64,000 nt of DNA from Candidatus Magasanikiibacteriota bacterium (GTDB taxonomy: Bacteria > Patescibacteriota > Patescibacteriia > Magasanikbacterales > UBA922), in NCBI GenBank assembly GCA_021648085.1, contig JAKITS010000001.1:541671-605670 (forward strand). The letters run 5' to 3'. How positions within the stretch are numbered: position 1 is the first letter of the stretch; each line of letters opens with the position of its first letter. Of this stretch, positions 1-64,000 are shown piece after piece. The translations under genes were made by a program, and so were the position numbers. The notes beneath the pieces were generated by a model. The model did no database searches. It was not told where the DNA came from and worked only from the letters and a program-made list of their open reading frames with translations.

Positions 1-1090
1 CTTTTGGAACTAAAACTTTTACATAACTTAAGTACCTACTAGTCCTCCAATCAAACGACCCATTATGGGTATACTCCATATTGACATTTGCCACAAATCT
101 TCCATCTTCTTGTGGAGTTATTGAATATTTCACAATTCTTTCTATAGCATGGTCTGTTTTCAAAGCTCCTAAATTTGCATCTACCCACATTACGTAATCA
201 TCTGATGTGTCTTGCACTCTACCAGCCCAATTCAATCGCTCAATCTGGTCTTGCAATACATCATCACGAGCATAAATTAAGATTTGTTTTTCGTTTGATA
301 ATTTTACCGCTGTATCCAGATATTCTTGCCAATTTAGTATTGCCGTTAATCCCATTTTTTTGAATAATTCTTTCATAAAAATACCAACTATAACCTTTCT
401 ATCTTCCACAGCTATATCTCTATCTTTGTATGCATACTCCACCTCATATTCTAGCTTTCTAGTCACATTTTCACTATCAAAAGTCATCCCATCTACACTT
501 ATAGGGCCTATTATTTTTAATAACTCTTCCAAAACTGTAGGTGTTACACCTATTACACCATCTATTTCCCCTGCTTTATAACCTTGCTCCAACATATAAA
601 GTTCCAATGTTTTTTTAGAGCTTTCCATAAAATCTGGAGACCAATTACTGTCCCTAAACCACCACCTATCTACACCCAAATGATCTGAAAGTGGTTTTGG
701 TGGAACTGGTTTTGGTGTGCTTGGCGCAGAGTGATCTAAATTTTCACTTCCTTCTACTTTTTCTATTTTTACCTTTCCGCCGTCTATAGTCACAACCCCG
801 TAAACTCCTATAAATCCTCCACCGGGACGCAACTCTGTGTTATTTAAAAACAAAAATAAATAAGTTTTTTCCTCACCAAAACCAAGAAGTATTGGTAACA
901 ACCTTGTAAACGAATCTCTGTCTTCTTGTGTCATTATAGTAGCCCCTTCTTTACTTATAAGTTCATTTAAAATTAAATTGTTTATTCTATTATTCACATA
1001 AAAAAATACCACAACAAGAGCCAAAATAATTGCAATAATAACAGCTAAGGTAATTAATAATATTTTTTTTGCTCTTGTTTTTTTAAACAT
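1..1090 (-). CDS. DUF4012-like membrane-anchored protein, partial (C-terminus beyond window edge). It is not in the supplied ORF track because it runs off the window.
   Basis: Own translation of the minus strand from ATG at 1090-1088 runs open to position 1. N-terminal TM helix, then motif ELRPGGGFIGVYG typical of DUF4012. ATG overlaps the stop of the upstream GT2 gene (ATGTTTAA coupling). Confidence 0.55.
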   Translation of the reverse strand, partial: MFKKTRAKKILLITLAVIIAIILALVVVFFYVNNRINNLILNELISKEGATIMTQEDRDSFTRLLPILLGFGEEKTYLFLFLNNTELRPGGGFIGVYGVVTIDGGKVKIEKVEGSENLDHSAPSTPKPVPPKPLSDHLGVDRWWFRDSNWSPDFMESSKKTLELYMLEQGYKAGEIDGVIGVTPTVLEELLKIIGPISVDGMTFDSENVTRKLEYEVEYAYKDRDIAVEDRKVIVGIFMKELFKKMGLTAILNWQEYLDTAVKLSNEKQILIYARDDVLQDQIERLNWAGRVQDTSDDYVMWVDANLGALKTDHAIERIVKYSITPQEDGRFVANVNMEYTHNGSFDWRTSRYLSYVKVLVPK

Positions 1091-2597
1091 ATTTTTTATT
1101 ATTTTTTTTAGCTCTTGTTTTTTGTGAGACATTAAATCCTAGATATTTTCCAAACATAAGATGTGTCACAGCATCTATCGCTGGAATTGCACTCACAAAA
1201 ATTAATGAGAGGGGTAAAAGTCCCCACTGTAAGAGCATTATAAGATACTTATATTTAGGTTCACTTTTTGGTTTTTTTGGTAAAAGTGGAAAGCTTAAAA
1301 CAGCAGAAATCAAAAGCCCAGCCATTGCCATAATCATTAACCTCTCCAACAAATGAGGTGCGTTGAAAAACAAGGCACTTTGTTGAACAGACTCTGGCGC
1401 TACCCACATTGGCAAACGCCCCAAAACCGTAATCATAACAGCAACAACACTCCAAGACCATTTACCCTCCCATTCCACAAAAATCCACTTTACTTTTTTC
1501 CACAAAGTTATTTTTTTTCCTTTTTTCTTGAAATTCCAAAGTAAATAAGGAATATGTTCTGTTCCCCAAGCCCAGCGACGCTGTTGTTTATACAAATTCT
1601 TTATACTTGTCCACCATTTTACATCTCGCACAGTGTCCATTGAAACTGGAATATACATTGGAACAACACGGTAGTCACCATTATAATACAAAAAACATTG
1701 GTAAAAAATTCTAGAATCCTCACTAACAATCTCTTTACTGTGAAATCCAGCGTCTACAAGTGCGCTAAAACTCATAGAATGAGATGAGAAAGTTACGAGT
1801 GTATCTTGTTTTGCAAGAGAAGTGAGTGTCCAAAAAGTTGTACCAAAAGCCATAATTCTTAAAATAGAAGGAGACTCCCATATATTATTATTATAAAGCG
1901 CAACTGGTTGATAAGAGCTTCTAGTAGCCTTTGGATTCGTACAATAAAGATAAGTTAAATAAGTAAAATAGTGTTGATGACAGATTGTATCAATATCAAA
2001 AATAGTTACAATCACATTATTATAATTCCACTTTTTTTTGTCTATATATTTTTTAATTTCTTTTTCAGAATAGTTTAAATTTGAACCTTTTCCAGGAATT
2101 TCATCTTGTAGATCTTTTGGGTGAAGTGTACCAATTATATCTCCAAAACAAGATGCAAAATGTTTTTTTGTCTTTTCAAAAATATCCTCAAAATGCAACC
2201 CTTCTCTCTCTTCGCCAGCTATTACAACAGTAAAAAGCTCTGGCGAATGTTTTGAAGCTTTACACAGACTAGTTAGTGCACTTTTTATAACATCCCATTC
2301 CTCATTGTAAACTGTTAAAAAAACCACATGTTTTTTTTCTCTCCAGTTCTCTACTTCATGGTTTAACTTGTCTAGCCAGTCTATTTTTCTAGCAGCTCTA
2401 AAACGAGCCCAAGCAACTGTAAGATAAAATACAAAATGAGCAACTTTTAACACCCAATAAATATCAAATAAAATAATAAAATAAACCATCCAAAGTGGTT
2501 TTGTAAATGACAAAGTAACTCCCAAAATTAAGGTAAGCCAAATAGAGAGTCCTGGCAAAATTTCATACATTCTGTAGCGTTGGTAGTCGCTAAGCAT
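1083..2597 (-). CDS. Membrane glycosyltransferase family 2, processive type (cellulose/chitin/PNAG-synthase-like)
   Basis: 504 aa, multiple TM helices, conserved QQRRW (QxxRW) motif and D-rich GT-A core. Partnered with a DUF4012 gene, a common pairing. Confidence 0.75.
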   Translation of the reverse strand: MLSDYQRYRMYEILPGLSIWLTLILGVTLSFTKPLWMVYFIILFDIYWVLKVAHFVFYLTVAWARFRAARKIDWLDKLNHEVENWREKKHVVFLTVYNEEWDVIKSALTSLCKASKHSPELFTVVIAGEEREGLHFEDIFEKTKKHFASCFGDIIGTLHPKDLQDEIPGKGSNLNYSEKEIKKYIDKKKWNYNNVIVTIFDIDTICHQHYFTYLTYLYCTNPKATRSSYQPVALYNNNIWESPSILRIMAFGTTFWTLTSLAKQDTLVTFSSHSMSFSALVDAGFHSKEIVSEDSRIFYQCFLYYNGDYRVVPMYIPVSMDTVRDVKWWTSIKNLYKQQRRWAWGTEHIPYLLWNFKKKGKKITLWKKVKWIFVEWEGKWSWSVVAVMITVLGRLPMWVAPESVQQSALFFNAPHLLERLMIMAMAGLLISAVLSFPLLPKKPKSEPKYKYLIMLLQWGLLPLSLIFVSAIPAIDAVTHLMFGKYLGFNVSQKTRAKKNNKKYV

Positions 2598-2609
2598 ATT
2601 TTTTATTTA

Positions 2610-3032
2610 CTATTTCCACAATTTAATCTTTAAAATTTTTCTCCAAAATGACTTTTTTCCAATACTAGGTTTTCCACTATAACTAGCAAAAATAAAATCT
2701 CCTTTGTTTTGTTTTTTTAACTTTTTAATAAGTTTTTTTGGTTCTAGACTTTGTTTTTTAGTGATAGCAAGTCCTGGAATGTCTAATACATACAAAAAAC
2801 TGTTTACAACTGTTGTAGCAACACGAGTACTAGTAAAACCGCCAGACCCAACAACTACCATAATACCTTTTAGAGTTTCCTTTTCAATCTTATTATTTTT
2901 AAAAAACTTATCTACAGCTTCTGGAAGTCCGTCTGTATTTCTTTTGTACTCAGTAGAAATCTCTTTTTTCTTTTCATTAAATAACACAAGTTTATTTTTT
3001 TTTCTGTCTGATGGATCAATTAGTAAATACAT
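2610..3032 (-). CDS. tsaB: TsaB-like protein (short YeaZ/TsaB N-terminal domain)
   Basis: 140 aa; MYLLIDPS...LVLF and VVVGSGGFTSTRVATTVVNSF match the TsaB/YeaZ pattern (IDTS...GPGSFTGxRig). Confidence 0.6.
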   Translation of the reverse strand: MYLLIDPSDRKKNKLVLFNEKKKEISTEYKRNTDGLPEAVDKFFKNNKIEKETLKGIMVVVGSGGFTSTRVATTVVNSFLYVLDIPGLAITKKQSLEPKKLIKKLKKQNKGDFIFASYSGKPSIGKKSFWRKILKIKLWK

Positions 3033-3053
3033 AGTATTATTTAATAAATATAT

Positions 3054-3644
3054 TTACACATTAAGCTCATTCAAAACTTTCATATTTTTTCCTTCTAAAA
3101 TAGAATACAAAAACCTATCCATCACATACCTTCTGTCAAAAAACTCCTCTTCGGACATTAAAGTATAACGAATTTCTGCACTAGTACTTTTTTCATATTT
3201 TGCTATAATTTTTGCCAACACCTGTTCTTTTGCTTTTCCAACCAAAAGTAAGTCTGTATCAGAATCTTCATTTCCAACAAATCTACCAGCTATCACAATA
3301 AGCTTAAACTTTCCTGCTTTTGCTTTTATTTGTTTTACTAAATCTTGTTCACCAGCAATATGTGCCTTTCCAAGTAAAGCATGCATTTCTGGGTAAAAAA
3401 CACAACTTTTATCTATTTGATAATACTTACGCAAACTAGAAGCACTTCCAGTTTTTTGCTGTGTATTTGCAACTTCCTCTATAAGGCCAACTTTAATAAG
3501 AAGATTTATCTCTCTTCTCACTGCATTTATATGTGATTCTATCTCTCTCGTAAGCTCTCGAATAAAAAATATCTTATCGGGCTCACGAAAAAAAGTTTTC
3601 AAAAGTTTTAATCTGGTCTTTGAACCAAAAAGATGTTCAAGCAT
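3054..3644 (-). CDS. Hypothetical protein with N-terminal winged-helix DNA-binding-like region
   Basis: 196 aa; N-terminal segment KTRLKLLKTF...FIRELTREIESHINAVRREINLLIKVGLIEE resembles an ArsR/MarR-type wHTH. Same strand and tight spacing with tsaB and GT2. Confidence 0.45.
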   Translation of the reverse strand: MLEHLFGSKTRLKLLKTFFREPDKIFFIRELTREIESHINAVRREINLLIKVGLIEEVANTQQKTGSASSLRKYYQIDKSCVFYPEMHALLGKAHIAGEQDLVKQIKAKAGKFKLIVIAGRFVGNEDSDTDLLLVGKAKEQVLAKIIAKYEKSTSAEIRYTLMSEEEFFDRRYVMDRFLYSILEGKNMKVLNELNV

Positions 3645-3722
3645 AGTTTTCTTTCACTGTTTTATTAAATATAGTATAATATGGTTGTGCTAAGTAGTCA
3701 AAGATAATTTTTATATTCCATT

Positions 3723-5897
3723 ATGATTAGTTCCGTTGAACTGCGTGAATTTTTTGTTTGTGGAACTTATTCAGAGACACAACACTCACTCTTACATATA
3801 AGTGAGCCTGAAAGCCCTGAGGAAAAAGACAAAGGGTATTTTTTTGCTATTGCAGAAATTAGAGAATCTACAAAAAAAGAAATAGAAAAAATTCAAGAAT
3901 TAATAAATGAAATAGAAATACTTTACTATAAAAGTGATGTTGGAAGTCATAGAGAAAACTTTGAAAAAATACTACAAAAAATAAACGAAGACGAAAAATT
4001 TGAAAAATTAAAAAAATCAAATATGGATCTTTTTGTGGCTGTTATGCGTGGGCACAGTATTTCTTTTGCACACAGAGGAACACCAAATGTTTTACTTTTT
4101 CATAATTCACACAACTCACTTCACCGAAAAAAACTTATTGAAAAAGATTTAGAGCAAAACTCAGACAAAATATTTTCCACAGTTGTAGAAGGAAAAGTAC
4201 ACTCTAAAAATTATTTTTATATATCAACCCCAAATGTAAGTGAAGTTTTTTCAAACGATAGAATACAAAAACTTCTCACATCTAGAACTGTAGAACAAAC
4301 AATAAAACACATTCAAAAAGTTTTAGAATCTATGTCAGATGGCTCATCTTACGGTGGAATTATTTGCAAAGTTCTAAACAGTGAAAACCAAATAGAGGAT
4401 GAACACAAAAAAACAGGATCAATCGAATCTATCGAACAGATGATAGACCACGAAAAAAACACACAAGAAACATTATCACCATCTTTTTTCTCAAACAGTA
4501 TAAACGAACTCAAAAAAATATTTTCACCACCTCATTTCAAACAAGACGATGAAAATATAAATTCCCCAAAAGCGAGACATCAAAATCAAAACACATCTAC
4601 AATAAATATGGTTTTGGTTACCACAGGAAAAGCCTTAGTTATAACATTTTTAGCAATATTTAGGATTATAAAATTTATAGCATTATTTACTTATAGACTA
4701 TTTTCTACTATATTTTTTCTTATCACAAAACCAAGTAAGAGAAACGAAACAAAAGAAAAGTGGAGAAAATATATTAACCATAAAAAACACTATTTCAAAA
4801 CAATGTCGATTCTGCACAAAATACTTCTTACACTTTTAATTATTCTTACAGCTACATTCATTGGAAGTATTGTTTTTATGAGAGTACAGACACAGCAAGA
4901 GCTAGAAAGGCAAATTTATGTTGGTCAAATACAAGAAATTATAAATAAACAAATAGAAGCTGAATCCAGTATTATTTATAAAGATGAAAAAACAGCTTTC
5001 AATTTATTAAAAGAAGCTGAAGAAATAATAAATAATCTGCCAAGTGAAAATAAAATTCAAGAGCAGAAAAAAGAAGAGTTAATAGCAGATTTAGATGTAA
5101 TATTTAGAAAACTTCGTAAAATAGAAATTGTAAAAGCAGATATTTTTGCAGAGCTTCCAGACGCTCGCATAAACAAACTAGAATTTATAGACAATATTTT
5201 AATTGCGTACAACAAAGATATTAAAACTTTATACAAAATAAATCTCGGAACAAAACAAATAGAAACACAGGAATACAATGAAACTTTTGATTTTACCCAA
5301 AGCACAGTACCAAAAGAAAATGATAAGATATTATTTTTAGATGATAACAACTCCATAATAGAATACGACAGAAAAACATCTTCCATCATATCTCAAGATA
5401 TTTCTTACCAAAAAGATAATCCCAACATAAGTAATATATTTATTTATAATCAAAGATTATATTCAATAGATATAAATTCTAGTGAAATTTATAAACACAA
5501 CGAGACACAAACAGGCTACGACAAAGGTGCACTTTGGCTAAAGCAAGATGTAGACTTGAGTGACGCTGTAGACTTGGCGATTGATTCTAGTCTTTATGTT
5601 CTAAAGTTAAATGGAGAATTGTTGAAATTTTCTAGCGGAGTTCAAGAGGAATTTTCCATAAATATGATAGATCCAGCGATGGAAGAGCCAACTCAAATGT
5701 GGACATATTCAGATGTGGATGAGATATTTATCCTAGAACCAAAACAAAAAAGAATTGTGATAATAGACAAAGGTGGGGTGCTGTTAAAACAATACACTTC
5801 TCTAGATTGGCAAAATCCAACCAGCATGAGCGTGGACATAGACAATAAGAAATTATATGTGATTGATAGTGGTAAGGTTTATAAGATTAATTTGTAA
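3723..5897 (+). CDS. Large hypothetical membrane protein (N-terminal cytoplasmic domain, two central TM helices, ~350-aa C-terminal extracytoplasmic domain)
   Basis: 724-aa intact ORF; hydrophobic segments around residues 295-375. No family recognised. Confidence 0.55.
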   Translation: MISSVELREFFVCGTYSETQHSLLHISEPESPEEKDKGYFFAIAEIRESTKKEIEKIQELINEIEILYYKSDVGSHRENFEKILQKINEDEKFEKLKKSNMDLFVAVMRGHSISFAHRGTPNVLLFHNSHNSLHRKKLIEKDLEQNSDKIFSTVVEGKVHSKNYFYISTPNVSEVFSNDRIQKLLTSRTVEQTIKHIQKVLESMSDGSSYGGIICKVLNSENQIEDEHKKTGSIESIEQMIDHEKNTQETLSPSFFSNSINELKKIFSPPHFKQDDENINSPKARHQNQNTSTINMVLVTTGKALVITFLAIFRIIKFIALFTYRLFSTIFFLITKPSKRNETKEKWRKYINHKKHYFKTMSILHKILLTLLIILTATFIGSIVFMRVQTQQELERQIYVGQIQEIINKQIEAESSIIYKDEKTAFNLLKEAEEIINNLPSENKIQEQKKEELIADLDVIFRKLRKIEIVKADIFAELPDARINKLEFIDNILIAYNKDIKTLYKINLGTKQIETQEYNETFDFTQSTVPKENDKILFLDDNNSIIEYDRKTSSIISQDISYQKDNPNISNIFIYNQRLYSIDINSSEIYKHNETQTGYDKGALWLKQDVDLSDAVDLAIDSSLYVLKLNGELLKFSSGVQEEFSINMIDPAMEEPTQMWTYSDVDEIFILEPKQKRIVIIDKGGVLLKQYTSLDWQNPTSMSVDIDNKKLYVIDSGKVYKINL

Positions 5898-5947
5898 AAA
5901 AAATAAATTAAAAAAAGAGATGAAAAATAAATCACCTCTTTTTGTTT

Positions 5948-6631
5948 TTATACTTGCAGTTTCGAAAGATCATCGTCGACAAGAGGAAATATATTATAAA
6001 CATAATCCAATTCCCTATCACTCAAATTTTCTTCCAATAGAATATTTACTGCCCACCGTTTCAACTCTTTACTATAATGACCACAACGAACAATTGTAAT
6101 TAGTTCAAATTTTCCAGTTCCAGTTAATTTACCATCTCTAAAAAATCTTTGTTCCAATTCTTTTGTCACTTTTCTAATAAACTTTGGAAAATCACTAGCA
6201 ATGAGACAAAGTAGTCGCAAATAAACATCTTCTGGTTTCTTCATTTTTCTATTTGCAATTCGCTTGCGAAACTCTGGAACACAAGTATAAATAGAAATTA
6301 AATCATAATAAATACTAATATTCTTTTTTGCCTCATTCATAAACACGCGCCAAGCAGATTCACGAATTTCTGGTCTTCTCATATAAAAAACCATATGGTC
6401 AATCCAATACTGATATTCTTTTCCATCTCTTTCTTTGCGTTTAAGAATTTCTTTCCATACAAGCCTTATAAATAAAATATGATCTTGTGCATCTCTAATC
6501 TCTCGATTAAGAGCGCAAATATCAGGTCTTCTTATCAAATAATTTCCATATTTTTCTTCAGAAAACTGACATTGTGTATCCTCTGTATGCATTTTAAATT
6601 CTCCTCTTTGGCTGTAAATGAACGAATACAT
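5948..6631 (-). CDS. Hypothetical protein
   Basis: 227-aa ORF, basic, no recognisable motifs. Convergent with the upstream membrane protein gene. Confidence 0.5.
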   Translation of the reverse strand: MYSFIYSQRGEFKMHTEDTQCQFSEEKYGNYLIRRPDICALNREIRDAQDHILFIRLVWKEILKRKERDGKEYQYWIDHMVFYMRRPEIRESAWRVFMNEAKKNISIYYDLISIYTCVPEFRKRIANRKMKKPEDVYLRLLCLIASDFPKFIRKVTKELEQRFFRDGKLTGTGKFELITIVRCGHYSKELKRWAVNILLEENLSDRELDYVYNIFPLVDDDLSKLQV

Positions 6632-6696
6632 CTTAGCACATAATTAAACAAAAAACAATCCCAAAAGGGATTGTTTTTTGTTTATTTGAAAAAAGT

Positions 6697-7161
6697 TTAC
6701 TTAAGTTCAACTTTTCCACCAGCTTCTTCAATTTGTGCTTTCATTGCTTCGGCCTCTTCTTTTTTAACATTTTCTTTGATTACAGATGGAGCATTATCTA
6801 CCAACCCTTTTGCATCTGCAAGTCCAAGACCTGTGATAACTTTAACCGCTTTAATTACTGCAATTTTAGTTGCACCAAAATCAGTTAATTCTACATTAAA
6901 TTCAGACTTTTCCTCTACTGCAGGTGCTTCAGCACCACCAAGTGCAGGACCAGCCATCATCATTGCAGGAGCAGCTGCGCTTACTCCAAATTTGTCTTCC
7001 AAAACTTTTACAAGTTCTGATAACTCAATTACAGACAATGTTTCGATAGTTTTTACCAAGTCTGCAAATTTTGCAGGAACTTCTACTGAAGTTTCCTCAA
7101 CTTTTGTCTCTTCTACAGGAGTTACCTCTACTGTTTCTTCTACTTTTTTTTCTTCTGTCAT
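6697..7161 (-). CDS. rplL: 50S ribosomal protein L7/L12 with ~30-aa acidic N-terminal extension
   Basis: Canonical L7/L12 NTD ([19 protein letters not shown]), Ala/Gly hinge and CTD ([24 protein letters not shown]). Confidence 0.95.
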
Positions 7162-7233
7162 ATTATTTATTTAGAAATTATCACCGAACACACCTCCATT
7201 TCTGAAATTATGTTTGGTTTATAATTTCAATAT

Positions 7234-7761
7234 TTAAGCTTCGCTTTTTGAATCTTTAATCGCATTTAGAACGTTAACAACTGAGCGTAAATTTCCTGCA
7301 AGCACATTTACGAATCCAGAAATTGGAGCGTTAATTGTACCAACCAACTGAGCATAAAGCTGTTGTTTGCTAGGTAATTTAGCAAGTGCCTCTACTTGGA
7401 GTGCTTCAATGAATTTTCCCTCCAAAACTCCACCGAAAACTTTAACAATTTCATAATCTTTTGCAAAATTTGAAACTATTTGTGCAGGTGCAACTTCGTC
7501 GTTTGTTCCAAAAAATACTGCCACACCACCGTCGAAAATCTTTGAATCGATTTCCAAGCCAGCTTCAGCTGCAGCTTTTTTGACTAAAGTTTTTTTACTA
7601 ATTAAACATTTAACACCCTCTACTCTACACTTGTCTCGCAATTCATCTGTCTGACCCACTGTCAAACCTTGAAAATTTGCAAAAACAACTGATTTAGAGT
7701 TTTTAATTCCGTCTGTCAAACGTTCCATTGTACTTTCTTTTTGTTGTCTAGTTTTTGCCAT
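7234..7761 (-). CDS. rplJ: 50S ribosomal protein L10
   Basis: 175 aa; L10-like sequence directly upstream of rplL on the same strand. Confidence 0.9.
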   Translation of the reverse strand: MAKTRQQKESTMERLTDGIKNSKSVVFANFQGLTVGQTDELRDKCRVEGVKCLISKKTLVKKAAAEAGLEIDSKIFDGGVAVFFGTNDEVAPAQIVSNFAKDYEIVKVFGGVLEGKFIEALQVEALAKLPSKQQLYAQLVGTINAPISGFVNVLAGNLRSVVNVLNAIKDSKSEA

Positions 7762-7883
7762 ATTTTATAATAAAAAAACTGTGACAAACTTTGCCACAGA
7801 CATATGGAATTTTATTCCCTATAAAGTATTCGACCTAATAAAGCTAAAATTAGCTTTCAATACCTCGGTAGCGTGTTTAATTC

Positions 7884-8068
7884 CGAACAAGAACTTATTT
7901 GAAATCTTTTTTTGAATCAATTTTATTATATTTTGAGCGAAAATCTTATAAAAAAGTGAAATATAACGGGGCTATATTGAGCTTTTTTAGAAGATTTGTA
8001 GCCAGAATAGAATGAATTGAACAAAAAAAGATTTCAAATAAGTTCTTAAGCCAGAAAGCTACTGTCTA
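7884..8068. repeat. ~35-bp near-perfect inverted repeat (arms 7884-7918 and 8036-8068) flanking ~117 bp in the rplJ 5-prime leader
   Basis: Arm 1 GAACAAGAACTTATTTGAAATCTTTTTTTGAATCAAT; arm 2 ATTGAACAAAAAAAGATTTCAAATAAGTTCTTAAG, its reverse complement with two mismatches. Confidence 0.55.
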
Positions 8069-8127
8069 TGGTTAAGTTTTGTTTGACTCCATATTACCTT
8101 ATTAAAAAAATAAAGTCAAGGAGTTTG

Positions 8128-8199
8128 TACCGCCAAGGGGAATCGAACCCCTGTTACCGGGATGAAAACCCGGCGTCCTAACCACTAGACGATGGCGGC
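8128..8199 (-). tRNA. tRNA-Glu (anticodon UUC)
   Basis: Minus-strand cloverleaf GCCGCCA-TC-GTCT-AGTGGTTA-GGAC-G-CCGGG-TTTTCAT-CCCGG-TAAC-AGGGG-TTCGATT-CCCCT-TGGCGGT-A. Close to E. coli tRNA-Glu. G1-U72 wobble, no encoded CCA. Confidence 0.85.
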
Positions 8200-8331
8200 A
8201 TTAAAATTTACATACAAACTTTAAATACACGAAAATTATACTATATTTCACTACTTTTGTCAAGATTATACAATAAAACCCTTTATTTTTTGCTTATTTT
8301 AAGTTATTATAAAAATAAAGATATTACATAA

Positions 8332-9342
8332 ATGAAAATTTTAGCAATAGAAACATCTTGCGATGAAACATCAGTCGCTTTGGTTGAGTTTAAAAACTCA
8401 AAAATAAATGTGCTTGCAGAAAAAACTGCAAGCCAGATTGATATACACAAAAAATATGGTGGAGTTGTGCCAGAGGTTGCAGGTCGCAAACATGCTGAAT
8501 TTATTTTACCAACCGTAAAAGAAGTTTTAGGCGGGCAACCAAAACCAGATGTAATAGTTTCTGCAAATGGCCCAGGGCTTATTACAGGACTTATCATTGG
8601 GGTAGAAACCGCAAAAATGCTTTCTATACTTTTAAAAATTCCAATAGTTTCTACAAACCATATGGAAGGTCATATTTATTCTGCACTTTTGGAGGAAAAA
8701 GATTTGGATGCAATCAAATTCCCTGCACTTGCACTAATAGCTTCTGGTGGGCATTCTGAATTGATAATTATGAAGGACAATCTGTCTTATGAAAAAATTG
8801 GTAAAACTCGTGACGACGCTGCAGGAGAATGTTTTGATAAGGTTGGAACACTTCTAGGTTTTGAATATCCAGGTGGCCCAAAGGTCTCTAAATCAGCTTT
8901 AAAAGGAGATCCGACAGCGATAGACCTACCAAGACCAATGATAAAAAGTGATAACTTTGATTTTAGTTTTGCAGGACTCAAGACTGCATCTTTATATTAT
9001 TTGCAAAAAAATAAAAGAGTAAATAAAGCAGATTTTGCTGCAAGTTTTGAGCAGGCTGTGGTAGATGTGCTAGTTTCCAAAACAATGCGTGCAGCTATAA
9101 AATACAAACCAAAAACTATTATTTTGGCAGGTGGAGTGAGTGCAAACCAAAAACTTAGAGATACTTTAAAAAAAGAAATAGAAACAAATTTTCCAAAAAC
9201 AAAATTCCTACTTCCACCACAAGAATACACCACCGACAATGCCGTAATGGTCGCAGTCGCAGGATATTTTAAAGCAAAAAACAAACAATATACTCCTTGG
9301 AAAAAACTGAAAGCTGAACCAAATTGGGAATTGGGAGAATAG
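8332..9342 (+). CDS. tsaD: tRNA N6-adenosine threonylcarbamoyltransferase TsaD (Kae1/Gcp family)
   Basis: 336 aa; MKILAIETSCDETSVALVE start and HMEGH metal-binding motif. Confidence 0.9.
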   Translation: MKILAIETSCDETSVALVEFKNSKINVLAEKTASQIDIHKKYGGVVPEVAGRKHAEFILPTVKEVLGGQPKPDVIVSANGPGLITGLIIGVETAKMLSILLKIPIVSTNHMEGHIYSALLEEKDLDAIKFPALALIASGGHSELIIMKDNLSYEKIGKTRDDAAGECFDKVGTLLGFEYPGGPKVSKSALKGDPTAIDLPRPMIKSDNFDFSFAGLKTASLYYLQKNKRVNKADFAASFEQAVVDVLVSKTMRAAIKYKPKTIILAGGVSANQKLRDTLKKEIETNFPKTKFLLPPQEYTTDNAVMVAVAGYFKAKNKQYTPWKKLKAEPNWELGE

Positions 9343-9396
9343 AAGCGTTCTAATTGTTCAATCACTTCGCTCGTTCGAAATGTTCTAGTCGTAAAA

Positions 9397-9428
9397 ACAA
9401 AAAAACCAGTAGAAATACTGGTTTTTTT
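9397..9428. terminator. Rho-independent terminator hairpin AAAAAACCAGTAGAAATACTGGTTTTTTT (one of five near-identical copies)
   Basis: Perfect 6-7-bp stem CCAGTA/TACTGG between A-run and T-run, between convergent tsaD and dnaE. Confidence 0.6.
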
Positions 9429-9446
9429 AATATTAAATTTAAAACA

Positions 9447-12400
9447 TTATTTACTAATCTGAATCCTATTCTCACCGACCAATTCTTTTAGTTTATTTTT
9501 TGTATCATCGTCCACTGTAATATATAAAAACTTAATTGTTTGGGTTCCAATTTGAACATAAACTGTATATTCACCACCTTTTTTTCTAAACAGTTTTTTT
9601 AGCTCTGCGCCCTTTTCTTTTGCTTCGTCCATTGTTAGAAAAACCTTTATCCATTTTTGCTTTTTTTCTTGAATATCAAAACCACTAGATTTTATTCCAT
9701 ATGCAATTTCTTTGTAAGCATTGCGAAAATTTTCTTTGTTTATTAAAATCATAGATTCTACAAACAACTTATTGTCCCCAGATTCGCGTGGAGTTTTTCC
9801 TTTTATCAAAACCACTGCATTTTCCACCCACAAGTCTCTTGTTTTTTCATAAGTTTTTGGGAAAACCAAAAGCTCAATAGAACCACTTGGATCTTGAACA
9901 CTTGCAAAAAGCATCTGACTTCCTTTTTTTGTAATCAACTTTTTGAAACCACCAATCACTCCACCAATCAAAATCGTCTTATCTCTATCCGCTTCTTCTA
10001 TAGAACTTACCGATTCCAATCCTCCTCCTAATTCTTTTTGAAAATATTTAAAAGGATGAGAAGAAATATAAACCCCAAGCAGACTTTTTTCCCAATCCAA
10101 CAACTGCTCTTCTGTCACAGGCTCGGCTGATTTCATTGGAACTTTTGTACCGATATCAATTTTTGTATTCAAAAACAAAGAATCCTGATTTCGCACTTCT
10201 TTTTCTCTATGTTCACGAGTAAAAAACAACATGCTTTCCATATTTACAAGAAGAACTCCTCTATCATATCCAAAACAATCCATAGCTCCAGAACGACTTA
10301 GCGCGTCCAAAGATTTTTTATTTAAATCCTTATCTGTAATTCTTTCCAAAAATTCTTCCAAAGTTTTATACGGTCCATTGTCTTTTTTTTCTCTATAAAC
10401 AACTTCAGAAATATGCTGACCCAAACCTTTGATAGCATTCAAACCAAAACGAATTCTACCAGGTTCACCGTGTTTTGAAACCATCGCAAAGTTTCTAAAA
10501 CTTTCATTTATATCTGGTGGTAAAACCTTTATTCCCATTCTTTCACATTCATATACAATTGCTGCAACTTTTTCTGCATCACCAAATTCAGCCTGCAAAA
10601 TAGCCGTCATAAATTGAACAGGATAATGCGATTTCATATAAGCTGTCTGGTATGCAACCATTCCATAACTCGCTGCGTGCGCTTTATTAAATCCATACGC
10701 CGCAAAAGGTTTAATACGATTCCACAAATCCTCTACAACATCTTCTGAAATGTTATTTTTAATACAACCTGCCTTAAACTGATTTCCCTGTTCAACCATA
10801 AGCTCTGGGATTTTCTTTCCCATTGCTTTTCGAAATTTATCAGCTTCCAACCAATCATAACCAGCCAATTTTATAGCCGTAAGCATCACATCATCCTGAT
10901 AAATAAGAAGTCCTAAAGATTTTTCCAAAATCTCCTCCAAATCTGGATGTGGATAATCTATTGTTTCTGGATTGTGTTTTCTCTTGATATATTCTGGAAT
11001 AAATTCCATAGGACCAGGACGATAAAGTGCTACCATCGCCATAATATCGTCTATATTCGTAGGTTTCAATTCTTTGAGCCAGCGAGTCATACCAGAACCA
11101 GAAAGTTGGAAAACTCCCATTGTTTCTCCACGCGCAAGCATTTTAAAAACATTTACATCTTCCAGTGGTAAATTATAAATATCTACTTTATCACCAACTG
11201 TTTTTTCTACAATTTTCACAGCATTTCCCAAAATAGAAAGATTACGAATTCCCAGAAAATCATTTTTCAAAACTCCAGCAGATTCCACAGATTTCATCTC
11301 ATATTGTGTAATAATCCTATCCCCACCAGTCTCACGCTGAACTGGTGAAAAGTCAGTAAGTGGAGTTGGTGAGATTACAACTCCAGCTGCATGAATAGAG
11401 GTATGACGCGCGCAACCTTCTACTTGTTGTGCCAAATTCAAAAGTCTTTCCACATCATCATTTGTATCATACAAACTTTTCAACTCTGGCTCCTCGTCCA
11501 AAGCTCTCTGAATTGTCATTGGAAACCCTTGGGCGCCCGTTGGAATTAGTTTTGCAACTTGATCACAAAAAGAATAAGAAAGCCCAAGCGCACGACCAAC
11601 ATCTCGCACACTAGCGCGAGCTGCCATTGTTCCAAAAGTTATAATCTGTGCAACTTTATCCTTACCATATTTTTCTGTCACATATTCAATCATCTCTCCA
11701 CGCCTATCATCGGCAAAGTCCGTATCAACATCGGGAGCACTAGGACGAAATGGATTTAAAAAACGCTCAAATGGAATTTTGAACCGAATTGGATCTACAG
11801 TTGTAATCCCCAAAATATAAGAGACAAGTGAACCAGCAGCAGATCCACGAGTAGTCTCTACAATTCCATTTCTTTTTGCGTAATTTACATAATCTGCAAC
11901 ACAAATAAAATAAGGTGCATAACCTTTTGTTTTTATGATATCCAATTCATACTCAATCCTCTCTTTTAAAAAATCTGTAAGCTCGTCATAAAAACCAGGA
12001 AAACCTTTGTAGGCCATATCTTTCAAATGTTCATTTGCTGTTTTTCCTTTTGGTAGATCTACTGGCGCAAAATGCCACTTATCTAGTTCAATTTCCAAGT
12101 TTACTCTATCTGCAATTTTTACAGTATTTTCAATTGCTTCTGGCACATGTCGGAAGCGTGAAATTATATCTTCCGCAGAATTATAAGATCTGTCCACATG
12201 TCTATAGTCTGTACGGTTTGGCAAATCTACTCGCCAACCATTTCCAATACAAAGTAAAATATCTTGTGCATCTTTTTCATCTGGATTCATATAGTGCACA
12301 TCACGCGTTACCACCATTGGAATTCCGGTTTTTTTGGAAAGCTCAATAAGTTGTGTGTTTACTTTTACCTGACCTTCTATTGCCGGATGATCTTGTAATT

Positions 12401-12914
12401 CTAAATAAAAATTATCTTGCCCAAAAATTTCATTATACTCCAAAGCAGATTTTTCTGCTTGTTCTGTTTTTCCTCTTTTTAAAAATTGCGGAACTTCACC
12501 CTCAATTGGTCCTGACAGAGCTATAATCCCCTTACTATATTTTCTTAATAATTCTTTATCTATCCTTGGTTTATCATTTTTGAAACCATCCAAATGACCT
12601 TTAGACGAAAGCACCATCAAATTTCTATAACCCTCATAATTTTCTGCGAGCAATATCATTTGGTACGGAGCATTTTCATCCTCCTCGTCCATTTTTGTCT
12701 CTGCAATATATGCTTCAAACCCAATAATTGGCTTTATACCTTCTTTTTTACAAGTTTTATAAAATTCTATGGCACCATAAAGAGAGCCATAATCTGTAAG
12801 TGAAATAGTCTTAAAACCACGCTCTTTGGCGATTTTTACAAGTTCTTTTACTTTTGGCAACCCATTCAAAAGTGAATAATGAGTATGAGTATGAAGGTGT
12901 ACAAAATCTGACAT
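9447..12914 (-). CDS. dnaE: DNA polymerase III alpha subunit
   Basis: 1155 aa; N-terminal PHP domain (HLHTHTHYSLLNG), polymerase core, OB fold. Confidence 0.95.
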   Translation of the reverse strand: MSDFVHLHTHTHYSLLNGLPKVKELVKIAKERGFKTISLTDYGSLYGAIEFYKTCKKEGIKPIIGFEAYIAETKMDEEDENAPYQMILLAENYEGYRNLMVLSSKGHLDGFKNDKPRIDKELLRKYSKGIIALSGPIEGEVPQFLKRGKTEQAEKSALEYNEIFGQDNFYLELQDHPAIEGQVKVNTQLIELSKKTGIPMVVTRDVHYMNPDEKDAQDILLCIGNGWRVDLPNRTDYRHVDRSYNSAEDIISRFRHVPEAIENTVKIADRVNLEIELDKWHFAPVDLPKGKTANEHLKDMAYKGFPGFYDELTDFLKERIEYELDIIKTKGYAPYFICVADYVNYAKRNGIVETTRGSAAGSLVSYILGITTVDPIRFKIPFERFLNPFRPSAPDVDTDFADDRRGEMIEYVTEKYGKDKVAQIITFGTMAARASVRDVGRALGLSYSFCDQVAKLIPTGAQGFPMTIQRALDEEPELKSLYDTNDDVERLLNLAQQVEGCARHTSIHAAGVVISPTPLTDFSPVQRETGGDRIITQYEMKSVESAGVLKNDFLGIRNLSILGNAVKIVEKTVGDKVDIYNLPLEDVNVFKMLARGETMGVFQLSGSGMTRWLKELKPTNIDDIMAMVALYRPGPMEFIPEYIKRKHNPETIDYPHPDLEEILEKSLGLLIYQDDVMLTAIKLAGYDWLEADKFRKAMGKKIPELMVEQGNQFKAGCIKNNISEDVVEDLWNRIKPFAAYGFNKAHAASYGMVAYQTAYMKSHYPVQFMTAILQAEFGDAEKVAAIVYECERMGIKVLPPDINESFRNFAMVSKHGEPGRIRFGLNAIKGLGQHISEVVYREKKDNGPYKTLEEFLERITDKDLNKKSLDALSRSGAMDCFGYDRGVLLVNMESMLFFTREHREKEVRNQDSLFLNTKIDIGTKVPMKSAEPVTEEQLLDWEKSLLGVYISSHPFKYFQKELGGGLESVSSIEEADRDKTILIGGVIGGFKKLITKKGSQMLFASVQDPSGSIELLVFPKTYEKTRDLWVENAVVLIKGKTPRESGDNKLFVESMILINKENFRNAYKEIAYGIKSSGFDIQEKKQKWIKVFLTMDEAKEKGAELKKLFRKKGGEYTVYVQIGTQTIKFLYITVDDDTKNKLKELVGENRIQISK

Positions 12915-13042
12915 TTGAGAATTCTTTATAATATCTTGTATTTTAATCTTTTATTATTTAAATATCAAGGGTCAATAAAAAACATAAAAAGAACTAATAT
13001 TTTATTATAATTATTTAAATTTTGGTTATATTACATTGGGAT

Positions 13043-13140
13043 ATTTCGACTTCGCTTTGCTCCGCTCAATATGACGTAAAATACTCACGTCATCCTGAGC
13101 GAAATGGAGTAAAGTGGAATGCAGTCGAATGGATCTCAAG
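13043..13140. repeat. Inverted pair of REP-like units (family core CGTCATCCTGAGCGAAG)
   Basis: Left arm ...CGACTTCGCTTTGCTCCGCTCAATATGACGT; right arm ACGTCATCCTGAGCGAAATGGAGTAAAGTGGAATGCAGTCGAATGGATCTC; spacer AAAATACTC. Confidence 0.6.
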
Positions 13141-13253
13141 AAAGTATCATAAAATTATAAATAATAATTAAATTTTTATTCAAATAAACCTTAAACTATT
13201 TTGAATTAAAAAAACACCTTAATTAAAAGGTATTTTTTATTTAAAATTATTTT

Positions 13254-13580
13254 CTACTTTTTCTTTTTTGCTCTACCTTTTTTTGATTTTACAACTTTGC
13301 TAAATTTTTCTGTTATTTTTCCTATTACAAACTTTTCTACAAGTTTTGTTAAAGTTCCACTCACAACCCCCATATTTTTAGATAATCCATCTACCCTATC
13401 TTTTATCATATTTATTGCATCTGTCATCAATTCCACTTTTTCTGTGATACTCTCTATTATTCTATTTGCATTTTTCAAAACTCTAGCAGCTTGGTAAAGC
13501 AACCAGCACAAAAATACTGTAAACCACAAAATACTAAGCGACAAAACAATATATAAAAAATCTTGACTAGATTCAAACAT
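13254..13580 (-). CDS. Small membrane protein (N-terminal TM helix, coiled-coil, basic C-terminal tail)
   Basis: 108 aa. Followed on the minus strand by a hairpin plus T tract at about 13205-13240. Confidence 0.5.
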   Translation of the reverse strand: MFESSQDFLYIVLSLSILWFTVFLCWLLYQAARVLKNANRIIESITEKVELMTDAINMIKDRVDGLSKNMGVVSGTLTKLVEKFVIGKITEKFSKVVKSKKGRAKKKK

Positions 13581-13642
13581 ATTTTTAAAAATTAAGAATT
13601 AAGAATTAAACCTATTATAACACAAATATAAATTAAATATTA

Positions 13643-13672
13643 AAAAAACCAGTATTTCTACTGGTTTTTTTG
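13643..13672. terminator. Terminator hairpin AAAAAAACCAGTATTTCTACTGGTTTTTTT (family copy, opposite orientation)
   Basis: Same palindrome as at 9397, between ORF 13254-13580 and pheT. Confidence 0.6.
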
Positions 13673-13685
13673 TTTTTATATTTTA

Positions 13686-16148
13686 CTAACTTCTCACATC
13701 AGCATCAAAATCTTTTTTTAGAACTTTTACTAATTCTTTGTGAATACTATTTATATCTTCTCTTTTTAATGTTTTTGTATTTGATTGATACACAATGTGA
13801 TATGCCATACTCTTTTTTGTCTTTCCTATTTTATCCCCCTCAAAAACATCAAAAAGTTCAACTGAAGTTATTAAATCATCTACATTTTTCATCTTTTCTA
13901 CCAAATCTTTGTATAAAACACTTTTTTCTACCACCAAAGCAATATCTCGTTCTATTGCCGGATAATCTGAAACAGAGCTGGAAACTTCTTTTTCGCGCAA
14001 AAATGGTAACAGCTTTACCAAATTCAATTCACAAATAGCCACCCTATTTGGAATTCCAAATTTTTGCTGTACAGCTGGGTGAACCTCGCCAATTATTCCA
14101 ACTACATCCCCAAATACTACAACTTTTGCAGATCTGGTTGGGTGTATAAATTCAAACCCTTCTTTTATACCTTCTTGCAATTCATACTCAACCCCCAATT
14201 CTTGCAAACAACTATTTAGAACACTGGAAACATTGTAAAAAGGAGTATCTAAATCTTTTTCAGATAGAGCAAAGCTCAAAAGTAAATCTTGCCTTGGTAA
14301 AAGCGCTCCACTGTTTGGTTGAACTCGCGCGCCAGACTCTTCCAAAATATAAGTTTTCCCAAATTCATACAACGCCAAACTTTTTTCATTGTGAGAGTTT
14401 TTCTCAACATTTTCTAGCAAGTTTGTAAGTAAACTTCTTCGCAAAAACGGTTTATCTTTTGCAAGTGGGTTATCCAATTCTATATGTTTATCTGTTTTCA
14501 ATCCCAACTTTTTCAATGAATTTGGAGCAACAAAAGAATAATTATAAACTTCTGTAAAACCATTTTCCAAAGTCATTTTATCTTGTAAAATTCTTTTTAT
14601 TTTAAATAAACTACTTTGAACAGGTGGAACAATATTAAACATTGGCAATTTTCCTTCTACCGCACCATAACCATAAATTCTCATCACTTCTTCTGCCAAA
14701 TCTTCTTTTATTGAAACATCTTTTGTAGCGCGCCAAGTAGGAATTGTAACGGAAAAATTATTACGCTTTTCTTTTACTTCAAAACCCAAACTATCTAAAA
14801 TTTCCACAACAGACTTCTCCTCAATTTCAAAACCAGCATATTTACTTATAAAATCTTTTTTAAATTCAATTGGACCAACATTTAATTTGAACTTTGAAAT
14901 GTCTGTGACCGAACTTACAACTTTTGATTTTGGACATATTTCTAATATAAGCTGAACAGCTCTGCGCAAGGCAATTTCTGCCAAATTTGGATCCACACTC
15001 TTTTCAAATCTAGAAGATGATTCTGTTCTTACATTTAATTTTGTGCTAGTTTTACGAATTGCACTAGCATTAAAATTTGCAGATTCTAAAACTATATTTT
15101 TTGTATTTTCACTAACAGCACTACTCTGTCCTCCTATCACACCAGCCAAAGCCAAAATATTTTTCTTGTTTGTTATCAATAAATCCCCACTATTTACCTC
15201 TCTTTCTTCTCCATCCAAAAACACAGCTTTTTCACCACCTTTAGCCTGCTTTACATAAATTTCTATTTCACCTTCTTTATTTTTCAGTTTATCTGCATCG
15301 AAAGCGTGCATTGGCTGACCAATATCAAACATTACATAATTTGTAACATCTACCAAAACATTTTTTGGTATCACACCAATTGCGACTAATCTCTTCTTTA
15401 GCCAATCTGGAGATTCAATAGTGGAAACACCGCTTACTGCCACAGCCATATAGCGTGGACACAAATTTATATCCTTTACTTTTATTTTCAAATTCAACTC
15501 ATTTTCTTTTATTTTTGGAATTTCTGGCGGATTATAATCGCTAAGTTGTTTTTTGTACAAAACTGCAACTTCCCGTGCCATTCCATAATGCCCCCACAAA
15601 TCTGGCCTATTTGAAAGTGATTTGTTATCAATGTCCAAAATCACATCTCCAACTTTTAGAGCTTCTGAAATTGGAGTTCCAATTGCAACATTTAGAGAAG
15701 TTACATCCATTATTTCTTTTTCATTTTTGGCAGGAAATAATTCTCCCAAACCAATTTCGTCTGCTGCACAAATCATTCCACTTGAGTCTACTCCACGCAA
15801 TTTTACATCTTTTATCTCTACCAACTCACCTTCACCGTGCCAACGCACTTTTGAGCCAGACTTTGCAACAACAACCTTCAATCCTTTTTTTACATTTGAA
15901 CCTCCACATACAATTTGCAAAACTTCTTCTCCACCAACATTTACCATACAAACTTTCAACTTGTCTGCGTCTGAATGTTTACTACATTTTGTAATTTCAC
16001 CAACCACAATATTATCAAGAATAAATTTTTTATCCTCAACACCTTCAACCTCAACAGTACTCAAAGTCAATTTACTAGCCAAATCTTCTGCACTCACAGA
16101 TTCTAGCAAAAAAACATAATCTTGAAGCCACTCCTTACTTATAAACAT
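13686..16148 (-). CDS. pheT: Phenylalanine--tRNA ligase beta subunit
   Basis: 820 aa; tRNA-binding, B3/B4, B5 and class-II-like domains; directly downstream of pheS. Confidence 0.95.
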   Translation of the reverse strand: MFISKEWLQDYVFLLESVSAEDLASKLTLSTVEVEGVEDKKFILDNIVVGEITKCSKHSDADKLKVCMVNVGGEEVLQIVCGGSNVKKGLKVVVAKSGSKVRWHGEGELVEIKDVKLRGVDSSGMICAADEIGLGELFPAKNEKEIMDVTSLNVAIGTPISEALKVGDVILDIDNKSLSNRPDLWGHYGMAREVAVLYKKQLSDYNPPEIPKIKENELNLKIKVKDINLCPRYMAVAVSGVSTIESPDWLKKRLVAIGVIPKNVLVDVTNYVMFDIGQPMHAFDADKLKNKEGEIEIYVKQAKGGEKAVFLDGEEREVNSGDLLITNKKNILALAGVIGGQSSAVSENTKNIVLESANFNASAIRKTSTKLNVRTESSSRFEKSVDPNLAEIALRRAVQLILEICPKSKVVSSVTDISKFKLNVGPIEFKKDFISKYAGFEIEEKSVVEILDSLGFEVKEKRNNFSVTIPTWRATKDVSIKEDLAEEVMRIYGYGAVEGKLPMFNIVPPVQSSLFKIKRILQDKMTLENGFTEVYNYSFVAPNSLKKLGLKTDKHIELDNPLAKDKPFLRRSLLTNLLENVEKNSHNEKSLALYEFGKTYILEESGARVQPNSGALLPRQDLLLSFALSEKDLDTPFYNVSSVLNSCLQELGVEYELQEGIKEGFEFIHPTRSAKVVVFGDVVGIIGEVHPAVQQKFGIPNRVAICELNLVKLLPFLREKEVSSSVSDYPAIERDIALVVEKSVLYKDLVEKMKNVDDLITSVELFDVFEGDKIGKTKKSMAYHIVYQSNTKTLKREDINSIHKELVKVLKKDFDADVRS

Positions 16149-16149
16149 A

Positions 16150-17181
16150 TTAAAATTGCTTTAAAAATTTCAAATTTCCAGAAGAAAACGCACGGACATC
16201 TTCTATCATATATTTGAGCATTACAAGTCTATAAAGTCCAAAACCAAATGCAAAACCACTGTAAACTTCTGGGTCTATTCCGCCAGCTTTGAGTACATTT
16301 GGATGAACCATTCCAGCCCCAAAAACCTCTAGCCAGCCAGTTTTTTTACAAACCCTACAACCCTCTCCTTTACACAAAAAACAACTCACCTCCCCATTTA
16401 CACCCGGCTCCACAAAAGGATAAAATTTTGGACGAAGCCTAACCTGAGTTTCATCTCCATACAAATGTTTTGCAACAACCTCCAAAGTTCCTTTTAAATT
16501 GCTAAAATTTATGTCTTTACCTACAACCAAACCTTCTAGCTGATAAAAACTGTGTTCGTGTCTTGCGTCTGTTGCCTCGTTTCTAAAACAAATCCCAGGA
16601 GCAATCATACGAAGTGGTGCTCCATATTTTTGCATTGCGCGAACCTGCACAGAAGAAGTTTGTGTTCGCATTACCCAATTTAAATTGTCTTTTATATAAA
16701 AAGTATCCTGCATATCTCTCGCTGGGTGATCTGCTGGAACATTCAATGCTTCAAAATTATAATATTCACTTTCCAATTCTGGACCATCCAAAACCATAAA
16801 ACCCATAGAGATAAAAAGATCTTCCAAACTTTTCTGAACTATAGTATTTGGATTCAAATGACCTTTTCTCTTTTTTCCTAAAAATGGTTGCGTCACATCT
16901 ATTCTTTCTTTTTCTGCGACTTTATCCATTTGTAATTTTTGAAGTTCATCTTTTTTTTCTACAAATATTTCCATCAATTCTTTTTTTGCCAAATTTGCCA
17001 ATTGTCCAAATTCTTTTCTCTCAACCAGTTCCATATCTTTCATCTTTTTCATTAAGTTTGTAAATTCCCCAGCTTTTCTACCAAAAAAATTAATCTCAAA
17101 TTCTTTTAGAGATTCTTTGTCTTTTATAGACTTAATTTTACTTATAAATTTCTCTTTCAAACTTTCTAAAACTTTTTTCAT
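16150..17181 (-). CDS. pheS: Phenylalanine--tRNA ligase alpha subunit
   Basis: 343 aa; class II aaRS motifs (FRNEATDARHEHSFYQLEG, GAGMVHP). Confidence 0.95.
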   Translation of the reverse strand: MKKVLESLKEKFISKIKSIKDKESLKEFEINFFGRKAGEFTNLMKKMKDMELVERKEFGQLANLAKKELMEIFVEKKDELQKLQMDKVAEKERIDVTQPFLGKKRKGHLNPNTIVQKSLEDLFISMGFMVLDGPELESEYYNFEALNVPADHPARDMQDTFYIKDNLNWVMRTQTSSVQVRAMQKYGAPLRMIAPGICFRNEATDARHEHSFYQLEGLVVGKDINFSNLKGTLEVVAKHLYGDETQVRLRPKFYPFVEPGVNGEVSCFLCKGEGCRVCKKTGWLEVFGAGMVHPNVLKAGGIDPEVYSGFAFGFGLYRLVMLKYMIEDVRAFSSGNLKFLKQF

Positions 17182-17205
17182 AATAAAGTAATTTTACGAT
17201 ATTAA

Positions 17206-17236
17206 AAAGCATACCATTTCTGGTATGCTTTTTTCA
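17206..17236. terminator. Hairpin terminator AAAAAGCATACCATTTCTGGTATGCTTTTTT
   Basis: 9-bp perfect stem GCATACCA/TGGTATGC flanked by A and T runs, between ORF 17248-17835 and pheS. Confidence 0.5.
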
Positions 17237-17247
17237 AGTGCTTATTC

Positions 17248-17835
17248 CTATTTTATTACAATACTATCTGCAATTTCCCTAAGCTCATCTCGAGTAGTAG
17301 TATCTCCATCGCTATAAAAAAAACGAACAACATAAGAATCATTTTCGTTGTATCCAATGTGCAACCTATCTTTTGCCAACAACGAATCAGCTTCTTTTTG
17401 TGTAGTTTTTGGACCAAAACCCATTGGATTTTCTTTATAATCTTTAGATTTATAGATTTCTATTTTTGCAACCTTATTACCAGTTCCTGTTATGACAATT
17501 GGTTTCAACACACCACTTGATTTTTTGACAGTATAACCTTCAAAATATTTCAAGTTTAAAGAAAGTGGCAGTGTATCAGTAAAATTTAACAACTTTTTAG
17601 CTATCATAATAGGTTCTATTGGTTTCATACCTCCATTTTCTTCTTCCATCATTTCTGGAATTTTATCATTCATTATTTCATACATTCCTATCATATCACT
17701 CTCCATCTCAGCTCTTTGAGAATTCATAAAGATAGAGAAAGCAAGAAAAAATCCTAGTAATACAACTATTATTATAGATAAAATAAGTATTGGTAGCTCT
17801 AGTCCACCAGACTTTTGTTCAAATTCTTCATTCAT
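17248..17835 (-). CDS. Hypothetical membrane-anchored protein
   Basis: 195 aa; one N-terminal TM helix. Same strand as rseP upstream. Confidence 0.5.
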   Translation of the reverse strand: MNEEFEQKSGGLELPILILSIIIVVLLGFFLAFSIFMNSQRAEMESDMIGMYEIMNDKIPEMMEEENGGMKPIEPIMIAKKLLNFTDTLPLSLNLKYFEGYTVKKSSGVLKPIVITGTGNKVAKIEIYKSKDYKENPMGFGPKTTQKEADSLLAKDRLHIGYNENDSYVVRFFYSDGDTTTRDELREIADSIVIK

Positions 17836-17873
17836 ATTTTTATATTATTTTTATATATAAATTATACCATAAA

Positions 17874-19040
17874 TTAGAAAAAATTTAAAATATCCCTTCC
17901 TGTCACCACAATTATCAAAACCATCAAAAGTGCAAAACCAATTGTGTGTGCGATTTGTTCATATTTCACTGGAACCGGCTTGCGAATTATTTTCTCTATT
18001 CCCAAAAATAATATTCTACCACCATCCAAAGCTGGAATTGGTAAAATATTTATTGCCGCCAAACTAAGCGAAATCATTGCAGTCGCATTTATTAAATAAC
18101 TAATTCCAAGTCTGGCACTTTGACCCAAAACAACCGCAATTCCCACAGGTCCAGAAACTTCAAAAGCCAATCCTTTACCAACAACCAAATTTCCTATTAA
18201 AATACCAAACGCTACAAATATATTTACCAAAGCAATTCCACTAGCTACAAACCCTTTGTAAATTGCAATGTACCATGGGTAACGAACTATTGCAGCATCT
18301 GCCATCATTATTCCAATTTGTTTTTTTCCGTCGTCTTTTAACTCTGGCACTACCTCAAGCGAAACTTCTTGTCCAGATCTATCAACTTTCATATCAATTA
18401 CACCCTCTTCATAAGTTTGTATAGCATCAATCAACTCATTTGAAGAATTGATTTCTATTCCATACAAAGATACAATTTTGTCACCAAACATTAAACCTGC
18501 TTTATCTGCTGGAGAATTTTTTTCTACCATTTGAACTATTACTTGAGGTTGATCGACTATGATAATCTTGTCATCATCTAAGCCAGAAATATCTGCTGGC
18601 AAACCAACTATAAAACCTACAGAAAAAAGTACAGCCGCCAAAAGTATATTCATAACAACTCCAGCTAGTAAAACCACAAATCTTTTCCATATTTTTTGAT
18701 GACCAAAACTATCTGTATCATTTGAATTTTCACCATTTTCACCTTTTATATTGCAAAATCCACCAAGTGGCAAAAGATGTAAAGAATACAAAGTTGAAGG
18801 AAATTCCTGACGCAAATCTGGAATATCATCCACAGGTTTTTTACTTTTTTTTCCTCTTCTCCAAACCCAAACAAATTTTCCAGTTTTTGGATCTTTATAA
18901 ACTCCAAACATTCTAGGCGGATAGCCTATCGCAAATTCATAAACTTTCATCCCAGTAAGTCGAGCAGCTATAAAATGTCCAAATTCGTGAACAAAAACTA
19001 GCAATCCTAAAATCAGAATAAATACAACCAATGTGAACAT
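17874..19040 (-). CDS. rseP: Site-2 zinc metalloprotease (M50 family) with PDZ domain
   Basis: 388 aa; HEFGHF (HExxH) in first TM helix, central PDZ-like segment, C-terminal LDGG motif. Confidence 0.85.
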   Translation of the reverse strand: MFTLVVFILILGLLVFVHEFGHFIAARLTGMKVYEFAIGYPPRMFGVYKDPKTGKFVWVWRRGKKSKKPVDDIPDLRQEFPSTLYSLHLLPLGGFCNIKGENGENSNDTDSFGHQKIWKRFVVLLAGVVMNILLAAVLFSVGFIVGLPADISGLDDDKIIIVDQPQVIVQMVEKNSPADKAGLMFGDKIVSLYGIEINSSNELIDAIQTYEEGVIDMKVDRSGQEVSLEVVPELKDDGKKQIGIMMADAAIVRYPWYIAIYKGFVASGIALVNIFVAFGILIGNLVVGKGLAFEVSGPVGIAVVLGQSARLGISYLINATAMISLSLAAINILPIPALDGGRILFLGIEKIIRKPVPVKYEQIAHTIGFALLMVLIIVVTGRDILNFF

Positions 19041-19139
19041 AAAAAATTAAATTTTATAACTAAATTTATCTTACTAATTATCACATACAAAAGTTTGATT
19101 TGCAAATTGAAAATTTGTGTATTAAAAAACCCGACTATT

Positions 19140-19166
19140 TAAAGCCGGGCTATATTTTTATTAAAT
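19140..19166 (-). terminator. Hairpin (CCCGGC...GTCGGG) plus T tract downstream of ORF 19167-19571
   Basis: Minus-strand sequence AGCCCGGCTTTAAATAGTCGGGTTTTTT. Confidence 0.45.
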
Positions 19167-19571
19167 TTAAAATATATAAGTAAAACCCATCTGTAATGAA
19201 CTCATCCACTGTCGTACAGAATTCAACTCCACACAACACTCTTTTTCTGTATTCTCAACACAGATATCTTTTAATTTATCATCTAATAATCCAATAATTT
19301 CAGAACAAGTCTCAAACAATTCATAATCAATCAAAACTTCCAAAACATCACGAATTTTTTGAATTTCTCTAATAAAGACCACTCTTCCTTGGGTACCTAA
19401 TCTAATACTCATCTCTTCTGTTTGTATTTCACACTCAACATTTTCATGACCATACAAAATTTTTGAAATAGGACACTCTAGAATTTCTTTCAAAAAAGCG
19501 ATGTCTTCTTCTCTTCTGGTAACCATGTAAAACCTCCTTGGTTTTGTAGAGAACTTAGTATCACCCCACAA
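19167..19571 (-). CDS. Hypothetical small protein
   Basis: 134-aa ORF (probable true start at the internal Met, MVTRREED). No family recognised. Confidence 0.45.
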   Translation of the reverse strand: MWGDTKFSTKPRRFYMVTRREEDIAFLKEILECPISKILYGHENVECEIQTEEMSIRLGTQGRVVFIREIQKIRDVLEVLIDYELFETCSEIIGLLDDKLKDICVENTEKECCVELNSVRQWMSSLQMGFTYIF

Positions 19572-19633
19572 TTGCTTTTAGTTAAATTTTATAAATTATG
19601 GGCTAAAATGAGTTGTGGGGTTATACTAAATTG

Positions 19634-19707
<74 letters not shown>

Positions 19708-19782
19708 ATCTAAAGAAACTATTTGGCAATAGTTCCTTAAAACATTAAACCATATTTTAATGATTTTGTCAACGATTAAGAT

Positions 19783-20145
19783 GTTCTAATTGTCCGAAAT
19801 TTCTAACCTCCCGAACATTTGAAATTTCCTGCTTGCGGGACAGGCTAATTAAACTAATTTATTATTACAAATTAACAATTAACAAAAATAATCTTACATC
19901 ATCCTGAGCGATAGTCGAAGGATCTCGAGATAAAATAACTAAAACATAAATAATTATAATAAAACATTAGCTCGTCTTTCTTTTTGTTCTTTGTTAATTG
20001 TTAGTTATTAATTAAACATCCTCTTAGTGACAAAAGATAAAGTGAGAACATTTTGATGTTATCGTTAAAAAAGAATATTTTTAAATCAATGTTTAAAGGA
20101 TTCCTGCTGGCAGGTAGGTCTCGCTTTGGTTCAACATGATAGAGA
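19783..20145 (+). repeat. Structured long intergenic repeat (SLR family), copy 1, carrying a nested REP unit and a long internal hairpin
   Basis: Shares 5-prime module TTCTAACCTCCCGAACATTTGAAATTTCCTGC, central GTGAGAACATTTTGATGTTATCG and 3-prime GCAGG...CTTTGGTTC with copies at 24286, 25015, 33309, 41427. The central ACCTTTTGG/CAAAAGGT hairpin of copy 41427 is replaced by AATTAACAATTAACAAA...TTTGTTAATTGTTAGTT. Confidence 0.7.
19897..19931 (-). repeat. REP-like unit nested inside SLR copy 1
   Basis: ACATCATCCTGAGCGATAGTCGAAGGATCTCGAGAT. Confidence 0.6.
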
Positions 20146-20188
20146 AGCCAATGTTTTAATATAAATTTATATTTTGTGATTTAAATTG

Positions 20189-20282
20189 GGGTATCCATTC
20201 GACTCCACTTCGTTTCGCTCAGGATGACGTGTGGGAAAGTGATACTATCTCGAGATCCTTCGGCTTCGCTCAGGATGACGTA
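20189..20282 (+). repeat. Two tandem REP-like units (long variant with CCAC insert, then short variant)
   Basis: GGGTATCCATTCGACTCCACTTCGTTTCGCTCAGGATGACGTG ... CTCGAGATCCTTCGGCTTCGCTCAGGATGACGT, immediately downstream (minus sense) of the phosphohexomutase gene. Confidence 0.65.
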
Positions 20283-20288
20283 AAAAAA

Positions 20289-21656
20289 TTAAGATAAAAA
20301 TACTTTCAACTCCTCAACCTTATCTTTAACTTCTTCTTTGTTTCTCGCCTCCAAATTCAATCTTAATACCGGCTCTGTGTTTGATTTTCGTAAACTAAGC
20401 CAACCCCAATCAAATCTCATCCACAACCCATCCAAATATGAAGTCTCCAAAGCAGAATCTTTAAAACTCTCTTCTACTTTTTTCATTACACCATCTTTAT
20501 CTTCTACTTCAAAATTTATCTCGTCTGAATGAACATATCTTTTGAATGGTTTTATCAATTCACTAAGTTTTTTACCTTCACGAGACATAATATGTAAAAA
20601 GTAAAGCAAAGATAAATCTGTAGATTCTAAATCATAAACATCACTATAATAAAGATGTAAGGATAACTCACCAGCAAAAACAGCTCCTGTTTTTTTCATT
20701 AGATCCTTAATTAGAGCATGACCTACCATACACATTTGAGTCTTTGCACCATTCTCCTCCCAAATTTCTTTTACAGATTGGCTTAGGCGCAAGTCATAAA
20801 GCATTACAGAATTTGGATGTTTCGCTAAAACTTCCAAACCAACCAAACCACCAACAAAAGATGCTGGTACCACTTCCCCGTTTTCATCCACCAAACCAAT
20901 CCTATCTGCATCACCATCAAAAGCAAAGCCAAAGTCCGCTCCAACTTCTACCACTTTTTTCTGTAAATCTTTTAATGTTTCTACTTTCAAAGGATTAGCC
21001 TCGTGATTTGGAAAAGTTCCATCTGGCTCCATATACATATACTCCACTTCTATTGGCAACTCTGCCAAAACTTTTGGAATAGAAACATCTGCCATCCCAT
21101 TTCCCCCATCCACCACAATTTTAAGTGGCTTAATACTTTCTTTTGGAACAAGTGAAAAAATTAAATTTTTATAATCTTCAAAAATACTTTTATCCTCTAC
21201 CCCTCCTTTTTCTTCCGCATCTTTAAATTCATAATTTAAAACTAAATCTTTTATTTCATCCATTCCAGTCACCTTTCCAACCGGCAAACCATTTTCTTGT
21301 GTAATTTTGAAACCATTGTATTCTGAAGGGTTATGACTTGCTGTCACCATAATTCCACCAACATGCTCCGAATAATGCGCGCATGCAAAGTTAAAAAGTG
21401 GTGTACTCGTTAGGCCAATTTTTACCACATCAATACCTTCGTAATTTATTCCTTTTATCACCGCATTTGCAAACTCTTCGCTTGTCTCACGCATATCTTT
21501 TCCAACCACTATTTTTTTACCAGAAAAATCTATATTTTTATTTTTCAAAAAAACGACAAAAGCTCTCCCAACCCTATACGCAAACTCGGCAGACAAATCA
21601 CCATTTACCAACCCACGAATATCATATGCTTTGAAAATTTTGTTATTGAACCTCAT
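20289..21656 (-). CDS. Phosphohexomutase (phosphoglucomutase/phosphomannomutase/GlmM family)
   Basis: 455 aa; active-site TASHNPSEYNGFK, Mg site DGDADR, sugar-binding GELSLH-like motif. Confidence 0.85.
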   Translation of the reverse strand: MRFNNKIFKAYDIRGLVNGDLSAEFAYRVGRAFVVFLKNKNIDFSGKKIVVGKDMRETSEEFANAVIKGINYEGIDVVKIGLTSTPLFNFACAHYSEHVGGIMVTASHNPSEYNGFKITQENGLPVGKVTGMDEIKDLVLNYEFKDAEEKGGVEDKSIFEDYKNLIFSLVPKESIKPLKIVVDGGNGMADVSIPKVLAELPIEVEYMYMEPDGTFPNHEANPLKVETLKDLQKKVVEVGADFGFAFDGDADRIGLVDENGEVVPASFVGGLVGLEVLAKHPNSVMLYDLRLSQSVKEIWEENGAKTQMCMVGHALIKDLMKKTGAVFAGELSLHLYYSDVYDLESTDLSLLYFLHIMSREGKKLSELIKPFKRYVHSDEINFEVEDKDGVMKKVEESFKDSALETSYLDGLWMRFDWGWLSLRKSNTEPVLRLNLEARNKEEVKDKVEELKVFLS

Positions 21657-21767
21657 ACTTCTAAATTTACTTGAATTATATAGTGAATTTTGTTATATTT
21701 TATATATAAATCTCTTAAAGACTATATTTTTAATATTAAACAATAACATTATTGTATCACACTTACT

Positions 21768-24281
21768 ATGATTGAATCTGAACAATTTTTGGAAAATCTG
21801 TCAACACACCTCCGAAACACGATTACTGGCGGATTGACTCTCGCCACCACTTTAAACCATTGTGAGGTTAGTCCAGCTCACCTTCTTTTTGCGCTTGCAG
21901 AAGAGAAAGGTTCTGTTGGGATAGAAATTCTCAAAAAATTAAAAGTTGATAAAAAATTAATTTTTAATCTTCTTTCCATAACTCCAAAAACAGAAAAAGA
22001 TAAAGAAACAAAAAAACCAAAAATTCCAGAACTAAGTGAGACAGCAAAAAGAGCTTTGGAAAAAGCAATGCTTTTGGCTTATGAAGAAGAGCATGTTTAT
22101 GTTGGCACAGAACACCTACTATTTGGACTTGTAAACTGTGAAGATGTAAATATTGAATCCATTCTAAAGCAAGCTGGAGTAAGTATTGAAACAGCTGAAG
22201 AACAAATTGATATAGTTTTGGAAAGTACAAACAAATTTCCAAATTTGGACGATGTAAAAAATACTTTAGAGCAAATTAGTCGTCTTGCAAATTCTAGAGA
22301 TTTTAATAAAAATAAAACAAAAAAAGGAAAAAATAAAAAAAGGAAAAATTCTATACTAGGAGAATTTACAACAGATCTTACTCATAAAAATTCTCAAAAA
22401 AATCTAGATCCTGTAGTTGGTCGCGAACAAGAAATAACTAGAATTATTCACATACTTTCTCGTAGAACAAAAAATAATCCGGTTTTAGTTGGAGAGCCTG
22501 GGGTTGGAAAAACAGCAATTATTGAAGGTCTTGCGAGACGAATTGCAGATGGAGATGTGCCATACAATTTGCGAGGTAAAAAATTACTCTCACTCGATCT
22601 TACACTATTAATTTCTGGAACAATTTACAGAGGAGAGTTTGAGGCAAGACTAAAACAGGTAATAGACGAAATTTCTGCAAATTCAAAATATATTCTTTTT
22701 ATAGATGAGCTCCACAATATAATAGGAACTGGCTCAAACCAAGGAACAATGGATGCAGCAAACATTTTAAAACCAGCACTCGCTCGCGGAAAATTGCGCT
22801 GTATCGGTGCTACCACATTAGATGAATACAAAAAATACATATCTACAGATCCTGCACTAGAACGCAGATTTCAATCTATAGAAATAGATGAGCCAAGTAT
22901 CGAGGAAGCTAAAACAATTCTACACGGAATAAAACCTCATTACGAAAAATTTCATGATGTGGACATTACAGACTCTGCGATAGAAAAAGCTGTGGAATTT
23001 TCAACAAGATTTATTCACGAAAACTTCCTACCAGACAAAGCAATAGACCTAATAGACGAGGCTTGTGCTTTTGTTCGCACAAAATTGAAAAATCCAATAG
23101 ACGAAAAAATTCATAATTTTAAAAAAGAACTTAGTGATTTGAAAGAAGAAAAAAGTAAAGCAATATCACAAGAAAAATTTAAACTTGCCGGAGAATTGAA
23201 AAAATCGGAAAAAGATATTAAAGTAAAAATTAAAAAACTAAAAAAACAAAAATTTAACAAAAAAACTGGAAATCTTCCAAAAGTTGAAGTTGGGCATATT
23301 GCAGAAGTTTTAAGCGCAAGATTAAATATAGAAAAAGAGAATTTACTTGCAGACGACTGGCAAAGAGTAGAAAAAACTTCAAAACAATTGAACCAACACA
23401 TAAAAGGACAGACTCATGTTGTAGAAGAAATAAAGCAAAAACTTAGTCAAAGTTATCTAGGACTTGGAAATAAAAACAAACCACTTGCGTCATTTTTGTT
23501 TGTGGGACCAAGCGGAGTTGGTAAAACTTACACAGCAAAAATACTTGCACAAACACTTTATAACAACAAAAAATCTCTTATCAAACTAGATATGAGTGAA
23601 TTTTCAGAATCACACAGCATTTCAAAAATCCTAGGCTCTCCTGCTGGATATGTTGGGCACGACAGTAGAAATAAATTTACAGAAGCTATCAAAAAAAGAC
23701 CTTATTCTGTAGTACTTTTCGATGAGTTTGACAAAGCTCATCCAGATGTTCGTAAACTACTACTTCAAATTTTGGACGAAGGAGAAATCACAGACAGCTC
23801 CGGAAAAAAAGTAAAATTCAATCATTCTATAATAATTCTAACTTCAAATGTGGGAGCAGAATTATACAAAAACACAGAAATTGGTTTTGGTAAAAATGTA
23901 TCTAAAACACTAGACGAAGAAAAAAGAAGACGAATTCACAATAAAGTAAAAAAATCTTTTGGTGGAGATGTTTTGAGTCGTTTAAATTCTGTTTGTATTT
24001 TCAACCAGCTAAGTCAAAAAAACATAGAGCAGATAATTGAAAAACAAATAATAGACATCAATAAAAAATTGCAAGATAAACGAAAAATAAATTTGGTAGT
24101 AAGTCGTGGTGCTTTAAAAGAATTAGCAAAAAATAAATATTCAGAAGATTTTGGAGCAAGAGATATTGAACGCAAAGTCACTCAGACAATTCAAGAATTA
24201 CTAATAAATGCTCTAAATAAAAAAACAGAACAGGATACATATTCACTACAAATCTCAGAAGGAAAATACGAACTTGTGTAA
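21768..24281 (+). CDS. clpC: ClpC-like AAA+ chaperone ATPase (two AAA modules, Clp_N repeats, IGF ClpP-docking tripeptide)
   Basis: 837 aa; Clp N-domain repeats, Walker A GEPGVGKT and GPSGVGKT, short middle domain, IGFG loop in AAA2. Confidence 0.88.
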   Translation: MIESEQFLENLSTHLRNTITGGLTLATTLNHCEVSPAHLLFALAEEKGSVGIEILKKLKVDKKLIFNLLSITPKTEKDKETKKPKIPELSETAKRALEKAMLLAYEEEHVYVGTEHLLFGLVNCEDVNIESILKQAGVSIETAEEQIDIVLESTNKFPNLDDVKNTLEQISRLANSRDFNKNKTKKGKNKKRKNSILGEFTTDLTHKNSQKNLDPVVGREQEITRIIHILSRRTKNNPVLVGEPGVGKTAIIEGLARRIADGDVPYNLRGKKLLSLDLTLLISGTIYRGEFEARLKQVIDEISANSKYILFIDELHNIIGTGSNQGTMDAANILKPALARGKLRCIGATTLDEYKKYISTDPALERRFQSIEIDEPSIEEAKTILHGIKPHYEKFHDVDITDSAIEKAVEFSTRFIHENFLPDKAIDLIDEACAFVRTKLKNPIDEKIHNFKKELSDLKEEKSKAISQEKFKLAGELKKSEKDIKVKIKKLKKQKFNKKTGNLPKVEVGHIAEVLSARLNIEKENLLADDWQRVEKTSKQLNQHIKGQTHVVEEIKQKLSQSYLGLGNKNKPLASFLFVGPSGVGKTYTAKILAQTLYNNKKSLIKLDMSEFSESHSISKILGSPAGYVGHDSRNKFTEAIKKRPYSVVLFDEFDKAHPDVRKLLLQILDEGEITDSSGKKVKFNHSIIILTSNVGAELYKNTEIGFGKNVSKTLDEEKRRRIHNKVKKSFGGDVLSRLNSVCIFNQLSQKNIEQIIEKQIIDINKKLQDKRKINLVVSRGALKELAKNKYSEDFGARDIERKVTQTIQELLINALNKKTEQDTYSLQISEGKYELV

Positions 24282-24285
24282 AAAA

Positions 24286-24545
24286 TTCTGTCCTTTTCTA
24301 ACTCCCAACCTCCTGAACATTTGAAATTTATGGACTAATTTTTTATAAATATTTATGGTTTTCTGAGAATACAGAAAATAACGAATTTAGCGAACTGCGG
24401 TGAGTTAAATAAATATTTAGAAAAAATTAAGCCATAAATTGTCAACCGTTCGGCACTTTTGGTTACCTTTTGGTGACAAAAGGTAAAGTGAGAAGGATTG
24501 GGTTTTAAATTTAAAGATTTTGTGAGTCGAAGATAAAATTTTTAA
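24286..24545 (+). repeat. SLR family copy A (long form), starts 5 bp after the clpC stop
   Basis: CCTCCTGAACATTTGAAATTTATGGACTAATTTTTTATAAATATTTATGG...GTTCGGCACTTTTGGTTACCTTTTGGTGACAAAAGGTAAAGTGAGAAGG; ends in a degenerate REP remnant GTGAGTCGAAGATAAAAT. Confidence 0.7.
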
Positions 24546-24621
24546 ATTAAACATTAGGATTACATAAAAAAAGTTTTTAATTATTATTTAAAATAATAAT
24601 TAAAAGTACTTCATAATTAGC

Positions 24622-24981
24622 TTGTCGGTTAAAATGGATAATACTTCACAAAATTGGGCAGTAGAACTGCAAAAACAAAAAACAAAACTCCAAAATAGTG
24701 GTGCTGATATTCAGGTTGAAAAAGAAAATAATGACTATGAGTTGAATAAAGTAAAAATAGATTTAATAAAATCCGCAGAAGAAAAAGATTTTAACAAAAT
24801 TGCAGAAAATTATAATAAATTGGTAGAGCTTTTTGCAAAAGAAACAGCCTTAAATCTACTAAATTTGGAAAAAAGATTTGGAACTGTAAATGAAATTGTG
24901 ATAAAAAACCAAGCGAAACTATTTACACAGGAATGTTTGGATGTAGCGCAAGCAGTTGATTCAATTTTAGATAGCAGCTAG
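24622..24981 (+). CDS. Hypothetical small protein (probable true start ATG at 24634), bracketed by SLR copies A and B
   Basis: 119-aa ORF (the track start is TTG); coiled-coil-like, no recognisable family. Confidence 0.45.
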   Translation: MSVKMDNTSQNWAVELQKQKTKLQNSGADIQVEKENNDYELNKVKIDLIKSAEEKDFNKIAENYNKLVELFAKETALNLLNLEKRFGTVNEIVIKNQAKLFTQECLDVAQAVDSILDSS

Positions 24982-25014
24982 ACTCCAGGCTTCCGACTTC
25001 AGTTTTTTATCATA

Positions 25015-25335
25015 TTGTTCTCTTCCTATCCTAAACCTCTCGAACATTTGAAATTTTTGGACTAATTTTTTATAAATATTTATGGTCCTTTTGAGAATAC
25101 AAAAGGATAGTGAGTGTAGCGAATTGCGGCGAGCCAAATAAATATTTATAAGAAATTAAGCCTAAAATTGTCATTAGTTCGGCGGTTTTAACTACCTTTT
25201 GGCAGCAAAAGGTAAGGTGAGAAAAACTTAGTTTTGAATTTAAATAAAAGTTTTACTCATATATCACGCTTAAGAGATTCTCGTCTGCCGGCGCGCAGGT
25301 CTCACTTTAGTTCGAAATGACAGAAAAAATAAATT
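25015..25335 (+). repeat. SLR family copy B (long form); its 3-prime module abuts the start of gene 25347
   Basis: About 85% identical to copy A over the shared 5-prime and central modules. 3-prime module CTGCCGGCGCGCAGGTCTCACTTTAGTTCGAAATGACAGAAA matches copy 41427. Confidence 0.7.
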
Positions 25336-25346
25336 AAACACAAAGT

Positions 25347-26405
25347 ATGGCAACTGCCGTAACAGCAGGACAACTTAAAAAAAGTGGGAGTCTTACGCGT
25401 TCTATTTTTGATAGTGGTGAATTTTTGCCAATTGTTGCTGTAGCTTTGAGGAGTATGGGTGCTGGTGGAGCAATTGCAGATGTGTTATCGAATATGAAAG
25501 GTTTTAGCATGAAAGATTTACTCGGAACAACAAAAACAATTGCAAAACAATATACTCCTGCGATGGCACAAAAAAAAATAATGAATGCTGGAAATAAAAT
25601 AAAGGATACTGGCAAAAAAATTAGTGATTCTGGAGCTTTCAAAGCCATAAAACAAAAAGCTGGTTTTGGAGACCACAGACCAAAACAAACAACTGATCCT
25701 GATTTTGCAACAGATGAACAACTTAGTCCAGAATTTGGAGGTGGAGACGAAAAAGAAGAAGAACAAGAAGAATCATCTTTTACAGAAGAACCGGATGAAA
25801 ATGAGGAAGATGAAGAAGATACTCCAGGAGAAAAACCATACCAGCCATTTTCTAAGCCAAAACCAGAAGAAGAAAAAGAAGAGCTAGACAAAAAAAAGAA
25901 AGAAAAACAAGAAAAAGAAAAAACTCCAAAAGAGAGCGATCAGGAAAGATCTAAAAAATTTCAACAAAGTAAAAACCAACAAAGATTAAGATCTAAAAAA
26001 GGAAATGGAAAAGAAGATGTTAAAAAGAGGAAAGGAGGAAAAGAAAAGAAGGAAAAGAAAGAGAAAGAAGGAAAAAAAGAATTTACAAATATAGAATTAA
26101 TAGTTTGGCTACCTTGTGCTATTGCAGCAGACATAGCATCTATTATTCCTTATGTTGGATTAGTTATTAGCTGGCCTTTTGGTATATCCTTTTTTATATT
26201 TAAATGGGTAAAAAAATTTAATAAATCTACCACAGTAATGGTTAGTGGTTTAGATGTAATTTTAGAAGGCTTTTTCTCTACTATTCCAGCGAATACAGCC
26301 GATGTGCTTATAACTTATTCTATTTCAAAAGCTAAAAAATATGGAGTTAAAATCCCTGATGCAGAAAAAAAACTAAAAAAAGTTACAGGCGCAAAACCAA
26401 AATAA
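25347..26405 (+). CDS. Hypothetical membrane protein with basic N-domain, highly acidic then lysine-rich low-complexity linker, and two C-terminal TM helices
   Basis: 352 aa; EEEQEESSFTEEPDENEEDEED followed by KKKEKQEKEK...KEKKEKKEKEGKK, then hydrophobic IELIVWLPCAIAADIASIIPYVGLVISWPFGISFFIF. First gene of a same-strand cluster. Confidence 0.6.
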   Translation: MATAVTAGQLKKSGSLTRSIFDSGEFLPIVAVALRSMGAGGAIADVLSNMKGFSMKDLLGTTKTIAKQYTPAMAQKKIMNAGNKIKDTGKKISDSGAFKAIKQKAGFGDHRPKQTTDPDFATDEQLSPEFGGGDEKEEEQEESSFTEEPDENEEDEEDTPGEKPYQPFSKPKPEEEKEELDKKKKEKQEKEKTPKESDQERSKKFQQSKNQQRLRSKKGNGKEDVKKRKGGKEKKEKKEKEGKKEFTNIELIVWLPCAIAADIASIIPYVGLVISWPFGISFFIFKWVKKFNKSTTVMVSGLDVILEGFFSTIPANTADVLITYSISKAKKYGVKIPDAEKKLKKVTGAKPK

Positions 26406-26471
26406 TAAAATTTAAAAAATAAGACTAAAGAGTGTGTTATAATTTAATTACTACATATCACAAATAAAAAT

Positions 26472-27689
26472 ATGGACAAAAAGCGTATAATTTTCATAGC
26501 GATATTTTCAGTAGCTGTAATAGGAATAGGATATCTTATGTATTCTATTTTTTGGAAATCTTCTGAACCAACAATAATACCACCAGATAAAACTGTCACC
26601 GATACCACAAAATTACCGTCTGGAGGATCTTTTGCACAAAGCGATGACAAGGAAATAAATGACACAACCACACCTGAAGTTGGAGGTGCAATAGTAATAA
26701 GACCTACAGAATTGCCAGATTCTGGAATAAGAGAGGTTACAAGAGTTGTTGCAGAAAATCTCATAAACCCAAAGATAAACTCAAATGGCGATGTAAATTT
26801 TTATAATACAATAGACGGAAAATTTTACACTTCACAAAATGGAGAAACAGTAGAAATGAGTGAACAAGTATTTTTTAATGTAGAAAATGTCGTATGGTCT
26901 GGAGTAAACAACGAATCCATCATCGAATATCCGGACGGCTCAAATATTTACTATAACTTTGATACAGAAGTACAAAGAACACTTCCAAAACATTGGGAAG
27001 ACTTTTCTTTTTCCAAACAAGGTGACCAAATAGTTGCAAAAAGTATAGGAATTTCACCAGAAAATAGATGGCTCGTGAGTAGCGATGCTGATGGAAATAA
27101 TGTAACTTTAATAGAATCACTCGGAGAAAATGCTGATAAAGTAACCGTAGACTGGTCACCAAACAAACAAATAATAGGAGTAAGTTTAGCTGGTGGAGTC
27201 GCAGGTGCAAACAGACAAGAAGTATTTTTTGTTGGTCAAAATGGAGAAAATTTTAAATCCATGATTGTAGAAGGAAGAGGTTTTGAATCTATTTGGTCGC
27301 CAAGTGGAGATAAGCTTTTATACAGTGTTTACAGTACACGAAGCCAGTACAAACCAGAATTATGGGTAGTGAGTAGTAAGGTTGGTAATATAGGCTCAAA
27401 CAGAAAAATGCTCGGCATAAATACTTGGGCAGACAAATGTGCATTTGGAGACGAAAGAAACCTTTACTGTGCAGTTCCAAACAACCTTCCAGTTGGTAGT
27501 GGTTTTAGTTCAGATTTAGCAAACACTGCCACATACACATTGATAAGAATAGATACACAAACAACACTTCAAACACCACTCCAAATGGATGAAATCCACA
27601 GCATCGACAAAATATTTTTATCCAATGATGGTGGTACGCTTTATTTTACAGACAAATTTGAATCAGGTTTATTTAGTATTTCAATATGA
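26472..27689 (+). CDS. Membrane-anchored TolB-like / PD40-type beta-propeller protein
   Basis: 405 aa; N-terminal TM helix; repeated WSPxxxxI/L blades (VDWSPNKQIIGVSL, IWSPSGDKLLYSV). Confidence 0.7.
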   Translation: MDKKRIIFIAIFSVAVIGIGYLMYSIFWKSSEPTIIPPDKTVTDTTKLPSGGSFAQSDDKEINDTTTPEVGGAIVIRPTELPDSGIREVTRVVAENLINPKINSNGDVNFYNTIDGKFYTSQNGETVEMSEQVFFNVENVVWSGVNNESIIEYPDGSNIYYNFDTEVQRTLPKHWEDFSFSKQGDQIVAKSIGISPENRWLVSSDADGNNVTLIESLGENADKVTVDWSPNKQIIGVSLAGGVAGANRQEVFFVGQNGENFKSMIVEGRGFESIWSPSGDKLLYSVYSTRSQYKPELWVVSSKVGNIGSNRKMLGINTWADKCAFGDERNLYCAVPNNLPVGSGFSSDLANTATYTLIRIDTQTTLQTPLQMDEIHSIDKIFLSNDGGTLYFTDKFESGLFSISI

Positions 27690-28309
27690 TAAAAACTAGA
27701 CATCTTTTTTTAGTTTTCATTCCAGCAATTGCTGTAGTTTCTTTTGCTTTATTTGTGCGAATAGTGCAATACGAACCAGTTTATGACAGAAATAAACCGC
27801 TAGACATTCCTCGACAAATGGCACAACTTTTCCCAGAAGATCCAATTTTAGGAAATAAGAAATCCCCAATTACATTAGTTGCTTTTGAAGATTTTAGCTG
27901 TCCTGCTTGCAGCACCCAATCAAAAATGCTAGATGATATATTGCTACAATACCCAAACAGTATAAAAATTATTTGGAAAAGTATAAGTACACATAAAAGT
28001 GAATTGGCAAATAATTATGCATATTGTGCAAACAAACAAAGAAAGTTTGCTGAATTCAAAAATCTTGCTTTTGCAAATCAAAACAATTTAAATATAGATA
28101 TTTTAAATATAATTTCTGAAACAATAGAATTAAACGAAACTAAATTAAACAAATGTTTAGCTTCTGGCGAAGCTGAAATTTATAATCAAAAAAATAGAGA
28201 CTTGGCAACTATTTTGCATGTGCAAGCTGTACCAACTTTTTTCTTGAACGATGTGCAACTTCAAACACCAAAATCTAGAGATGAATGGAAAAATGTTTTA
28301 GGACTATAA
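27686..28309 (+). CDS. DsbA-like thiol:disulfide oxidoreductase (thioredoxin fold, CPAC active site), membrane-anchored
   Basis: 207 aa; N-terminal TM helix; FEDFSCPACSTQ CxxC motif; start overlaps the upstream stop (ATGA). Confidence 0.75.
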   Translation: MIKTRHLFLVFIPAIAVVSFALFVRIVQYEPVYDRNKPLDIPRQMAQLFPEDPILGNKKSPITLVAFEDFSCPACSTQSKMLDDILLQYPNSIKIIWKSISTHKSELANNYAYCANKQRKFAEFKNLAFANQNNLNIDILNIISETIELNETKLNKCLASGEAEIYNQKNRDLATILHVQAVPTFFLNDVQLQTPKSRDEWKNVLGL

Positions 28310-28310
28310 T

Positions 28311-30392
28311 ATGAAAAATATTTCAAAAAATTATTTAATTTTTTCTTTTGTAATAGGATTAATTTTATTATTTTTTTCTTTTGGAATTGCGAAAGCTAGT
28401 TTAGATTATGAAGTTTATAGAATAAATCCAGATTTCCGAATTACACAAACAGCTAATACTGAAGCTCCCATAAAACAACTAGGTATTGTTAGTGTTGCGG
28501 ATAGTATAAGAAATACACTACCCGCACAATTTTGTGCTTGTAATGTAGAAGGAGCCAGTGGCCGATACACAATCACCGAACTTTCACAAAAAAGAGAAGA
28601 TTGTAGAACAGCAACTGTTTTTGAACCGCCAACAAGTGGAGGACTTTTGACAAATTGTAGTGCAAATAGTGATAGGAGCTCTTGTTTGTGTGATACAAAC
28701 ATAATATCCCCACTTACAAATTCTGAATCTCGTGCAGAAGTAGAACTAACAAGATTAAGAGATAAGAGTAAAGGAGGGGCATTACTACCACTTACAGACT
28801 CTAGATGTTCTACAAAATTAAATAATACACAATTTAGCTCTTGTCGTAATTCAAGTGCTATTATTAATACATGCACGTGTACTAGTTCTGAAACAAATAG
28901 AGTTTTAGAAAGCATCACTGAAGATATAACTTTATTAGGTTTTTCACCTGGATCATCGAGTTGTAATGATACTTATATTTTAAAAGATAAACCAAAAGTT
29001 TCAGTAAATAATTGTGAATGGATTGGTTTAGATGTGTCGCCAAAAACATCCACACAATCTTTTATTCAAAATAATCTTAGCGAAATAGAAGCAATTTTAA
29101 ACAAACCACAACTTCAAATAAAAATACCTGGATTGAGTTTTTCTGGAGAAGGTTTGAAAGCAGTTGAAGACGATGACGGTTCAAAATATTTTGTAGTTCC
29201 ATTTTTGGGAGAATATATTTCCGCAGTTTACAAATTTGCGGTTGCAGCTGGAAGTATTTTTGCTGTAATTATGATTATTGTGGCAGGGCTTCAGTGGATG
29301 ATACCTGGAAATATAACATCTTCTGGAGGTGGAGATAGTAAGGAAACAATAAATAAAGCTAAAAAAAGAATAGCCGGAGCTGTAACTGGTTTAATATTAC
29401 TAGTTGGTTCTTATACACTACTTTACACAATTAACCCAAACTTAGTTGAATTTAATGGATTGAAGGTTCAATTTGTAAATCCTGAGCCGTTTCCAGCTTG
29501 GATACCATTAGGTGATCATTTGGATTTAGACTCATTAGGTCTTGATGGTAAATTTACAGGATCTATAGGTGCCCCTCCAAAATTAAGTGGTGATATAGCA
29601 CAATGTATTTATAAAAACTTTTTAGATGGAAAAAACATTGGTGATGAACCAGATATAAAAAGAATTGACATACTTAATGGATTAGGAACCTCTAAAATTA
29701 ATATCAACGCTATAAGTGCGTGGGAAAAGGTTTCCAAAGAAATTTTAGCTAGTACAGATGTCGAGATACAAGGTTATTTGAGATATATGCGCGATTATAA
29801 AGATGGGAAAGTGCCTGACTTAACAGGTAATAATGATGGTAGAGGAATTATTTCGTCAGTAACTGGACGTATAGGTGTAAAAAGAAAAACAGGTGAAGTT
29901 ACTGAAAATATACTCCAAGATACTCATGTTTTAGGTTTAACTATTGATATAATGACTAGAAGTAATTGGGATATAAGATTAAAAGAATATACAGGTAGTA
30001 GAAAAATAAACCATACGGATTACTGTAATAAATATCAAAAAACTTTAGATAAATTTAAAAATGGAGATTTTAATACTGATGCTGGATTTGACTTAACTAC
30101 TGATCCATATAAAATGTATGATAGAATACAAAATAAAATAAATGGATGTTTTAATGTTTTTAATTTAAACTTAACTACAGGCCATCACGAACCTTTTACT
30201 TCATTTCCTGATGAATGGATTAGAATTTTCGAAACAAACAATTTTTATTGGGGAGGATGGGCCTGGGGAGACCCATTCCGAACAGATTCAATGCATTTTG
30301 AATATTATGGACCGGAATGTATTAAATATAGAAAAGAGAGAGATTTGCAAATTTTAGAAAAAAAATTAAGACAATTTACAAACTCTAGATAA
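28311..30392 (+). CDS. Multidomain envelope protein: signal/TM anchor, 12-Cys extracytoplasmic domain, two-TM hairpin, C-terminal M15/LAS-family zinc peptidase domain
   Basis: 693 aa; Cys-rich residues ~70-230; hydrophobic hairpin AVYKFAVAAGSIFAVIMIIVAGLQWMI...IAGAVTGLILLVGSYTLLYTI; QDTHVLGLTIDI matches the VanY/M15 SxHxxGxAxD motif and WGGWAWGDPFRTDSMHFEY matches the C-terminal metal-ligand motif. Starts 2 bp after the DsbA gene. Confidence 0.7.
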   Translation: MKNISKNYLIFSFVIGLILLFFSFGIAKASLDYEVYRINPDFRITQTANTEAPIKQLGIVSVADSIRNTLPAQFCACNVEGASGRYTITELSQKREDCRTATVFEPPTSGGLLTNCSANSDRSSCLCDTNIISPLTNSESRAEVELTRLRDKSKGGALLPLTDSRCSTKLNNTQFSSCRNSSAIINTCTCTSSETNRVLESITEDITLLGFSPGSSSCNDTYILKDKPKVSVNNCEWIGLDVSPKTSTQSFIQNNLSEIEAILNKPQLQIKIPGLSFSGEGLKAVEDDDGSKYFVVPFLGEYISAVYKFAVAAGSIFAVIMIIVAGLQWMIPGNITSSGGGDSKETINKAKKRIAGAVTGLILLVGSYTLLYTINPNLVEFNGLKVQFVNPEPFPAWIPLGDHLDLDSLGLDGKFTGSIGAPPKLSGDIAQCIYKNFLDGKNIGDEPDIKRIDILNGLGTSKININAISAWEKVSKEILASTDVEIQGYLRYMRDYKDGKVPDLTGNNDGRGIISSVTGRIGVKRKTGEVTENILQDTHVLGLTIDIMTRSNWDIRLKEYTGSRKINHTDYCNKYQKTLDKFKNGDFNTDAGFDLTTDPYKMYDRIQNKINGCFNVFNLNLTTGHHEPFTSFPDEWIRIFETNNFYWGGWAWGDPFRTDSMHFEYYGPECIKYRKERDLQILEKKLRQFTNSR

Positions 30393-30412
30393 TATAAAAA
30401 GGATTTTTACAA

Positions 30413-31744
30413 ATGAAAATAAAAACTTTATTCACATGCTCGCATTGCGACGCCCAGTACCAGAAATGGACTGGGCGTTGTTTGGAATGTGGTAAATGGG
30501 GTTCTGTAGAACAAAAAACCACAAACTCAGTGCAAGAGCAAAAAAATAAAATCACAGCAGTCCCAACAAAAACCACAAAATTGTCAGAAATAAAAGGAAC
30601 ATCAATTCAAAGATTTAGCACAACCATCTCTGAAGTTGATCGTGTACTTGGAGGCGGAATTGTACCAGGAGTTTTGATTTTGCTTGGCGGAGAGCCAGGA
30701 ATTGGTAAATCCACCCTATCCATTCAGCTGGCAAACATTGTTCCAAATACAATTTATTTTTCTGGAGAAGAATCTATTGGACAGATTAAATTGCGTGCAG
30801 ACAGACTTGGGATAACTTCCAGCACTTTGGAATTAGCAAATGAAACAAGTGTAGAAATAATCTGTGCAACCATAAAAAATAAAAAACCAAAACTTGCTGT
30901 AATAGATTCTATACAAACAATTTATTCAAGCGAATCACAGAGTGAACTTGGGAGTGTAAACCAAATAAAAGCTTGCACAACAAAATTGCTGGAAGTGGCA
31001 AAAAGCACAAACACAGCAATCTGCATTATTGGGCATGTCACAAAAGATGGAAATGTTGCCGGACCAAAAACTTTGGAACATTTGGTGGATACAGTTTTGT
31101 ATTTGGAAGGAGACAGATACCACGCATATAGAATTTTACGAACAATCAAAAATAGATTTGGATCTACAAATGAAATTGGAATTTTTGAAATGAAAAACGA
31201 AGGTTTGTGCGAGGTAAAAAATGCTTCTGCAACTTTTATAGAAGATCGCGGTGAATCCACTTCTGGAAGTGTAATCACCTGCCTTCTCGAAGGCACACGA
31301 CCAATTTTGGTAGAAGTTCAAGCACTTGTAAACAAAACATCTTTTGGATATCCAGTCCGCAAATCTAGTGGTTTCGATTTAAACAGACTTCATGTTTTGA
31401 TAGCGGTTTTACAAAAAAGAGCAGGTTTAAATTTGTCTGAATATGATGTTCACTTGAATATTGTAGGTGGTGTTCAAGCCAAAGAACCAGCAGTAGACCT
31501 TGCAGTCTGCCTTGCGATTGCAAGCTCGTTTAAAGACAAAGAATTGGGAAGTGATTTGGTAGCTTTTGGCGAAGTTGGACTGGGCGGAGAAATAAGAAAT
31601 ATAAGCCAAACCGAAAAAAGAATAAAAGAATGCGAAAATCTCGGCATGAAAAGAGCTATAATAGCAAAGAGCAAAAAAAGTGTTCAAGGAGGTGTGAAAT
31701 TAATAGAGGTCAAAAATATTCAGGAATTGATAAGGCATACTTGA
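30413..31744 (+). CDS. radA: DNA repair protein RadA (Sms)
   Basis: 443 aa; N-terminal C4 zinc finger (CSHCDAQYQKWTGRCLECGKW), RecA-like Walker A GGEPGIGKSTL, KNRFG motif, Lon-like C-domain. Confidence 0.95.
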   Translation: MKIKTLFTCSHCDAQYQKWTGRCLECGKWGSVEQKTTNSVQEQKNKITAVPTKTTKLSEIKGTSIQRFSTTISEVDRVLGGGIVPGVLILLGGEPGIGKSTLSIQLANIVPNTIYFSGEESIGQIKLRADRLGITSSTLELANETSVEIICATIKNKKPKLAVIDSIQTIYSSESQSELGSVNQIKACTTKLLEVAKSTNTAICIIGHVTKDGNVAGPKTLEHLVDTVLYLEGDRYHAYRILRTIKNRFGSTNEIGIFEMKNEGLCEVKNASATFIEDRGESTSGSVITCLLEGTRPILVEVQALVNKTSFGYPVRKSSGFDLNRLHVLIAVLQKRAGLNLSEYDVHLNIVGGVQAKEPAVDLAVCLAIASSFKDKELGSDLVAFGEVGLGGEIRNISQTEKRIKECENLGMKRAIIAKSKKSVQGGVKLIEVKNIQELIRHT

Positions 31745-31776
31745 GGTAGCAAATTAAGCAGATTAAGTAAAAAACA

Positions 31777-31806
31777 AAAAACAGACCAATTAGTCTGTTT
31801 TTTGTT
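31777..31806. terminator. Bidirectional terminator AAAACAGACCAATTAGTCTGTTTTTT between convergent radA and guaB
   Basis: 5-bp stem CAGAC/GTCTG plus flanking A/T runs. Confidence 0.6.
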
Positions 31807-31841
31807 TAAATAATTAAATAAAAATATTAATTAATACTTTT

Positions 31842-33281
31842 TTATTTCACATCAATCAAATCATGTGCACCACTTTCTCTCAATCCTGCGTTTGTGACTC
31901 TTACAAATTCTGCGTTATTTTGTAGCTCACCCACAGTTCTAGAATTTGTATAGCTCATTCCAGAGCGAAGTCCGCCAACAAGCTGACCAATTATATCTCC
32001 CACAGGACCTTTGAATGGTACGACAGCTTCCACTCCTTCTGGTACCACATCGCCCAATTTTTTACTTTCCTGATTCACTTTTTTTCTTCTTTGTGCCACC
32101 GCAAAACTCGCGCTTCCTCGACAAACTTTGAACTTCTTCCCTGCTCTAGACATTACAACTCCAGGGCTTTCTTTTGTACCTGCCAGCATTCCACCAAGCA
32201 TCACAGTGTCTGCTCCAGCTCCAAGTGCTTTTACTATATCCCCAGATTTTTGGATTCCACCATCTGCAATTACCGGCACACCATATTCTTTGGCAACTCT
32301 GGCGCATTCTGCCACAGCGGTAAACTGCGGAACTCCACAACCAGCCACAAGACGAGTAATACAAATAGTTCCTGGGCCAACACCAACCTTAATTCCATCT
32401 ACTCCTGCTTCACACAATTCTCGTGCACCTTTAGCGCTCGCTGTATTTCCTGCAATTATCTGAACATCACCAAACTGCTCGCGCAATTTACGAACTGCAC
32501 TAAACATCAATTCAGAATGACCATGTGCAATATCTACCACCAAAACATCAACACCCACATTTATCAAAGCACTCGCTCTTTCAAGGTAATCTCCGTGAAC
32601 ACCAATAGAACCACCCACAATCAACCTACCTTTTTTGTCCACATTTGCATAAGGATAATCAATCAAATTTTTTATATCACAACTTGTAATCAACCCAACG
32701 ATAGAATTATTCATATCTACCAACGGCAACTTCTCCACTCTGTGTTGAGCTAGTAATCTTTTTGCTTCATTTAGATTTGTAGATGCATCCCCTACCACAA
32801 GTCTATCTCGAGGTGTCATCACGTCTCGCACAAGCAAACCATCATCTTCTGCAAACAAAATATCGCGCTTGGACAAAACACCCAAAAGTCGTCCATCGCC
32901 ATTTGAGACAAGAAGTCCTGTCACACCATTGTTCGCCATAACCTGTTTTGCAATACTTACTGTCTTATTTGGATCAATAGTATAAGGCTCATAAATTACA
33001 AAATTCTGTGCACGTTTTACCCTTTTTACCTCTTCTGCATTTTCTTCTATCGTCATAAACCTATGTAAAATTCCAATTCCACCAAGCCGTGCCATGCTTA
33101 TAGCCATCTCGGACTCAGTCACAGTATCCATATTTGAACTTATTATCGGTGCACTCAGTGAGATTTGTTTTGTAAGCCAAGTTGAGGTGTCAGCTTCACT
33201 TCTAGATCTCATAGAAGATCTCTGCGGAACAATCAAGACATCATCATAAGTTAATGCGATCGGAATATTGTTTACATCCAT
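31842..33281 (-). CDS. guaB: Inosine-5-prime-monophosphate dehydrogenase
   Basis: 479 aa; TIM barrel with tandem CBS insert; catalytic loop VGVGPGTICITR. Confidence 0.95.
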   Translation of the reverse strand: MDVNNIPIALTYDDVLIVPQRSSMRSRSEADTSTWLTKQISLSAPIISSNMDTVTESEMAISMARLGGIGILHRFMTIEENAEEVKRVKRAQNFVIYEPYTIDPNKTVSIAKQVMANNGVTGLLVSNGDGRLLGVLSKRDILFAEDDGLLVRDVMTPRDRLVVGDASTNLNEAKRLLAQHRVEKLPLVDMNNSIVGLITSCDIKNLIDYPYANVDKKGRLIVGGSIGVHGDYLERASALINVGVDVLVVDIAHGHSELMFSAVRKLREQFGDVQIIAGNTASAKGARELCEAGVDGIKVGVGPGTICITRLVAGCGVPQFTAVAECARVAKEYGVPVIADGGIQKSGDIVKALGAGADTVMLGGMLAGTKESPGVVMSRAGKKFKVCRGSASFAVAQRRKKVNQESKKLGDVVPEGVEAVVPFKGPVGDIIGQLVGGLRSGMSYTNSRTVGELQNNAEFVRVTNAGLRESGAHDLIDVK

Positions 33282-33308
33282 ATGGTTTAATTTAAAATAT
33301 TTTTATTT

Positions 33309-33456
33309 TTTTAACCTCCAGAACATTTGAAATTTCCTGCATGCCAGACAGGAGATTATCATTGGTTCAGCACTTTTAGTTATCTTTTAATGTCAAAAGG
33401 TAAGGTTAGAACATTTTTATGTTATCGTCAAAAAAGAATGTTTAGATGAAATAAAG
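33309..33456 (+). repeat. SLR family copy (short form) fused to a REP unit
   Basis: TTAACCTCCAGAACATTTGAAATTTCCTGCATGCCAGACAGGAG...GGTTCAGCACTTTTAGTTATCTTTTAATGTCAAAAGGTAAGGTTAGAACATTTTTATGTTATCG. Confidence 0.65.
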
Positions 33457-33489
33457 ACGAGATCCTTCGACTTCGCTCAGGATGACGTG
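33457..33489 (+). repeat. REP-like unit (short variant)
   Basis: CGAGATCCTTCGACTTCGCTCAGGATGACGTG followed by AAAATACTCAC, as in the 13043 copy. Confidence 0.65.
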
Positions 33490-33496
33490 AAAATAC

Positions 33497-35566
33497 TCAC
33501 TCCAAATGGACCCCTCTTTCCCATTCTTTTAATTTTTCAACTAATGTTGGATAATTTAAAATTTCTAAATCCTCCACCAAACTTTTAGACAAATTTATAA
33601 TTCTTGTATCAGTCAAAGAAGCAAATTTAAAATCTAGCTGACCGCTTTGAATTTTACCATAAACTTGTCCAGGTCCACGAGTTTGCAAATCGAACTCTGC
33701 AATCATCAAACCGTCTCTATTTTTTTCAAAAAAATCCAACCTCTCCCAAGATTTCTCAGATTTACTATTTGTAAATACAAAACAATAAGATTGATGGGAA
33801 CTTCGCCCAACTCTACCACGAAATTGATGAAGCTGTGCAAGCCCAAACCTGTCTGCATCTTCTATCATCATAACGCTCGCATTTGGGATATCCACACCCA
33901 CTTCTACCACAGATGTAGAGACCAAAATATCCAAATCTCCGCTCGAAAACTTTTTCATTACCTTGTCTTTTTCACCGGCTTTTAGTTTACCATGAAGGTA
34001 TCCAATTTTTAAATCAGGGAAAACTTTTTTTGACAACCTTTCATATTCATTTAGTACAGATTTTTTCTCATCTCCTTCGCCATCTTTGTTTTCTATCAAC
34101 GGACAAATCACAAAAACTTGCCTTCCGCCCACCACTTGCGCGCGAATAAAATCATAAGCTTTATGCCTGTTTTGTTCGCTCACTACTCTAGATTTCACCG
34201 GTTTTCTACCACTTGGCATTTGCGTAATTGTAGAAATATCCAAATCCCCACAAAGCACCAAAGCCAAAGACCTGGGAATTGGTGTTGCAGACATGGTTAG
34301 AAAATGTGGCATTCTATCTTTCAATCCAGATTTTTCCTTCAAAGTTTTTCTCTGCTCTACTCCAAATCTATGTTGTTCATCTATTATTATCAACCCAAGT
34401 TTTTTGAATTCCACCTTATCCCCCAAAAGTGTATGGGTTCCAATTATAATATCCGCCTCACCATTTTTTATAAGTTTTATCATTTTTGCTTTGGAAAAAA
34501 CGGCTTCGCCCTCACTATTTTTCAAAATTCTATTTGTTCTCGTAAACAAAGCAATATTCACATCTCCCAAAAATTTCTGAAAAGAATTGAAATGCTGTTT
34601 TGCCAAAATTTCTGTTGGTGCCAAAATAGCGGTCTGGTGTTTGTTCAAAATTGTATTATAACCAGCAATTGCCGCAACCACGGTTTTTCCACTTCCTACA
34701 TCTCCCTGAAGCATTCTGTTCATTGGAGAGTCTTTTTGCAAATCTTTCAAAATCTCCCAAGAAACCACTCGTTGATCCTCAGTCAGTTCAAACGGTAATG
34801 ACTTTACAAACTTTTTCATCTTTTCTTCTTTAAATAAAATCTTTGGCGCTTGAAAACTTTTATTTTGATCACGAATAAATTTTGCACGAAGTTGCAGTAA
34901 AAATAATTCATCGAATTTTAACCTTTCTCTTGCACTTGTCAAATTTTCATTATTTTCTGGAAAATGAATACCTTTTACAGCTTCGCTTGTGGAAAATAAA
35001 TTTAACTTATCAAAAATTTCCTGCGGTAACCACTCTTCAATTTTCTCTGCCAATTTTATAACCTGCCCCACAAAATAACGGATCTGCTTTTGAGTCAATC
35101 CAAAAGTAGAAGGATAAATTGGAATTATTCTAGCAGTATGTTTTGTCTGCTCCTCACTCGCCTTTTCATAAATAGGCCCAGCAAACAAAATTCCAAGTCT
35201 ATCCAAACTTGGAGTTCCAGAAAAATAAACTTCATCACCTACATTTAAAGTTTTTGCGATAAAAGGCTGACCAAACCACAAAATCCTCATTCGCCCACTA
35301 TCGTCCGAAATCAAAGCCTCGGTCAAAAAAGTGTGCTTCCTTTTACTCCTCTTATTTTTTATCAATTCTATTTTTGCTTTTACCGTCACTGCCTCCCCTA
35401 CTTTTGCATCTTTTATTTCTACGATTTTACTATAATCCTCATAACGAAATGGAAAATGGCGCAACAAATCACGGACATTTTTTATGCCCAATTTATCAAA
35501 TCTTTTCCTCAACTTATCCCCAATTTTATTCAAAGATTGTATTGGTGTTTCTAAAGTTATATTCAC
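33497..35566 (-). CDS. recG: ATP-dependent DNA helicase RecG
   Basis: 689 aa; wedge domain, helicase motifs GDVGSGKT and DEQHRFG. Confidence 0.95.
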   Translation of the reverse strand: MNITLETPIQSLNKIGDKLRKRFDKLGIKNVRDLLRHFPFRYEDYSKIVEIKDAKVGEAVTVKAKIELIKNKRSKRKHTFLTEALISDDSGRMRILWFGQPFIAKTLNVGDEVYFSGTPSLDRLGILFAGPIYEKASEEQTKHTARIIPIYPSTFGLTQKQIRYFVGQVIKLAEKIEEWLPQEIFDKLNLFSTSEAVKGIHFPENNENLTSARERLKFDELFLLQLRAKFIRDQNKSFQAPKILFKEEKMKKFVKSLPFELTEDQRVVSWEILKDLQKDSPMNRMLQGDVGSGKTVVAAIAGYNTILNKHQTAILAPTEILAKQHFNSFQKFLGDVNIALFTRTNRILKNSEGEAVFSKAKMIKLIKNGEADIIIGTHTLLGDKVEFKKLGLIIIDEQHRFGVEQRKTLKEKSGLKDRMPHFLTMSATPIPRSLALVLCGDLDISTITQMPSGRKPVKSRVVSEQNRHKAYDFIRAQVVGGRQVFVICPLIENKDGEGDEKKSVLNEYERLSKKVFPDLKIGYLHGKLKAGEKDKVMKKFSSGDLDILVSTSVVEVGVDIPNASVMMIEDADRFGLAQLHQFRGRVGRSSHQSYCFVFTNSKSEKSWERLDFFEKNRDGLMIAEFDLQTRGPGQVYGKIQSGQLDFKFASLTDTRIINLSKSLVEDLEILNYPTLVEKLKEWERGVHLE

Positions 35567-35766
35567 AAGATTTATTGTTAAATAATTTTTTGATGAAAAT
35601 TTTTATATTTCGAGCGAAACGAAGATAAAAATTATGAGGTATTGCCATAGCACTATTGAATAATTTTTATCAAGTTATAGCCGAAATATAGAAATTTTGG
35701 CGAAAAATTATCCAACAATAGATCTGTCGCTTATATATTTTAACATCTGCAAAAAATTTTACAAAT

Positions 35767-35794
35767 AAAAAAACCAGTATTTCTACTGGTTTTA
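35767..35794. terminator. Terminator hairpin AAAAAAACCAGTATTTCTACTGGTTTT (family copy)
   Basis: Identical palindrome to 13643 and 37458 copies; just downstream of ORF 35792-36139. Confidence 0.6.
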
Positions 35795-36139
35795 AACCTT
35801 GTTAGACAAAGATTTAAAAAATATTTTACTATTTTTAATAACATAAATAAAAGATTTAAAAAATATCTTTTTAGTAAAAGAGTTATTCAAAAAATAAATA
35901 TCAACAAACAAAACAGACATACAAAAAACAAAAAAGAAAGAAGCTGGAATATAAGTATTAATTACATTAGATATATAATAAAATCTTGAATTAAGTAAAC
36001 ATAACTCATAAAAATAAGTATTAACATTAAAAATAGGTAATAATAAATAAACTAAAGATAACACTCCAAACAAAATCCCACTTTTAACTACCATTTTTCT
36101 ATGTAATCTTTCACTAATTAATAAAAAAGATTTTTCCAC
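35792..36139 (-). CDS. Small polytopic membrane protein (GTG start)
   Basis: 115 aa; 3-4 TM helices; GGAGG Shine-Dalgarno 7 nt upstream of GTG. Confidence 0.5.
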   Translation of the reverse strand: MEKSFLLISERLHRKMVVKSGILFGVLSLVYLLLPIFNVNTYFYELCLLNSRFYYISNVINTYIPASFFFVFCMSVLFVDIYFLNNSFTKKIFFKSFIYVIKNSKIFFKSLSNKV

Positions 36140-36250
36140 TCTTACCTCCTTTTTGTAATTTTATAAATTGTAAAGAACTTTAAATAAATCTACCATTTTA
36201 TTCCAATTTTGTCAACAAAAAAAACCAGTATTCTTACTAATTTATTTATT
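36140..36250 (-). promoter_or_regulatory. Duplicated ~100-bp promoter/leader module (copy 1), about 80% identical to 37381-37490, including TTGACA, TACAAT-like box, AAAGGAGG RBS, GTG start and an upstream family terminator hairpin
   Basis: Minus-strand ...TTGACAAAATTGGAATAAAATGGTAGATTTATTTAAAGTTCTTTACAATTTATAAAATTACAAAAAGGAGGTAAGAGTG matches the 37381-37490 copy. Confidence 0.5.
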
Positions 36251-36252
36251 AT

Positions 36253-37380
36253 TTAAACACTAAACTCTTCTAATTCAACATCAACCAATTCTTCTAAAAC
36301 AGAGCCTAATTCATCCAACCCTAATCCTTCAGAAAAATCAGAAACAGTTAATGCCAGTTTAATATCAACTTGTCTTACAATATCTTCACTTTCTTGGCGT
36401 ATCTTTTCTAATTCACCTGCTATTTCTCCTGACATTTTTTCCAATATTTTATCAACTTCATCACTAATTTCTTGAATATCTCCAACCAACTTTCGTACAT
36501 CTTCCATAATTTTCAAATCTGGCAAAGTAGTTTGCTGAAAAACCTCTAAAGATACTCTTGTTTTACTAATATACTCTTCTTTGTCAATTTTAAAACCTCT
36601 TAAAATAACCTGCTCTCTTAAAAGATGTTCATTATATTTATTAACCGCATAAATAGCCAAATTTATATGTTTAGGAATCTTTCTGTTTAAGCGTTGGTAT
36701 TCATTTTTCCGCACCGAAAGAACTTCATTCAAACGAACAACCTCACTTAAATTAAACTCAATTCTTTTATATTGTTTTTGATAGTCGCTATCATTACCAA
36801 ACAAATCACTCTCTAACTCATTAAGTCTTTTTTTATTATGCTCAATAGCAAAATCATAATAATTTTTATCAAACTCATCTTTAAATTTATTTGGATTAAA
36901 TGATACCGCACAAAAAACTCCATTTGGTTTAAATTCTTTATATTCAAAATTATTTTCACATGACACATGTACAAACTTTTGTATATTTTCTTTGTTATAA
37001 AAGTTTAACAAAATAAAAAAAATAAAAACCAACAAAACAAAAGATAAGACAAAAGATAAAATACTTTGAAAAATTACAAGAAAAATAGGTAGATAAAAAC
37101 AAAAAAAAGGAATTATAGATAAAATCAATATCTTATTTCTAATATCATTTTTGTTTAAAATTAAAAACATATTATTTTTTTTAGATTGTTTTTCTATTTT
37201 TTTTAATATTTCCAATCTTTGATTTTCTTGTCTTACTATTTTTAATTCATAAGAAGCTTTTTCTTCTTTTACTTGATCTTCATATTTCTTTTTTGCCTTT
37301 TCAAACTCTTCATCATAAATATTACGGCGTATAGATACAAAATCTAACCACAATCTTTTTTTTAATGTATCGATTTTCAC
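36253..37380 (-). CDS. Hypothetical membrane protein with central TM hairpin and coiled-coil flanks (GTG start)
   Basis: 375 aa; hydrophobic ILILSIIPFFCFYLPIFLVIFQSILSFVLSFVLLVFIFFILLNF. Confidence 0.55.
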   Translation of the reverse strand: MKIDTLKKRLWLDFVSIRRNIYDEEFEKAKKKYEDQVKEEKASYELKIVRQENQRLEILKKIEKQSKKNNMFLILNKNDIRNKILILSIIPFFCFYLPIFLVIFQSILSFVLSFVLLVFIFFILLNFYNKENIQKFVHVSCENNFEYKEFKPNGVFCAVSFNPNKFKDEFDKNYYDFAIEHNKKRLNELESDLFGNDSDYQKQYKRIEFNLSEVVRLNEVLSVRKNEYQRLNRKIPKHINLAIYAVNKYNEHLLREQVILRGFKIDKEEYISKTRVSLEVFQQTTLPDLKIMEDVRKLVGDIQEISDEVDKILEKMSGEIAGELEKIRQESEDIVRQVDIKLALTVSDFSEGLGLDELGSVLEELVDVELEEFSV

Positions 37381-37490
37381 TGTGCACCTCCTTTTTGCAG
37401 TTTCATAAATTGTAAAGAACTTTAAATAAACTTATCATTTTTTCTAGATTTTGTCAACAAAAAAACCAGTATTTCTACTAGTTTTTTGTC
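37381..37490 (-). promoter_or_regulatory. Duplicated promoter/leader module (copy 2) with family terminator hairpin AAAAAAACCAGTATTTCTACTAGTTTTTT at 37458-37487
   Basis: See copy 1; drives ORF 36253-37380. Confidence 0.5.
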
Positions 37491-37541
37491 TCTTACTCAA
37501 TCTGCCTAATCTGCTTATTTCTTATATTTTCTATTCTATTG

Positions 37542-37613
37542 TGCTCTCGGCAGGAATCGAACCTACATCCCCAGTTCCGCAAACTAGTGTCCTATCCGTT
37601 GAACGACGAGAGC
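37542..37613 (-). tRNA. tRNA-Arg (anticodon GCG; anticodon parse less certain than the tRNA call)
   Basis: GCTCTCG-TC-GTTC-AACGGATA-GGAC-A-CTAGT-TTGCGGA-ACTGG-GGAT-GTAGG-TTCGATT-CCTGC-CGAGAGC-A; U33, G37, 4-nt variable loop. Confidence 0.7.
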
Positions 37614-37880
37614 AAATTATATCTGGAACAGTCCAATTATACCTCAAAACCATGACAAAGTCAACCATAAGAACCTATTCAACATCTTTTTCCTATTTAA
37701 TCTCACTCTATTTTGACTACAAATTTTATAAACAAGTTCGGTATAAAAATATTATTCCTTACTTTTTTATAAAATTTTCGCTCAAAATATAATAAAACTG
37801 ACTTAGAAAAAAGATATTAAATATGTTCTAGAAACAAAAAATACAAGTTTCCTTGTGTTTTTTGTTTAGTGTTTTTAAAA

Positions 37881-37922
37881 CGAGATCCGTTCGACTCCAC
37901 TTCGTTTTGCTCAGGATGACGT
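37881..37922 (+). repeat. REP-like unit (long variant)
   Basis: CGAGATCCGTTCGACTCCACTTCGTTTTGCTCAGGATGACGTG. Confidence 0.65.
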
Positions 37923-37974
37923 GAATATTTTTTCTTTTTTAGTTTAAACTACTTACTCTTCCTATTTTACTGTT

Positions 37975-38478
37975 TTACAAAAGTCTCCAGTTTCTAGCCA
38001 ACCTATCGGACAAAGGTTCTTCTTTTTCTATATCTTCTGCCAAATACTGACTCAAGATTTGTTTTATCTCCAGTGGATTTTCATCTAAAAGTGGAATTCT
38101 TAAAATTGGACGCAATGCACTTTCTGTTTCTATAAACAAAGTCTTCACATCTTCCAAAGGGTTGTAAACAATAAAAAATTCTGTCAACTCTGAGTATGAA
38201 TAAAATCTTGTACCAAGAATAATACCCAACTCTGAAATTTTAAACTCAATTTGTGGAGCCTGTTGGTGAGCCTGAAGAAACAAAATAATAGAAAATAAAA
38301 TAATAATCAAAGAAAAAAGAAAATTACCCGTAATAACACCGACGACAACCATTCCTAAACCAGATGAAATAATTAAAATAAACCAAAGCCTGCTCCTGCT
38401 TTGTTGCTCGTATTCTTGGATAGTCCACTCTTGGTGAATATCTCCCAATAAAGTTTTTCCTGTTATTTGTTCTGGCAT
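37975..38478 (-). CDS. Hypothetical membrane protein (two N-terminal TM helices plus a soluble domain)
   Basis: 167-aa intact ORF. Confidence 0.5.
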   Translation of the reverse strand: MPEQITGKTLLGDIHQEWTIQEYEQQSRSRLWFILIISSGLGMVVVGVITGNFLFSLIIILFSIILFLQAHQQAPQIEFKISELGIILGTRFYSYSELTEFFIVYNPLEDVKTLFIETESALRPILRIPLLDENPLEIKQILSQYLAEDIEKEEPLSDRLARNWRLL

Positions 38479-38567
38479 ATAAAGACATTATACAACAAAA
38501 CAATAAAATAATAAAATACAGAGCTAAATATTGCCAAACACCATTTTTTCCCATATAATAAGCTTAT

Positions 38568-40004
38568 ATGCAGAGAACTGACATTAATTTTGTTTTACAA
38601 GGAGAGGATCAAGAGTCAAATCAACAAGAACCTGGCAAAAAACGTTCCAAGTTTTTTTTATTTTTGATTGTTTTTGTATTACTACTTTTGGGTGGCTATA
38701 CAGCACGCGCAATAACTTCAAACAGCTCAAACAATCCAGACGATTATGATCCTATAACACTAGAGCCTGTTCGACCTGAAGGAATCTTTCAAAGACTAAA
38801 ATATTTTGTATTTAACAAAGAGGTAAAACTAGAAGGGGAAAAAGATGACAGAATAAACATCCTGCTTTTGGGTATGGGAGGTTTAGGACACGACGGACCA
38901 TTTCTTACAGACACTATTATTATTGCAAGTATAAAACCATCCACAGGAGAAGTTGCAATGATTTCAATACCTAGGGATTTGGGAGTATATATAAAAGGTG
39001 AAGGTTGGTGGAAGATAAACCACGCAAACCACTTTGGAGAAAAACAAAAATCTAACCAAGGCGGAGCTTTTGCAACAGAAGTTATTTCTGACACTTTCAA
39101 CATAGATATTCCATATTATATTCGAGTAGACTTTAAAGCTTTTGAAAAGATTGTAGATGATGTTGGAGGCGTAAATGTCTTCGTTGAAAATGCTTTCAAA
39201 GATAGTCAATATCCAGCAGAAGACGATTTATATAAAACAATTTCATTTGCTCAAGGTGAACAAGAAATGAACGGAGAAACTGCACTTGAATATTCAAGAT
39301 CTAGACACGGAAACAACGGCGAAGGATCAGATTTTGCTAGAGCAAGAAGACAACAACAAGTTATACTAGCTTTAAAAGAAAAAGTATTTTCTTTTTCTAC
39401 ACTCGCGAACCCACTCAAAATTTACAACATTATAAAAACATTAGACAGACATATCACCACAAACATGGAGTTTGCTGATATCGTAACATTTATGAAAGTT
39501 ATAAAAGAAGATTTGGACACAAAAAATATAAAAACTTTTGTGTTAGACAATAGCCCAAACGGATACTTAAAAAATATAGTCGGCGCAAACGGTGCTTATA
39601 TGCTTCAGCCAAAAACTGGAGATTTCGGTGAAATAAATTATCTAATTGCAAATATTTTTGAAGCTCAGCCACAAAAACCACAAATAGTAGCAGAGCAAAA
39701 TTCACCAAAATATTACAGCGATGCTAAAATAGAAATACAAAATGGAACTTGGATAGCAGGAATGGCAGCAAGACTAGAAAACAAATTAGAAAAGAAAGGT
39801 TTTGATGTCGGTGAACTTGGAAATACTGCAGAGAGACCACAACAATTAAGTGGTATATATATAATAGGATCTGACCAAAAAACAGATACAGCAAAGGCGT
39901 TAAAAGAAGAACTAGGAATATCCATAAGAAAACTACCAAATAACTTGACTTTTACCTCCAGTAGTGATATTCTTATCATCTTAGGAACAGACTTTGAATT
40001 ATAG
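38568..40004 (+). CDS. LytR-CpsA-Psr (LCP) family cell-envelope phosphotransferase with C-terminal LytR_C-like domain
   Basis: 478 aa; N-terminal TM; LCP core INILLLGMGG...DTIIIASIKPSTGEVAMISIPRDL. Confidence 0.85.
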   Translation: MQRTDINFVLQGEDQESNQQEPGKKRSKFFLFLIVFVLLLLGGYTARAITSNSSNNPDDYDPITLEPVRPEGIFQRLKYFVFNKEVKLEGEKDDRINILLLGMGGLGHDGPFLTDTIIIASIKPSTGEVAMISIPRDLGVYIKGEGWWKINHANHFGEKQKSNQGGAFATEVISDTFNIDIPYYIRVDFKAFEKIVDDVGGVNVFVENAFKDSQYPAEDDLYKTISFAQGEQEMNGETALEYSRSRHGNNGEGSDFARARRQQQVILALKEKVFSFSTLANPLKIYNIIKTLDRHITTNMEFADIVTFMKVIKEDLDTKNIKTFVLDNSPNGYLKNIVGANGAYMLQPKTGDFGEINYLIANIFEAQPQKPQIVAEQNSPKYYSDAKIEIQNGTWIAGMAARLENKLEKKGFDVGELGNTAERPQQLSGIYIIGSDQKTDTAKALKEELGISIRKLPNNLTFTSSSDILIILGTDFEL

Positions 40005-40009
40005 AAAAT

Positions 40010-41410
40010 ATGCCAACACCCGCACAAATTATAGACGAACAATTACCAACCATTGCCCTTGTTGGTCGTGTTAATGTTGGTAAATCTACTCTTTTCAATA
40101 AACTAATAGAACAAGAAAAAGCACTTGTATCCAAAATTCCAGGAACAACAAGAACTAGAAATGAAGGGGAAATGCTTTGGCGCGGACAAAGAATTAAACT
40201 TGTAGATACTGGTGGTCTAACTTTTACAGATGATGTTTTACTAGAAGAAGAAATAATTGAACAATCTGAAAAAGCATTAAAAGAAGCTGATGTGATACTT
40301 TTTATTACAGACGCACACACAGGAATTTTGCCACAAGAAAAAGAATTGGCAAAACTACTTTTAAGAAATTACAAAGACAAGCCAATAATGCTTTTGGCAA
40401 ACAAGGTAGACAGCACAAAAATAGAAAGAGATTTAAGAGCTGACAAAGACTGGTTTAAACTTGGTTTTGGTGCTCCATTCCCTGTTTCTGCTGTAAGTGG
40501 TAGAAATGTTGGAGACTTTTTAGATAAACTTTACAACATACTAGACGCAATAGACATAAAACCAAAAGATTATAATGAAATAGAAAATATTATAAATATT
40601 TCTGTTATAGGAAAACCAAATGTTGGAAAATCTTCACTTTTCAATAAAATTATCGGGGAAGACAAGGTAATTATAAGTGATATGGCACATACAACCCGTG
40701 AACCATTTGACACACTTGTCACATACACACAAAAAGTAGGAGACGAAGACAAAATATACAACTTAAATTTTATAGATACAGCAGGAATTCGTAGAAAAGC
40801 AAGGGTAAAAGGATTTTTAGAAAGAAAAGGTATTATAAAAAGTATAGATTATATAGATAAATCAGACCTAGTTTTATTTGTACTAGACGGCTCTGAACCC
40901 ATATCTTCCCAAGATAGACAACTAGGTGGACTCTTAGAAAGAAGAGCAAAAAGTGTTATTATAATAGTAAATAAGTGGGATCTTGCAGAAGACAATAGCC
41001 AAACAAATCAAATCAATGTAAAGAAAATGGTTTATTCTCACTTTCCTCACCTAAATTTTGCACCTATTGTTTTTACAAGTGGTTTGAGTGGAGAGAAAAC
41101 TCACAAACTCTTTCCAGAACTTATCAAAATTTGGGACGCAAGACACACCTTCATATCAAGAGGTGCTCTAAAAGTATTTATTGAAAGTGTGACGAGACAA
41201 CACAAACCATCTCGCGGAAAAGGAACAAGACAGCCAAAGATTTTAGGTTTCAGACAAATAGCCGAAAATCCTCCTGTTTTTGAGCTTGCTATAAAACACA
41301 AGACCTCACTACACCGTTCTTATATGAACTTTATAGAAAACAGACTTCGTGAACAATTTAATTTTATTGGAACACCCATTATAATTAAATTGCGTAAAGC
41401 AAAAATGTAA
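40010..41410 (+). CDS. der: Ribosome-biogenesis GTPase Der (EngA)
   Basis: 466 aa; tandem G domains (GRVNVGKSTLFN, GKPNVGKSSLFN) and C-terminal KH-like domain. Confidence 0.95.
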   Translation: MPTPAQIIDEQLPTIALVGRVNVGKSTLFNKLIEQEKALVSKIPGTTRTRNEGEMLWRGQRIKLVDTGGLTFTDDVLLEEEIIEQSEKALKEADVILFITDAHTGILPQEKELAKLLLRNYKDKPIMLLANKVDSTKIERDLRADKDWFKLGFGAPFPVSAVSGRNVGDFLDKLYNILDAIDIKPKDYNEIENIINISVIGKPNVGKSSLFNKIIGEDKVIISDMAHTTREPFDTLVTYTQKVGDEDKIYNLNFIDTAGIRRKARVKGFLERKGIIKSIDYIDKSDLVLFVLDGSEPISSQDRQLGGLLERRAKSVIIIVNKWDLAEDNSQTNQINVKKMVYSHFPHLNFAPIVFTSGLSGEKTHKLFPELIKIWDARHTFISRGALKVFIESVTRQHKPSRGKGTRQPKILGFRQIAENPPVFELAIKHKTSLHRSYMNFIENRLREQFNFIGTPIIIKLRKAKM

Positions 41411-41426
41411 TTGAACATATGATAAA

Positions 41427-41660
41427 TTTCTGTTCTTTTCTAAATTTCTAACCTCCAGAATATTTGAAATTTCCCGCTAGCAGACAGGGAATTATCATTA
41501 GTTCGGCACTTTTGATTACCTTTTGGTGTCAAAAGGTAAAGTGAGAACATTTTGATGTTATCGCTAAAAGAGAATGTTTTTAAATCAATGTTTAAGGGAT
41601 TCCCGCCTGCCGGCAGGTAAGCCCCACTTTGGTTCGAAATGACAGAAAGGAAATAAATAT
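41427..41660 (+). repeat. SLR family copy (canonical medium form) between der and pth
   Basis: TTTCTGTTCTTTTCTAAATTTCTAACCTCCAGAATATTTGAAATTTCCCGCTAGCAGACAGGG...TTACCTTTTGGTGTCAAAAGGTAAAGTGAGAACATTTTGATGTTATCG...CCTGCCGGCAGG...TTTGGTTCGAAATGACAGAAAGG. Confidence 0.7.
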
Positions 41661-41691
41661 TTTAAAAGATTATTTTATATAATTAAAAATT

Positions 41692-42237
41692 ATGAAACTT
41701 ATTGTGGGACTGGGCAACCCAGGAAAAAAATATAAAAAAACACGACATAATGTGGGTTTTATGGTTTTAGATAGTTTGTTTGAAAAAATGGCAGAACTTC
41801 ATAGTTTAAATAAGTGGGAATTGAGTAAAAAATTCAACGCAGAAATAGCAGGTTTTACAGAAAATCACGAAAAAATTATATTAGCAAAGCCAATGACTTT
41901 TATGAATCTTTCTGGGCAATCTGTGCAACTATTAGCACACTATTATAAGATACCTCCACGAGATATTATTGTGGTTCACGACGACAAGGATTTGTTTTTG
42001 GGTGATACTAGAATTCAACAAAATCGTGGACACGCAGGACACAACGGAATCAAGTCTATTATAAACTCAATCGGTACAGAAAATTTTCAAAGAGTAAGAG
42101 TTGGTATTGCAGTAAAAAATGAAAGGAAAATGCAAAATACGCCAAAATTTGTTTTAGGCAGGTTCAACATATTAGAAAAAAATAAACTTTCAAAAACAAT
42201 AGAAGATGTTGTAGCGAAAGTGGAAAATTTATTTTAA
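41692..42237 (+). CDS. pth: Peptidyl-tRNA hydrolase
   Basis: 181 aa; MKLIVGLGNPG...TRHNVGF signature. Confidence 0.95.
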   Translation: MKLIVGLGNPGKKYKKTRHNVGFMVLDSLFEKMAELHSLNKWELSKKFNAEIAGFTENHEKIILAKPMTFMNLSGQSVQLLAHYYKIPPRDIIVVHDDKDLFLGDTRIQQNRGHAGHNGIKSIINSIGTENFQRVRVGIAVKNERKMQNTPKFVLGRFNILEKNKLSKTIEDVVAKVENLF

Positions 42238-42239
42238 AA

Positions 42240-43304
42240 ATGCAAATAGAAATTTTACTGGCTCATTGCCCCAGCTTTAGCCTAAAAAAATACAACGATA
42301 TTTTAAGAGTTTTTGGTTCTACCAAAAATTTTTGGGATTCTGGAGATATTAAACTTTTAGGTTGGACGCCAAAATTTATTGAAGTTTTTTCAAATTGGCA
42401 AAAAAAATTAGATGAAGACAAATTGAACAAAATTCTTGTTCAAGAAGACATTCGTGTTATAATTTTTAATGACCTAGAATATCCAGTCGAACTTTCAAAA
42501 GTTTTCGATCCACCTTTTGCACTTTTTGTACGCGGAAATCTAAAAAATAATTTACCAAACTTAGCAGTAGTTGGAACTAGAAAATATACACAATACGGAA
42601 GGCAGGTTGTGCACAGAATAATTCCAGAGATAGCACACGAAATGACAATTGTAAGTGGACTTGCTTTTGGAATAGATAAAGAAGTACACACAGCTACTTT
42701 ACAAATAAACGGACATACAATCGCAGTTTTGGGTGGTGGAATAGACAATAAAACCATTTATCCACAATCTCATGTTGGATTGGCAAAAAATATTTTGGAA
42801 TGTGGTGGAGCTTTAGTTTCAGAATATCCTCCACTCACAAAACCTACTAAATTTTCATTCCCCAAACGCAACAGAATTGTCGCTGGAATGTCTTTGGGGA
42901 CTTTAGTAATAGAAGCACCCATCAAATCTGGTTCGCTCATCACAGCTCAATATGCACTAGATTCTGCGAGAGAAGTTTTTGCGATCCCTCAAAATATAAC
43001 TTCTATCACAGCAGAAGGTCCAAATTATTTAATAAAAAATGGCGCACATCCTGTAACATCACCGCGGGATATTTTTGAAATTTTACAAATCACAAAAAAA
43101 GAAAAAATAGAAAAAGAAAAACCAAAAGCAGAATCCCCAGAAGAAGGGCAAATTATAAACTGCTTAACAGAAGAACCAAAGCATTTGGATATAATAATTC
43201 GCGAAACAGAACTTCCAAATTCAACTGTAAGTAGCACACTTATAATGATGGAAATCCGCGGAGTTGTCCAAAATCTAGGCAATATGAATTATGTATTAAG
43301 GTAA
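42240..43304 (+). CDS. dprA: DNA processing protein A (DprA/Smf)
   Basis: 354 aa; Rossmann-like DprA core (VVGTRKYT...SGLAFGID...VLGGGID) plus C-terminal winged-helix-like domain. Confidence 0.9.
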   Translation: MQIEILLAHCPSFSLKKYNDILRVFGSTKNFWDSGDIKLLGWTPKFIEVFSNWQKKLDEDKLNKILVQEDIRVIIFNDLEYPVELSKVFDPPFALFVRGNLKNNLPNLAVVGTRKYTQYGRQVVHRIIPEIAHEMTIVSGLAFGIDKEVHTATLQINGHTIAVLGGGIDNKTIYPQSHVGLAKNILECGGALVSEYPPLTKPTKFSFPKRNRIVAGMSLGTLVIEAPIKSGSLITAQYALDSAREVFAIPQNITSITAEGPNYLIKNGAHPVTSPRDIFEILQITKKEKIEKEKPKAESPEEGQIINCLTEEPKHLDIIIRETELPNSTVSSTLIMMEIRGVVQNLGNMNYVLR

Positions 43305-43347
43305 AACCCTTGACAAAATCCTCATTTTTAATTATCCTGTACTTTAT

Positions 43348-45540
43348 ATGAGTTCAAAACTAGTAATCGTAGAGTCGCCAACAAAGGCGAAAACAATCAA
43401 AAAATATTTAGGAGTTGGTTATAAGGTCACCTCTTCTTTTGGTCATGTTCGAGATCTGCCAAAAAGTAGAATGGGAATAGATATTAAGGGTGATACTTTT
43501 GAACCAGAATACGAAGTATCTGAAGACAAGGCAAAAGTAGTGGCAACTTTAAAAAAATACGCAAAAGATAGCAGTGAAATTATATTTGCAACTGATGGAG
43601 ATAGAGAAGGCGAAGCTATTTCTTGGCATTTGGCACAAATTTTAAAAATAAAACCAGCAAAAGCAAAACGGATTGTTTTTCACGAAATCACAAAACATGC
43701 TATTGAAGAAGCTCTAAAAAAATCTAGATTTATAAACCAAGATTTAGTAGACGCCCAACAAGCTCGTAGAGTTTTGGATAGATTGGTGGGATACGAACTT
43801 TCTCCATTTTTATGGAAAAAAGTTGTGCGTGGACTAAGTGCTGGACGCGTACAATCTGTAGCAGTTCGTTTAGTTGTAGAAAGAGAAAGAGAAATCAAAG
43901 CATTCAATCCAGAAGAATATTGGAGTGTCACAGGACTTTTTTCAAAAGACAAAAGTCAAGAATTTCCAGGTAAACTTGCCACAATAAGTGGAAAGCGTGT
44001 TGGAAAAATGGATCTAAAAACCAAAAAACAAGTAGATAAAATTGTCACCGATTTAAAAAAAGAAAAATATGTAGTTTCATCTGTAAAGATGAAAAAAGCA
44101 AAAAAGTCTCCACCACCTCCATTTACAACTTCTACACTTCAGCAAAAAGCAAACCAAACTTTAGGTTTTTCTGCAAAACAAACAATGCGTACAGCACAAA
44201 AACTTTATGAGGGTGTAAAACTTGGAAGTCAGGGAATGACTGGTCTTATTACCTATATGCGTACAGACTCTATGGCAATGTCTGAAAAGTTCATAAAAGA
44301 AACTGACACTTTTTTGACAAAAGAATATGGAAAAGAATATGCAAGCGGAGGAAGAAGGTATAAAACAAAAGCAAAAGGCGCACAAGAAGCTCACGAAGCA
44401 ATTCGTCCAACAAATGCAAAATACACACCAGAATCACTAAAGAAAATTTTAAACCCTCAACAGTACAGACTGTACAACTTAATATGGAAAAGAGCTATTG
44501 CAACACAAATGAGTGAAGCTATTTTAGATAAAACCGTAATTGATATTTCAGCAGGAAAATACACTTTTCGCGTAAACGGACAAATTATTGTTTTCAATGG
44601 TTGGCTCAAACTTTATCCAAAACTTACAAAAGAAGACTCACTTCCAAAAATAGAAGAAGGTGAAAAACTAAAATGCTCAAAGATAAATCCTTTGCAACAT
44701 TTTACAGAACCACCAGCTAGATATTCTGATGCTACACTTGTAAAAGCCTTAGAAGAACATGAAATTGGTAGACCTTCTACATATGCTCCAACTATAAACA
44801 CAATTGAAAGTCGTGGCTATGTTTTTCGAAATGAAAATAAAAGATTACAACCAAAAGATATTGCTTTCACAGTAAATGATTTACTTGTAAAACACTTTCC
44901 AAATATCGTGAATTTATCTTTTACAGCTCAAATGGAAAATGATTTGGACAAAATTGCAGAAGGAAAAAAAGAATGGATCCCACTAATAAAAAAATTCTAC
45001 AAACCTTTTCATAAAAATCTAGAAAAGAAAACCAAAGAAGTAGATAAAAAAGATATTACTGAAGAAAAATCCAAAGAAAAATGTCCAAAATGTAAAAGTC
45101 CAATGGTAATTAAGCTTGGGCGATTTGGAAAATTCCTAGCTTGTACAGATTATCCAGAATGTAAAACCACACAACCAATAGACGGCGAAGAGAAAAAAGA
45201 AGCCAAAATGGTACACGAAAAATGTGAAAAATGTGGCGAGCCAATGGCTTTGAAACACGGAAGATTTGGACCTTTCCTAGGGTGTTCTGGTTATCCAGAT
45301 TGTAAAAACATAAAATCTTTTGCAAAGTCAACCGGTGTAAAATGCAACAAATGTAAAACTGGAGAAATTGTAGAAAAGAAAAGTAAAAAAGGAAGGACAT
45401 TTTTTGCTTGCAACCAATATCCAAAATGTGAAAATGCTCTCTGGAGCAAACCAACTGGAAAAAAATGTACAAAGTGTAAACAGCTAATAGTAGAAGCTGG
45501 AAAAGATAAAGTGAAATGTTCAAATAAGGAGTGTAAGTAA
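43348..45540 (+). CDS. topA: DNA topoisomerase I with C-terminal zinc-ribbon repeats
   Basis: 730 aa; TOPRIM (LVIVESPTKAKTI), catalytic Tyr region (GLITYMRTDS), three C4 zinc ribbons. Confidence 0.95.
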   Translation: MSSKLVIVESPTKAKTIKKYLGVGYKVTSSFGHVRDLPKSRMGIDIKGDTFEPEYEVSEDKAKVVATLKKYAKDSSEIIFATDGDREGEAISWHLAQILKIKPAKAKRIVFHEITKHAIEEALKKSRFINQDLVDAQQARRVLDRLVGYELSPFLWKKVVRGLSAGRVQSVAVRLVVEREREIKAFNPEEYWSVTGLFSKDKSQEFPGKLATISGKRVGKMDLKTKKQVDKIVTDLKKEKYVVSSVKMKKAKKSPPPPFTTSTLQQKANQTLGFSAKQTMRTAQKLYEGVKLGSQGMTGLITYMRTDSMAMSEKFIKETDTFLTKEYGKEYASGGRRYKTKAKGAQEAHEAIRPTNAKYTPESLKKILNPQQYRLYNLIWKRAIATQMSEAILDKTVIDISAGKYTFRVNGQIIVFNGWLKLYPKLTKEDSLPKIEEGEKLKCSKINPLQHFTEPPARYSDATLVKALEEHEIGRPSTYAPTINTIESRGYVFRNENKRLQPKDIAFTVNDLLVKHFPNIVNLSFTAQMENDLDKIAEGKKEWIPLIKKFYKPFHKNLEKKTKEVDKKDITEEKSKEKCPKCKSPMVIKLGRFGKFLACTDYPECKTTQPIDGEEKKEAKMVHEKCEKCGEPMALKHGRFGPFLGCSGYPDCKNIKSFAKSTGVKCNKCKTGEIVEKKSKKGRTFFACNQYPKCENALWSKPTGKKCTKCKQLIVEAGKDKVKCSNKECK

Positions 45541-45554
45541 AATATATTATATTA

Positions 45555-45585
45555 AAAAAGTAGATTGTTTCAAATCTACTTTTTA
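45555..45585. terminator. Bidirectional terminator AAAAAGTAGATTGTTTCAAATCTACTTTTT
   Basis: 7-bp stem GTAGATT/AATCTAC with flanking A/T runs, after topA. Confidence 0.6.
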
Positions 45586-45589
45586 CTTA

Positions 45590-45856
45590 CTATATATTTT
45601 TAATAATTGCAAGCCAATTATAATATAATTTTCTGCATTTAATAGCATGCTCTGCAGCTTTTTTTACCAACTGCTCTTTATTATCATCAAAAAAAGATAC
45701 AACTTCTTCAGGAGTTAGTCCTATTTTTTTATGCATATTTAACCAATAATATCCAACCTCCATACTATTTATTTTTAATAGGCTGTGAATAATATGATTA
45801 TCATCAAACTCAGCTCTTACCTCTTCCACGAATTCTTTTGGATATATTTTATTCAC
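45590..45856 (-). CDS. Hypothetical small protein
   Basis: 88-aa ORF; no family recognised. Confidence 0.4.
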   Translation of the reverse strand: MNKIYPKEFVEEVRAEFDDNHIIHSLLKINSMEVGYYWLNMHKKIGLTPEEVVSFFDDNKEQLVKKAAEHAIKCRKLYYNWLAIIKNI

Positions 45857-46003
45857 ATCTCACTCCTTTTTTTTAGCTTTCCAACAAAGAACACCTTAAA
45901 AATATTATAATAAAATTTTATTCAACTGTCAAGCTAAAACACTCAAAATCCTTGCAAAAATACCTAAAATAATGCTACAGTTAAAAGATATTGAGAAAAT
46001 TTT

Positions 46004-47485
46004 ATGGCAAAAAGAAAACAGACAATTGAAGGGTTGCTTGATAAAATAAAATCCTATATACCAAATGCTGACTTAGAAATAATTCAGCTAGCTTATGATT
46101 TTGCAAAAAATGCTCACAAAGGTCAAACCAGAAAATCTGGTGAGCCATATATTATCCACCCACTTGCTGCTGCACACATTTTGGCAGATATGAGGATTGA
46201 TCCTGTTGTAATCACAGCTACAATACTTCACGATGTGCCAGAAGACACAGACATAACACTAGAAGAGGTTGAACAAAATTTTGGTAAAGAAATAGCAGGG
46301 CTTGTGCGAGGAATTACAAAACTTGGAAAACTAAAATATCGTGGAATTGAACGCTATATAGAAAACCTACGAAAAATGTTTATTGCGATGGCAGAAGATG
46401 TACGAGTTATGATTATTAAATTTGCAGACAGAATTCACAATTTGGAAACTTTGGAAGCACTTCCTCCACAAAAAAGATACAGAATTGCACTAGAAAGTTT
46501 GGAAATTTACGCGCCAATTGCAGGCAGACTTGGAATGGACGAGATGAAAGGTAGGTTAGAAGATTTAGCTTTTAAATTTGTATACCCACAAGAATATAGG
46601 CGTGTAAAACAAATTCGAGACGATAGATTGAAAGGTAAAGAAGAATACTTTACAAAAATTCAAAAGAAAGCAAAAGAAAGCTTAAAAAATGCAAATATAC
46701 CAATAATTTATGTAAGTGGAAGGAATAAAAAATTATATAGTTTTTATAAAAAATTAGTTCGCAAAGACAATCAAATTACAAAAATTTATGATTTAGTTGC
46801 AATTAGAATTGTCGTACCAACTATTGCAGATTGTTATGCAACACTTGGAATACTACACAATGTTTGGAAACCTATGAAAGGAAGAATAAAAGATTATATT
46901 TCACAACCAAAGCCAAATGGTTACAAATCTTTACACACTACAGTTTTTGGTGATGATGGCGAAATGGTAGAGTTCCAAATTCGCACACTAGAAATTCACG
47001 AAGAGGCTCAATACGGCGTTGCGGCTCACTGGCATTACGACGAACACGGCTCCAGACTTCCCAAAAAAGAGATTATGTGGGCAAAAGAATTAGCAGAAAT
47101 TCAAAAAGATATGTTGAAAAAACTATCCGATTTAGAAGAAATAAAAGTAGATTTCTTGCAAACTAGAATTTTTGTTTTTACACCAAAAGGTGATGTGATA
47201 GATCTGCCAGAATGTGCCACTCCAGTGGACTTTGCTTATCATATACACACAGATATAGGCAACAAGTGTAATTCTGCAACAGTTAACGATAAAATAGTAA
47301 GCCTAGACGCAGAACTAAAAAATGGTGATGTTGTGGAAATAACAACAAATAAAAACAGAAAAGGACCAAATCCAGATTGGCTTAGTTTTGTAAAAACAAC
47401 AACAGCAAAAAATCATATAAAAAATGCAAGAAAATCTAAAATCCCAAGCTGGATAAAATCTGTGTTCGACTCTAAGAAAAAATAA
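46004..47485 (+). CDS. rel: Bifunctional (p)ppGpp synthetase/hydrolase Rel (HD, synthetase and TGS domains; no ACT domain)
   Basis: 493 aa; HD motif HPLAAAHILADM...HDVPEDT; synthetase motif RIVVPTIADCYATLG...KDYISQPKPNGYKSLHTTV; TGS-like C-terminus. Confidence 0.9.
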   Translation: MAKRKQTIEGLLDKIKSYIPNADLEIIQLAYDFAKNAHKGQTRKSGEPYIIHPLAAAHILADMRIDPVVITATILHDVPEDTDITLEEVEQNFGKEIAGLVRGITKLGKLKYRGIERYIENLRKMFIAMAEDVRVMIIKFADRIHNLETLEALPPQKRYRIALESLEIYAPIAGRLGMDEMKGRLEDLAFKFVYPQEYRRVKQIRDDRLKGKEEYFTKIQKKAKESLKNANIPIIYVSGRNKKLYSFYKKLVRKDNQITKIYDLVAIRIVVPTIADCYATLGILHNVWKPMKGRIKDYISQPKPNGYKSLHTTVFGDDGEMVEFQIRTLEIHEEAQYGVAAHWHYDEHGSRLPKKEIMWAKELAEIQKDMLKKLSDLEEIKVDFLQTRIFVFTPKGDVIDLPECATPVDFAYHIHTDIGNKCNSATVNDKIVSLDAELKNGDVVEITTNKNRKGPNPDWLSFVKTTTAKNHIKNARKSKIPSWIKSVFDSKKK

Positions 47486-47510
47486 ATTCAAAATACTAGA
47501 TTTTACAAAA

Positions 47511-47545
47511 TAAAAAATGACCAATGTGGTCATTTTTTATTTTAT
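47511..47545. terminator. Bidirectional terminator AAAAAATGACCAATGTGGTCATTTTTTATTTT between rel and parB
   Basis: 7-bp stem ATGACCA/TGGTCAT. Confidence 0.6.
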
Positions 47546-48435
47546 ATTTTTGATAATTTTTCAACCAATTCCCTAAACTCATCCTTAGAATAATATTCTA
47601 TAAGAATTGTACCCCTCTCACCTCTTTGAGTTATGCGAACTTTTGTATTTAAAACCTCTTCTATTTTCTCTTCTATTGCTGATAAATTAGGATCGCGTCT
47701 TACAGAACCTTTTCTAGATTTCTGCCCTTTACGCACAATAGCCTGCTCTACATCTCTTACCGTAATATTCTTTCCAAGCATACTCTGATACATGTTCCAC
47801 TGGTCTTTTTCACTTTTCAAACTTAAAAGAGCTCTTGCTTTTCCCATACTTATTTTTCCATCTATCAAAGCTTTTTGTATTTCTCCTGGTAAACCAAGCA
47901 ATCGTATTGTGTTTGCAATTGTTGGTCGTTTTTTACCCACTTTCTGTGCAACCTCACTTTGAGTTAGCCCAAACCTATCTATAAGCCTCTTAAAAGCAAA
48001 AGCCTCTTCAATAGAATTCAAATTTTGACGCTGTATATTCTCAATTAGAGCCAATTCCAACTTTTCTTGCCCGTCTTCAACTTTACGAACCAAAGCAGGA
48101 ACAGTTGCAAAACCAGCAATTTCAGATGCCCGCATTCTCCTCTCTCCAGCTATCAACTCATACTCACCATCTTTTTTCTCATTTACTGTTATCGGTTGTA
48201 AGACCCCATGCTGTTTTATAGAATTTACTAAGTTTTCCAACTCTTGATGTGAAAAATTTTTTCTTGGCTGTTCTTCATTTGGTTTTATTTCTGAAATTGG
48301 AATTTGCCAAACACGCTCATCAGACTTCAGATTATTTTCAGTAATATTTGCTTTTTTTGCAGACTCAACAATAGCAGATTTTGCCAACGGTTTACTTTGC
48401 GGAATAAGTGATCCAAGTCCTTTTCCAAGAGCCAT
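47542..48435 (-). CDS. parB: Chromosome partitioning protein ParB
   Basis: 297 aa; ParB box GERRMRA, HTH, C-terminal dimerisation region. Confidence 0.9.
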   Translation of the reverse strand: MALGKGLGSLIPQSKPLAKSAIVESAKKANITENNLKSDERVWQIPISEIKPNEEQPRKNFSHQELENLVNSIKQHGVLQPITVNEKKDGEYELIAGERRMRASEIAGFATVPALVRKVEDGQEKLELALIENIQRQNLNSIEEAFAFKRLIDRFGLTQSEVAQKVGKKRPTIANTIRLLGLPGEIQKALIDGKISMGKARALLSLKSEKDQWNMYQSMLGKNITVRDVEQAIVRKGQKSRKGSVRRDPNLSAIEEKIEEVLNTKVRITQRGERGTILIEYYSKDEFRELVEKLSKI

Positions 48436-48463
48436 ATAAAATTATTTAAATATTTATTTTTAT

Positions 48464-49228
48464 TTAAGTGTGTTTTCGTAAAATTTCTTTTGCTAATTTT
48501 TGGTAAGATCTTGATCCTTTTCCCCACGGATCATATTGTAAAATTGTCTTACCAAAACTTGGAGCCTCCGCCAAACGAACAGTTCTAGGAATTACAGTTC
48601 TAAATATATTATTTGGGAAATGCTTATACAATTCATTTAGAACTTCCGACGAAAGTCTTGTCCTTTTGTCGTACATTGTAATTACAGCTCCTAAAATTTC
48701 CAAATCTGGCTTTATATTATCCTGCACAAGCTTTACAGTCTCCAAAAGCTGACCAAGACCTTCCAAAGCATAATACTCAGCCTGAACAGGAATTAAAACC
48801 TCTTGTGAAGCTAATAAACTATTCAAAGTCAACAACCCTAAAGCTGGCGGACAATCTACCAATACATAATCATAATTATCAGAAATAGGTTCCAATAAAT
48901 CTGTAAGTCTGTATTCACGCCTATCTTCATTTACAAGTTCCACATTTGCACCTGCCAAATCTGGCGTAGCTGGGGCCAAATGCAAATTTTCATGCTCTGT
49001 TTCCAAAACAATATCCACCATCCTAGCCTCATTGGATAGTGCATGATAAATATGCTTTTCTAAAGATTTCTTCTCAAATCCAAGCCCACTAGTTGCATTT
49101 CCTTGCGGATCCATATCTATAATTAAAACAGTTTTATCCATTTCAGCCAAAAATACAGCCAAGTTTATTGCTGTTGTTGTCTTACCTACTCCTCCTTTTT
49201 GATTTACAATCGAAATTACTTTTGCCAT
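48464..49228 (-). CDS. parA: Chromosome partitioning ATPase ParA/Soj (true start at internal Met; the track ORF has a spurious 40-aa N-extension)
   Basis: MAKVISIVNQKGGVGKTTTAINLA deviant Walker A directly after Met41. A TATAAT box on the minus strand lies ~20 bp upstream of this ATG. Confidence 0.88.
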   Translation of the reverse strand: MAKVISIVNQKGGVGKTTTAINLAVFLAEMDKTVLIIDMDPQGNATSGLGFEKKSLEKHIYHALSNEARMVDIVLETEHENLHLAPATPDLAGANVELVNEDRREYRLTDLLEPISDNYDYVLVDCPPALGLLTLNSLLASQEVLIPVQAEYYALEGLGQLLETVKLVQDNIKPDLEILGAVITMYDKRTRLSSEVLNELYKHFPNNIFRTVIPRTVRLAEAPSFGKTILQYDPWGKGSRSYQKLAKEILRKHT

Positions 49229-49259
49229 AACATAAAACTTAATGATATTATACAGTATA

Positions 49260-49288
49260 TTGACAAAACAGCAAAGAATGTGTATAAT
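49260..49288 (+). promoter_or_regulatory. Consensus sigma70-type promoter (TTGACA, 17 nt, TATAAT) driving tRNA-Leu, divergent from parA
   Basis: TTGACAAAACAGCAAAGAATGTGTATAAT, ~30 bp upstream of the tRNA 5-prime end. Confidence 0.6.
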
Positions 49289-49318
49289 AGTCCTAAATAT
49301 AAAAGATATTTCAAATAA

Positions 49319-49400
49319 GCCGAAGTGGCGGAACTGGTAGACGCGCACGACTCAAAATCGTGTTCCTTCGGGAGTGAGGGTTCGATTCCCTCCTTCGGCA
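49319..49400 (+). tRNA. tRNA-Leu (anticodon CAA), class II with long variable arm
   Basis: GCCGAAG-TG-GCGGAACTGGTAGACGC-GCACGA-CTCAAAA-TCGTG-TTCCTTCGGGAGT-GAGGG-TTCGATT-CCCTC-CTTCGGC-A. Confidence 0.85.
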
Positions 49401-49412
49401 CAGCACAGAATA
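49384..49412 (+). repeat. 29-bp direct repeat copy 1 (last 17 nt of tRNA-Leu plus 12 nt downstream)
   Basis: GATTCCCTCCTTCGGCACAGCACAGAATA; perfect match to 49543-49571. Confidence 0.75.
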
Positions 49413-49542
49413 ATGACACAATAGTTTGTGTCATGTGTGGGAATCGAAAATCGGAGCGATGTCTGAGTTTGCCCAAAGAGGTAAGGCGATGACCGCGAGG
49501 TGGGGTCGCGGAAAATTTACGTCAGTAAATTTATCTGTGATA

Positions 49543-49571
49543 GATTCCCTCCTTCGGCACAGCACAGAATA
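49543..49571 (+). repeat. 29-bp direct repeat copy 2 (partial duplicate of the tRNA-Leu 3-prime end)
   Basis: Identical 29-mer, 159 bp downstream of copy 1. Not part of a second tRNA: no matching 5-prime T-stem or acceptor stem. Confidence 0.75.
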
Positions 49572-49604
49572 TAAAATTCTTAAAACACAAACGGAGGTGT
49601 TGAA

Positions 49605-49790
49605 ATGAAACTTATTGAAAAGTTAATAGGATATTCAATAATATTATTTACTGTTTTTGCACTACCAAAACTATTTGGAATACAAGATAACACCACAACT
49701 CTTTTTTATGGAGGATTTTGTTTAATGGTTGGTGCAAGTTATATGACATATTATATGATTCGAAAACTCAAAGAATTAGATAAAAAGTAA
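49605..49790 (+). CDS. Small membrane protein (two TM helices)
   Basis: 61 aa; GGAGG RBS 6 nt upstream of ATG; hydrophobic. Confidence 0.4.
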   Translation: MKLIEKLIGYSIILFTVFALPKLFGIQDNTTTLFYGGFCLMVGASYMTYYMIRKLKELDKK

Positions 49791-49843
49791 TAAACCTTGT
49801 AAAAGGGTTTATTTTTTTTACAAAAAAGGCTATTATTAATATT

Positions 49844-50809
49844 ATGAAACTATATTTTGACATTTTAATTTTTACATCAATTATAGCAGTCGTACTACCT
49901 GCTTTTATTTTGATGCGCAACAAAATAAAATTGAAAAATTCTTGGGAACAGAAACATCCAAAATCTACAATTACAATCTCATCAATACTTTTGTTTTTTG
50001 CACTTTGTATTATTTATGGAAGTTTTATTGAACCAAAATTATTAACAGTAAATCACAAAATTATAGATATAGAAGGAATAGAAAATGAAATAAAAATAGC
50101 TTTTATTGCAGATTTTCAAGTTGGTCCATACAAACAAGAAGCTCATCTAAAAAAACTAATCGGAAAAATAGAAGAACTAAACCCAGACTTAGTATTAATT
50201 GGAGGAGATCAGATTATGAATGACGGCAGCTCGTTATCAGAATTTATACTTTTGACCCCACTTAGAGACTTAGCAAAAAAATACCCAACATACGCAGTTC
50301 ACGGAAATCATGAATATGGCGTTGGTAGAAACACAATAGAAGAAGATTGGGTTTGGTTACCAGATTTAAGTGAAAATACCAAGTGGTACGCACAATATTT
50401 GGGTATAAATTATTTAACAAACGATTTAGAGAAAATAAATATAAAAAATGAGAATTTTTACCTTTTTGGTGGAGATTCACTTTTAGCAAATAAGTTAGAT
50501 ACAGAAGTTTTAAACGAAAGAACAGAAGAAATTCCAACAATCGCACTTATCCATCATCCACTTGCTGTAAAAGAATTAGCGAACAAAAAAGTTGACCTCT
50601 TACTTTCCGGTCATACTCATGGAGGACAGCTTCGCCTACCTTTTATAGGACCTTTTGGAAAAATTGAAGCCAAAATTCCTATAAAATGGTACCAAGGATT
50701 TTCTAAATATAAAGATGTACGAATGTTTATCACAAGCGGAACCGGCGAAACCGGTGCTCGCTCTAGATTTTTAAACCCACCAGAAATAGTACTCTTAACT
50801 ATAAAATAA
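49844..50809 (+). CDS. Membrane-anchored calcineurin-like metallophosphoesterase
   Basis: 321 aa; N-terminal TM helices; phosphoesterase motifs GDQ...GNHEY...GHTHGGQ. Confidence 0.8.
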   Translation: MKLYFDILIFTSIIAVVLPAFILMRNKIKLKNSWEQKHPKSTITISSILLFFALCIIYGSFIEPKLLTVNHKIIDIEGIENEIKIAFIADFQVGPYKQEAHLKKLIGKIEELNPDLVLIGGDQIMNDGSSLSEFILLTPLRDLAKKYPTYAVHGNHEYGVGRNTIEEDWVWLPDLSENTKWYAQYLGINYLTNDLEKINIKNENFYLFGGDSLLANKLDTEVLNERTEEIPTIALIHHPLAVKELANKKVDLLLSGHTHGGQLRLPFIGPFGKIEAKIPIKWYQGFSKYKDVRMFITSGTGETGARSRFLNPPEIVLLTIK

Positions 50810-50845
50810 TTGACAGAAGTGCTAAAAAATGGTTAAGTAGGTGTA

Positions 50846-51328
50846 GTGTTCTTTACCAAAACTAAGGAGGTAGAAATGAGCGACCACAGAGAAAAAATTA
50901 GTTTTTTACTTGCTTTGCTAGGAGTGACTAGTAAGCTATCAGCTCGTTTTTCTGGAGTCATACAACTAACCGAAGAGTTAGCAAAAAAAGGATTAATCAG
51001 CGGTGGTTTTGAACTAACCGCTTTGGAAGAAATTTCAGACAGAACAATCTCAAACTACAAACACCTAACTGAAGAGTTTCTTATTGATGCTTTTGTAGAA
51101 ATTTGGGATGAAGATGAGATAGATAATATTACAGCTATTATCTTAAGTAATCCCCCCATTCAAAAGTTATTTTTGTCTGTCGGGAAGATGGCAAAAAAAG
51201 CCCATAAAAATGCAATAAAAAAAGTAAGTCAGCAAATTACTGCCATCGGGATTAAACTTGACCAAGAATCTAAACCTCTCGGGTTCAATGATCCTAAAAG
51301 AAAGTTAACAAAAAAACCACTAAACTGA
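50846..51328 (+). CDS. DUF2059-like small protein (FTEEEL-type motif), paralog 1
   Basis: 160 aa; NYKHLTEEFLIDAFVEI resembles the DUF2059 motif. Own terminator 51336-51368 (AAACCACCTTTAAAAGGTGGTTTTTTT). Confidence 0.5.
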   Translation: MFFTKTKEVEMSDHREKISFLLALLGVTSKLSARFSGVIQLTEELAKKGLISGGFELTALEEISDRTISNYKHLTEEFLIDAFVEIWDEDEIDNITAIILSNPPIQKLFLSVGKMAKKAHKNAIKKVSQQITAIGIKLDQESKPLGFNDPKRKLTKKPLN

Positions 51329-51422
51329 GAATGTAAACCACCTTTAAAAGGTGGTTTTTTTATTTTTAATATAAAGTGTGTTATATTAAATTAGTAGTTC
51401 ATTACAACAATAAGAGGTAAAA

Positions 51423-51851
51423 ATGTCAGACAGCGATACAAGAAAAATAGAACTCGCAGAAGAAATTTTAGTACTAAGTTTTGTAAGTCCAAGCTTCTTA
51501 CTAGAATCTATGTTTTTGTTTGCAGGGATTTTGATGAAATTTTCAGAAACAGAAGAATCAGAAAATATAGATGAGCAAAAAATAGTAGCTTTACAAAAGT
51601 CTGCTTCTGATTTATCGATAAGTCATGATAAAAAATTAATTAAATTATTTGCAGATAATTTTACAGAAGAAGAATTAGAAACTTTATTTGAATTAATAAA
51701 TGAACCACTCATATTAAGACTATTACTCTTAATAGGTACTGGCGGTAAAATTAAAGTAGAGATACAGAATATGCACATTGAATTAATTGAGTTCATTAGA
51801 ACAAAGTTAAAAGATATATTAATTAAGATAGACCTGTCCAAAATGAACTAA
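51423..51851 (+). CDS. DUF2059-like small protein, paralog 2
   Basis: 142 aa; FADNFTEEELETLFELINEP. Own near-identical terminator 51858-51892 (AAACCACCTTTTCAAAAGGTGGTTTT). Confidence 0.5.
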   Translation: MSDSDTRKIELAEEILVLSFVSPSFLLESMFLFAGILMKFSETEESENIDEQKIVALQKSASDLSISHDKKLIKLFADNFTEEELETLFELINEPLILRLLLLIGTGGKIKVEIQNMHIELIEFIRTKLKDILIKIDLSKMN

Positions 51852-51902
51852 CAAAACAAAACCACCTTTTCAAAAGGTGGTTTTATTTTTTCTTAATAAT
51901 AT

Positions 51903-52406
51903 CTAAATAAACCAACGAAGTATTCCACCTGCAAAAAGAGTCAAAAAGGTTACGATAGTTGCTGCTACACAAACACCAATCAAAATAAGTGGAAAAGACT
52001 TTCTAAAAGGAATATTAAAAACAAAAGATGCTAAAGATCCAGTCCAAGAACCTGTAAACGGAAGTGGTATCCCAACAAAAATTATTAAAGCGAGTGATCC
52101 GTATTTTTCATATTTTCCAGAAAACTTTTTCTCTGCTTTTTCTAGCTCATAGGTTAAAAATTTTCCAAAAATTCTATATTTTACTGCCAGTTTGTGAGCA
52201 TAAGGCATCAAAAGTAAAATAAATATTGCAGGTACCGTGTCCCCAACTACAGCAATAACCCAAACCTTCCAAATTGCCAAATTATAAACCTCTATTCCTA
52301 TTGGAATAGATGCTCTCAGCTCAGTTATTGGAATCATTGAAAGCAGAAAAATAGCCACTTCTGGTGGCATACTTAAAAACCAAGTTGCTGGATTCAAATT
52401 TAACAT
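51903..52406 (-). CDS. Small polytopic membrane protein, possibly of the small multidrug-export family (COG2426-like)
   Basis: 167 aa; 4 TM helices; N-terminal SMIPITELRASIPIG motif, recalled as similar to that family. Confidence 0.45.
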   Translation of the reverse strand: MLNLNPATWFLSMPPEVAIFLLSMIPITELRASIPIGIEVYNLAIWKVWVIAVVGDTVPAIFILLLMPYAHKLAVKYRIFGKFLTYELEKAEKKFSGKYEKYGSLALIIFVGIPLPFTGSWTGSLASFVFNIPFRKSFPLILIGVCVAATIVTFLTLFAGGILRWFI

Positions 52407-52435
52407 TTTTATTTAAATTATTTTTTATAATTTAT

Positions 52436-53470
52436 TTATTTTACACCTTCTTCTGGCCACTCATAATTTTCAAAAGTCCAATACGCGATATCTCGCGCTT
52501 CTGTAAACCTATCCTCATGAACTTCTGCACCAAGTACTGCTATACTTAATATTTTACCATTTTTTCCTTTAACTTGCATAGTAAAGTTGTATCCAGACAA
52601 AGGAATATAACCTGTCTTACCACCAATAAATTCACCAAAATCACTTGGAATCCAGCCAAGTAAAAGCCAATTTGTATTCCACATTTTATGTTTTTTTGCA
52701 TTTTTACCTCGACTACTTACTATAAATTCTGTTTCCAAAAGTGTTTTTCTAATCTTTTTATGAAGCATAGCTTCCTCTAAAACATGTATTATATCAGACG
52801 CTGTAGAGATATTCCCACCATCTAATCCTGTAGGTTCCACAAAAAAAGTTTCAAACATCCCAAGTTCTTGTGCTTTTTCATTCATTTTTTCTACAAAATT
52901 TTCTCTTTCATCTACTAAATCCACCAATGTCAAAATTGCTCTATTCGATGATCCAACCAAAGACAAACTCCAAAGCTCTTCTGCGGTAAAAACCTCTCCA
53001 CCTAAAATATGGCTGTCAAAAATATCATCATATATTACAGATGTTGTAGTGGAAAAATCGATATTATAATCCAACAAAACAAGTGCACTCATCAATTTCG
53101 TAATACTTGCCAAAGAATGAAAACTATACTCATTTTTTCCAAACAAAACCTTACCAGTCTCAACATCTTTTACAATAATACTCTCTGCTGTAAAATCCTC
53201 TGGATCAGCCATATCACCAACCAGTTCTGGTAATTTTGGCAACACAACGACAGGTTCTACAGGAAAATCGCCACCTTCCAATTTTTCATCTATTTTTGTA
53301 TTTGCAGTCTCAACAGCACTCATTAAAAAAGAAAATTCTACCATATCCAAAGAACGTACAACAACAGGTGGTGCAAATAAAAAAAGCACAACAGCAACAA
53401 CTGAAACCACCCCAATTATATCTCTAATTTTATTTGGCCAATCTTTTTGTGATTTTTCTGGATTAAACAT
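52436..53470 (-). CDS. dacA: D-alanyl-D-alanine carboxypeptidase (S11 penicillin-binding protein)
   Basis: 344 aa; N-terminal TM; SxxK (SITK), SxN (SSN) and KTG (KTGY) motifs. Confidence 0.8.
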   Translation of the reverse strand: MFNPEKSQKDWPNKIRDIIGVVSVVAVVLFLFAPPVVVRSLDMVEFSFLMSAVETANTKIDEKLEGGDFPVEPVVVLPKLPELVGDMADPEDFTAESIIVKDVETGKVLFGKNEYSFHSLASITKLMSALVLLDYNIDFSTTTSVIYDDIFDSHILGGEVFTAEELWSLSLVGSSNRAILTLVDLVDERENFVEKMNEKAQELGMFETFFVEPTGLDGGNISTASDIIHVLEEAMLHKKIRKTLLETEFIVSSRGKNAKKHKMWNTNWLLLGWIPSDFGEFIGGKTGYIPLSGYNFTMQVKGKNGKILSIAVLGAEVHEDRFTEARDIAYWTFENYEWPEEGVK

Positions 53471-53520
53471 AATTACTCAATAAACCTATTTTAAAATAAT
53501 ATTTCAATAAAAATCTTAAA

Positions 53521-54066
53521 TTAAAGTAGCTTTAAATTATTTAAAGTATTCTTAATATTATCATGTTCTCGAAGATTTGTATAGTCCGGAAGCTCTTCTA
53601 CAGAACTAATCCCCAAATATCCAAGTGCTTCTGTGGATAAAACATACAACGAAAATAAACCTCCCTCCTCTTCTTTTTCTGAAACCAAACCTCTCATCAT
53701 CAAATTTTTTAAAATAATTCCACAACTTACACCGCGAAGTTCCTCTAACTCAGATTTTGTAATTGGACCCAAATATCCAATTATAGTCAAAGTTTCGAGT
53801 TGTGGTTTTGTGAGTTCACTAGAAAGATCAATAGAAATAAATTTTTCAATTGCATCTAAGTTTTCTGGTTTTGAAGACATTTTATACAAAAAACCATCAG
53901 TAATTAAATGTAGTCCCGATCCATCATCTTTATACCTTGAATTTAAATCTTCCAATACAATTATAACTTCACTTTCTTCCACATCTAAAACTTTCATAAT
54001 TTCTTGGACAGAAACCCCTCTTCCAACCACAAACAATATAGACTCTATTTTTGATCCCAAATTCAT
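53521..54066 (-). CDS. scpB: Segregation and condensation protein B
   Basis: 181 aa; tandem winged-helix ScpB pattern; immediately downstream of scpA. Confidence 0.85.
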   Translation of the reverse strand: MNLGSKIESILFVVGRGVSVQEIMKVLDVEESEVIIVLEDLNSRYKDDGSGLHLITDGFLYKMSSKPENLDAIEKFISIDLSSELTKPQLETLTIIGYLGPITKSELEELRGVSCGIILKNLMMRGLVSEKEEEGGLFSLYVLSTEALGYLGISSVEELPDYTNLREHDNIKNTLNNLKLL

Positions 54067-54082
54067 ATTTTTTACTAGTAAA

Positions 54083-54784
54083 TTATTTGTTCTTAATCAT
54101 AATTTCACCAAATGCTACATTCTGTTTTATATTCAAAGTATTACTTTTTACCAACTCAAGTAAAGCTAAAAAAGTTATTACAATCTCTGCCTTTTCTTTT
54201 TTTGATGAAAAAAAATCACGAAATTTTATTTTTGTATTTTTCTTAAAAAAAAGCCTTAGATGACGAATACGCTCTCGCAAAGAAACTATTTTGAATAATT
54301 TTGCCTTTGGAATAGGTTTTGGTGGTTCCAATTTTTGAACCAACCTAACCATAAGTTTACTCAAGTTCATTAAATGCAATTTTTTTGGCATTATACCTGT
54401 TTTTTTAACTATTTTTTCTCCTTTTCTTCCTATAGAATATAACCTGCTTTCCCACATTTTTTGCACTTTTTTACTTTTTTCTAGAAACAACCTATAAATT
54501 TCCAGTTGACTCTCCAAACTCTGCACATCTTCTTCCTCAAAAACAAGACCCGGCAAAAGAGCTCTAGATTTCAACAAAAGTAAACGAGATGCAACCATTA
54601 AAAAGTTAGCAATTTCTTCTGCTGATTTTTCTTTTTCTAATAATTCTACAAAATCCAAATATTGTTCTGTCACAGAAGAAAGTGAAACCTCGTTTATGTC
54701 TAATTTTTGCTTCTCTATCAGTTGAAGTAGTAAATCTATTGGACCTTCAAACTGATCTAATTTAAAATGAATAGATACCTGCAT
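54083..54784 (-). CDS. scpA: Segregation and condensation protein A
   Basis: 233 aa; FEGPIDLLLQLIEKQKLDINEVSL N-terminal ScpA signature. Confidence 0.85.
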   Translation of the reverse strand: MQVSIHFKLDQFEGPIDLLLQLIEKQKLDINEVSLSSVTEQYLDFVELLEKEKSAEEIANFLMVASRLLLLKSRALLPGLVFEEEDVQSLESQLEIYRLFLEKSKKVQKMWESRLYSIGRKGEKIVKKTGIMPKKLHLMNLSKLMVRLVQKLEPPKPIPKAKLFKIVSLRERIRHLRLFFKKNTKIKFRDFFSSKKEKAEIVITFLALLELVKSNTLNIKQNVAFGEIMIKNK

Positions 54785-54791
54785 AATACAA

Positions 54792-56558
54792 CTAAACTTC
54801 CTCCTCTATCTTTTTTAAACCAAGATTTTTCAACTGCTCTTCGCTAATTTCTGCAGGAGAGCCTAGCATCACCTCTTGTGCTTTTTGATTTTTTGGAAAT
54901 GCTATCACACCACGCAAATTCTTCTCACCAAGTAAAAGCATAGCCATACGCTCAATTCCAGGAGCAAAACCACAATGAGGAGGTGCTCCATATTCAAACG
55001 CATTTATCATATGACCAAATTTTTTATTCACTTCTTCTTGTGAATAACCAGCAACCTCAAAAGCTTTATACATAATTTGTGTATCCTTATTTCGTACAGC
55101 GCCAGAAGAAAGCTCCAAACCATTTGCAACAATATCATACTGATAAGCTAAAACATCCAGTGGTTTTTCTGTTTCTAAAACTTCCATACCACCTTGTGGC
55201 ATAGAAAATGGATTGTGACCAAAATCAATTTTCTGATTTTTCTCGTCCCATTCATACATTGGAAAATCTACTATCCAAGCCCACGCAATCACATTTTTAT
55301 CTGCCAATTCCAACTTTTCTGCTGTTAAACTTCGAACAGCACCAAGTGCTTCACAAGATATTTTCCATTTGTCTGCCACAAAAAATACAATAGAATCTTT
55401 TTCCAATTTTAATTCTTTTTTCAATTCTTCCAACTCACCTTCTTTGAAAAACTTTACGACAGAACCCTCAAAAACACCCTCCACAAATTTCATCCAAGCT
55501 AGTCCTTTTGCGTGACTTCGTTTTGCAACATCTGTAAATTCTTCATCAATCTCTTTTCTTGTAAATTTATTTCCACCTCCAATCACTAAAGCTTTTACAC
55601 TTTCTGTATTTGAAAAAACATTAAATCCTGTTTTACTTCCCCACTCTGTGACATCTTGAATTTCCAAACCATAACGCAAATCAGGCCTATCACTTCCAAA
55701 TTTATTCATTGCATCTTTATACGCAATTCTTGGAAACTTCTTATCTTTTACTTTTTTACCAGCCAACTGCGTAAGCTCAGAAAATAAAGGTTCCATTATT
55801 TCAAAAAATTCATCTTGGGAGGTAAAACTCATCTCCACATCAAGCTGATAAAATTCTCCAGGTGAACGGTCTGCGCGCGGATCTTCGTCTCGCATACACG
55901 GAGCAATTTGATAATATTTATCAAAACCTGCAACCATTAGAAGTTGTTTATACTGTTGTGGTGCTTGTGGAAGTGCATAAAATTTACCTGGATGAATTCT
56001 ACTTGGTACCAAAAAATCTCTAGCTCCTTCCGGCGAAGAAACAGTAAGAATTGGAGTTGCAATATTTATAAAATCACGTGATTCCATATAATCACGAATG
56101 TGCTTTTCCATTTTTGCACGAAACAAAATATTATTTTTCAATTTTTCACGACGCAATTCTAAAAATCTATATCTCAAACGAAGCTCTTCATCTTCTTCTT
56201 GCTTTCTAGCATCAAAAATTTCAAATGGCATTGTTTTTGCCTCACTCAAAATTTCCAAATTTATAGCATTTACCTCTATCTCTCCTGTTTTTAAATTTTT
56301 ATTTACATTTTTCTCATCACGCAGCATCACATCACCTACGACTTTTATCACAAATTCATATTTCAATTTTTCAACCAATTCAAAATTTTCAACTCTTTCT
56401 GGATTGAACACAATTTGTGTAATCCCATATCTATCGCGAAGATCCACAAAAATTAAACCGCCCAAATCTCGGCGTTTGTGCACCCAACCAGAAAGCGTAA
56501 CATTTTTATTAGCCTCGTCTTTTGTAAGTTCACCGCATGTGTGTGTTCTGTATTCCAT
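54792..56558 (-). CDS. aspS: Aspartate--tRNA ligase (bacterial type, with GAD insertion)
   Basis: 588 aa; N-terminal OB fold, class II motifs (FRDE..PEFYQLD, GGMERM-like), ~120-aa insertion. Confidence 0.95.
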   Translation of the reverse strand: MEYRTHTCGELTKDEANKNVTLSGWVHKRRDLGGLIFVDLRDRYGITQIVFNPERVENFELVEKLKYEFVIKVVGDVMLRDEKNVNKNLKTGEIEVNAINLEILSEAKTMPFEIFDARKQEEDEELRLRYRFLELRREKLKNNILFRAKMEKHIRDYMESRDFINIATPILTVSSPEGARDFLVPSRIHPGKFYALPQAPQQYKQLLMVAGFDKYYQIAPCMRDEDPRADRSPGEFYQLDVEMSFTSQDEFFEIMEPLFSELTQLAGKKVKDKKFPRIAYKDAMNKFGSDRPDLRYGLEIQDVTEWGSKTGFNVFSNTESVKALVIGGGNKFTRKEIDEEFTDVAKRSHAKGLAWMKFVEGVFEGSVVKFFKEGELEELKKELKLEKDSIVFFVADKWKISCEALGAVRSLTAEKLELADKNVIAWAWIVDFPMYEWDEKNQKIDFGHNPFSMPQGGMEVLETEKPLDVLAYQYDIVANGLELSSGAVRNKDTQIMYKAFEVAGYSQEEVNKKFGHMINAFEYGAPPHCGFAPGIERMAMLLLGEKNLRGVIAFPKNQKAQEVMLGSPAEISEEQLKNLGLKKIEEEV

Positions 56559-56664
56559 ATTTTTAGTTCAATAAAAGTATTCAGTTTATTTCTATATTTT
56601 ACTTCATACCAAGGATAAAGGCAAGAAAAAAACTGGCTTTTTAAACCAGTTTTAATAATCTACT

Positions 56665-56898
56665 CTAAAAAGAAAAAATAAAATTTTCAACATCAGAATA
56701 TTCTTTTTTTGTAACTCCTATCTCACCAAATCTAATACTGAAAAGATTAACCAACAATATCATATCATTATAATTAGATAAAATCTTTTTTTTATTAAAA
56801 CTAACACAATAACCACTTCCCATACTACGAAAAGTATACAAAATATCCTTAAATTCAACCTCAACAATTTTTACAGCACCATCTCTTACATCACTCAT
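56665..56898 (-). CDS. Hypothetical small protein (77 aa from internal Met), translationally coupled to the upstream small gene
   Basis: GGAGGTGG 5 nt upstream of ATG 56898; this ATG overlaps the TGA stop of ORF 56891-57175 (ATGAGTGA). Confidence 0.45.
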   Translation of the reverse strand: MSDVRDGAVKIVEVEFKDILYTFRSMGSGYCVSFNKKKILSNYNDMILLVNLFSIRFGEIGVTKKEYSDVENFIFSF

Positions 56899-57175
56899 TT
56901 CCACCTCCATCTTTCTTTATGTTTCTCTCTATCATTTCTGCAAACATTTTAACTGTTACAAAATCTTCATAATCAACATTTAGATCTCTTATATTAAAAT
57001 CCCCTATAATCATGAGTCTTTTTATTGAGTCCATAACAATCACAAAAGCTATTAAACGCTCCGTTTTTTCAAAAAAGAATTTCTGTCCTTTAGTTTTATA
57101 ATATAAGATTGCTCCACAAAGCATAAGACATATTTTGTGTCTTAGCTCCTCTCTCTTATCTTGTGTAAGCATCAT
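56891..57175 (-). CDS. Hypothetical small protein (94 aa), first gene of a two-gene module
   Basis: Intact ORF between asnS and aspS; no family recognised. Confidence 0.45.
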   Translation of the reverse strand: MMLTQDKREELRHKICLMLCGAILYYKTKGQKFFFEKTERLIAFVIVMDSIKRLMIIGDFNIRDLNVDYEDFVTVKMFAEMIERNIKKDGGGNE

Positions 57176-57210
57176 ACCTCCTTTTTGGTTTTTGTTAAAA
57201 GAACTTTATT

Positions 57211-58563
57211 TTATGGTTTCACTCTATTCAAGACCCTTGGAAATGGAATGCACTCGCGCACATGTTGCACTCCAGAAAGCCAGCGAACAATTCGCTCCAA
57301 ACCAAATCCAAAACCAGAATGTGGCACACTTCCATACTTCCTTAAGTCCAAATACCAAGCAAAATCTTCTTCAGACAATCCAGATTCTTTTATCCTTTTC
57401 AACAATTCACCATAATTATCCTCACGCTGTGAACCTCCTGCAATTTCTCCACCACCTTCAGTTGCTATCAAATCATTATTCAAGGCAATTTTTCCAGTCT
57501 CATCGCGTTTCATATAAAATGGCTTTATTTCTGCTGGCCATTTTTCCACAAAAACAGGCACATTACTATCTTTTGTAAGCATTCCTTCGTCATCATTCCC
57601 CAAGTCTTCTCCATATTTTATATCAGACCCAAGTTTATTCAATTTTTGTATAGCTTCAGTATAAGTATATCTTGTAAAAGGATTGTCTACTATTTTTTGC
57701 AAAGCTTCTGTATTACGCCCCAAAATTTCCAATTCTTTTTTACATTCATTCAAAACTTTCCCCACAATATGTTTTACCAATCCTTCTTGAATATCCATAT
57801 TTTCATTATGCTCTACAAAAGCTCCTTCTGCATCCATCATCCAAAATTCTGTAAGATGTCTTTTTGTTTTTGATTTTTCTGCACGAAATACTGGCCCAAA
57901 ATCATAACAACGCCCAACAGAGGCAATAGCAGCCTCTGCATAAAGCTGACCAGATTGTGTTAGATAAACCTCACCAAGATCAAAATATGGAACAGGAAAA
58001 AGAGTGGTGGTTCCTTCACAAGCATTTGGTGTAAAAATTGGCGAATCTACACGAATAAACCTCTCTTTGTGCAGATATTCCGAAATAGCAAGTATTACAA
58101 CATCACGCATCCTGAGAATAGCCCACTGTTTTTTACTACGAAGCCACAAATGCCTATTATCCAACAAAAAGTCTGGTCCGTGATCTTTTAGACTAATTGG
58201 GTACTCTTCAGACTTACCCACCAACTCAAACCCTTCGACCTGCATTTCAAAAACATTGTCTTTTTTTGGATGTTTTGTAATTTTTCCAGTTAATTTTACT
58301 GAAGACTCTTGTGTTAAATTTTCTACAATATTCCAAACACTTTCATCAACCTCACTTTTTGAAACCACAGCCTGAATAAACCCACTTCCATCACGAATCT
58401 GCAAAAAAGCAATAGACCCAGAAGAACGTGTATTATAAATCCATCCTTTTAATGTAACTGTTTTTTCTATAAATTCTGACACCTGGTCAATAAAAATATT
58501 CATACTTTTATATATAAAGGAGAAGATTTTTATGTCTTCTCCTTGAGTTTTAAAAAATTTCAC
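57211..58563 (-). CDS. asnS: Asparagine--tRNA ligase (class IIb; an archaeal-type AspRS cannot be excluded)
   Basis: 450 aa; N-terminal OB anticodon-binding domain, class II motifs (FRAE, GGGEIAGGSQRE). The length fits AsnRS, and a bacterial AspRS is adjacent. Confidence 0.78.
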   Translation of the reverse strand: MKFFKTQGEDIKIFSFIYKSMNIFIDQVSEFIEKTVTLKGWIYNTRSSGSIAFLQIRDGSGFIQAVVSKSEVDESVWNIVENLTQESSVKLTGKITKHPKKDNVFEMQVEGFELVGKSEEYPISLKDHGPDFLLDNRHLWLRSKKQWAILRMRDVVILAISEYLHKERFIRVDSPIFTPNACEGTTTLFPVPYFDLGEVYLTQSGQLYAEAAIASVGRCYDFGPVFRAEKSKTKRHLTEFWMMDAEGAFVEHNENMDIQEGLVKHIVGKVLNECKKELEILGRNTEALQKIVDNPFTRYTYTEAIQKLNKLGSDIKYGEDLGNDDEGMLTKDSNVPVFVEKWPAEIKPFYMKRDETGKIALNNDLIATEGGGEIAGGSQREDNYGELLKRIKESGLSEEDFAWYLDLRKYGSVPHSGFGFGLERIVRWLSGVQHVRECIPFPRVLNRVKP

Positions 58564-58565
58564 TA

Positions 58566-59090
58566 TTAGTAGACTTCTGTACTTGTACCCTTACATTTTT
58601 TATAAACACTGCCCATTACCTGCTCTCCATTCTTGTCATATACAACCCACCAACCAATTCTACAACCTACATCATAGGTTCCCATCATTCTGATAACACC
58701 ACGCTCATCATAAAAAACCCAATCCCCATCTAGTTCATCATTTACAATAAAACCTTCTTCGGCAACCACACCATTTTTATGATAAACCTTTTCCAAACCA
58801 TTTCTAATATTATTTTCGTAATGTCGCTGCACTTGTACTTTACCATTTAAATAAAGTTTTTTCCAGACACCGTGTTTTGTGCCATCCGATTTTCTACAAA
58901 ACAATACTAAATTCTCAAAATCTAGCAAATACCAATCTGAGTAAGTGCCCTTTTCACACTCCATTTCCAGACTTTCAGTATAATTTTCTGGCCATTCCCA
59001 CATTTGATTTTCCAGAAAGAAAACCGCAGGATCAGGGGTAGAAAATATTATAAGTCCTGTACAAATAATAATTGTAGAGTCAAGTGCCAT
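58566..59090 (-). CDS. MORN-variant repeat protein (YwqK-like family)
   Basis: 174 aa; repeated G-x-W-x-x-Y-Y/D-x-x-G units (HGVWKKLYLNGK, DGDWVFYDERG). Confidence 0.7.
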   Translation of the reverse strand: MALDSTIIICTGLIIFSTPDPAVFFLENQMWEWPENYTESLEMECEKGTYSDWYLLDFENLVLFCRKSDGTKHGVWKKLYLNGKVQVQRHYENNIRNGLEKVYHKNGVVAEEGFIVNDELDGDWVFYDERGVIRMMGTYDVGCRIGWWVVYDKNGEQVMGSVYKKCKGTSTEVY

Positions 59091-59626
59091 TATAAACCCC
59101 TTTCATATTTTTCAACAACTTCAGATCTACAAGTCTTAGCATCTGCAAAAATTTTTACAATCTTATTTTCATTTTCATCGTAAAAATACCAAATCCCATC
59201 CTTGCACCCATCTCTAAATTTTCCACTTGAAAATTTATTTCCATTTTTATAATATGTAGTCCATATTCCGTTTGGTTTACCTTTTTTATATAACCCATCA
59301 CTTTTCAACATACCACTCTCATAATAAGTCTTCCAAATTCTGCAAAGTTTACCCTCACAAAAAGTAGAGTCTATATAGAGCTGGCCGTTCAAATAATAAA
59401 CCCTTCTTTTACCATGCCAAATATTATTTTTACGCTCGCATCTATTTTCCAAAAATACTTTATTCTCAGAAAATTTTTGTTCTGTGCCTTCACCGCAAAC
59501 AAGCTCAAACCCTTGAACTTTCATTTTTGGTGTTTCTATTTTTAATTCTGAAACCACAACCTCAAGCCCAGCACCACAAGATGTAAGTAAAAATAATGAC
59601 ACAAAAAGTTTCACCAAAACACACAT
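59090..59626 (-). CDS. MORN-variant repeat lipoprotein (YwqK-like), paralog of the downstream gene
   Basis: 178 aa; signal peptide with lipobox LLTSC; repeats GKPNGIWTTYYKNG, DGCKDGIWYFYDEN. Stop overlaps the next start. Confidence 0.7.
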   Translation of the reverse strand: MCVLVKLFVSLFLLTSCGAGLEVVVSELKIETPKMKVQGFELVCGEGTEQKFSENKVFLENRCERKNNIWHGKRRVYYLNGQLYIDSTFCEGKLCRIWKTYYESGMLKSDGLYKKGKPNGIWTTYYKNGNKFSSGKFRDGCKDGIWYFYDENENKIVKIFADAKTCRSEVVEKYERGL

Positions 59627-59704
59627 ACCCCCTCCTAATCTATAGTTGTATATTTAAAAGAACATTTATATCTCACCACGAATACCACAAAGTGTCAAGT
59701 AAAA

Positions 59705-60451
59705 TTAAACAAAAAAACTCAAATTCACCCTACTTACTTCTTTTTCGTTGAAACTTTCCAAATAGCGAATTATAAATTTATATACTTTTTCTGGATTTTC
59801 TGTATTTTCAATACTACCAACTTCACTAAATTTACTAATTATTAAAGTTATCATATCATTTCTAATTCCTCCTAAAAATGCTAGATCTTTTGACTGTATA
59901 AAGTGTTTAATCTTACAATTTTCACATAAAACCCCACCTCCAGAAAAATGAAAAAACCATGAATTTCCACCATCATAACACCTTCTAGGACAATGAACAC
60001 AAAAATTTAACTGTGGTAAAAAACCAAGCAAAGCAGACATTTTTAAAGTAAAAGAATTTAAAAGTGTAATATAATTTACAACACAACTAAGCTCATTTAA
60101 AAAATTCAACCAACTGTATAAAAAAATAAAAACCTTATTGTCTGGAAGATTTTCCTGTGTCAATTCGCTCAACATTTTTACGGTAAACTGTGCCAATAAA
60201 ATTTTTTTAAAATCTTGTCGTAAATTAGAAAAAGAATTTATAGACTGAACACTACCTAAAATTCTCATTTCTTTTCCTTGCAAAATTTCCGCATCCACAA
60301 AACAAAACGGCTCCAAATTGGCCGAATTTTTACTTACAATTTTCTTAACTCCACGCGCCAAAACATCAACCTTTCCACTATCTTTTGTATAAAAAGTTAT
60401 CAACTGGTCATTTTCACGAAAATCTCTTCGCTCCAAAACAATTGCATACAT
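59705..60451 (-). CDS. recO: DNA repair protein RecO
   Basis: 248 aa; N-terminal OB fold, C-terminal C4 zinc motif (CVHC...CENC). Confidence 0.85.
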   Translation of the reverse strand: MYAIVLERRDFRENDQLITFYTKDSGKVDVLARGVKKIVSKNSANLEPFCFVDAEILQGKEMRILGSVQSINSFSNLRQDFKKILLAQFTVKMLSELTQENLPDNKVFIFLYSWLNFLNELSCVVNYITLLNSFTLKMSALLGFLPQLNFCVHCPRRCYDGGNSWFFHFSGGGVLCENCKIKHFIQSKDLAFLGGIRNDMITLIISKFSEVGSIENTENPEKVYKFIIRYLESFNEKEVSRVNLSFFV

Positions 60452-60465
60452 ATATTATATATACT

Positions 60466-60846
60466 CTAATTCTGTAAATACTCCTGCAAAATAACCATTG
60501 CAGCCTTCTCATCGCGATAAGCTTCACCACCCATCTCATCTGCTTCGTGAGAAGAATATCTTTCATCTGCAAACTCAATTGGTGTATCAATTTTCAATTT
60601 TATTTTTTCTGCAAATTCTCGAACTTTTTTTGAATTTTTAGTCTCTTCTCCACTTTCCAAACCAACCGGCAAGCCTATTACAATCTTATCAAAATTTTCT
60701 TTTAAAATTAATTTAGCAAACTCTTGTATTTTCTCATCTTCGCCCTCCCATTCAAAAACACCAAAAGGTAAAACAACATCTACAGCGTCTCTTTTTACAG
60801 CCAAACCAATCCTTTTTGTTCCAAAATCAATACCTAAAATATTCAT
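60466..60846 (-). CDS. ruvX: Holliday-junction resolvase-like RNase YqgF/RuvX
   Basis: 126 aa; MNILGIDFGTKRIGLAV signature. Confidence 0.9.
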   Translation of the reverse strand: MNILGIDFGTKRIGLAVKRDAVDVVLPFGVFEWEGEDEKIQEFAKLILKENFDKIVIGLPVGLESGEETKNSKKVREFAEKIKLKIDTPIEFADERYSSHEADEMGGEAYRDEKAAMVILQEYLQN

Positions 60847-60848
60847 AT

Positions 60849-61664
60849 TTATTTTTCTAAAGGTCTTCTGGTCACTACAATTGGATCGCCTTCTGTAATT
60901 ATAACAGTATGCTCAAAATGTGCACACAAACTTTTGTCTGCAGTTTCTATTGTCCAATCGTCATCTGCTGTCACGATATCACCCCCCCCCATTGTTATCA
61001 TTGGTTCCAATGCCAAAACCATTCCAGCTTTCAAAATAATTCTCTTCAAGCTAGAATCATAAAAATTTGGAACCCTAGGCTCTTCGTGTACATGAAACCC
61101 TACGCCATGTCCTATCAAATCTCGCACAATTCCATACCCTTTTGGATCTACATAATCCTGAATAGCTTCTCCAATATCAGATAGTTTATTTCCAGCTCTA
61201 CATTTATCAATTCCGATTTCCAAAGCTTTTTTTGTCACATTCATCAGACCTTGAGTTTTCTCAGGAATTTTCCCAACAGCCACAGTCAAAGCCGTATCTG
61301 TAAAATATCCATTTTTATTCTCCCCTTCTCCACATTTTCTAGGCCACTGCATTCCAATATCCATACTAAAAATATCCCCCTCTTTCAGAATATCCTTATC
61401 CCTTGCAACCCCATGAACCAACTCATGATTTCTAGCAACACAAACAGTACCAGGAAATCCTTTCCTGTATTTATCTCCACCATAACCTTTAAAAGCTGGC
61501 AATCCACCAGCTTCTTTTATAAGTCTTTCAGCTTCTTTATCTATCTCAGCAGTACTTATTCCATGTACTGCCATTTTGGATATCTTTTCCAAAACCTCAC
61601 CCAAAATTTTTCCACCTTTCACAAGTTTATCTTGAACTTCTTTTGGTTTTATAAAATTCATCAT
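60849..61664 (-). CDS. map: Methionine aminopeptidase type I
   Basis: 271 aa; pita-bread fold with metal ligands D, D, H, E, E in conserved context. Confidence 0.9.
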   Translation of the reverse strand: MMNFIKPKEVQDKLVKGGKILGEVLEKISKMAVHGISTAEIDKEAERLIKEAGGLPAFKGYGGDKYRKGFPGTVCVARNHELVHGVARDKDILKEGDIFSMDIGMQWPRKCGEGENKNGYFTDTALTVAVGKIPEKTQGLMNVTKKALEIGIDKCRAGNKLSDIGEAIQDYVDPKGYGIVRDLIGHGVGFHVHEEPRVPNFYDSSLKRIILKAGMVLALEPMITMGGGDIVTADDDWTIETADKSLCAHFEHTVIITEGDPIVVTRRPLEK

Positions 61665-61666
61665 AA

Positions 61667-62242
61667 TTATTTTAACACTTTATTTATGCTTTTTGTCACT
61701 TCCTCTATATTTTTACTACCGTCCACCACTTTTAATATATCTATTTTTTTATAGTAATTCACAATGGGTCTTATCTTCGCATTTCCCTGATCTTCCATTC
61801 TTTTTAGAATTACATCTTTTTTGTCATCCTCTCTACCTTCATGACGCTTCAAAAGCCTTTCTGTGGCTATTTCATCAGTCAATTCTATTTCTACTGCCAT
61901 TATATCATTTTGCCATCCTTTTTCCTTAAAAAACCTATCATAAGCTTCTGCCTGCTCTAAATTCCTTATAGCGCCGTCCAGTACTACACCGTCACTTTCA
62001 TTCATCTTTTTTTCTATTTCCGCAAAAGCAAGTTTATACACAATCTCGTCTGCAACCATTTTCCCATCTTTAATTCCCTCAACTGCTTTTACTATTTTTC
62101 CGTCCGCATTTTCATCTGCCAAAATAGCACGAAAAAGATTTCCAGTAGAAATATGAGTATAACTATAATTCTCCGCAATCAACTTTGCCTGAGTTCCCTT
62201 ACCACTTCCAGGAATACCAAGTAAAATAATAATTTTTTTCAT
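61667..62242 (-). CDS. adk: Adenylate kinase (short lid, no zinc cysteines)
   Basis: 191 aa; P-loop GIPGSGKGTQ, NMP-binding and lid segments. Confidence 0.9.
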   Translation of the reverse strand: MKKIIILLGIPGSGKGTQAKLIAENYSYTHISTGNLFRAILADENADGKIVKAVEGIKDGKMVADEIVYKLAFAEIEKKMNESDGVVLDGAIRNLEQAEAYDRFFKEKGWQNDIMAVEIELTDEIATERLLKRHEGREDDKKDVILKRMEDQGNAKIRPIVNYYKKIDILKVVDGSKNIEEVTKSINKVLK

Positions 62243-62424
62243 AACTAAATGTTTTTAGTCTCGATTTATTAAATAAAAAAATCTTCTTTTTTGCACTCGC
62301 TCGGTTATAATAAATCTACGCTTCGCTTCGACTTATTACAACTCTCACTCGTTTAAAAAATAAAAAATAGTGGAGTTTCCACATAAATAATTTAACACTT
62401 TTCACTATAAAAATCAAGTAATAA

Positions 62425-62456
62425 AAAACCACCCTCTCGGATGGTTTTTTTAAAGT
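62425..62456. terminator. Hairpin plus T-run terminator after secY
   Basis: AAAAAACCACCCTCTCGGATGGTTTTTTT (imperfect 7-bp stem). Confidence 0.45.
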
Positions 62457-62457
62457 T

Positions 62458-63729
62458 TTAAACTCTATCGTATTCATGCATTGTTATTTGTGCTTCCGTT
62501 TGTTTTGCGGTGTCAATTGCTACTGACACTACAATTAGCAAACTTGTACCACCAATCGCTAGCGATTGTGTCTGGGTTATTCCCTGCACAATCAAAGGAA
62601 GAATTGCAATACCTGCTAGGAATAAAGCTCCAAACAGTACTATCTTATTCATTGTTGATTTCAGATAATTTTCAGTTTCTTTACCAGGACGAATTCCTGG
62701 GATAAATGCACCTTGTCTTTGTAAATTTTCTGCCATCTGGTCTGGATGGAATATAACCTCTGTATAAAAGTAGGTAAATCCAAATACCATCAAGAAATAT
62801 AAAACTCCGTAAATAATCTGATTATTAAAAATATCAACTGTCACTCTCGCAACAGTACCCAAAACTCCTGGATTACTCACAAAGAATTGGGCGACAAGCG
62901 GAGGGAATAGTACAACTGAAATTGCAAAAATAATAGGGATAACTCCAGCCATATTCACACGAAGTGGTAAGTGTGTTTGCTGACCTTGACCTGCTCTACC
63001 TCGAATTTGCCGTGCATATTTAACAGGAATATTCCTTTGTCCCTCACTAATTATAACCACTGCAATTATCGTAATTACAGACACTATTGCAAATAAAACA
63101 TATGTAAACAAGTCTGCTGAGTTATAGTTTATAATTAAGTTTTGAAGAACTCCAGGAACAGCAGATATTATACCAGCAAAGATTAATAAAGATATACCAT
63201 TCCCAACTTTTTTTTCACTAATTAATTCTCCAATCCACATCAAGAACATAGTTCCTGCTGTAATTGTAATCATAATAGAGCTAAGTTGGAAAACAGTTAT
63301 ATCCCCTACAATATCATATTGAGACTGACGCAATATATTTATCATTGCGTAAGATTGTAAAAACGCAAGAGGAACAGTAGCAAGGCGAGTATACATACTT
63401 ATCTTTTGCTGACCTGCCTCGCCTTCTTTTTGCATTTCCTCTATCTTTGGATAGATCATACCCAAAAGCTGAAATATAATTGAAGATGTAATATAAGGTG
63501 CTATTCCAAGCATCACAATAGAGAAGTTCTCCATTGTTCCACCAGAAAACAAGTTCATCATTCCAAATATCTGATTTCCATCCAAAAATCTACCAAGATT
63601 TTCTACATTAATTCCAGGAACTGGAATGTGGGCTGCCAATCTGAAAACAACCAACATTGCCAATACAAACAAAACGTTTTTGCGAATATCTTTTATTTTC
63701 CAGATACGAATAATTTTTTCCCACCACAT
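62458..63729 (-). CDS. secY: Preprotein translocase subunit SecY
   Basis: 423 aa; 10 TM helices, typical SecY N-terminal signature. Confidence 0.95.
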   Translation of the reverse strand: MWWEKIIRIWKIKDIRKNVLFVLAMLVVFRLAAHIPVPGINVENLGRFLDGNQIFGMMNLFSGGTMENFSIVMLGIAPYITSSIIFQLLGMIYPKIEEMQKEGEAGQQKISMYTRLATVPLAFLQSYAMINILRQSQYDIVGDITVFQLSSIMITITAGTMFLMWIGELISEKKVGNGISLLIFAGIISAVPGVLQNLIINYNSADLFTYVLFAIVSVITIIAVVIISEGQRNIPVKYARQIRGRAGQGQQTHLPLRVNMAGVIPIIFAISVVLFPPLVAQFFVSNPGVLGTVARVTVDIFNNQIIYGVLYFLMVFGFTYFYTEVIFHPDQMAENLQRQGAFIPGIRPGKETENYLKSTMNKIVLFGALFLAGIAILPLIVQGITQTQSLAIGGTSLLIVVSVAIDTAKQTEAQITMHEYDRV

Positions 63730-63780
63730 AAAGTAAGTACTATAAAATTGAGTAAAAAGAAACAGGAACTACAAACAGTT

Positions 63781-64000
63781 TTATTCAATAGAGCCACCAG
63801 CTTTTTCAATTGCTTCTCTTGCTTTTGCAGAAACACCACAACCTTTTACTGCTATCTTTTTTGTAAGTTCTCCGTTAGATACTATCTTAACACCATTTCT
63901 AGCTTTTGCAATAATCTTCAACTTTTTTAAAGACTCCGGTGTTACAATTTCCATCTTATCTGCAAATTTTTCAAGCGTAGACAAAGACACAGTCTCCTTT
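63781..64000 (-). CDS. rplO: 50S ribosomal protein L15, C-terminal part (gene continues past window end)
   Basis: C-terminal L15-like sequence GVKIVSNGELTKKIAVKGCGVSAKAREAIEKAGGSIE, immediately upstream of secY. Confidence 0.8.
   Translation of the reverse strand, partial: KETVSLSTLEKFADKMEIVTPESLKKLKIIAKARNGVKIVSNGELTKKIAVKGCGVSAKAREAIEKAGGSIE

Follow-up and report, generated by a model that had tools for sequence, protein, structure and literature searches.

CGTC-tagged hairpin repeats in a Magasanikbacteria genome resemble the repeats bracketing genes for the single-strand nuclease Ssn

Seven short intergenic repeats are found in the window, which is the whole 64-kb stretch of DNA that was analysed and comes from Candidatus Magasanikbacteria (CPR). 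These units are probably copies, some single and some paired, of a hairpin repeat with a CGTC tag that belongs to the Ssn-related motifs (SRM, or NTS-like repeats), a class whose known partner is the nuclease Ssn and not a RAYT or IS200 transposase. The data show that the window units belong to this family, that the stem covaries, and that the same subtype is associated with a nuclease gene in other genomes. We infer that Ssn acts or has acted on the copies in this Magasanikbacteria genome, and that they were spread by a single-strand process dependent on Ssn. The units may also affect neighbouring transcripts, but this would be secondary. An earlier note on this DNA had described the units as REP-like mobile repeats with a RAYT, IS200/IS605 or TnpB partner; they are indeed intergenic hairpins of a kind linked to mobility, but no evidence was found for the proposed partner.

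The core of the unit, GTCATCCTGAGCGAA, is found at seven sites in the window when up to three mismatches are allowed, versus 0.74 expected, and a count of seven was reached in none of 100 shuffles. The matches are located at 13061-75 (-), 13089-103 (+), 19898-912 (+), 20214-28 (-), 20265-79 (-), 33472-86 (-) and 37906-20 (-). The earlier note had listed seven units, and all of them are recovered by this search together with either an exact core or a covariance model, R1, whose training units came from other genomes only. Its division into a short variant (about 32 nt) and a long variant (about 43-50 nt) also agrees with the data, the extra bases lying at the hairpin apex. The "degenerate traces" that it placed at 24520-24545 and 62318-62335 have to be dropped, as neither matches R1 at E<=10.

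U1 (13036-13079, -) is a degenerate long variant, TTAC-GTCATATTGAGCGG...GTCGAAATATC-CCAA, with three mismatches in its core. It is recognized by R1 (E 3.3e-4) and also by a generic finder of GTC-hairpin-C arrangements, and it forms the left partner of a head-to-head pair. The right partner is U2 (13088-13137, +), a long variant with an exact 15-nt core, in which CGTCATCCTGAGCGAA and GTCGAATGGATCTC surround an apical insert of about 21 nt. U2 matches U4 and U7 as inverted repeats, and was not recovered by R1 because of its long apical insert. U3 (19894-19928, +; R1 E 1e-5) is a short unit with the tag CATC in place of CGTC. U4 (20188-20232, -; R1 E only 0.36) is a long variant with an exact 15-nt core, a decayed tail, GGATACCCC, and an apical insert, ACGAAGTGGAGT, that is also found beside an ssn gene in locus L174. 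U5 (20250-20283, -; R1 E 1.2e-10) is short and nearly canonical, carries a bulge of one base, GAAGCCGAAGG, and starts 8 nt past the stop codon of a phosphoglucomutase gene. U6 (33457-33490, -; R1 E 4.9e-11), another near-canonical short unit, GAAGTCGAAGG, starts about 9 nt past the stop codon of recG (assigned by Pfam). U7 (37880-37924, -; R1 E 7.2e-4) is a long variant, GAGCAAAACGAAGTGGAGTCGAACGGATCTCG, with one mismatch in its core, and lies about 50 nt downstream of the open reading frame at 37975-38478. U5, U6 and U7 are in sense orientation and U2 and U3 are antisense; all seven units are intergenic.

The heads of U1 and U2 are separated by a 13-nt spacer, GTAAAATACTCAC (13076-13088, +; sequence and pattern search), and this spacer motif recurs beside the heads of U6 and U7. 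A pattern search finds AAAATACTCAC, the motif of this spacer, exactly at 13078-88 and 33490-500 and with one mismatch at 37921-31. This sequence had been taken for a tail that follows three units; the recurrence is real, but the motif lies 5' of the units, next to their heads, rather than after them.

Units are also connected with copies of the SLR family. Alignment of SLR copies places U3 in a stretch of about 165 nt that is specific to one copy, in keeping with the report of a unit inside SLR copy 1, and an imperfect palindrome of 37 nt (19855-19891 / 19978-20014) has U3 in its loop. The unit described at the end of one SLR copy is U6, which in the same alignment replaces an SRM-like end module. 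The SLR copy at 41445 ends in a module (41598-41643, -) that is tentatively a TGTC-tagged, unit-like hairpin, GTCATTTCGAACCAAAGTGGGGCTTACCTGCCGGCAGGCGGGAATC, indicated by the generic finder and the SLR alignment; R1 gave no match to it. Similar end modules are tentatively placed at about 20098-20142 and 25276-25323. Because SLR copies end in an SRM-like module, the unit and SLR families are physically linked, and the tie between them that the earlier note had suspected is supported by these unit-like modules and by the swapping in of U6. The idea that SLR is a decayed ssn gene was rejected, as no protein-level similarity was found.

The unit of about 29 nt has the arrangement CGTC-AT-CCT-GA-GC-GNA-GC-GA-AGG-AT-CTCG, and the top strand of the subtype is CACGTCATCCTGAGCGAAG(T)CGAAGGATCTCG. 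It comprises an unpaired CGTC tag, a stem that opens with A-T and T-A pairs, a conserved purine-rich core and a C right behind the stem. In the fold, five Watson-Crick pairs are followed by two tandem G.A mismatches and then by two G-C pairs below a GNA triloop. Six of the seven window units have the CGTC tag (U1, U2, U4-U7), and six have C directly past the stem, the exception being U4, which has A. Both GTC of the tag and the C past the stem are invariant in a seed alignment of 43 units from other genomes.

The stem pairs in 152 of 163 unselected copies. Where stems are non-canonical, complementarity is retained through double changes in 31 of 42 cases (TTCT/AGAA, TGCT/AGCA, TTCC/GGAA, TTTC/GAAA and others), and the inner stem pair varies from G-C to A-T or C-G. 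Within the curated seed, double changes occur at five of seven stem pairs, and the covariation score is 0.47, versus 0.19 for shuffles and 0.01-0.14 when the partners are slid; the pairing frequency of 99.7% in this seed is biased because the alignment was thinned by hand. Whether folded as RNA or DNA, the hairpin is no more stable than shuffles (z about 0), and the canonical NTS fold has z -3.5. The evidence for the fold is therefore covariation, not energy. A strong palindrome or terminator was rejected as a description of the unit, because RNA and DNA folds match shuffles. As a separate observation, hairpins of the form AAAAAAACCAGT...ACTGGTTTTTTT with a T-run are present, one with a terminator score at 13641-13672 (the scan covered 12900-13700) and others at four further sites.

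Roles in transcription termination and in mRNA protection have been proposed for REPs generally. Perhaps, then, the main function of the units lies in RNA, where hairpins in the 3' UTR would end transcription or shield upstream mRNA from 3' exonucleases. U5, U6 and U7 are suitably placed, in sense orientation 8 to 50 nt past stop codons. Across phyla, sense copies are nearer to stop codons (median 72 nt versus 122 nt) and, in co-directional contexts, more numerous than antisense copies, and Di Nocera et al. (PMC3733652) argue that many such repeats are transcribed. However, the units fold weakly as RNA (-3 to -8 kcal/mol; z -0.4 to +1.5), the 3' flanks that were read lack a T-run like that of the AAAAAAACCAGT...ACTGGTTTTTTT hairpins, with a maximum of four Ts, after U7, and U2 and U3 are antisense. 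Moreover, 15 of 102 intergenic copies in other genomes sit between divergent genes, RNA is not bound by Ssn (PMC11893778), and a role in RNA leaves unexplained both the identical sequence across phyla and the bracketing of nuclease genes. We consider an RNA-level function unlikely as the main role of the units, and favor the assignment to Ssn.

The unit is widespread. An exact pattern scan reveals at least 120 stretches, from many phyla, that carry it, compared with a chance expectation of roughly 0.1 (24 fixed bases, 596 Gb; our own estimate, not the output of a tool). The middle of the unit, GCGAAGG, was left unspecified in the pattern and is present in nearly all of the stretches listed. 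The subtype is seen in Acidobacteria, Planctomycetes, Chloroflexota, Omnitrophica, Firmicutes and CPR. The earlier note had held that units confined to this 25-kb region would weaken a mobile-element interpretation; the opposite was found. Copies in other genomes are intergenic in 102 of 143 cases (using crude gene calls), and no conserved target tetranucleotide was seen adjoining units. Searches of the window and of 18 unit-bearing loci gave no Rfam family at the gathering score, and at E<=10 gave only noise around U1 and U2. A literal sequence search of the literature returned no relevant match.

A GIY-YIG gene of about 95 codons is bracketed by units in four of 120 loci selected by the motif (L036, L086, L100 and L115), with a Pfam GIY-YIG match at the bracketed gene (E 2e-17). 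The association is also found in 80 metagenome loci that were selected by the nuclease protein alone. In these loci, the density of unit heads is 4.08 per kb up to 250 bp from the gene and 0.19 per kb beyond 600 bp, a 21-fold difference, and units are located at the gene ends in 64 loci (72 with the generic finder). Heads are mostly on the + strand upstream and mostly on the - strand downstream, and the gene is usually flanked by inverted copies. Proteins beside window-type units are 41-61% identical to those beside canonical NTS units; judged by sequence, these neighbours are one protein family, with putative membership in CDD cd10448. All-against-all clustering of unit neighbours gave generic families and the GIY-YIG cluster, and a scan of 132 proteins beside units identified GIY-YIG as the only recurring nuclease family among the best 25 of 118 families.

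These neighbours bear on the possibility that the units are REPs or REPINs mobilised by a RAYT, or are ends or miniature derivatives of IS200/IS605-TnpB elements. Several features are suggestive of such an origin: the units are short intergenic hairpins with an unpaired 5' tag, they include one head-to-head pair and singletons that resemble half dimers, and copies show a sense bias relative to the upstream gene (31 versus 12), as for elements processed as ssDNA. Yet the tag is CGTC, not GTAG or GTGG, and repeats with this tag were reported not to neighbour any tyrosine transposase gene (PMC3733652). GIY-YIG is the sole recurring family beside units in the clustering, no Y1 transposase occurs among the best 25 of the 118 families represented in the 132 neighbour proteins, and the part of the window from 13 to 38 kb contains no transposase or nuclease gene. 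Mobilisation by a RAYT or by IS200/IS605 enzymes is therefore highly improbable, and a partnership with Ssn is preferred.

According to the proposed mechanism, the top strand would fold into the hairpin when the DNA is single-stranded, and Ssn, a single-domain GIY-YIG protein of about 94 amino acids, would bind the folded strand and cut a few bases upstream. No ssn gene or pseudogene was found in the 64-kb window (best E 0.02-0.7), and the source contig (984,181 bp, encoding protein MCF6276759.1) is absent among the best 120 matches in Ssn protein searches, which cover best matches only. U1, U3 and U4 are decayed, which suggests an old and largely inactive population. It is possible, if somewhat doubtful, that the units are orphan relics, that is, neutral remains of a past invasion whose partner nuclease is gone from a small CPR genome. 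Such a history could account for the decayed units, for a window without ssn and for the absence of units downstream of phosphoglucomutase in relatives in which that protein is 86% and 65% identical; the region 3' of the gene does not align with that of the relative at 86% identity. In contrast, U5 and U6 are almost perfect, and the orthologous DUF948-dnaE spacer differs in its subtype between two Magasanikbacteria, which suggests continued turnover. Also, where a genome has more than 200 SRMs, an Ssn homologue is present in 81% of cases, a figure given for these and not for low-copy genomes (PMC11893778). Membership of the units in the Ssn-associated class remains the preferred explanation.

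A segment of about 700 bp in Parvimonas micra, consisting of a unit, ssn, an inverted unit and a unit, is 100% identical where it is found beside different genes, and the identity stops precisely where a unit has its 3' end. This cassette bears on whether Ssn cassettes transpose, a question since CGTC REPs were reported to be transposase-free. We cite it, with the subtype difference in the DUF948-dnaE spacer, in connection with a further proposal that we advance tentatively and regard as rather unlikely at present: that the GAGCG-NAG-CGA subtype represents a distinct cross-phyla lineage of Ssn repeats whose unit-ssn-unit cassette is a true insertion sequence, with Ssn as the long-sought spreader of CGTC-type REPs. 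If true, the Ssn protein of about 95 amino acids would be the smallest known ssDNA transposase-like enzyme.

The assignment to Ssn puts an unexplained CPR repeat into a class whose partner has been defined by biochemistry, and site-specific ssDNA nucleases are of practical interest as ssDNA tools. The purine-rich core with its tandem G.A mismatches predicts a new recognition specificity for Ssn. The published SRM search string, HGTCWYN(0-2)YYVSBRHN(0-5)WNVSBRGN(0-2)RNCYNB, was built on 29 genomes and serves as an aid to searching rather than as a functional definition (PMC11893778). It has no match in the window, and leaves the canonical unit, U5, U6 and U7 unmatched while matching an NTS control. 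A very common subtype thus escapes this string, and Ssn-associated repeats probably reach further than has been counted.

Among known systems, NTS and other SRMs are targets of Ssn. SsnA, a GIY-YIG nuclease of about 94 amino acids, binds the NTS hairpin in ssDNA only and cuts a few bases upstream; it does not act on dsDNA, on RNA or on the opposite strand (Chenal et al. 2025, PMC11893778). [quoted passage not shown] The window units share with NTS/SRM the CGTC tag, AT at the start and end of the stem and the C right behind it, and in other genomes the same subtype forms directional intergenic units that are inverted on both sides of a single-domain GIY-YIG gene of about 95 codons. They differ in their core, GA-GC-GNA-GC-GA, which has a triloop and tandem G.A mismatches where the NTS stem is a perfect CCCGC/GCGGG, in their tail, CTCG instead of CYRG, in a fold that is weak by energy, and in a CPR host without an ssn gene in the window.

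The CGTC-tagged REP superfamily (Di Nocera, De Gregorio and Rocco 2013, PMC3733652) includes dRS3 of Neisseria and RPE-4 and RPE-6 of Rickettsia. Its members have a CGTC tag (or TGTC or CCTC) and a stem opening with AT, form head-to-head dimers with conserved spacers, and lie downstream of ORFs. The window units likewise have an unpaired CGTC (or TGTC) tag, A and T at stem positions 1 and 2, about nine positions in the stem, a dimer arranged head to head around a conserved spacer, sites downstream of ORFs, some copies inside longer palindromes, and no association with a transposase. In contrast, their loop measures 3 nt (GNA), or is replaced by a large apical insert, rather than 4-5 nt, two stem positions are non-Watson-Crick (G.A) whereas CGTC REPs have stems of 8-9 bp, and the tail is CTC(G) where the 3-nt tail of CGTC REPs is mostly CCA. 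The sequence of the subtype was not found in the text of PMC3733652 or in the supplements searched.

REPs and REPINs associated with RAYTs (Nunvar 2010; Bertels and Rainey 2011) resemble the units in being short tagged hairpins that form inverted doublets, with a single-copy partner gene between repeats and likely processing as ssDNA. However, their tag is GTAG or GTGG where that of the window units is CGTC, and their partner is a Y1 HUH transposase; they are also lineage-specific and mostly vertical in inheritance, whereas the window unit is near-identical across phyla. Like the ends of IS200/IS605 elements and PATEs, which have subterminal hairpins, the units correspond to ssDNA hairpins read by a small nuclease or transposase. 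Unlike IS200/IS605 elements, they are solo hairpins of 30-50 nt instead of two different element ends, and they are accompanied by neither TnpA nor TnpB.

The short repeat is found as seven units (U1 to U7), all of them intergenic, in surroundings of 32% G+C and housekeeping genes. Genes of the stretch include dnaE, pheST, radA, recG and those for a site-2 protease, phosphoglucomutase, a ClpB-like ATPase and IMP dehydrogenase; the phosphoglucomutase is 100% identical to MCF6276759.1 from a genome bin of Candidatus Magasanikbacteria (Patescibacteria/CPR). A search with the 15-nucleotide core GTCATCCTGAGCGAA, allowing up to three mismatches, recovers all seven units located by the earlier note, whereas shuffled sequences yield a mean of 0.74 matches and none of 100 shuffles reaches seven. 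The short form, CACGTCATCCTGAGCGAAG(C/T)CGAAGGATCTCG, is represented by U5 (20250-20283, minus strand) and U6 (33457-33490, minus), with U3 (19894-19928, plus) as a variant. The long form previously described is also present, and carries 11 to 21 additional central bases in U4 (20188-20232, minus), U7 (37880-37924, minus), U2 (13088-13137, plus) and U1 (13036-13079, minus). The stem of the units still begins and ends with AT; six of the seven retain the CGTC tag, and six of seven the C after the stem. U5, U6 and U7 are located 8 to ~50 nucleotides 3' of stop codons, in sense orientation.

When a covariance model is trained on units from other genomes alone, it detects U6, U5, U3, U1 and U7 (E-values 5e-11 to 7e-4) and U4 at an E-value of only 0.36; U2 is not recovered because of its long insert. 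The model gives no match at 24520-24545 or 62318-62335, where degenerate traces had been proposed. Weak matches at 60403-60428 (plus) and 47495-47525 (minus; E-values 0.03 and 0.16) are AT-rich GTCAT...ATC hairpins, one within an ORF (59705-60451) and the other between convergent genes, and may be chance or very decayed units.

The canonical unit, CGTC / ATCCT / GA / GC / GAA / GC / GA / AGGAT / C, folds into a hairpin in which five Watson-Crick pairs are followed by two tandem G.A mismatches and then two G-C pairs, closed by a loop of three bases, the middle one of which is free to vary (GNA). This fold is supported by covariation, not by energy. When copies are chosen by the conserved core alone, with no pairing requirement, 152 of 163 have complementary outer stems, and 31 of 42 noncanonical stems still pair through double changes (13 TTCT/AGAA, 6 TGCT/AGCA, 5 TTCC/GGAA, 3 TTTC/GAAA and others). 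The inner G-C pair changes to A-T (GAACG..TGA) or to C-G (GACCGAAGTGG). A curated seed of 43 units has double changes at five of seven pairs and a covariation score of 0.47, versus 0.19 when shuffled and 0.01 to 0.14 with slid partners. Because this seed was thinned by hand and some mismatched copies were dropped, its 99.7% pairing is biased, and the core-selected count is the fair one. As an RNA or DNA fold, the unit is no more stable than its shuffles (z of -0.4 to +1.5); the canonical NTS (the Neisseria version of the motif) has a z of -3.5. The unit matches no Rfam family.

The unit is not specific to the genome of the window, nor is it confined to this 25-kb region; the earlier note had held that such confinement, with no HUH-transposase partner anywhere in the genome, would weaken the mobile-element reading. 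Scanning one genome per species with the pattern CGTCATCCTGAGCGAA-N(3-30)-GGATCTCG matched at least 120 stretches, and those listed include Acidobacteria, Planctomycetes, Chloroflexota, Omnitrophica, Verrucomicrobia, Binatota, Armatimonadota, several Proteobacteria, Bacteroidota, Nitrospinales and a Dialister. The middle, which the pattern leaves unspecified, is common to almost all listed stretches, giving GTCATCCTGAGCGAAGCGAAGGATC. Cultured Hymenobacter, Planktothrix, Gloeothece and Granulicella carry partial matches on plasmids, so the motif is not an artefact of metagenome bins. Listed copies occur as singletons, inverted pairs and short tandem arrays. Sense copies outnumber antisense copies across phyla (31 versus 12, in co-directional contexts), a bias that would fit recognition on the strand left single-stranded while DNA is replicated or transcribed. 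Tandem arrays occur in some genomes (locus L112, 4178-4290; locus L023, 2935-3300), and that of L112 has a 43-nucleotide period and adjoins an RNase P RNA gene. Full units often have truncated heads (GTCATCCTGAGC...) stacked immediately before them on the upstream side.

In the 120 motif-selected loci, every ORF up to 3.5 kb from the motif was entered into a clustering. Recurring neighbours are generic enzyme families and one cluster of ~95-amino-acid proteins with a GIY-YIG domain (Pfam E-value 2e-17). The corresponding gene is present in four loci (L036, L086, L100 and L115), in each of which units or inverted unit pairs bracket it on both sides, and a fragment is present in a fifth (L050). 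An independent test used 80 metagenome loci chosen by the GIY-YIG protein alone. Unit heads (GTCA[TC]N2-4GA[GAC]C[GAC]) occur in 64 of these loci, on both sides in 31, with a density of 4.08 per kb at up to 250 bp from the gene versus 0.19 per kb at more than 600 bp. Heads upstream of the gene mostly share its strand, ~55-65 nucleotides away, and those downstream are mostly inverted, at ~45-57 nucleotides. A generic "GTC + hairpin + C" finder is positive in 72 of the 80 loci (6.2 versus 0.65 per kb). The flanking units have a common GAGCG-N-AG-CGA core and many different stems. Both the T-bulge form of the window units (L195, L132) and their long insert, ACGAAGTGGAGT (L174), occur beside GIY-YIG genes. 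Some genes of this protein family have canonical NTS units (L191) or CGTC units of another type at their sides, and their products are 41-61% identical to the proteins encoded at window-type units.

The earlier note had called the repeats REP-like and possibly related to mobile elements, with a RAYT or IS200/IS605 transposase as candidate partner. The description is right in spirit, and the family is real, but the proposed partner is very unlikely: no transposase lies at 13-38 kb of the window, and the recurring neighbour in other genomes is GIY-YIG. Among 132 small proteins adjoining motif copies, GIY-YIG is the sole recurring nuclease family, and no Y1 transposase is present among the 25 families listed of the 118 that matched. 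The 64-kb window contains no ssn gene (encoding the ~94-amino-acid GIY-YIG nuclease, Ssn) or recognisable remnant of one. By homology, we infer that an Ssn nuclease would recognise and cut the folded top strand of the units in this genome.

A ~700-bp cassette (unit, ssn, inverted long unit, ~180 nucleotides, long unit) is found in Parvimonas micra and human metagenomes (L132, L207-L211). It is 100% identical between contigs, yet adjoins mnmE, a yaaA-like gene or a 355-amino-acid gene; the identical stretch terminates precisely where a unit reaches its 3' end, and the cassette is where many contigs break off. It resembles an insertion-sequence-like element present in several copies, and its identity beside different genes, ending at a unit, hints that ssn cassettes move like insertion sequences.

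U1 and U2 are paired head to head across a 13-nucleotide spacer, GTAAAATACTCAC. A pattern search also finds this spacer motif beside the heads of two single units, as an exact copy at U6 and with one mismatch at U7, which makes the singletons look like halves of such pairs. U3 is placed in the loop of an imperfect 37-nucleotide palindrome. The larger repeat family of the window, SLR (19800-20142, 24289-24520, 25016-25326, 33308-33456 and 41445-41648), comprises a 5' part that is constant (AACCTCCNGAACATTTGAAATTT), a middle that varies, at 30 to ~165 nucleotides, and is often an extended AT-rich palindrome, and, at the 3' end, a reversed hairpin module of TGTC/ATC type that is similar to a TGTC-tagged unit. 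SLR copies occur in both orientations to neighbouring genes, and the family has no Rfam match. At 33308, U6 occupies the place of the 3' module. Given this and the module itself, the two families are joined physically, as in mosaic REP clusters.

A third repeat family of the window is an almost perfect hairpin, AAAAAAACCAGTATTTCTACTGGTTTTTTT, flanked on each side by runs of A and T (9399-9440, 13642-13683, 35755-35793, 36218-36259 and 37447-37485). At the site scanned (13641-13672) it has a terminator-like score on both strands, and it is probably the bidirectional intrinsic terminator of this genome. An 80-nucleotide duplicate of 86% identity (36144-36223 and 37386-37465) lies upstream of two minus-strand ORFs; TTGACA and AGGAGGT on the minus strand suggest a repeated promoter and ribosome-binding module. 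A 109-nucleotide inverted repeat, 78% complementary (7907-8015 and 37703-37811), adjoins tRNA-Glu and tRNA-Arg and may be a common tRNA promoter or flanking region.

Comparison with relatives suggests that unit copies turn over between related genomes. L201, a Magasanikbacteria locus (GCA_014729395.1), has the gene order of the window, with phosphoglucomutase and DUF948 proteins 65% and 67% identical, and has no unit after the phosphoglucomutase gene; a closer relative (phosphoglucomutase 86% identical) also has none there. The DUF948-dnaE spacer of L201 contains two canonical NTS-type units, inverted relative to each other (TGTCATTCCCGCGAAGGCGGGAATCCAG; 20316-20347, plus, and 20372-20403, minus), whereas the orthologous spacer of the window contains the U1/U2 pair, of another subtype and arrangement.

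REP-like repeats are split into GTAG-tagged and CGTC-tagged super-families, and the latter includes Neisseria dRS3 and Rickettsia RPE-4/6 (Di Nocera et al. 2013, PMC3733652). CGTC repeats have an unpaired CGTC (or TGTC) tag and a stem start of A and T, form head-to-head dimers with conserved spacers, are located downstream of ORFs and at times within longer palindromes, and have no associated transposase (PMC3733652). The Neisseria NTS (CGTCATTCCCGCGMAVGCGGGAATCYRG) and Ssn-related motifs (SRMs) flank the gene of SsnA, a 94-amino-acid single-domain GIY-YIG protein, and the NTS-ssnA-NTS arrangement resembles an insertion sequence (Chenal et al. 2025, PMC11893778). SsnA binds the hairpin as single-stranded DNA only and cuts just upstream; the three bases 5' of the palindrome are most important for cutting and the C 3' of it for binding, and the protein does not act on the reverse strand, on double-stranded DNA or on RNA (PMC11893778). 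The search string published for SRMs recovers the NTS control and none of the units of the window. The window units share with this class the CGTC tag, the AT stem ends and the C after the stem, and are a divergent subtype, a new member of the CGTC-REP/Ssn-related-motif class.

Follow-up and report, generated by a model that had tools for sequence, protein, structure and literature searches.

What is the sequence that recurs between the housekeeping genes of this Candidatus Magasanikbacteria MAG: a mobile element, a family of functional RNAs, or a site recognized on the DNA? The window, as we call the whole 64,000-nt stretch analysed, contains five homologous intergenic copies (c1 to c5) of a family termed SLR, ranging in size from 148 to 368 nt and each lying between housekeeping genes. 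All five had been proposed in the original prediction, and their limits lie at, or a few bases off, the positions given there. The 5' block AACCTCNNGAAYATTTGAAATTT has five matches in the window against 0.01 expected, no sixth copy was found in the 64 kb by nhmmer (--max), and no Pfam-supported ORF lies inside any copy, whether in the window or in L001, L013, L014, L015 and L019. Our best reading is that SLR is a low-copy, MITE/BIME/BOX-like element remodelled by insertions of CGTC-type REPs and by recombination; we place at about 0.6 the probability that it is a non-autonomous, non-coding, MITE-like mosaic repeat confined to one Candidatus Magasanikbacteria (CPR/Patescibacteria) lineage. This kind of element has long been known in other bacteria, and SLR is a further member of modest interest. 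The copies and the features associated with them are:

19783..20150, + strand: SLR copy c1, type A with the 3' block, decayed, with a foreign element nested in it
19855..20008, no strand assigned: nested 154-nt element in c1, with terminal inverted repeats at 19855-19891 and 19978-20014
20193..20282, no strand assigned: pair of CGTC-tagged REP-like units, at 20193-20231 and at 20244-20282, shortly after the 3' end of c1
24286..24545, + strand: SLR copy c2, type B, with 5' block, long P1, P2 and a variant 3' tail, lacking the 3' block
24546..24609, no strand assigned: remainder of the insert at the c2 site, holding the AT-only palindrome TTTTTAATTATTATTT/AAATAATAATTAAAA and missing at the empty site of L018
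25015..25335, + strand: SLR copy c3, type B with the 3' block
33300..33443, + strand: SLR copy c4, type A, stopping after the post-P2 hairpin at the start of a REP unit
33451..33489, no strand assigned: CGTC-tagged REP-like unit, CGTCATCCTGAGCGAAGTCGAAGGATCTCGTC as the reverse complement, directly next to the 3' end at which c4 is cut short
41427..41655, + strand: SLR copy c5, the most complete type A copy

Copy c1 has tRNA-Ala on one side and a phosphoglucomutase gene on the other, both on the minus strand, and is antisense to both; c4, between the start of the IMPDH gene and the stop of recG (both minus), is likewise antisense. The remaining copies are sense to their neighbours: c2 directly follows the clpC stop codon, c3 is flanked by genes of 119 and 352 amino acids, and c5 sits in the spacer between der and pth. 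The family had been described as occurring in either orientation, which holds relative to the neighbouring genes (three sense, two antisense) but not in the sequence itself, where all five copies are on the plus strand. Their confinement to 22 kb and to one strand are each marginally non-random (p about 0.05-0.06). Identity among the copies within this genome is 62-80%, which argues against a recent burst of SLR here.

A complete unit is about 230 nt long, taking c5 as the model, in which the order is left terminus (TTTCTGT), 5' block, P1, P2, post-P2 hairpin, GC palindrome and right terminus (ACAGAAA). The left terminus reads TTTCTGT...ATTTCTAACC. It is followed by the invariant block CCNGAACATTTGAAATTT, which pairs with AAATT.TCA...GTTCGG as the 5' strand of the long hairpin P1. 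The tip of P1 is variable: type A (c1, c4, c5) has a short GC hairpin there, and type B (c2, c3) has one of about 115 nt. Next comes P2, a second hairpin formed by TTACCTTTTG/CAAAAGGTAA, and one or two more hairpins lie 3' of it. The right terminus, GGTTCGAAATGACAGAAA, is the left terminus inverted (TTCTGTC...GACAGAA). The inverted termini, TTTCTGT/ACAGAAA plus ATTTCTAACC/GGTTCGAAAT, are present in c5, where they are paired in the fold, and are weaker in c1 and c3; this terminal inverted repeat is 7-10 nt long, imperfect, and restricted to copies with the 3' block. Palindromic sub-motifs within the element include ATTTGAAAT, AACATTTTGATGTT and TTCGAA.

The proposal that modules are present or absent copy by copy is borne out: tips are of type A or B, the tail after P2 takes one of two alternative forms, and the 3' block is confined to c1, c3 and c5. 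The modules themselves needed some redrawing. The core of the 5' module is shared by all five copies and begins at AACCTC (AACCTCT in c3), but the leading TTCTAACCTCC is limited to c1 and c5. The central module is complete in c2 to c5, with only its 3' half in c1, and the hairpin ACCTTTTG/CAAAAGGT, described as perfect, is so in c2, c3 and c5 but imperfect in c4. The 3' module is real, although c2 and c4 lack it.

The longer hairpin that appears to replace the central one in c1 had been taken as compensatory, structure-preserving variation. It is in fact the terminal inverted repeat of the separate nested 154-nt element, so that the argument from compensation fails. This element is bracketed by exact 9-nt direct repeats, TAATTAAAC, at 19846-19854 and 20009-20017, contains a CGTC-type REP unit (19897-19912), and has about 110 nt in common with positions 12946-13056. 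When the element and one copy of the repeat are removed, the core of c1 is still about 19 nt short, the lost stretch taking in GTTCGG and the central hairpin's 5' arm. CGTC-tagged units recur around the family: they adjoin c4 and the two L013 copies (L013a and L013b), occur 3' of c1, and have also inserted into c1 itself and into the L001 and L019 copies. These nested insertions show that SLR copies are dispensable. In L001 and L019 the companion REP consists of TGTC, ATTCCCGA, a 5-nt loop, TCGGGAAT and CCA, with two such units, inverted relative to each other, forming a dimer, and the units of the window open with CGTC followed by AT. By the definition of CGTC-tagged REPs that we used (Di Nocera et al. 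2013, PMC3733652), it is the companion repeat and not SLR that fits the description; SLR hairpins have no GTAG or CGTC tag and far exceed such units in length. The loops of the window units, at 12 nt or more, are nevertheless long compared with the 4-5 nt of the families described there (PMC3733652).

The decisive evidence is insertion polymorphism. In a close relative, L018, whose ClpC is 86% identical in protein and 82% in nucleotide sequence, the sites of both c2 and c3 are empty. Gene order there is the same as in the window, the flanks are conserved up to the edge of each insert and the boundaries are clean. Between clpC and the next gene, L018 has 35 nt and the window 340 nt (counted ORF to ORF in both); for the c3 site the corresponding figures are 1 nt and 365 nt. 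Similarly, the der-pth spacer measures 281 nt in the window and 31-87 nt in relatives at about 65% Der identity. L016, L017 and two JGI relatives lack c5. It does occur in L015 (84% Der identity), where the 5' block occupies the same site and the contig stops inside the block, as assemblies break at repeats.

Other copies are confined to a few contigs of uncultured bacteria (L001, L013, L014, L019), where they lie between unrelated housekeeping genes and have pilB, glycosyltransferase and HIT genes as neighbours. At all 10 SLR sites the two flanking genes point the same way, and the copy is sense to them in five cases and antisense in five. Over an ungapped stretch of 179 nt, the L019 copy upstream of pilB has 93.9% identity with the L001 copy between glycosyltransferase genes, and this near-identity extends over one shared nested REP dimer; the two loci are unrelated and come from different samples. 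L013, whose PilB is 97% identical in protein sequence, also has a copy at the pilB site, of a different variant from that of L019. Copy c2 is nearer to copies of other organisms than to c3 (92% versus 78% in the core). Between L013 and L019 the orthologous SLR body is 85% identical and the third codon positions of pilB are 83.6% identical, suggesting little constraint on the body. The 23-nt 5' block is 92% conserved between orthologous copies; of the 10 copies that still have it, 8 match its exact pattern, and 7 of these are in alignment A2.

Of the identities first put forward for the family, a MITE thus fits best, given the empty c2 and c3 sites, the absences of c5, the near-identical copies at unrelated loci and the inverted termini. 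SLR would insert where genes that point the same way are separated by a short spacer, could face either way with respect to those genes, and would be moved by an enzyme encoded elsewhere in the genome. The family, its architecture, the insertion polymorphism, the nested insertions and the swapping of variants are shown directly; transposition as the copying mechanism, an unlinked transposase and any effects at the RNA level are what we infer. Once inserted, copies would not be kept as functional genes but would decay and be truncated, and would take up nested CGTC-type REP dimers and another inverted-repeat element. Segment exchange among copies would account for the module-by-module mosaic. 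Where sense copies lie in operons (c2, c3, c5), their hairpins would be part of the mRNA and could alter its processing or stability as a side effect. No unambiguous target-site duplication was found, the comparison of empty and filled c2 sites giving at most a shared A-run; reading of the flanks revealed no common direct repeat around c1, c3 or c5, in contrast to the 9-nt duplication at the element nested in c1. No transposase gene lies near the copies in the window, which covers 64 kb of the 984-kb genome, or at the related loci, and we know of no cognate transposase for SLR.

A classical DDE-type MITE needs no conserved single-strand fold. The paired double changes, at three pairs in P1 and seven in the type B stem (four sequences), and the excess of G.U-type single changes nevertheless hint at selection on a folded single strand. 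They count against the MITE-like reading, as do the want of a clear target-site duplication, the short and imperfect termini, the lack of a transposase gene near the copies, the age of the copies in this genome, the conservation of the 23-nt 5' block and the marginal clustering on one strand. Selection on the fold would be expected if SLR copies were structured non-coding RNAs with a cellular role, acting in trans as small RNAs or in cis as mRNA elements, with the hairpins and a single-stranded, anti-Shine-Dalgarno-like AACCUCC in the 5' block being functional and with copy number and position reflecting that function. P1 and P2 are paired in 95.7% of cells, against 36-58% with the partner strand slid, and single-sided changes are mostly G.U on the plus strand (11 of G.U type versus 5 of A.C type). 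The covariation score lies above all 500 shuffles, with 3 of 33 pairs changing on both sides and 19 never varying, although the independent sequences are too few for this to be decisive. Most pairs are invariant, the asymmetry between plus and minus strands is not significant, and the folding strand is ambiguous. The fold z-score is -4.6 for c3 but only -1.6 for c5 (plus strand). Likewise, the 5' block is invariant in seven aligned copies from at least three sources, yet its CCUCC motif is gone in c3, L015 and L019. Consensus scans detected no promoter or terminator common to the copies on either strand; by eye, a TTGACA resembling a -35 element was seen in type B copies alone, on their minus strand and with no conserved -10, although canonical TTGACA/TATAAT promoters are used elsewhere in the organism. 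A scan of 19500-42000 against Rfam 15 gave no match on any copy at E<=5, and a scan at the gathering threshold returned four tRNAs and nothing else. Half of the copies are antisense to local transcription, c2 and c3 are missing outright in L018, truncation and interruption of copies occur, as does their exchange between near-identical strains, and the orthologous body changes at about the synonymous rate. The small-RNA option of the original prediction thus retains its conserved hairpins and a few compensatory changes, but neither a conserved promoter or terminator nor a rate of change below about synonymous. There is so far no sign of a dedicated RNA function, and we regard a cellular RNA role as possible but doubtful. 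A mobile element whose single-strand fold works as RNA would combine the two ideas, for example as a guide-RNA-like scaffold or a bridge- or omega-type RNA for an unlinked CPR recombinase or nuclease, or as trans-acting RNAs exposing AACCUCC...GAACAUUUGAAAUUU. Were this true, the compensatory changes and the G.U excess would reflect selection on RNA and not just inherited palindromes; we consider it unlikely.

Hairpin-rich elements with strand-asymmetric pairing also bring to mind PATE-type derivatives of IS200/IS605 or IscB/TnpB elements, which would move as single-stranded DNA by way of subterminal hairpins and whose omega-RNA/reRNA scaffold would serve an unlinked nuclease. Like SLR, IS200/IS605 PATEs and TnpB/IscB omega-RNAs are multi-hairpin and non-coding, show no evident target duplication and keep one orientation per region. 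The seamless empty sites (a 1-nt spacer at the c3 site), the tolerance of G.T (11 versus 5), the single strand shared by all five window copies and by both copies in L013, and the adjoining CGTC-type REPs, of a class linked to tyrosine transposases, are all consistent with such an origin. However, neither HEARO, IS605-orfB nor any other Rfam model matches the copies at E<=5, and the SLR termini are inverted repeats, unlike the ends of IS200/IS605. The bases just 5' of the left ends vary among c1, c2, c3, c5 and L001, the tetranucleotides seen being AAAA, TAAA, GATG, CTTG and CATA, so that a conserved target tetranucleotide is absent. Neither end shows a variable segment that looks like a guide, and no gene for a Y1 transposase/TnpA, TnpB or IscB was found among the unannotated ORFs of the window or at related loci totalling about 70 kb (L001, L013, L014, L016, L018). 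The suggestion of an IS200/IS605 PATE with a retained RNA scaffold is thus unsupported, and we judge this origin quite improbable. It is very improbable that SLR acts at the DNA level as a platform for protein binding or a site of recombination, serving for instance a nucleoid, segregation or recombinase protein, and that it is clustered here because parAB is nearby. The five copies do lie within 22 kb, on one strand and 6-28 kb from parAB (47.5-49.3 kb), and they carry the invariant 23-nt block and palindromic sub-motifs; but the parS and DnaA-box consensus sequences, read by eye, are unmatched in the copies, the clustering is only marginally non-random, SLR elsewhere adjoins unrelated genes (pilB, glycosyltransferase, HIT), and L018 has the same gene order with neither c2 nor c3. 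The proximity and direct orientation of the copies might also suggest local segmental duplication of one intergenic region, neither mobile nor functional. We reject this explanation as extremely improbable: it is contradicted by the homologous copies at other loci in other organisms, by the closer affinity of c2 to those foreign copies than to c3, and by the clean boundaries of the empty sites, and the repeat is limited to the element itself, with unrelated flanks.

Among known repeats, those closest to the MITE-like mosaic that we favour for SLR include bacterial MITEs such as Correia/NEMIS of Neisseria, RUP of Streptococcus pneumoniae and Nezha of cyanobacteria. These are likewise small (150-370 nt), non-coding, intergenic and multi-copy, with short inverted termini, long hairpins, presence or absence between close relatives and possible co-transcription with neighbours. 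SLR differs from them in having no clear target-site duplication and inverted termini that are imperfect and only 7-10 nt long, in its apparently low copy number, with old copies in this genome (62-80% identical), and in a body made of separate hairpins in series and not of one long inverted repeat. Its architecture also recalls mosaic repeats, namely BOX (boxA-boxB-boxC) of S. pneumoniae, BIMEs of E. coli and dRS3/Correia of Neisseria, which are modular, intergenic and rich in strong hairpins. The likeness to BOX and BIME is architectural only: the module sequences are presumably unrelated, and tandem reiteration of the kind seen for boxB does not occur among SLR modules. As in the BIME, BOX and dRS3 mosaics, REP-type palindromes are interleaved with SLR, here CGTC/TGTC-tagged and found both beside and inside the copies; unlike in those mosaics, the REP units here are separate insertions and not a building block of the element.

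All five copies of SLR, a hairpin-rich intergenic repeat family, that the original prediction placed in the window proved to be real. A 23-nt block, AACCTCNNGAAYATTTGAAATTT, occurs there five times against 0.01 expected, each time on the + strand, and the central and 3' blocks likewise occur far above chance.

SLR copies in the window
19783-20150, + strand, copy c1
24286-24545, + strand, copy c2
25015-25335, + strand, copy c3
33300-33443, + strand, copy c4
41427-41655, + strand, copy c5

The window has a G+C content of 32.7%, and its genes are of a housekeeping kind (phosphoglucomutase, clpC, IMPDH, recG, radA, der, pth, dprA and parAB). Der and ClpC match proteins of a Candidatus Magasanikbacteria MAG at 100% identity, which places the host among the CPR/Patescibacteria. 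A maximum-sensitivity profile search, using models of three modules, found no sixth copy in the window, and the same three-model search found none in ~38 kb of syntenic DNA from the relatives L016, L017 and L018.

Alignment separates the copies into two subtypes, type A (c1, c4 and c5) and type B (c2 and c3). In type A the 5' block is followed by a short GC hairpin (CCTGC...CAGG); in type B this is replaced at the equivalent position by a hairpin of ~115 nt (GGACTAATTT...AAATTAAGCC), which includes the sub-hairpin CCTTTTG/CAAAAGG. The 5' block (CCNGAAC...TGAAATTT) and AAATT.TCA...GTTCGG are base-paired in both types, giving a long helix, P1, with the variable hairpin at its tip. A second hairpin, P2 (TTACCTTTTG/CAAAAGGTAA), is followed by the tail GAGAACATTTTGATGTTATCG... 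in type A; the majority of type B copies have an alternative tail there, GAGAAGGATTGG...TGAATCA. The optional 3' block, a GC palindrome and then CTTTGGTTCGAAATGACAGAAA, is found in c1, c3 and c5 only. The right end of SLR is the left end inverted (TTTCTGT...ACAGAAA and ATTTCTAACC/GGTTCGAAAT), and the two ends are base-paired in the predicted fold of c5.

One hairpin of c1 had been taken as a structure-preserving replacement. This interpretation is refuted, as its arms, AATTAACAATTAACAAA/TTTGTTAATTGTTAGTT, belong to a nested insert.

Nested element in c1
19855-20008, 154-nt insert with terminal inverted repeats of 30-37 nt
19846-19854 and 20009-20017, exact 9-nt direct repeats TAATTAAAC flanking the insert

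About 110 nt of the insert recur at 12946-13056, upstream of a gene starting at 12914. Removal of the insert and one direct repeat leaves c1 still ~19 nt short of the core, with GTTCGG and the P2 5' arm among the missing bases; c1 is thus a decayed as well as an interrupted copy.

The insert also contains a unit of a small palindromic companion repeat (REP). The REP motif TTCGCTCAGGATGACG has 7 matches in the window, against 0.12 expected; its reverse complement reads CGTC-ATCCTGAGCG...AGGAT, also given as CGTCATCCTGAGCGAA....

REP units
13040-13078, window
13088-13103, window
19897-19912, window
20193-20231, window
20244-20282, window
33451-33489, window
37885-37923, window
~2000-2070, contig L001
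~50-125, contig L019

In L001 and L019, which come from other samples, the type B hairpin has a canonical dimer of two inverted REP units nested at its tip. One of these units consists of TGTC, ATTCCCGA, CCTGA, TCGGGAAT and CCA. It agrees with CGTC-tagged REPs as published, which may have TGTC as their tag and which have an 8-9-bp stem opening with AT, a 4-5-nt loop and a CCA tail; mosaic intergenic regions that combine such REPs with other, interspersed repeats are described as well (PMC3733652). REP units adjoin the truncated 3' ends of c4 and of both copies in contig L013 (L013a and L013b), and two more lie 3' of c1. The REP units probably had a part in the 3' truncations of SLR.

We scanned the GTDB genome and JGI metagenome collections with the 23-nt block. 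Only three true loci were recovered, all of type B; the remainder were chance or coding matches, most commonly to the DnaX motif LEEPPE(H/Y)LKF.

SLR loci recovered with the 23-nt block
L001 (CAZHUL010000089.1), 3.4-kb contig of 31.6% G+C in a MAG labelled Gammaproteobacteria
L013, JGI contig with two SLR copies, one of them rearranged
L014, JGI contig with an SLR homologue

Two further loci, L015 and L019, were found through protein homologues; in L019, pilB is flanked by two copies. The neighbours of SLR in these other loci are again housekeeping genes (pilB, glycosyltransferase, HIT, thrS, dnaB and recR), with no transposase gene among them. The flanking genes are co-directional at 10/10 SLR sites. 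The family had been said to occur in either orientation, and this holds relative to the genes (5 sense, 5 antisense) but not to the window itself, where all copies are on the + strand. A phage or plasmid origin was rejected: there were 0 pattern matches in viral contigs and no blastn match in phage or plasmid collections. The L001 contig carries both an SLR copy and CGTC REPs, and its composition together with these repeats suggests a mis-binned CPR contig.

Comparison with relatives reveals sites with and without SLR. Gene order in the clpC region is the same in L018 as in the window, with ClpC 86% identical in protein sequence, 82% in nucleotide sequence and 64% at third codon positions. The spacer between clpC and the next gene is 35 nt in L018 versus 340 nt in the window (equivalent ORF-to-ORF count), and that of the following gene pair is 1 nt versus 365 nt; the flank CATAATTAGCTTGTCG...ATGGATAATACT is conserved up to the insert boundary. 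Similarly, the der-pth spacer is 31-87 nt in three relatives (~65% Der identity) versus 281 nt in the window. L015, with 84% Der identity, carries the 5' portion of SLR at the c5 site, its 5' block being identical at 43/55 nt, and the contig terminates within that block. The L019 copy upstream of pilB and the L001 copy, which comes from a different sample and is flanked by glycosyltransferase genes, share 93.9% identity across 179 nt without gaps, a stretch that includes a common nested REP dimer. The PilB of L013 is 97% identical to that of L019, and the copy at its pilB site is a different variant without the REP dimer. Over its core, c2 shares 92% identity with the copies in L001 and L014 and only 78% with its neighbour c3. 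Jointly, the empty sites of L018, the der-pth spacers, the L019/L001 match and the affinities of c2 show that SLR copies are gained, replaced and remodelled over short evolutionary time scales. A composite transposon made of c2, c3 and the gene between them was rejected, since L018 has that gene without either copy.

IMPDH and c4 lie between radA and recG (31842-33496) in this lineage only; the two genes are adjacent and convergent in L016 and L017, and different small genes lie there in two other relatives. This spacer appears to be a gene-turnover hotspot.

On the best-supported reading, SLR is a MITE-like mosaic insertion element with few copies, restricted to one lineage. The weak points of this reading are the lack of a target-site duplication, the short terminal repeat, the need to postulate a mobilising enzyme, and signs that the fold may be under selection. 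These signs bear on the main rival, that SLR is a functional structured RNA. In P1 and P2, 95.7% of cells are paired, compared to 36-58% after a shift of the partner strand by 1-3 columns, and the covariation score exceeds that of 500/500 shuffles; yet 19/33 pairs are invariant and only 3/33 changed on both sides. In the type B stem, 7 pairs have compensatory changes across 4 sequences. Single-sided changes read on the + strand give G.U more often than A.C (6 versus 3 in P1/P2, about 5 versus 2 in the type B stem), an excess that is suggestive but not significant, and a call of the folding strand from these counts was therefore rejected. Replication-strand bias was also set aside, as GC skew tracks gene orientation and is not readable as replication direction.

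Several findings speak against a dedicated RNA gene. Rfam searches at the gathering threshold and at E<=5 found nothing on the SLR copies, and no promoter or terminator site is common to them, which also disposes of a promoter/terminator cassette; other parts of the window do show canonical sigma-70 promoters, for instance upstream of tRNA genes. Relative to local transcription, antisense copies make up half of the total. The orthologous SLR bodies of L013 and L019 share 85% identity, compared to 83.6% at PilB third codon positions, with the 5' block identical at 37/40 positions. The adjacent REP unit matches at 36/36, though identity at synonymous sites there is only 84%. CCTCC (CCUCC) is not intact in c3, L015 and L019, which argues against an RNA gene and weakens an anti-Shine-Dalgarno role for AACCUCC; on the other strand, GGAGG is 30-47 nt away from the closest start codons. 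The current evidence favours neither a functional structured RNA nor a PATE (IS200/IS605-derived non-autonomous element) or omega-RNA element, and both are less probable readings. If the conserved fold did reflect a functional RNA, SLR would be of greater interest, but the present results do not require that, and SLR does not require a new mechanism.

Small mosaic insertion repeats are familiar from Proteobacteria, Firmicutes and cyanobacteria, and the reduced genomes of CPR/Patescibacteria are usually regarded as streamlined. Our literature searches found no description of such repeats in CPR/Patescibacteria. Here a genome of ~1 Mb tolerates layered selfish intergenic DNA, comprising SLR, CGTC-type REPs and another inverted-repeat element, and operon junctions are affected too, one having expanded from 1 nt to 365 nt. 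SLR repeats break short-read assemblies of this lineage (the L015 and L019 contigs both end inside copies) and may lead to binning errors, L001 being a possible case. The copies are usable as polymorphic strain-tracking markers.

Several other repeats and hairpins were observed. An ~250-nt insert with long inverted arms (ctaagagcct.ttca.aatcttttttctg...) lies between two conserved genes at L018 4301-4553, where the window has only 66 nt (26406-26471); it appears to be a different, lineage-specific hairpin element. Between lytR and der, L015 has ~180 nt (2096-2276) in which GAAGCGAT..CATCA units recur in loose form, and the window only 5 nt (40005-40009); this motif is also found immediately left of the L001 SLR copy (L001 2120-2180). 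Two 80-nt stretches, 36144-36223 and 37386-37465, are 86% identical, each upstream of a minus-strand gene. Read on that strand, they carry a canonical promoter sequence (TTGACA, 17 nt, TAGATT, with TG upstream) and then a 5' leader ending in AAAGGAGGT, and so probably represent a duplicated promoter-leader cassette. A near-identical terminator-like hairpin, AAAAAAACCAGTATTTCTACTGGTTTTTTT, occurs at least four times (9399-9440, 13642-13683, 35755-35793 and 37447-37485); its flanking A-run and T-run suggest that it could act bidirectionally. Finally, an AT-rich imperfect palindrome at 19542-19638 (CCCCACAATTGC...GAGTTGTGGGG), between a 134-aa ORF and tRNA-Ala, gives weak matches to microRNA-precursor models on both strands (E 0.09-1.6), which we take to reflect merely a long hairpin.

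What the first reader, a model, noticed from the sequence alone, without database searches (positions are those of the whole stretch)
25347..30392. Tight four-gene extracytoplasmic operon: charged two-helix protein, TolB-like propeller, DsbA-like oxidoreductase, cysteine-rich LAS/M15 peptidase
Four same-strand genes with 67-bp, -4-bp and +1-bp junctions are all predicted membrane-anchored or secreted.
- A protein with a polyacidic then polylysine linker and two C-terminal helices.
- An N-anchored PD40/TolB-type beta-propeller.
- A CPAC thioredoxin-fold DsbA-like protein.
- A 693-aa protein with a 12-cysteine extracytoplasmic domain, a two-helix membrane hairpin and a C-terminal zinc peptidase domain (QDTHVLGLTIDI and DSMHFEY match VanY/M15 LAS motifs).
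The adjacency of a dedicated disulfide oxidoreductase to a disulfide-rich surface hydrolase is a coherent functional link. The operon sits just downstream of the repeat-bracketed cassette and is the main non-housekeeping block in the window. In a reduced-genome, possibly episymbiotic bacterium this is a plausible cell-wall remodelling or host-cell-wall-attacking module.
Basis: partly seen in the sequence, partly recalled or inferred. Interest (0 to 1): 0.65.

Follow-up and report, generated by a model that had tools for sequence, protein, structure and literature searches.

The report
Swappable cell-wall cutter on membrane hairpin
A gene cluster kept in the same place in a whole group of ultrasmall (CPR) bacteria encodes a membrane-anchored, disulfide-rich cell-wall-cutting enzyme whose cutting domain is swapped for a different enzyme type even between near-identical relatives. 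This makes it a good candidate for how these bacteria deal with a cell wall, probably that of their host.

Summary
Four tightly packed + strand genes lie at 25347-30392 in a Candidatus Magasanikbacteria (CPR) genome.

- **g3:** a DsbA-like thioredoxin with a CPAC motif.
- **g2:** an N-anchored beta-propeller of about seven blades.

1. The g4 hairpin is a VirB2-like "T4SS_pilin" domain (PF18895).
2. The unit is larger. The order clpC-g0-g1-g2-g3-g4(x1-2)-radA holds in about 80 Magasanikbacteria species.
3. The M15 domain is only one of about 20 unrelated, interchangeable C-terminal domains at this locus. Others include SLT, VanY, Amidase_2, C39-like, M23, NlpC/P60, CHAP and GDSL.

Pairs with about 95% identical flanking DNA differ by a clean replacement of the C-terminal domain. 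The break falls exactly after the hairpin motif (NPxLVxF) and at the stop codon. No immunity gene accompanies the swap.

My best reading is a clade-core envelope module that displays an exchangeable wall hydrolase, oxidised by the DsbA-like partner, and probably aimed at host peptidoglycan. I rate it a new variant of known kinds. The function is inferred, not shown.

The parts
24634..24981 (+). g0: conserved ~115-aa cytoplasmic helical protein of unknown family, and the first gene of the conserved array after clpC
   Evidence: A positional ortholog is present in L001 and L003-L005, and in 44 ORFs across the loci. NCBI start is at 24634, locus tag L3J07_02845. No Pfam or PDB family was found.
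25347..26405 (+). g1: protein with no signal peptide, an acidic then Lys-rich low-complexity region, and a C-proximal hydrophobic membrane hairpin (about residues 249-290, nt ~26091-26216)
   Evidence: ORF and sequence. In 76 positional orthologs the architecture is conserved but the sequence is very divergent. Only sub-threshold Pfam hits were found.
26472..27689 (+). g2: N-terminal TM helix (residues 3-28), disordered linker (37-78), then a beta-propeller (90-405) with two invariant Cys (C323, C333)
   Evidence: AF2 gives pLDDT 84.1 with 28 strands, which fits seven blades. Foldseek matches tricorn, oligogalacturonate lyase, DPP-IV and WD40 propellers at E 1e-10 to 1e-8. PD40 scores 17.2 bits here, below the GA of 20.9, but 27.2 and 23.9 bits in two homologs. 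Identity across the clade is 51-76%. The family has 1933 members and was found in 321 species genomes.
27686..28309 (+). g3: N-anchored DsbA-like thioredoxin-fold oxidoreductase, with active site C72-P-A-C75 (nt 27899-27910) and a cis-Pro loop VPT
   Evidence: Thioredoxin_4 scores 78.4 bits (GA 23.2) and DSBA 30.3 bits (GA 25.6). In 80 orthologs the CxxC cysteines and the VPT loop are conserved while the dipeptide varies. NCBI names it 'DsbA family protein'.
28311..30392 (+). g4: whole modular protein made of signal peptide, Cys-rich ectodomain, VirB2-like hairpin core and M15 peptidase
28395..29078 (+). g4 N-terminal ectodomain (residues 29-256) with 12 Cys and no known family. It is shared only with the closest relatives.
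   Evidence: Cys positions are. Homologs are P0004 and P0005 only. AF2 pLDDT is below 50. Pfam finds nothing.
29079..29492 (+). g4 conserved core (residues 257-394). It comprises a juxtamembrane motif KPxxxIKIPGLxFS...PFLGEYI, helices 297-330 and 343-374 joined by a Lys/Arg-rich loop, and the exit motif YTINPxLVxF..LKV. This is the VirB2-like T4SS_pilin hairpin.
   Evidence: PF18895 scores 28.3 bits (GA 26.6) over residues 301-366. This is the only region shared with all g4 homologs. The consensus is and the helices. The core gives 9895 hits at E<=1e-3 among 1.84 billion representatives. It is the only copy in the window.
29583..30389 (+). g4 C-terminal LAS/M15 (VanY-like) zinc peptidase domain (residues 425-693). 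Its features are H539-x6-D546 (nt 29925-29948), D659-x-x-H662 (nt 30285-30296) and four invariant Cys (432, 572, 613, 670).
21768..24281 (+). clpC: conserved upstream boundary gene of the array
   Evidence: The translation is. Pfam architecture was seen for the orthologs in L001 and L003-L005. clpC is upstream in 49 of 49 loci.
30413..31744 (+). radA: conserved downstream boundary gene, starting 20 nt after the g4 stop
   Evidence: radA is downstream in 43 of 50 loci. The g4-radA gap has a median of 15 nt.

Best explanation
**What it is.** This is a clade-core envelope module of Magasanikbacteria. Its output is a disulfide-stabilised peptidoglycan hydrolase held at the cell surface by a VirB2-like two-helix membrane hairpin.

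**How it works (inferred).**
1. g4 is exported by Sec, and its signal peptide is cleaved after AKA at about residue 28.
2. The hairpin inserts with its Lys/Arg-rich loop in the cytoplasm, so the Cys-rich N-domain and the C-terminal enzyme both face outward.
3. The membrane-anchored DsbA-like g3 oxidises the ectodomain cysteines of g4 and the conserved Cys pair of g2.
4. The highly conserved N-anchored propeller g2 acts as the constant extracytoplasmic partner, as scaffold or regulator. It may bind the conserved juxtamembrane cap of the hairpin.
5. g0 and g1 are the cytoplasmic and membrane-side components.

**The payload in this genome** is a VanY/M15-type zinc peptidase that cuts the peptidoglycan stem peptide. 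Across the clade the payload is a replaceable cassette. Recombination between the conserved hairpin exit motif (NPxLVxF) and the gene's 3' end swaps in unrelated wall-degrading domains.

**Likely target.** Three things argue that it is a foreign (host) wall at the contact zone rather than one fixed housekeeping step:
- turnover is fast even between near-identical relatives;
- the payload repertoire looks like that of interbacterial effectors;
- no immunity gene is present.

**Shown versus inferred.** The domain identities, topology signals, synteny and cassette replacement are shown. The DsbA-substrate relation, the role of g2, and the host as target are inferred.
For: **Domain identities.**
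- g3 matches Thioredoxin_4 and DSBA above their cut-offs and has CxxC plus a cis-Pro loop.
- The g4 hairpin matches PF18895 above its cut-off. So do 69 of 90 family representatives.
- The g4 C-domain is M15/LAS.
- g2 is a propeller.

**Topology.** g4 has an N-terminal signal-like segment, and the loop IPGNITSSGGGDSKETINKAKKRIAG carries five Lys/Arg. All 16 Cys lie outside the hairpin.

**Conserved unit.** The order clpC-g0-g1-g2-g3-g4-radA holds in L001-L085.

**Payload diversity.**
- The 93 C-terminal parts (92 from loci in the other genomes plus the window's own) fall into 20 BLAST-unrelated families.
- Pfam counts among them are SLT 17, VanY 16, Amidase_2 11, C39_2 8, M15_4 7, M23 7, GDSL 6, NlpC/P60 4, and GH18, CHAP and glucosaminidase 1 each.
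- An independent metagenome-wide set gives the same picture.
- N-terminal extensions sometimes carry GDSL, endonuclease/exonuclease/phosphatase or metallophosphoesterase domains.

**Cassette replacement.**
- L075 and L076 are 95% identical in DNA up to nt 6311, which is the end of the core, and again from 6 nt after the stop codon.
- Between those points one encodes an SLT domain and the other a glucosaminidase-like domain.
- At protein level the N-extension is 92% identical, the core 93%, and the C-domain shows no match.
- The same breakpoints appear in L016/L019 (VanY versus C39_2), L001/L006 and L073/L078.

**No room for an immunity gene.** The g4-radA gap has a median of 15 nt and is 60 nt or less in 45 of 55 loci.
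Against: - There is no experimental or expression evidence of any kind.
- The hydrolase is tethered to the producer's own membrane, so it is geometrically closest to the producer's own wall.
- VanY/M15B enzymes can be trimming carboxypeptidases rather than lytic enzymes, and bond specificity cannot be read from sequence.
- The locus is strictly core and sits among housekeeping genes, which also fits an essential self-directed function.
- No VirB4, VirB6 or other secretion ATPase lies within about 25 kb upstream or 34 kb downstream, so no delivery machine is linked.
- The g2-g4 and g3-g4 interactions are inferred only from conserved adjacency.
- The AF2 model of g4 is poor outside the C-domain (mean pLDDT 57.9).
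Confidence: 0.5

Rival explanations
1. Self-directed wall remodelling. On this reading the module is the clade's housekeeping autolysin or space-maker. The tethered hydrolase opens the cell's own peptidoglycan, either for division and cell separation or for inserting surface machines such as type IV pili or a T4SS (a VirB1-like role). g2 acts as its regulator. Any bond-cleaving enzyme would serve, so cassettes drift and are exchanged without target-driven selection.
For: - The locus is core and single-copy, lies between clpC and radA, and has housekeeping neighbours.
- The enzyme is tethered next to the cell's own wall.
- No immunity gene is present, as expected for a regulated self enzyme.
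- From the literature: different bacteria use amidases, NlpC/P60, CHAP or glucosaminidases for separation, and Gram-positive T4SSs use membrane-anchored multi-domain hydrolases (PrgK, TraG, CwlT), as cited in PMC12102498.
Against: - Unrelated catalytic classes are replaced between genomes whose g2 is 93-99% identical. That is unusual for a fixed housekeeping step.
- Some payloads are not wall enzymes in any obvious way, namely GDSL lipase/esterase, endonuclease/exonuclease/phosphatase and metallophosphoesterase.
- 21 of 71 loci carry two different hairpin-hydrolase genes in tandem.
Confidence: 0.3
2. Pilus-borne or processed pro-pilin. On this reading the VirB2-like hairpin is a true T4SS-type pilin. 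It is assembled by a VirB4 machine encoded elsewhere. The flanking domains are either displayed on the filament as a minor 'modular pilin', or cleaved off at the conserved motifs on either side of the hairpin. In that case the hydrolase acts in cis as the missing VirB1 function.
For: - The PF18895 match is above the cut-off, and one family member also touches TrbC/VirB2 PF04956.
- VirB2-like pilins are widespread in Patescibacteria and, in Saccharibacteria, essential. Most genomes that have them lack a VirB1 (PMC12102498; PMC10633639).
- In class ABY1, T4SS loci often include radA and recG.
- Strongly conserved motifs bracket the hairpin.
- From memory, not tested here: TrbC and VirB2 are matured by cleavage at both ends.
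Against: - No VirB4, VirB6 or VirB3 gene lies in the 64-kb window.
- Ectodomains of 230 to 300 aa on both ends of every subunit are hard to fit into a VirB2-type helical polymer.
- No cleavage site or maturation peptidase has been identified.
- The family name 'pilin' is an annotation, not a tested function.
Confidence: 0.12
3. There is no functional unit. The four genes are neighbours by chance or by genome compaction, and g3 is a general oxidoreductase unrelated to g4.
For: - CPR genomes are compact, and many unrelated genes overlap by 4 nt.
- g3-type DsbA proteins could serve all exported proteins.
- The promoter and terminator scans were uninformative.
Against: - The order and adjacency hold across about 80 species whose g2 proteins are only about 50% identical.
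- g2 and g3 overlap by 4 nt in 24 of 74 loci.
Confidence: 0.03

Closest known systems
VirB2/TrbC-like 'T4SS_pilin' proteins of Patescibacteria (Pfam PF18895; Quinonero-Coronel et al. 2025, PMC12102498; Wang et al. 2023, PMC10633639)
   Same: The two-helix hydrophobic hairpin of g4 matches PF18895 above the gathering score. It occurs in the same phylum. In class ABY1 such genes are reported near radA and recG.
   Different: - Known members are described as small pilins in arrays next to virB4. Here the hairpin is the middle of a 693-aa protein with large ectodomains at both ends.
- It has an extended conserved juxtamembrane cap.
- No virB4 lies nearby.
- It is paired with a propeller and a DsbA-like protein.
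- I found no mention of hydrolase fusions or DsbA in that paper by term search.
LAS / MEROPS M15 zinc peptidases (VanY, VanXYc, LdcB, Peptidase_M15_4)
   Same: g4 has the H-x6-D and D-x-x-H metal and catalytic motifs. Pfam M15_4 hits are found in its close homologs. The fold matches VanYB, LdcB and VanXYc.
   Different: - The two motifs are about 120 residues apart because of a long insertion.
- The domain has four conserved Cys.
- g4 itself scores just below the Pfam cut-off (24.2 bits against 25).
- It is fused to a membrane hairpin.
- Its bond specificity is unknown.
Membrane-anchored peptidoglycan hydrolases of Gram-positive T4SSs (VirB1 analogues: PrgK of pCF10, TraG of pIP501, CwlT of ICEBs1)
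   Same: These are membrane-tethered, modular wall hydrolases of monoderm bacteria linked to T4SS-type components. They use SLT, CHAP, NlpC/P60 and M23 domains, the same classes seen at this locus.
   Different: - Those enzymes have a single N-terminal anchor and sit inside conjugation operons with VirB4.
- This one is anchored by a VirB2-like hairpin at a chromosomal housekeeping locus.
- Its catalytic class changes between close relatives.
Polymorphic toxin systems (CdiA-CT, Rhs, LXG/T7SS, MafB)
   Same: Both have a conserved N-terminal or central module, a short conserved demarcation motif, then unrelated C-terminal enzymatic domains exchanged by recombination. Breakpoints fall exactly at the motif.
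   Different: - No cognate immunity gene follows. The g4-radA gap has a median of 15 nt.
- Payloads are mainly wall hydrolases rather than nucleases or pore-formers.
- The protein is predicted to stay membrane-anchored.
- No dedicated secretion system is linked.
DsbA/BdbD-type oxidoreductases dedicated to surface appendage proteins (BdbDC for ComGC in Bacillus subtilis; TrbB and TraF of F-type T4SS)
   Same: A membrane-associated thioredoxin-fold CxxC protein is encoded next to the exported Cys-containing proteins it plausibly oxidises. The named examples come from my own knowledge.
   Different: - No DsbB, BdbC or VKOR partner was seen in the window.
- The substrate relation is inferred from adjacency only.
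TolB (Tol-Pal system)
   Same: Both are extracytoplasmic beta-propellers with PD40-type repeats.
   Different: - g2 is anchored by an N-terminal TM helix.
- It lacks TolB's N-terminal alpha/beta domain.
- It has about seven blades (28 strands). TolB has six, from my own knowledge.
- No TolA, TolQ, TolR or Pal context is present, and the organism is a monoderm-type CPR bacterium.

Membership tests
Peptidase M15 / LAS zinc peptidases | Zn-binding His and Asp in an H-x6-D motif (consensus SxHxxGxAxD) | tested here: met
   g4 has D-T-H539-V-L-G-L-T-I-D546. The His and Asp are invariant in the 9-sequence family alignment A6.
Peptidase M15 / LAS zinc peptidases | Third Zn ligand His, preceded by a catalytic acid (D/E-x-x-H) | tested here: met
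   D659-S-M-H662-F-E-Y. D, H, F, E and Y are all invariant in A6.
Peptidase M15 / LAS zinc peptidases | Profile HMM match above the curated cut-off | tested here: inconclusive
   g4 scores 21.2 bits as full length and 24.2 bits as the isolated domain, against a GA of 25. Eight homologs that are 35-51% identical over the domain score 25.0-36.3 bits. The PDB profile search gives only a weak hit to YodJ, E 0.27.
Peptidase M15 / LAS zinc peptidases | LAS fold | tested here: met
Peptidase M15 / LAS zinc peptidases | Zn-dependent cleavage of a peptidoglycan stem-peptide bond | not testable with these tools
   This needs enzyme assays on muropeptides.
DsbA-like thioredoxin-fold oxidoreductases | Thioredoxin fold with a CxxC active site and a cis-Pro loop | tested here: met
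   Thioredoxin_4 scores 78.4 bits (GA 23.2) and DSBA 30.3 bits (GA 25.6). C72-P-A-C75 and the V-P-T loop are conserved in 80 orthologs.
DsbA-like thioredoxin-fold oxidoreductases | Extracytoplasmic location and a re-oxidising partner (DsbB or VKOR) | tested here: inconclusive
   An N-terminal hydrophobic anchor is present. No DsbB or VKOR was recognised among the window ORFs scanned, but small ORFs and the rest of the genome were not searched.
T4SS pilin (PF18895, VirB2/TrbC-like) | Two-helix hydrophobic hairpin matching the family profile | tested here: met
   PF18895 scores 28.3 bits (GA 26.6) over residues 301-366. AF2 places helices at 297-330 and 343-374. 69 of 90 family representatives match.
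T4SS pilin (PF18895, VirB2/TrbC-like) | Small protein of about 100 aa, encoded with VirB4 and other T4SS genes | tested here: not met
   g4 is 693 aa. No VirB4-, VirB6- or VirB3-like gene lies in the 64-kb window.
T4SS pilin (PF18895, VirB2/TrbC-like) | Polymerises into a pilus | not testable with these tools
   This needs microscopy or biochemistry.
TolB | N-terminal alpha/beta domain plus a six-bladed propeller, within a Tol-Pal context | tested here: not met
   The model shows a TM helix, a disordered linker and a propeller of about seven blades only. The best fold matches are generic propellers. No tol or pal genes lie nearby.
PD40 beta-propeller repeat proteins | PD40 repeat profile match and a propeller fold | tested here: met
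   The propeller fold is confirmed. The PD40 profile is below the cut-off in g2 itself, at 17.2 bits against a GA of 20.9. It is above the cut-off in orthologs P0037 (27.2 bits) and P0065 (23.9 bits).
Polymorphic toxin systems | Conserved module followed by unrelated C-terminal domains exchanged at a fixed boundary | tested here: met
   The 93 proteins carry 20 unrelated C-domain families. Breakpoints fall at the end of the core and at the stop codon in four close pairs.
Polymorphic toxin systems | Cognate immunity gene immediately downstream | tested here: not met
   The g4-radA gap has a median of 15 nt and is 60 nt or less in 45 of 55 loci. In L075/L076 the replaced segment ends at the stop codon.

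The most novel reading that the evidence does not exclude
Magasanikbacteria, and perhaps many other CPR bacteria, carry a previously undescribed type of polymorphic effector locus that lacks an immunity gene.

- A VirB2-like membrane hairpin with a fixed exit motif (NPxLVxF) serves as a universal carrier and recombination handle for interchangeable wall-, lipid- and nucleic-acid-degrading cassettes.
- The cassettes are matured by a dedicated DsbA and positioned by a conserved propeller.
- The cassette carried determines which host cell walls the episymbiont can breach, so the locus would be a host-range determinant.
Probability: 0.3. Interest if true: 0.8.

Novelty: new variant of a known kind. 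Interest (0 to 1): 0.62.

Why it matters
How CPR/Patescibacteria attach to hosts, feed on them and choose them is largely unknown, and most of their envelope proteins are annotated as hypothetical.

This locus has four useful properties:
- it is universal in one large class;
- it is built from recognisable parts;
- it combines a strictly conserved chassis (propeller, DsbA, hairpin) with a fast-swapping enzymatic payload;
- it sits at a fixed, easily found chromosomal address between clpC and radA.

That makes it a concrete, testable candidate for a host-interaction or wall-breaching device. It is also a convenient marker locus for strain-level diversification in metagenomes.

The result also shows that many proteins counted as 'VirB2-like pilins' in Patescibacteria surveys (PF18895 hits) are in fact large enzyme fusions. 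This affects how T4SS gene counts in this phylum should be read.

Tried and rejected
- **Single-sequence phmmer of g4 against PDB.** Nothing meaningful was found.
- **Exact look-up of g4 in the contig index.** The protein is not on record.
- **NCBIfam on g0-g4.** It gave only a sub-threshold thioredoxin lipoprotein hit for g3.
- **g0.** No Pfam or PDB family was found. The profile hits only designed helical bundles.
- **g1.** The Pfam hits (DUF2207_C, Ndc1_Nup) are low-complexity artefacts.
- **A linked T4SS.** None is present. The 724-aa ORF (3723-5897) and the 375-aa ORF (36253-37380) have no Pfam hit, and I saw no P-loop motif when reading their translations.
- **Phage endolysin origin of the M15 cassette.** tblastn against 50,697 phage records found no match.
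- **Promoter and terminator scans.** They found no more sites than shuffled sequence, so operon limits could not be set this way.
- **Rfam on the repeats flanking g0.** No family was found.
- **TolB orthology of g2.** Rejected on domain content.
- **The idea that the cluster is an accessory island.** Rejected, because it is core and syntenic across the clade.

Full report
**1. What is in the sequence.**
The four ORFs exist as described: g1 25347-26405 (352 aa), g2 26472-27689 (405 aa), g3 27686-28309 (207 aa) and g4 28311-30392 (693 aa), all on the + strand. They are separated by a 66-nt spacer, a 4-nt overlap and a 1-nt spacer.

- The exact proteins are on record for a Candidatus Magasanikbacteria MAG on a 984-kb contig, as L3J07_02850 to L3J07_02865. 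All are 'hypothetical' except g3, named 'DsbA family protein'.
- The window is AT-rich, about 29-39% GC.
- The other large genes are housekeeping: dnaE, pheST, rseP-like M50 protease, phosphoglucomutase, clpC, radA, IMPDH, recG, LytR-CpsA-Psr, der, pth, dprA, topA, relA, aspS, a second class-II (D/K/N-type) aminoacyl-tRNA synthetase and secY.
- No VirB4-like or other secretion ATPase is present. Two unannotated ORFs of 724 and 375 aa had no Pfam hit, and I saw no P-loop motif when reading their translations.

**2. The individual products.**

*g3* is a clear DsbA-like thioredoxin.
- Thioredoxin_4 scores 78.4 bits and DSBA 30.3 bits, both above their cut-offs.
- It has an N-terminal hydrophobic anchor, C72-P-A-C75 and a VPT cis-Pro loop.
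- In 80 orthologs the two cysteines and the loop are conserved while the CxxC dipeptide varies.

*g2* models with confidence (pLDDT 84.1, pTM 0.72).
- It consists of a TM helix (residues 3-28), a disordered linker (37-78) and a beta-propeller with 28 strands, which fits seven blades.
- Foldseek finds generic propellers: tricorn, oligogalacturonate lyase, DPP-IV and WD40.
- PD40 is below threshold in g2 itself but above it in orthologs.
- It is therefore a PD40-class propeller. It is not a TolB ortholog, because it has no TolB N-domain and no Tol-Pal context.
- It is the best conserved member of the cluster, at 51-76% identity, with two invariant Cys.

*g1* has no signal peptide.
- It has an acidic then Lys-rich low-complexity region and a hydrophobic stretch near the C-terminus.
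- Most of the 76 positional orthologs share this architecture (71 of 76 have the hydrophobic stretch, typically 35-50 aa) but barely any sequence.
- Its bulk is therefore probably cytoplasmic.

*g4* has four parts.
- A signal-peptide-like N-terminus ending in AKA.
- A 12-Cys domain (residues 29-256) with no known family and a poor model.
- A conserved core (257-394).
- A C-terminal domain (about 425-693).

**3. The g4 C-terminal domain is LAS/M15.**
- Pfam Peptidase_M15_4 scores 24.2 bits on the isolated domain, against a cut-off of 25.
- Eight homologs that are 35-51% identical across the domain score 25.0-36.3 bits.
- In their alignment H539, D546 (H-x6-D), D659 and H662 (D-x-x-H) are invariant, together with R, F, E, Y and four Cys.
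g4 itself is just under the Pfam cut-off, and bond specificity is unknown.

**4.
- Residues 301-366 match PF18895 'T4SS_pilin' at 28.3 bits, above the cut-off of 26.6.
- This VirB2/TrbC-like family is abundant in Patescibacteria and essential in a Saccharibacterium (PMC12102498; PMC10633639).
- All g4 homologs share only residues 257-394.
- The core consensus is KPxxxIxIPGLxFS...YLxIPFLGEYIxAxYKY, then helix, a Lys/Arg-rich loop and a second helix, then GSYTILYTINPxLVxFxxLKV.
- The charged loop and the distribution of Cys place both large domains outside the cell.
- Searching the core against 1.84 billion representatives gives 9895 hits at E<=1e-3 and 2092 at E<=1e-10. The top 150 range from 173 to 937 aa, and nearly all are well above pilin size.

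**5. The unit is larger, and it is core to the clade.**
- Neighbourhoods of g4 homologs show clpC, a ~115-aa protein (g0), a g1-like protein, g2, g3, one or two hairpin proteins, then radA.
- A scan of one genome per species with a g2 profile found 321 genomes. The best 80 are almost all Magasanikbacteria, although many record titles wrongly say 'uncultured Gammaproteobacteria'.
- My own ORF and HMM pass over these loci gave the following:
  - g3 is adjacent to g2 in 74 of 79 loci;
  - a core protein lies within 1.5 kb in 68 of 71;
  - clpC is upstream in 49 of 49;
  - radA is downstream in 43 of 50;
  - two tandem core genes occur in 21 of 71.
In the closest relative, clpC, g0 and g1 are packed with gaps of 36 and 1 nt. 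The two ~230-nt repeats flanking g0 in this genome are therefore local insertions.

**6. The payload is a swappable cassette.**
- Pfam on the 93 C-terminal parts gives SLT 17, VanY 16, Amidase_2 11, Peptidase_C39_2 8, M15_4 7, M23 7, GDSL 6, M15 6, NlpC/P60 4, and GH18, CHAP and glucosaminidase 1 each.
- BLAST clustering gives 20 unrelated families. The window's M15_4 type has only 5 members.
- Sharing a family does not follow relatedness. Among pairs with 90-100% identical g2, only 2 of 7 share a C-domain family.
- L075 and L076 give the clearest case.
  - Their DNA is 95% identical up to nt 6311, which is exactly the end of the core, and again from 6 nt after the stop codon.
  - The segment between encodes an SLT domain in one and a glucosaminidase-like domain in the other.
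  - At protein level the N-extension is 92% identical, the core 93%, and the C-domain has no match.
- L016/L019 (VanY versus C39_2), L001/L006 (unknown versus Amidase_2) and L073/L078 break at the same two points.
- N-terminal extensions vary too. A few carry GDSL, endonuclease/exonuclease/phosphatase, metallophosphoesterase or a second M15_4 domain.
- An independent set of 90 metagenome-wide representatives gives the same repertoire.
- radA starts a median of 15 nt after the last core gene, so there is no room for an immunity gene.

**7. How it most likely works.**

*Shown:*
- the domain identities;
- the signals for an outward-facing topology;
- conserved co-location of a DsbA-like protein and a propeller with Cys-rich hairpin-hydrolase proteins;
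- recombinational replacement of the catalytic domain at a fixed motif.

*Inferred:*
- g3 oxidises the ectodomains of g4 and g2;
- g2 is the constant partner of the conserved hairpin cap;
- g0 and g1 act on the cytoplasmic side;
- the enzyme works on peptidoglycan at the surface.

I favour a foreign (host) wall as the target, with confidence of about 0.5 in the whole statement. The reasons are that unrelated catalytic classes replace each other between near-identical genomes, that the payload list resembles interbacterial effector repertoires, and that tandem pairs with different payloads are common.

The main rival, at about 0.3, is a self-directed autolysin or space-maker. It is favoured by the core, housekeeping-embedded location, by the tethering next to the cell's own wall, and by the lack of an immunity gene.

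A pilus-borne or processed pro-pilin is possible, at about 0.12, but there is no linked VirB4.

**8. Comparison with known systems and novelty.**
Each part belongs to a known family: DsbA-like, PD40 propeller, PF18895 hairpin and M15 peptidase.

The closest system-level analogues are the VirB2-like pilins of Patescibacteria, the membrane-anchored VirB1-type hydrolases of Gram-positive T4SSs, and polymorphic toxins. This locus differs from each:
- the hairpin is embedded in a large enzyme fusion with no VirB4 nearby;
- the anchor is a hairpin, and the catalytic class is not fixed;
- there is no immunity gene and no secretion system.

Term searches in the most relevant papers found no mention of hairpin-hydrolase fusions, of the DsbA and propeller partners, or of cassette exchange. 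That is absence of evidence in a limited library. I rate the finding as a new variant of a known kind, with interest 0.62.

Noticed in passing
window 24289-24515 and 25016-25244: Two copies of a ~230-nt direct repeat, 78-85% identical, bracket g0. Each copy has a long internal hairpin (32-nt arms, ~52-nt loop) and a second short hairpin. These are the only two copies in the window, and no Rfam family matches. The repeats are absent from the closest relative, where clpC, g0 and g1 are tightly packed. They are therefore local insertions, either MITE-like elements or a structured RNA.
   Followed up: partly
loci L006, L008-L010, L012 and many others (record titles): Many contigs that carry this Magasanikbacteria-type locus, with CPR-typical neighbours, are titled 'uncultured Gammaproteobacteria bacterium' (one 'Methanosarcinales archaeon') in the genome collection. 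The titles look like placeholder or wrong taxonomy in TPA MAG submissions.
   Followed up: no
window 3723-5897 (+): A 724-aa ORF has no Pfam hit at E<=0.001. Read by eye from its translation, it appears to have a polar N-terminal half, hydrophobic segments around residues 300-390, and a C-terminal half with repeat-like motifs suggestive of beta-strands. It may be another membrane-anchored surface protein of unknown function.
   Followed up: no
L004, L005, L010, L024, L028, L032, L034, L054 and others (21 of 71 loci): The hairpin-hydrolase gene is duplicated in tandem, and where I checked (for example L034, L054, L004, L028 and L051) the two copies carry different C-terminal families. For example, L034 and L054 each have one copy in the SLT-type BLAST family and one in the VanY-type family. 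L024 has an extra 360-aa ORF between the two copies.
   Followed up: partly
N-terminal extensions of g4-type proteins in the loci (alignment A7): Many N-terminal extensions share a small Cys-rich module with consensus C..C..CE.S...C.C...C..YG...W.C.DG...YC. It gives weak hits to EB, defensin-like and colipase families. The window's own 12-Cys domain does not obviously match it.
   Followed up: no
L080, downstream of g3: In this locus g3 is followed by a single very large ORF of about 1743 aa that my core HMM did not match. It may be a different or highly divergent payload protein at the same position.
   Followed up: no
window 31772-31807: A strong hairpin of 16 pairs flanked by T/A runs lies between the convergent radA and IMPDH genes. 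It is the only convincing terminator-like site near the cluster. This fits transcription running from the cluster through radA.
   Followed up: no
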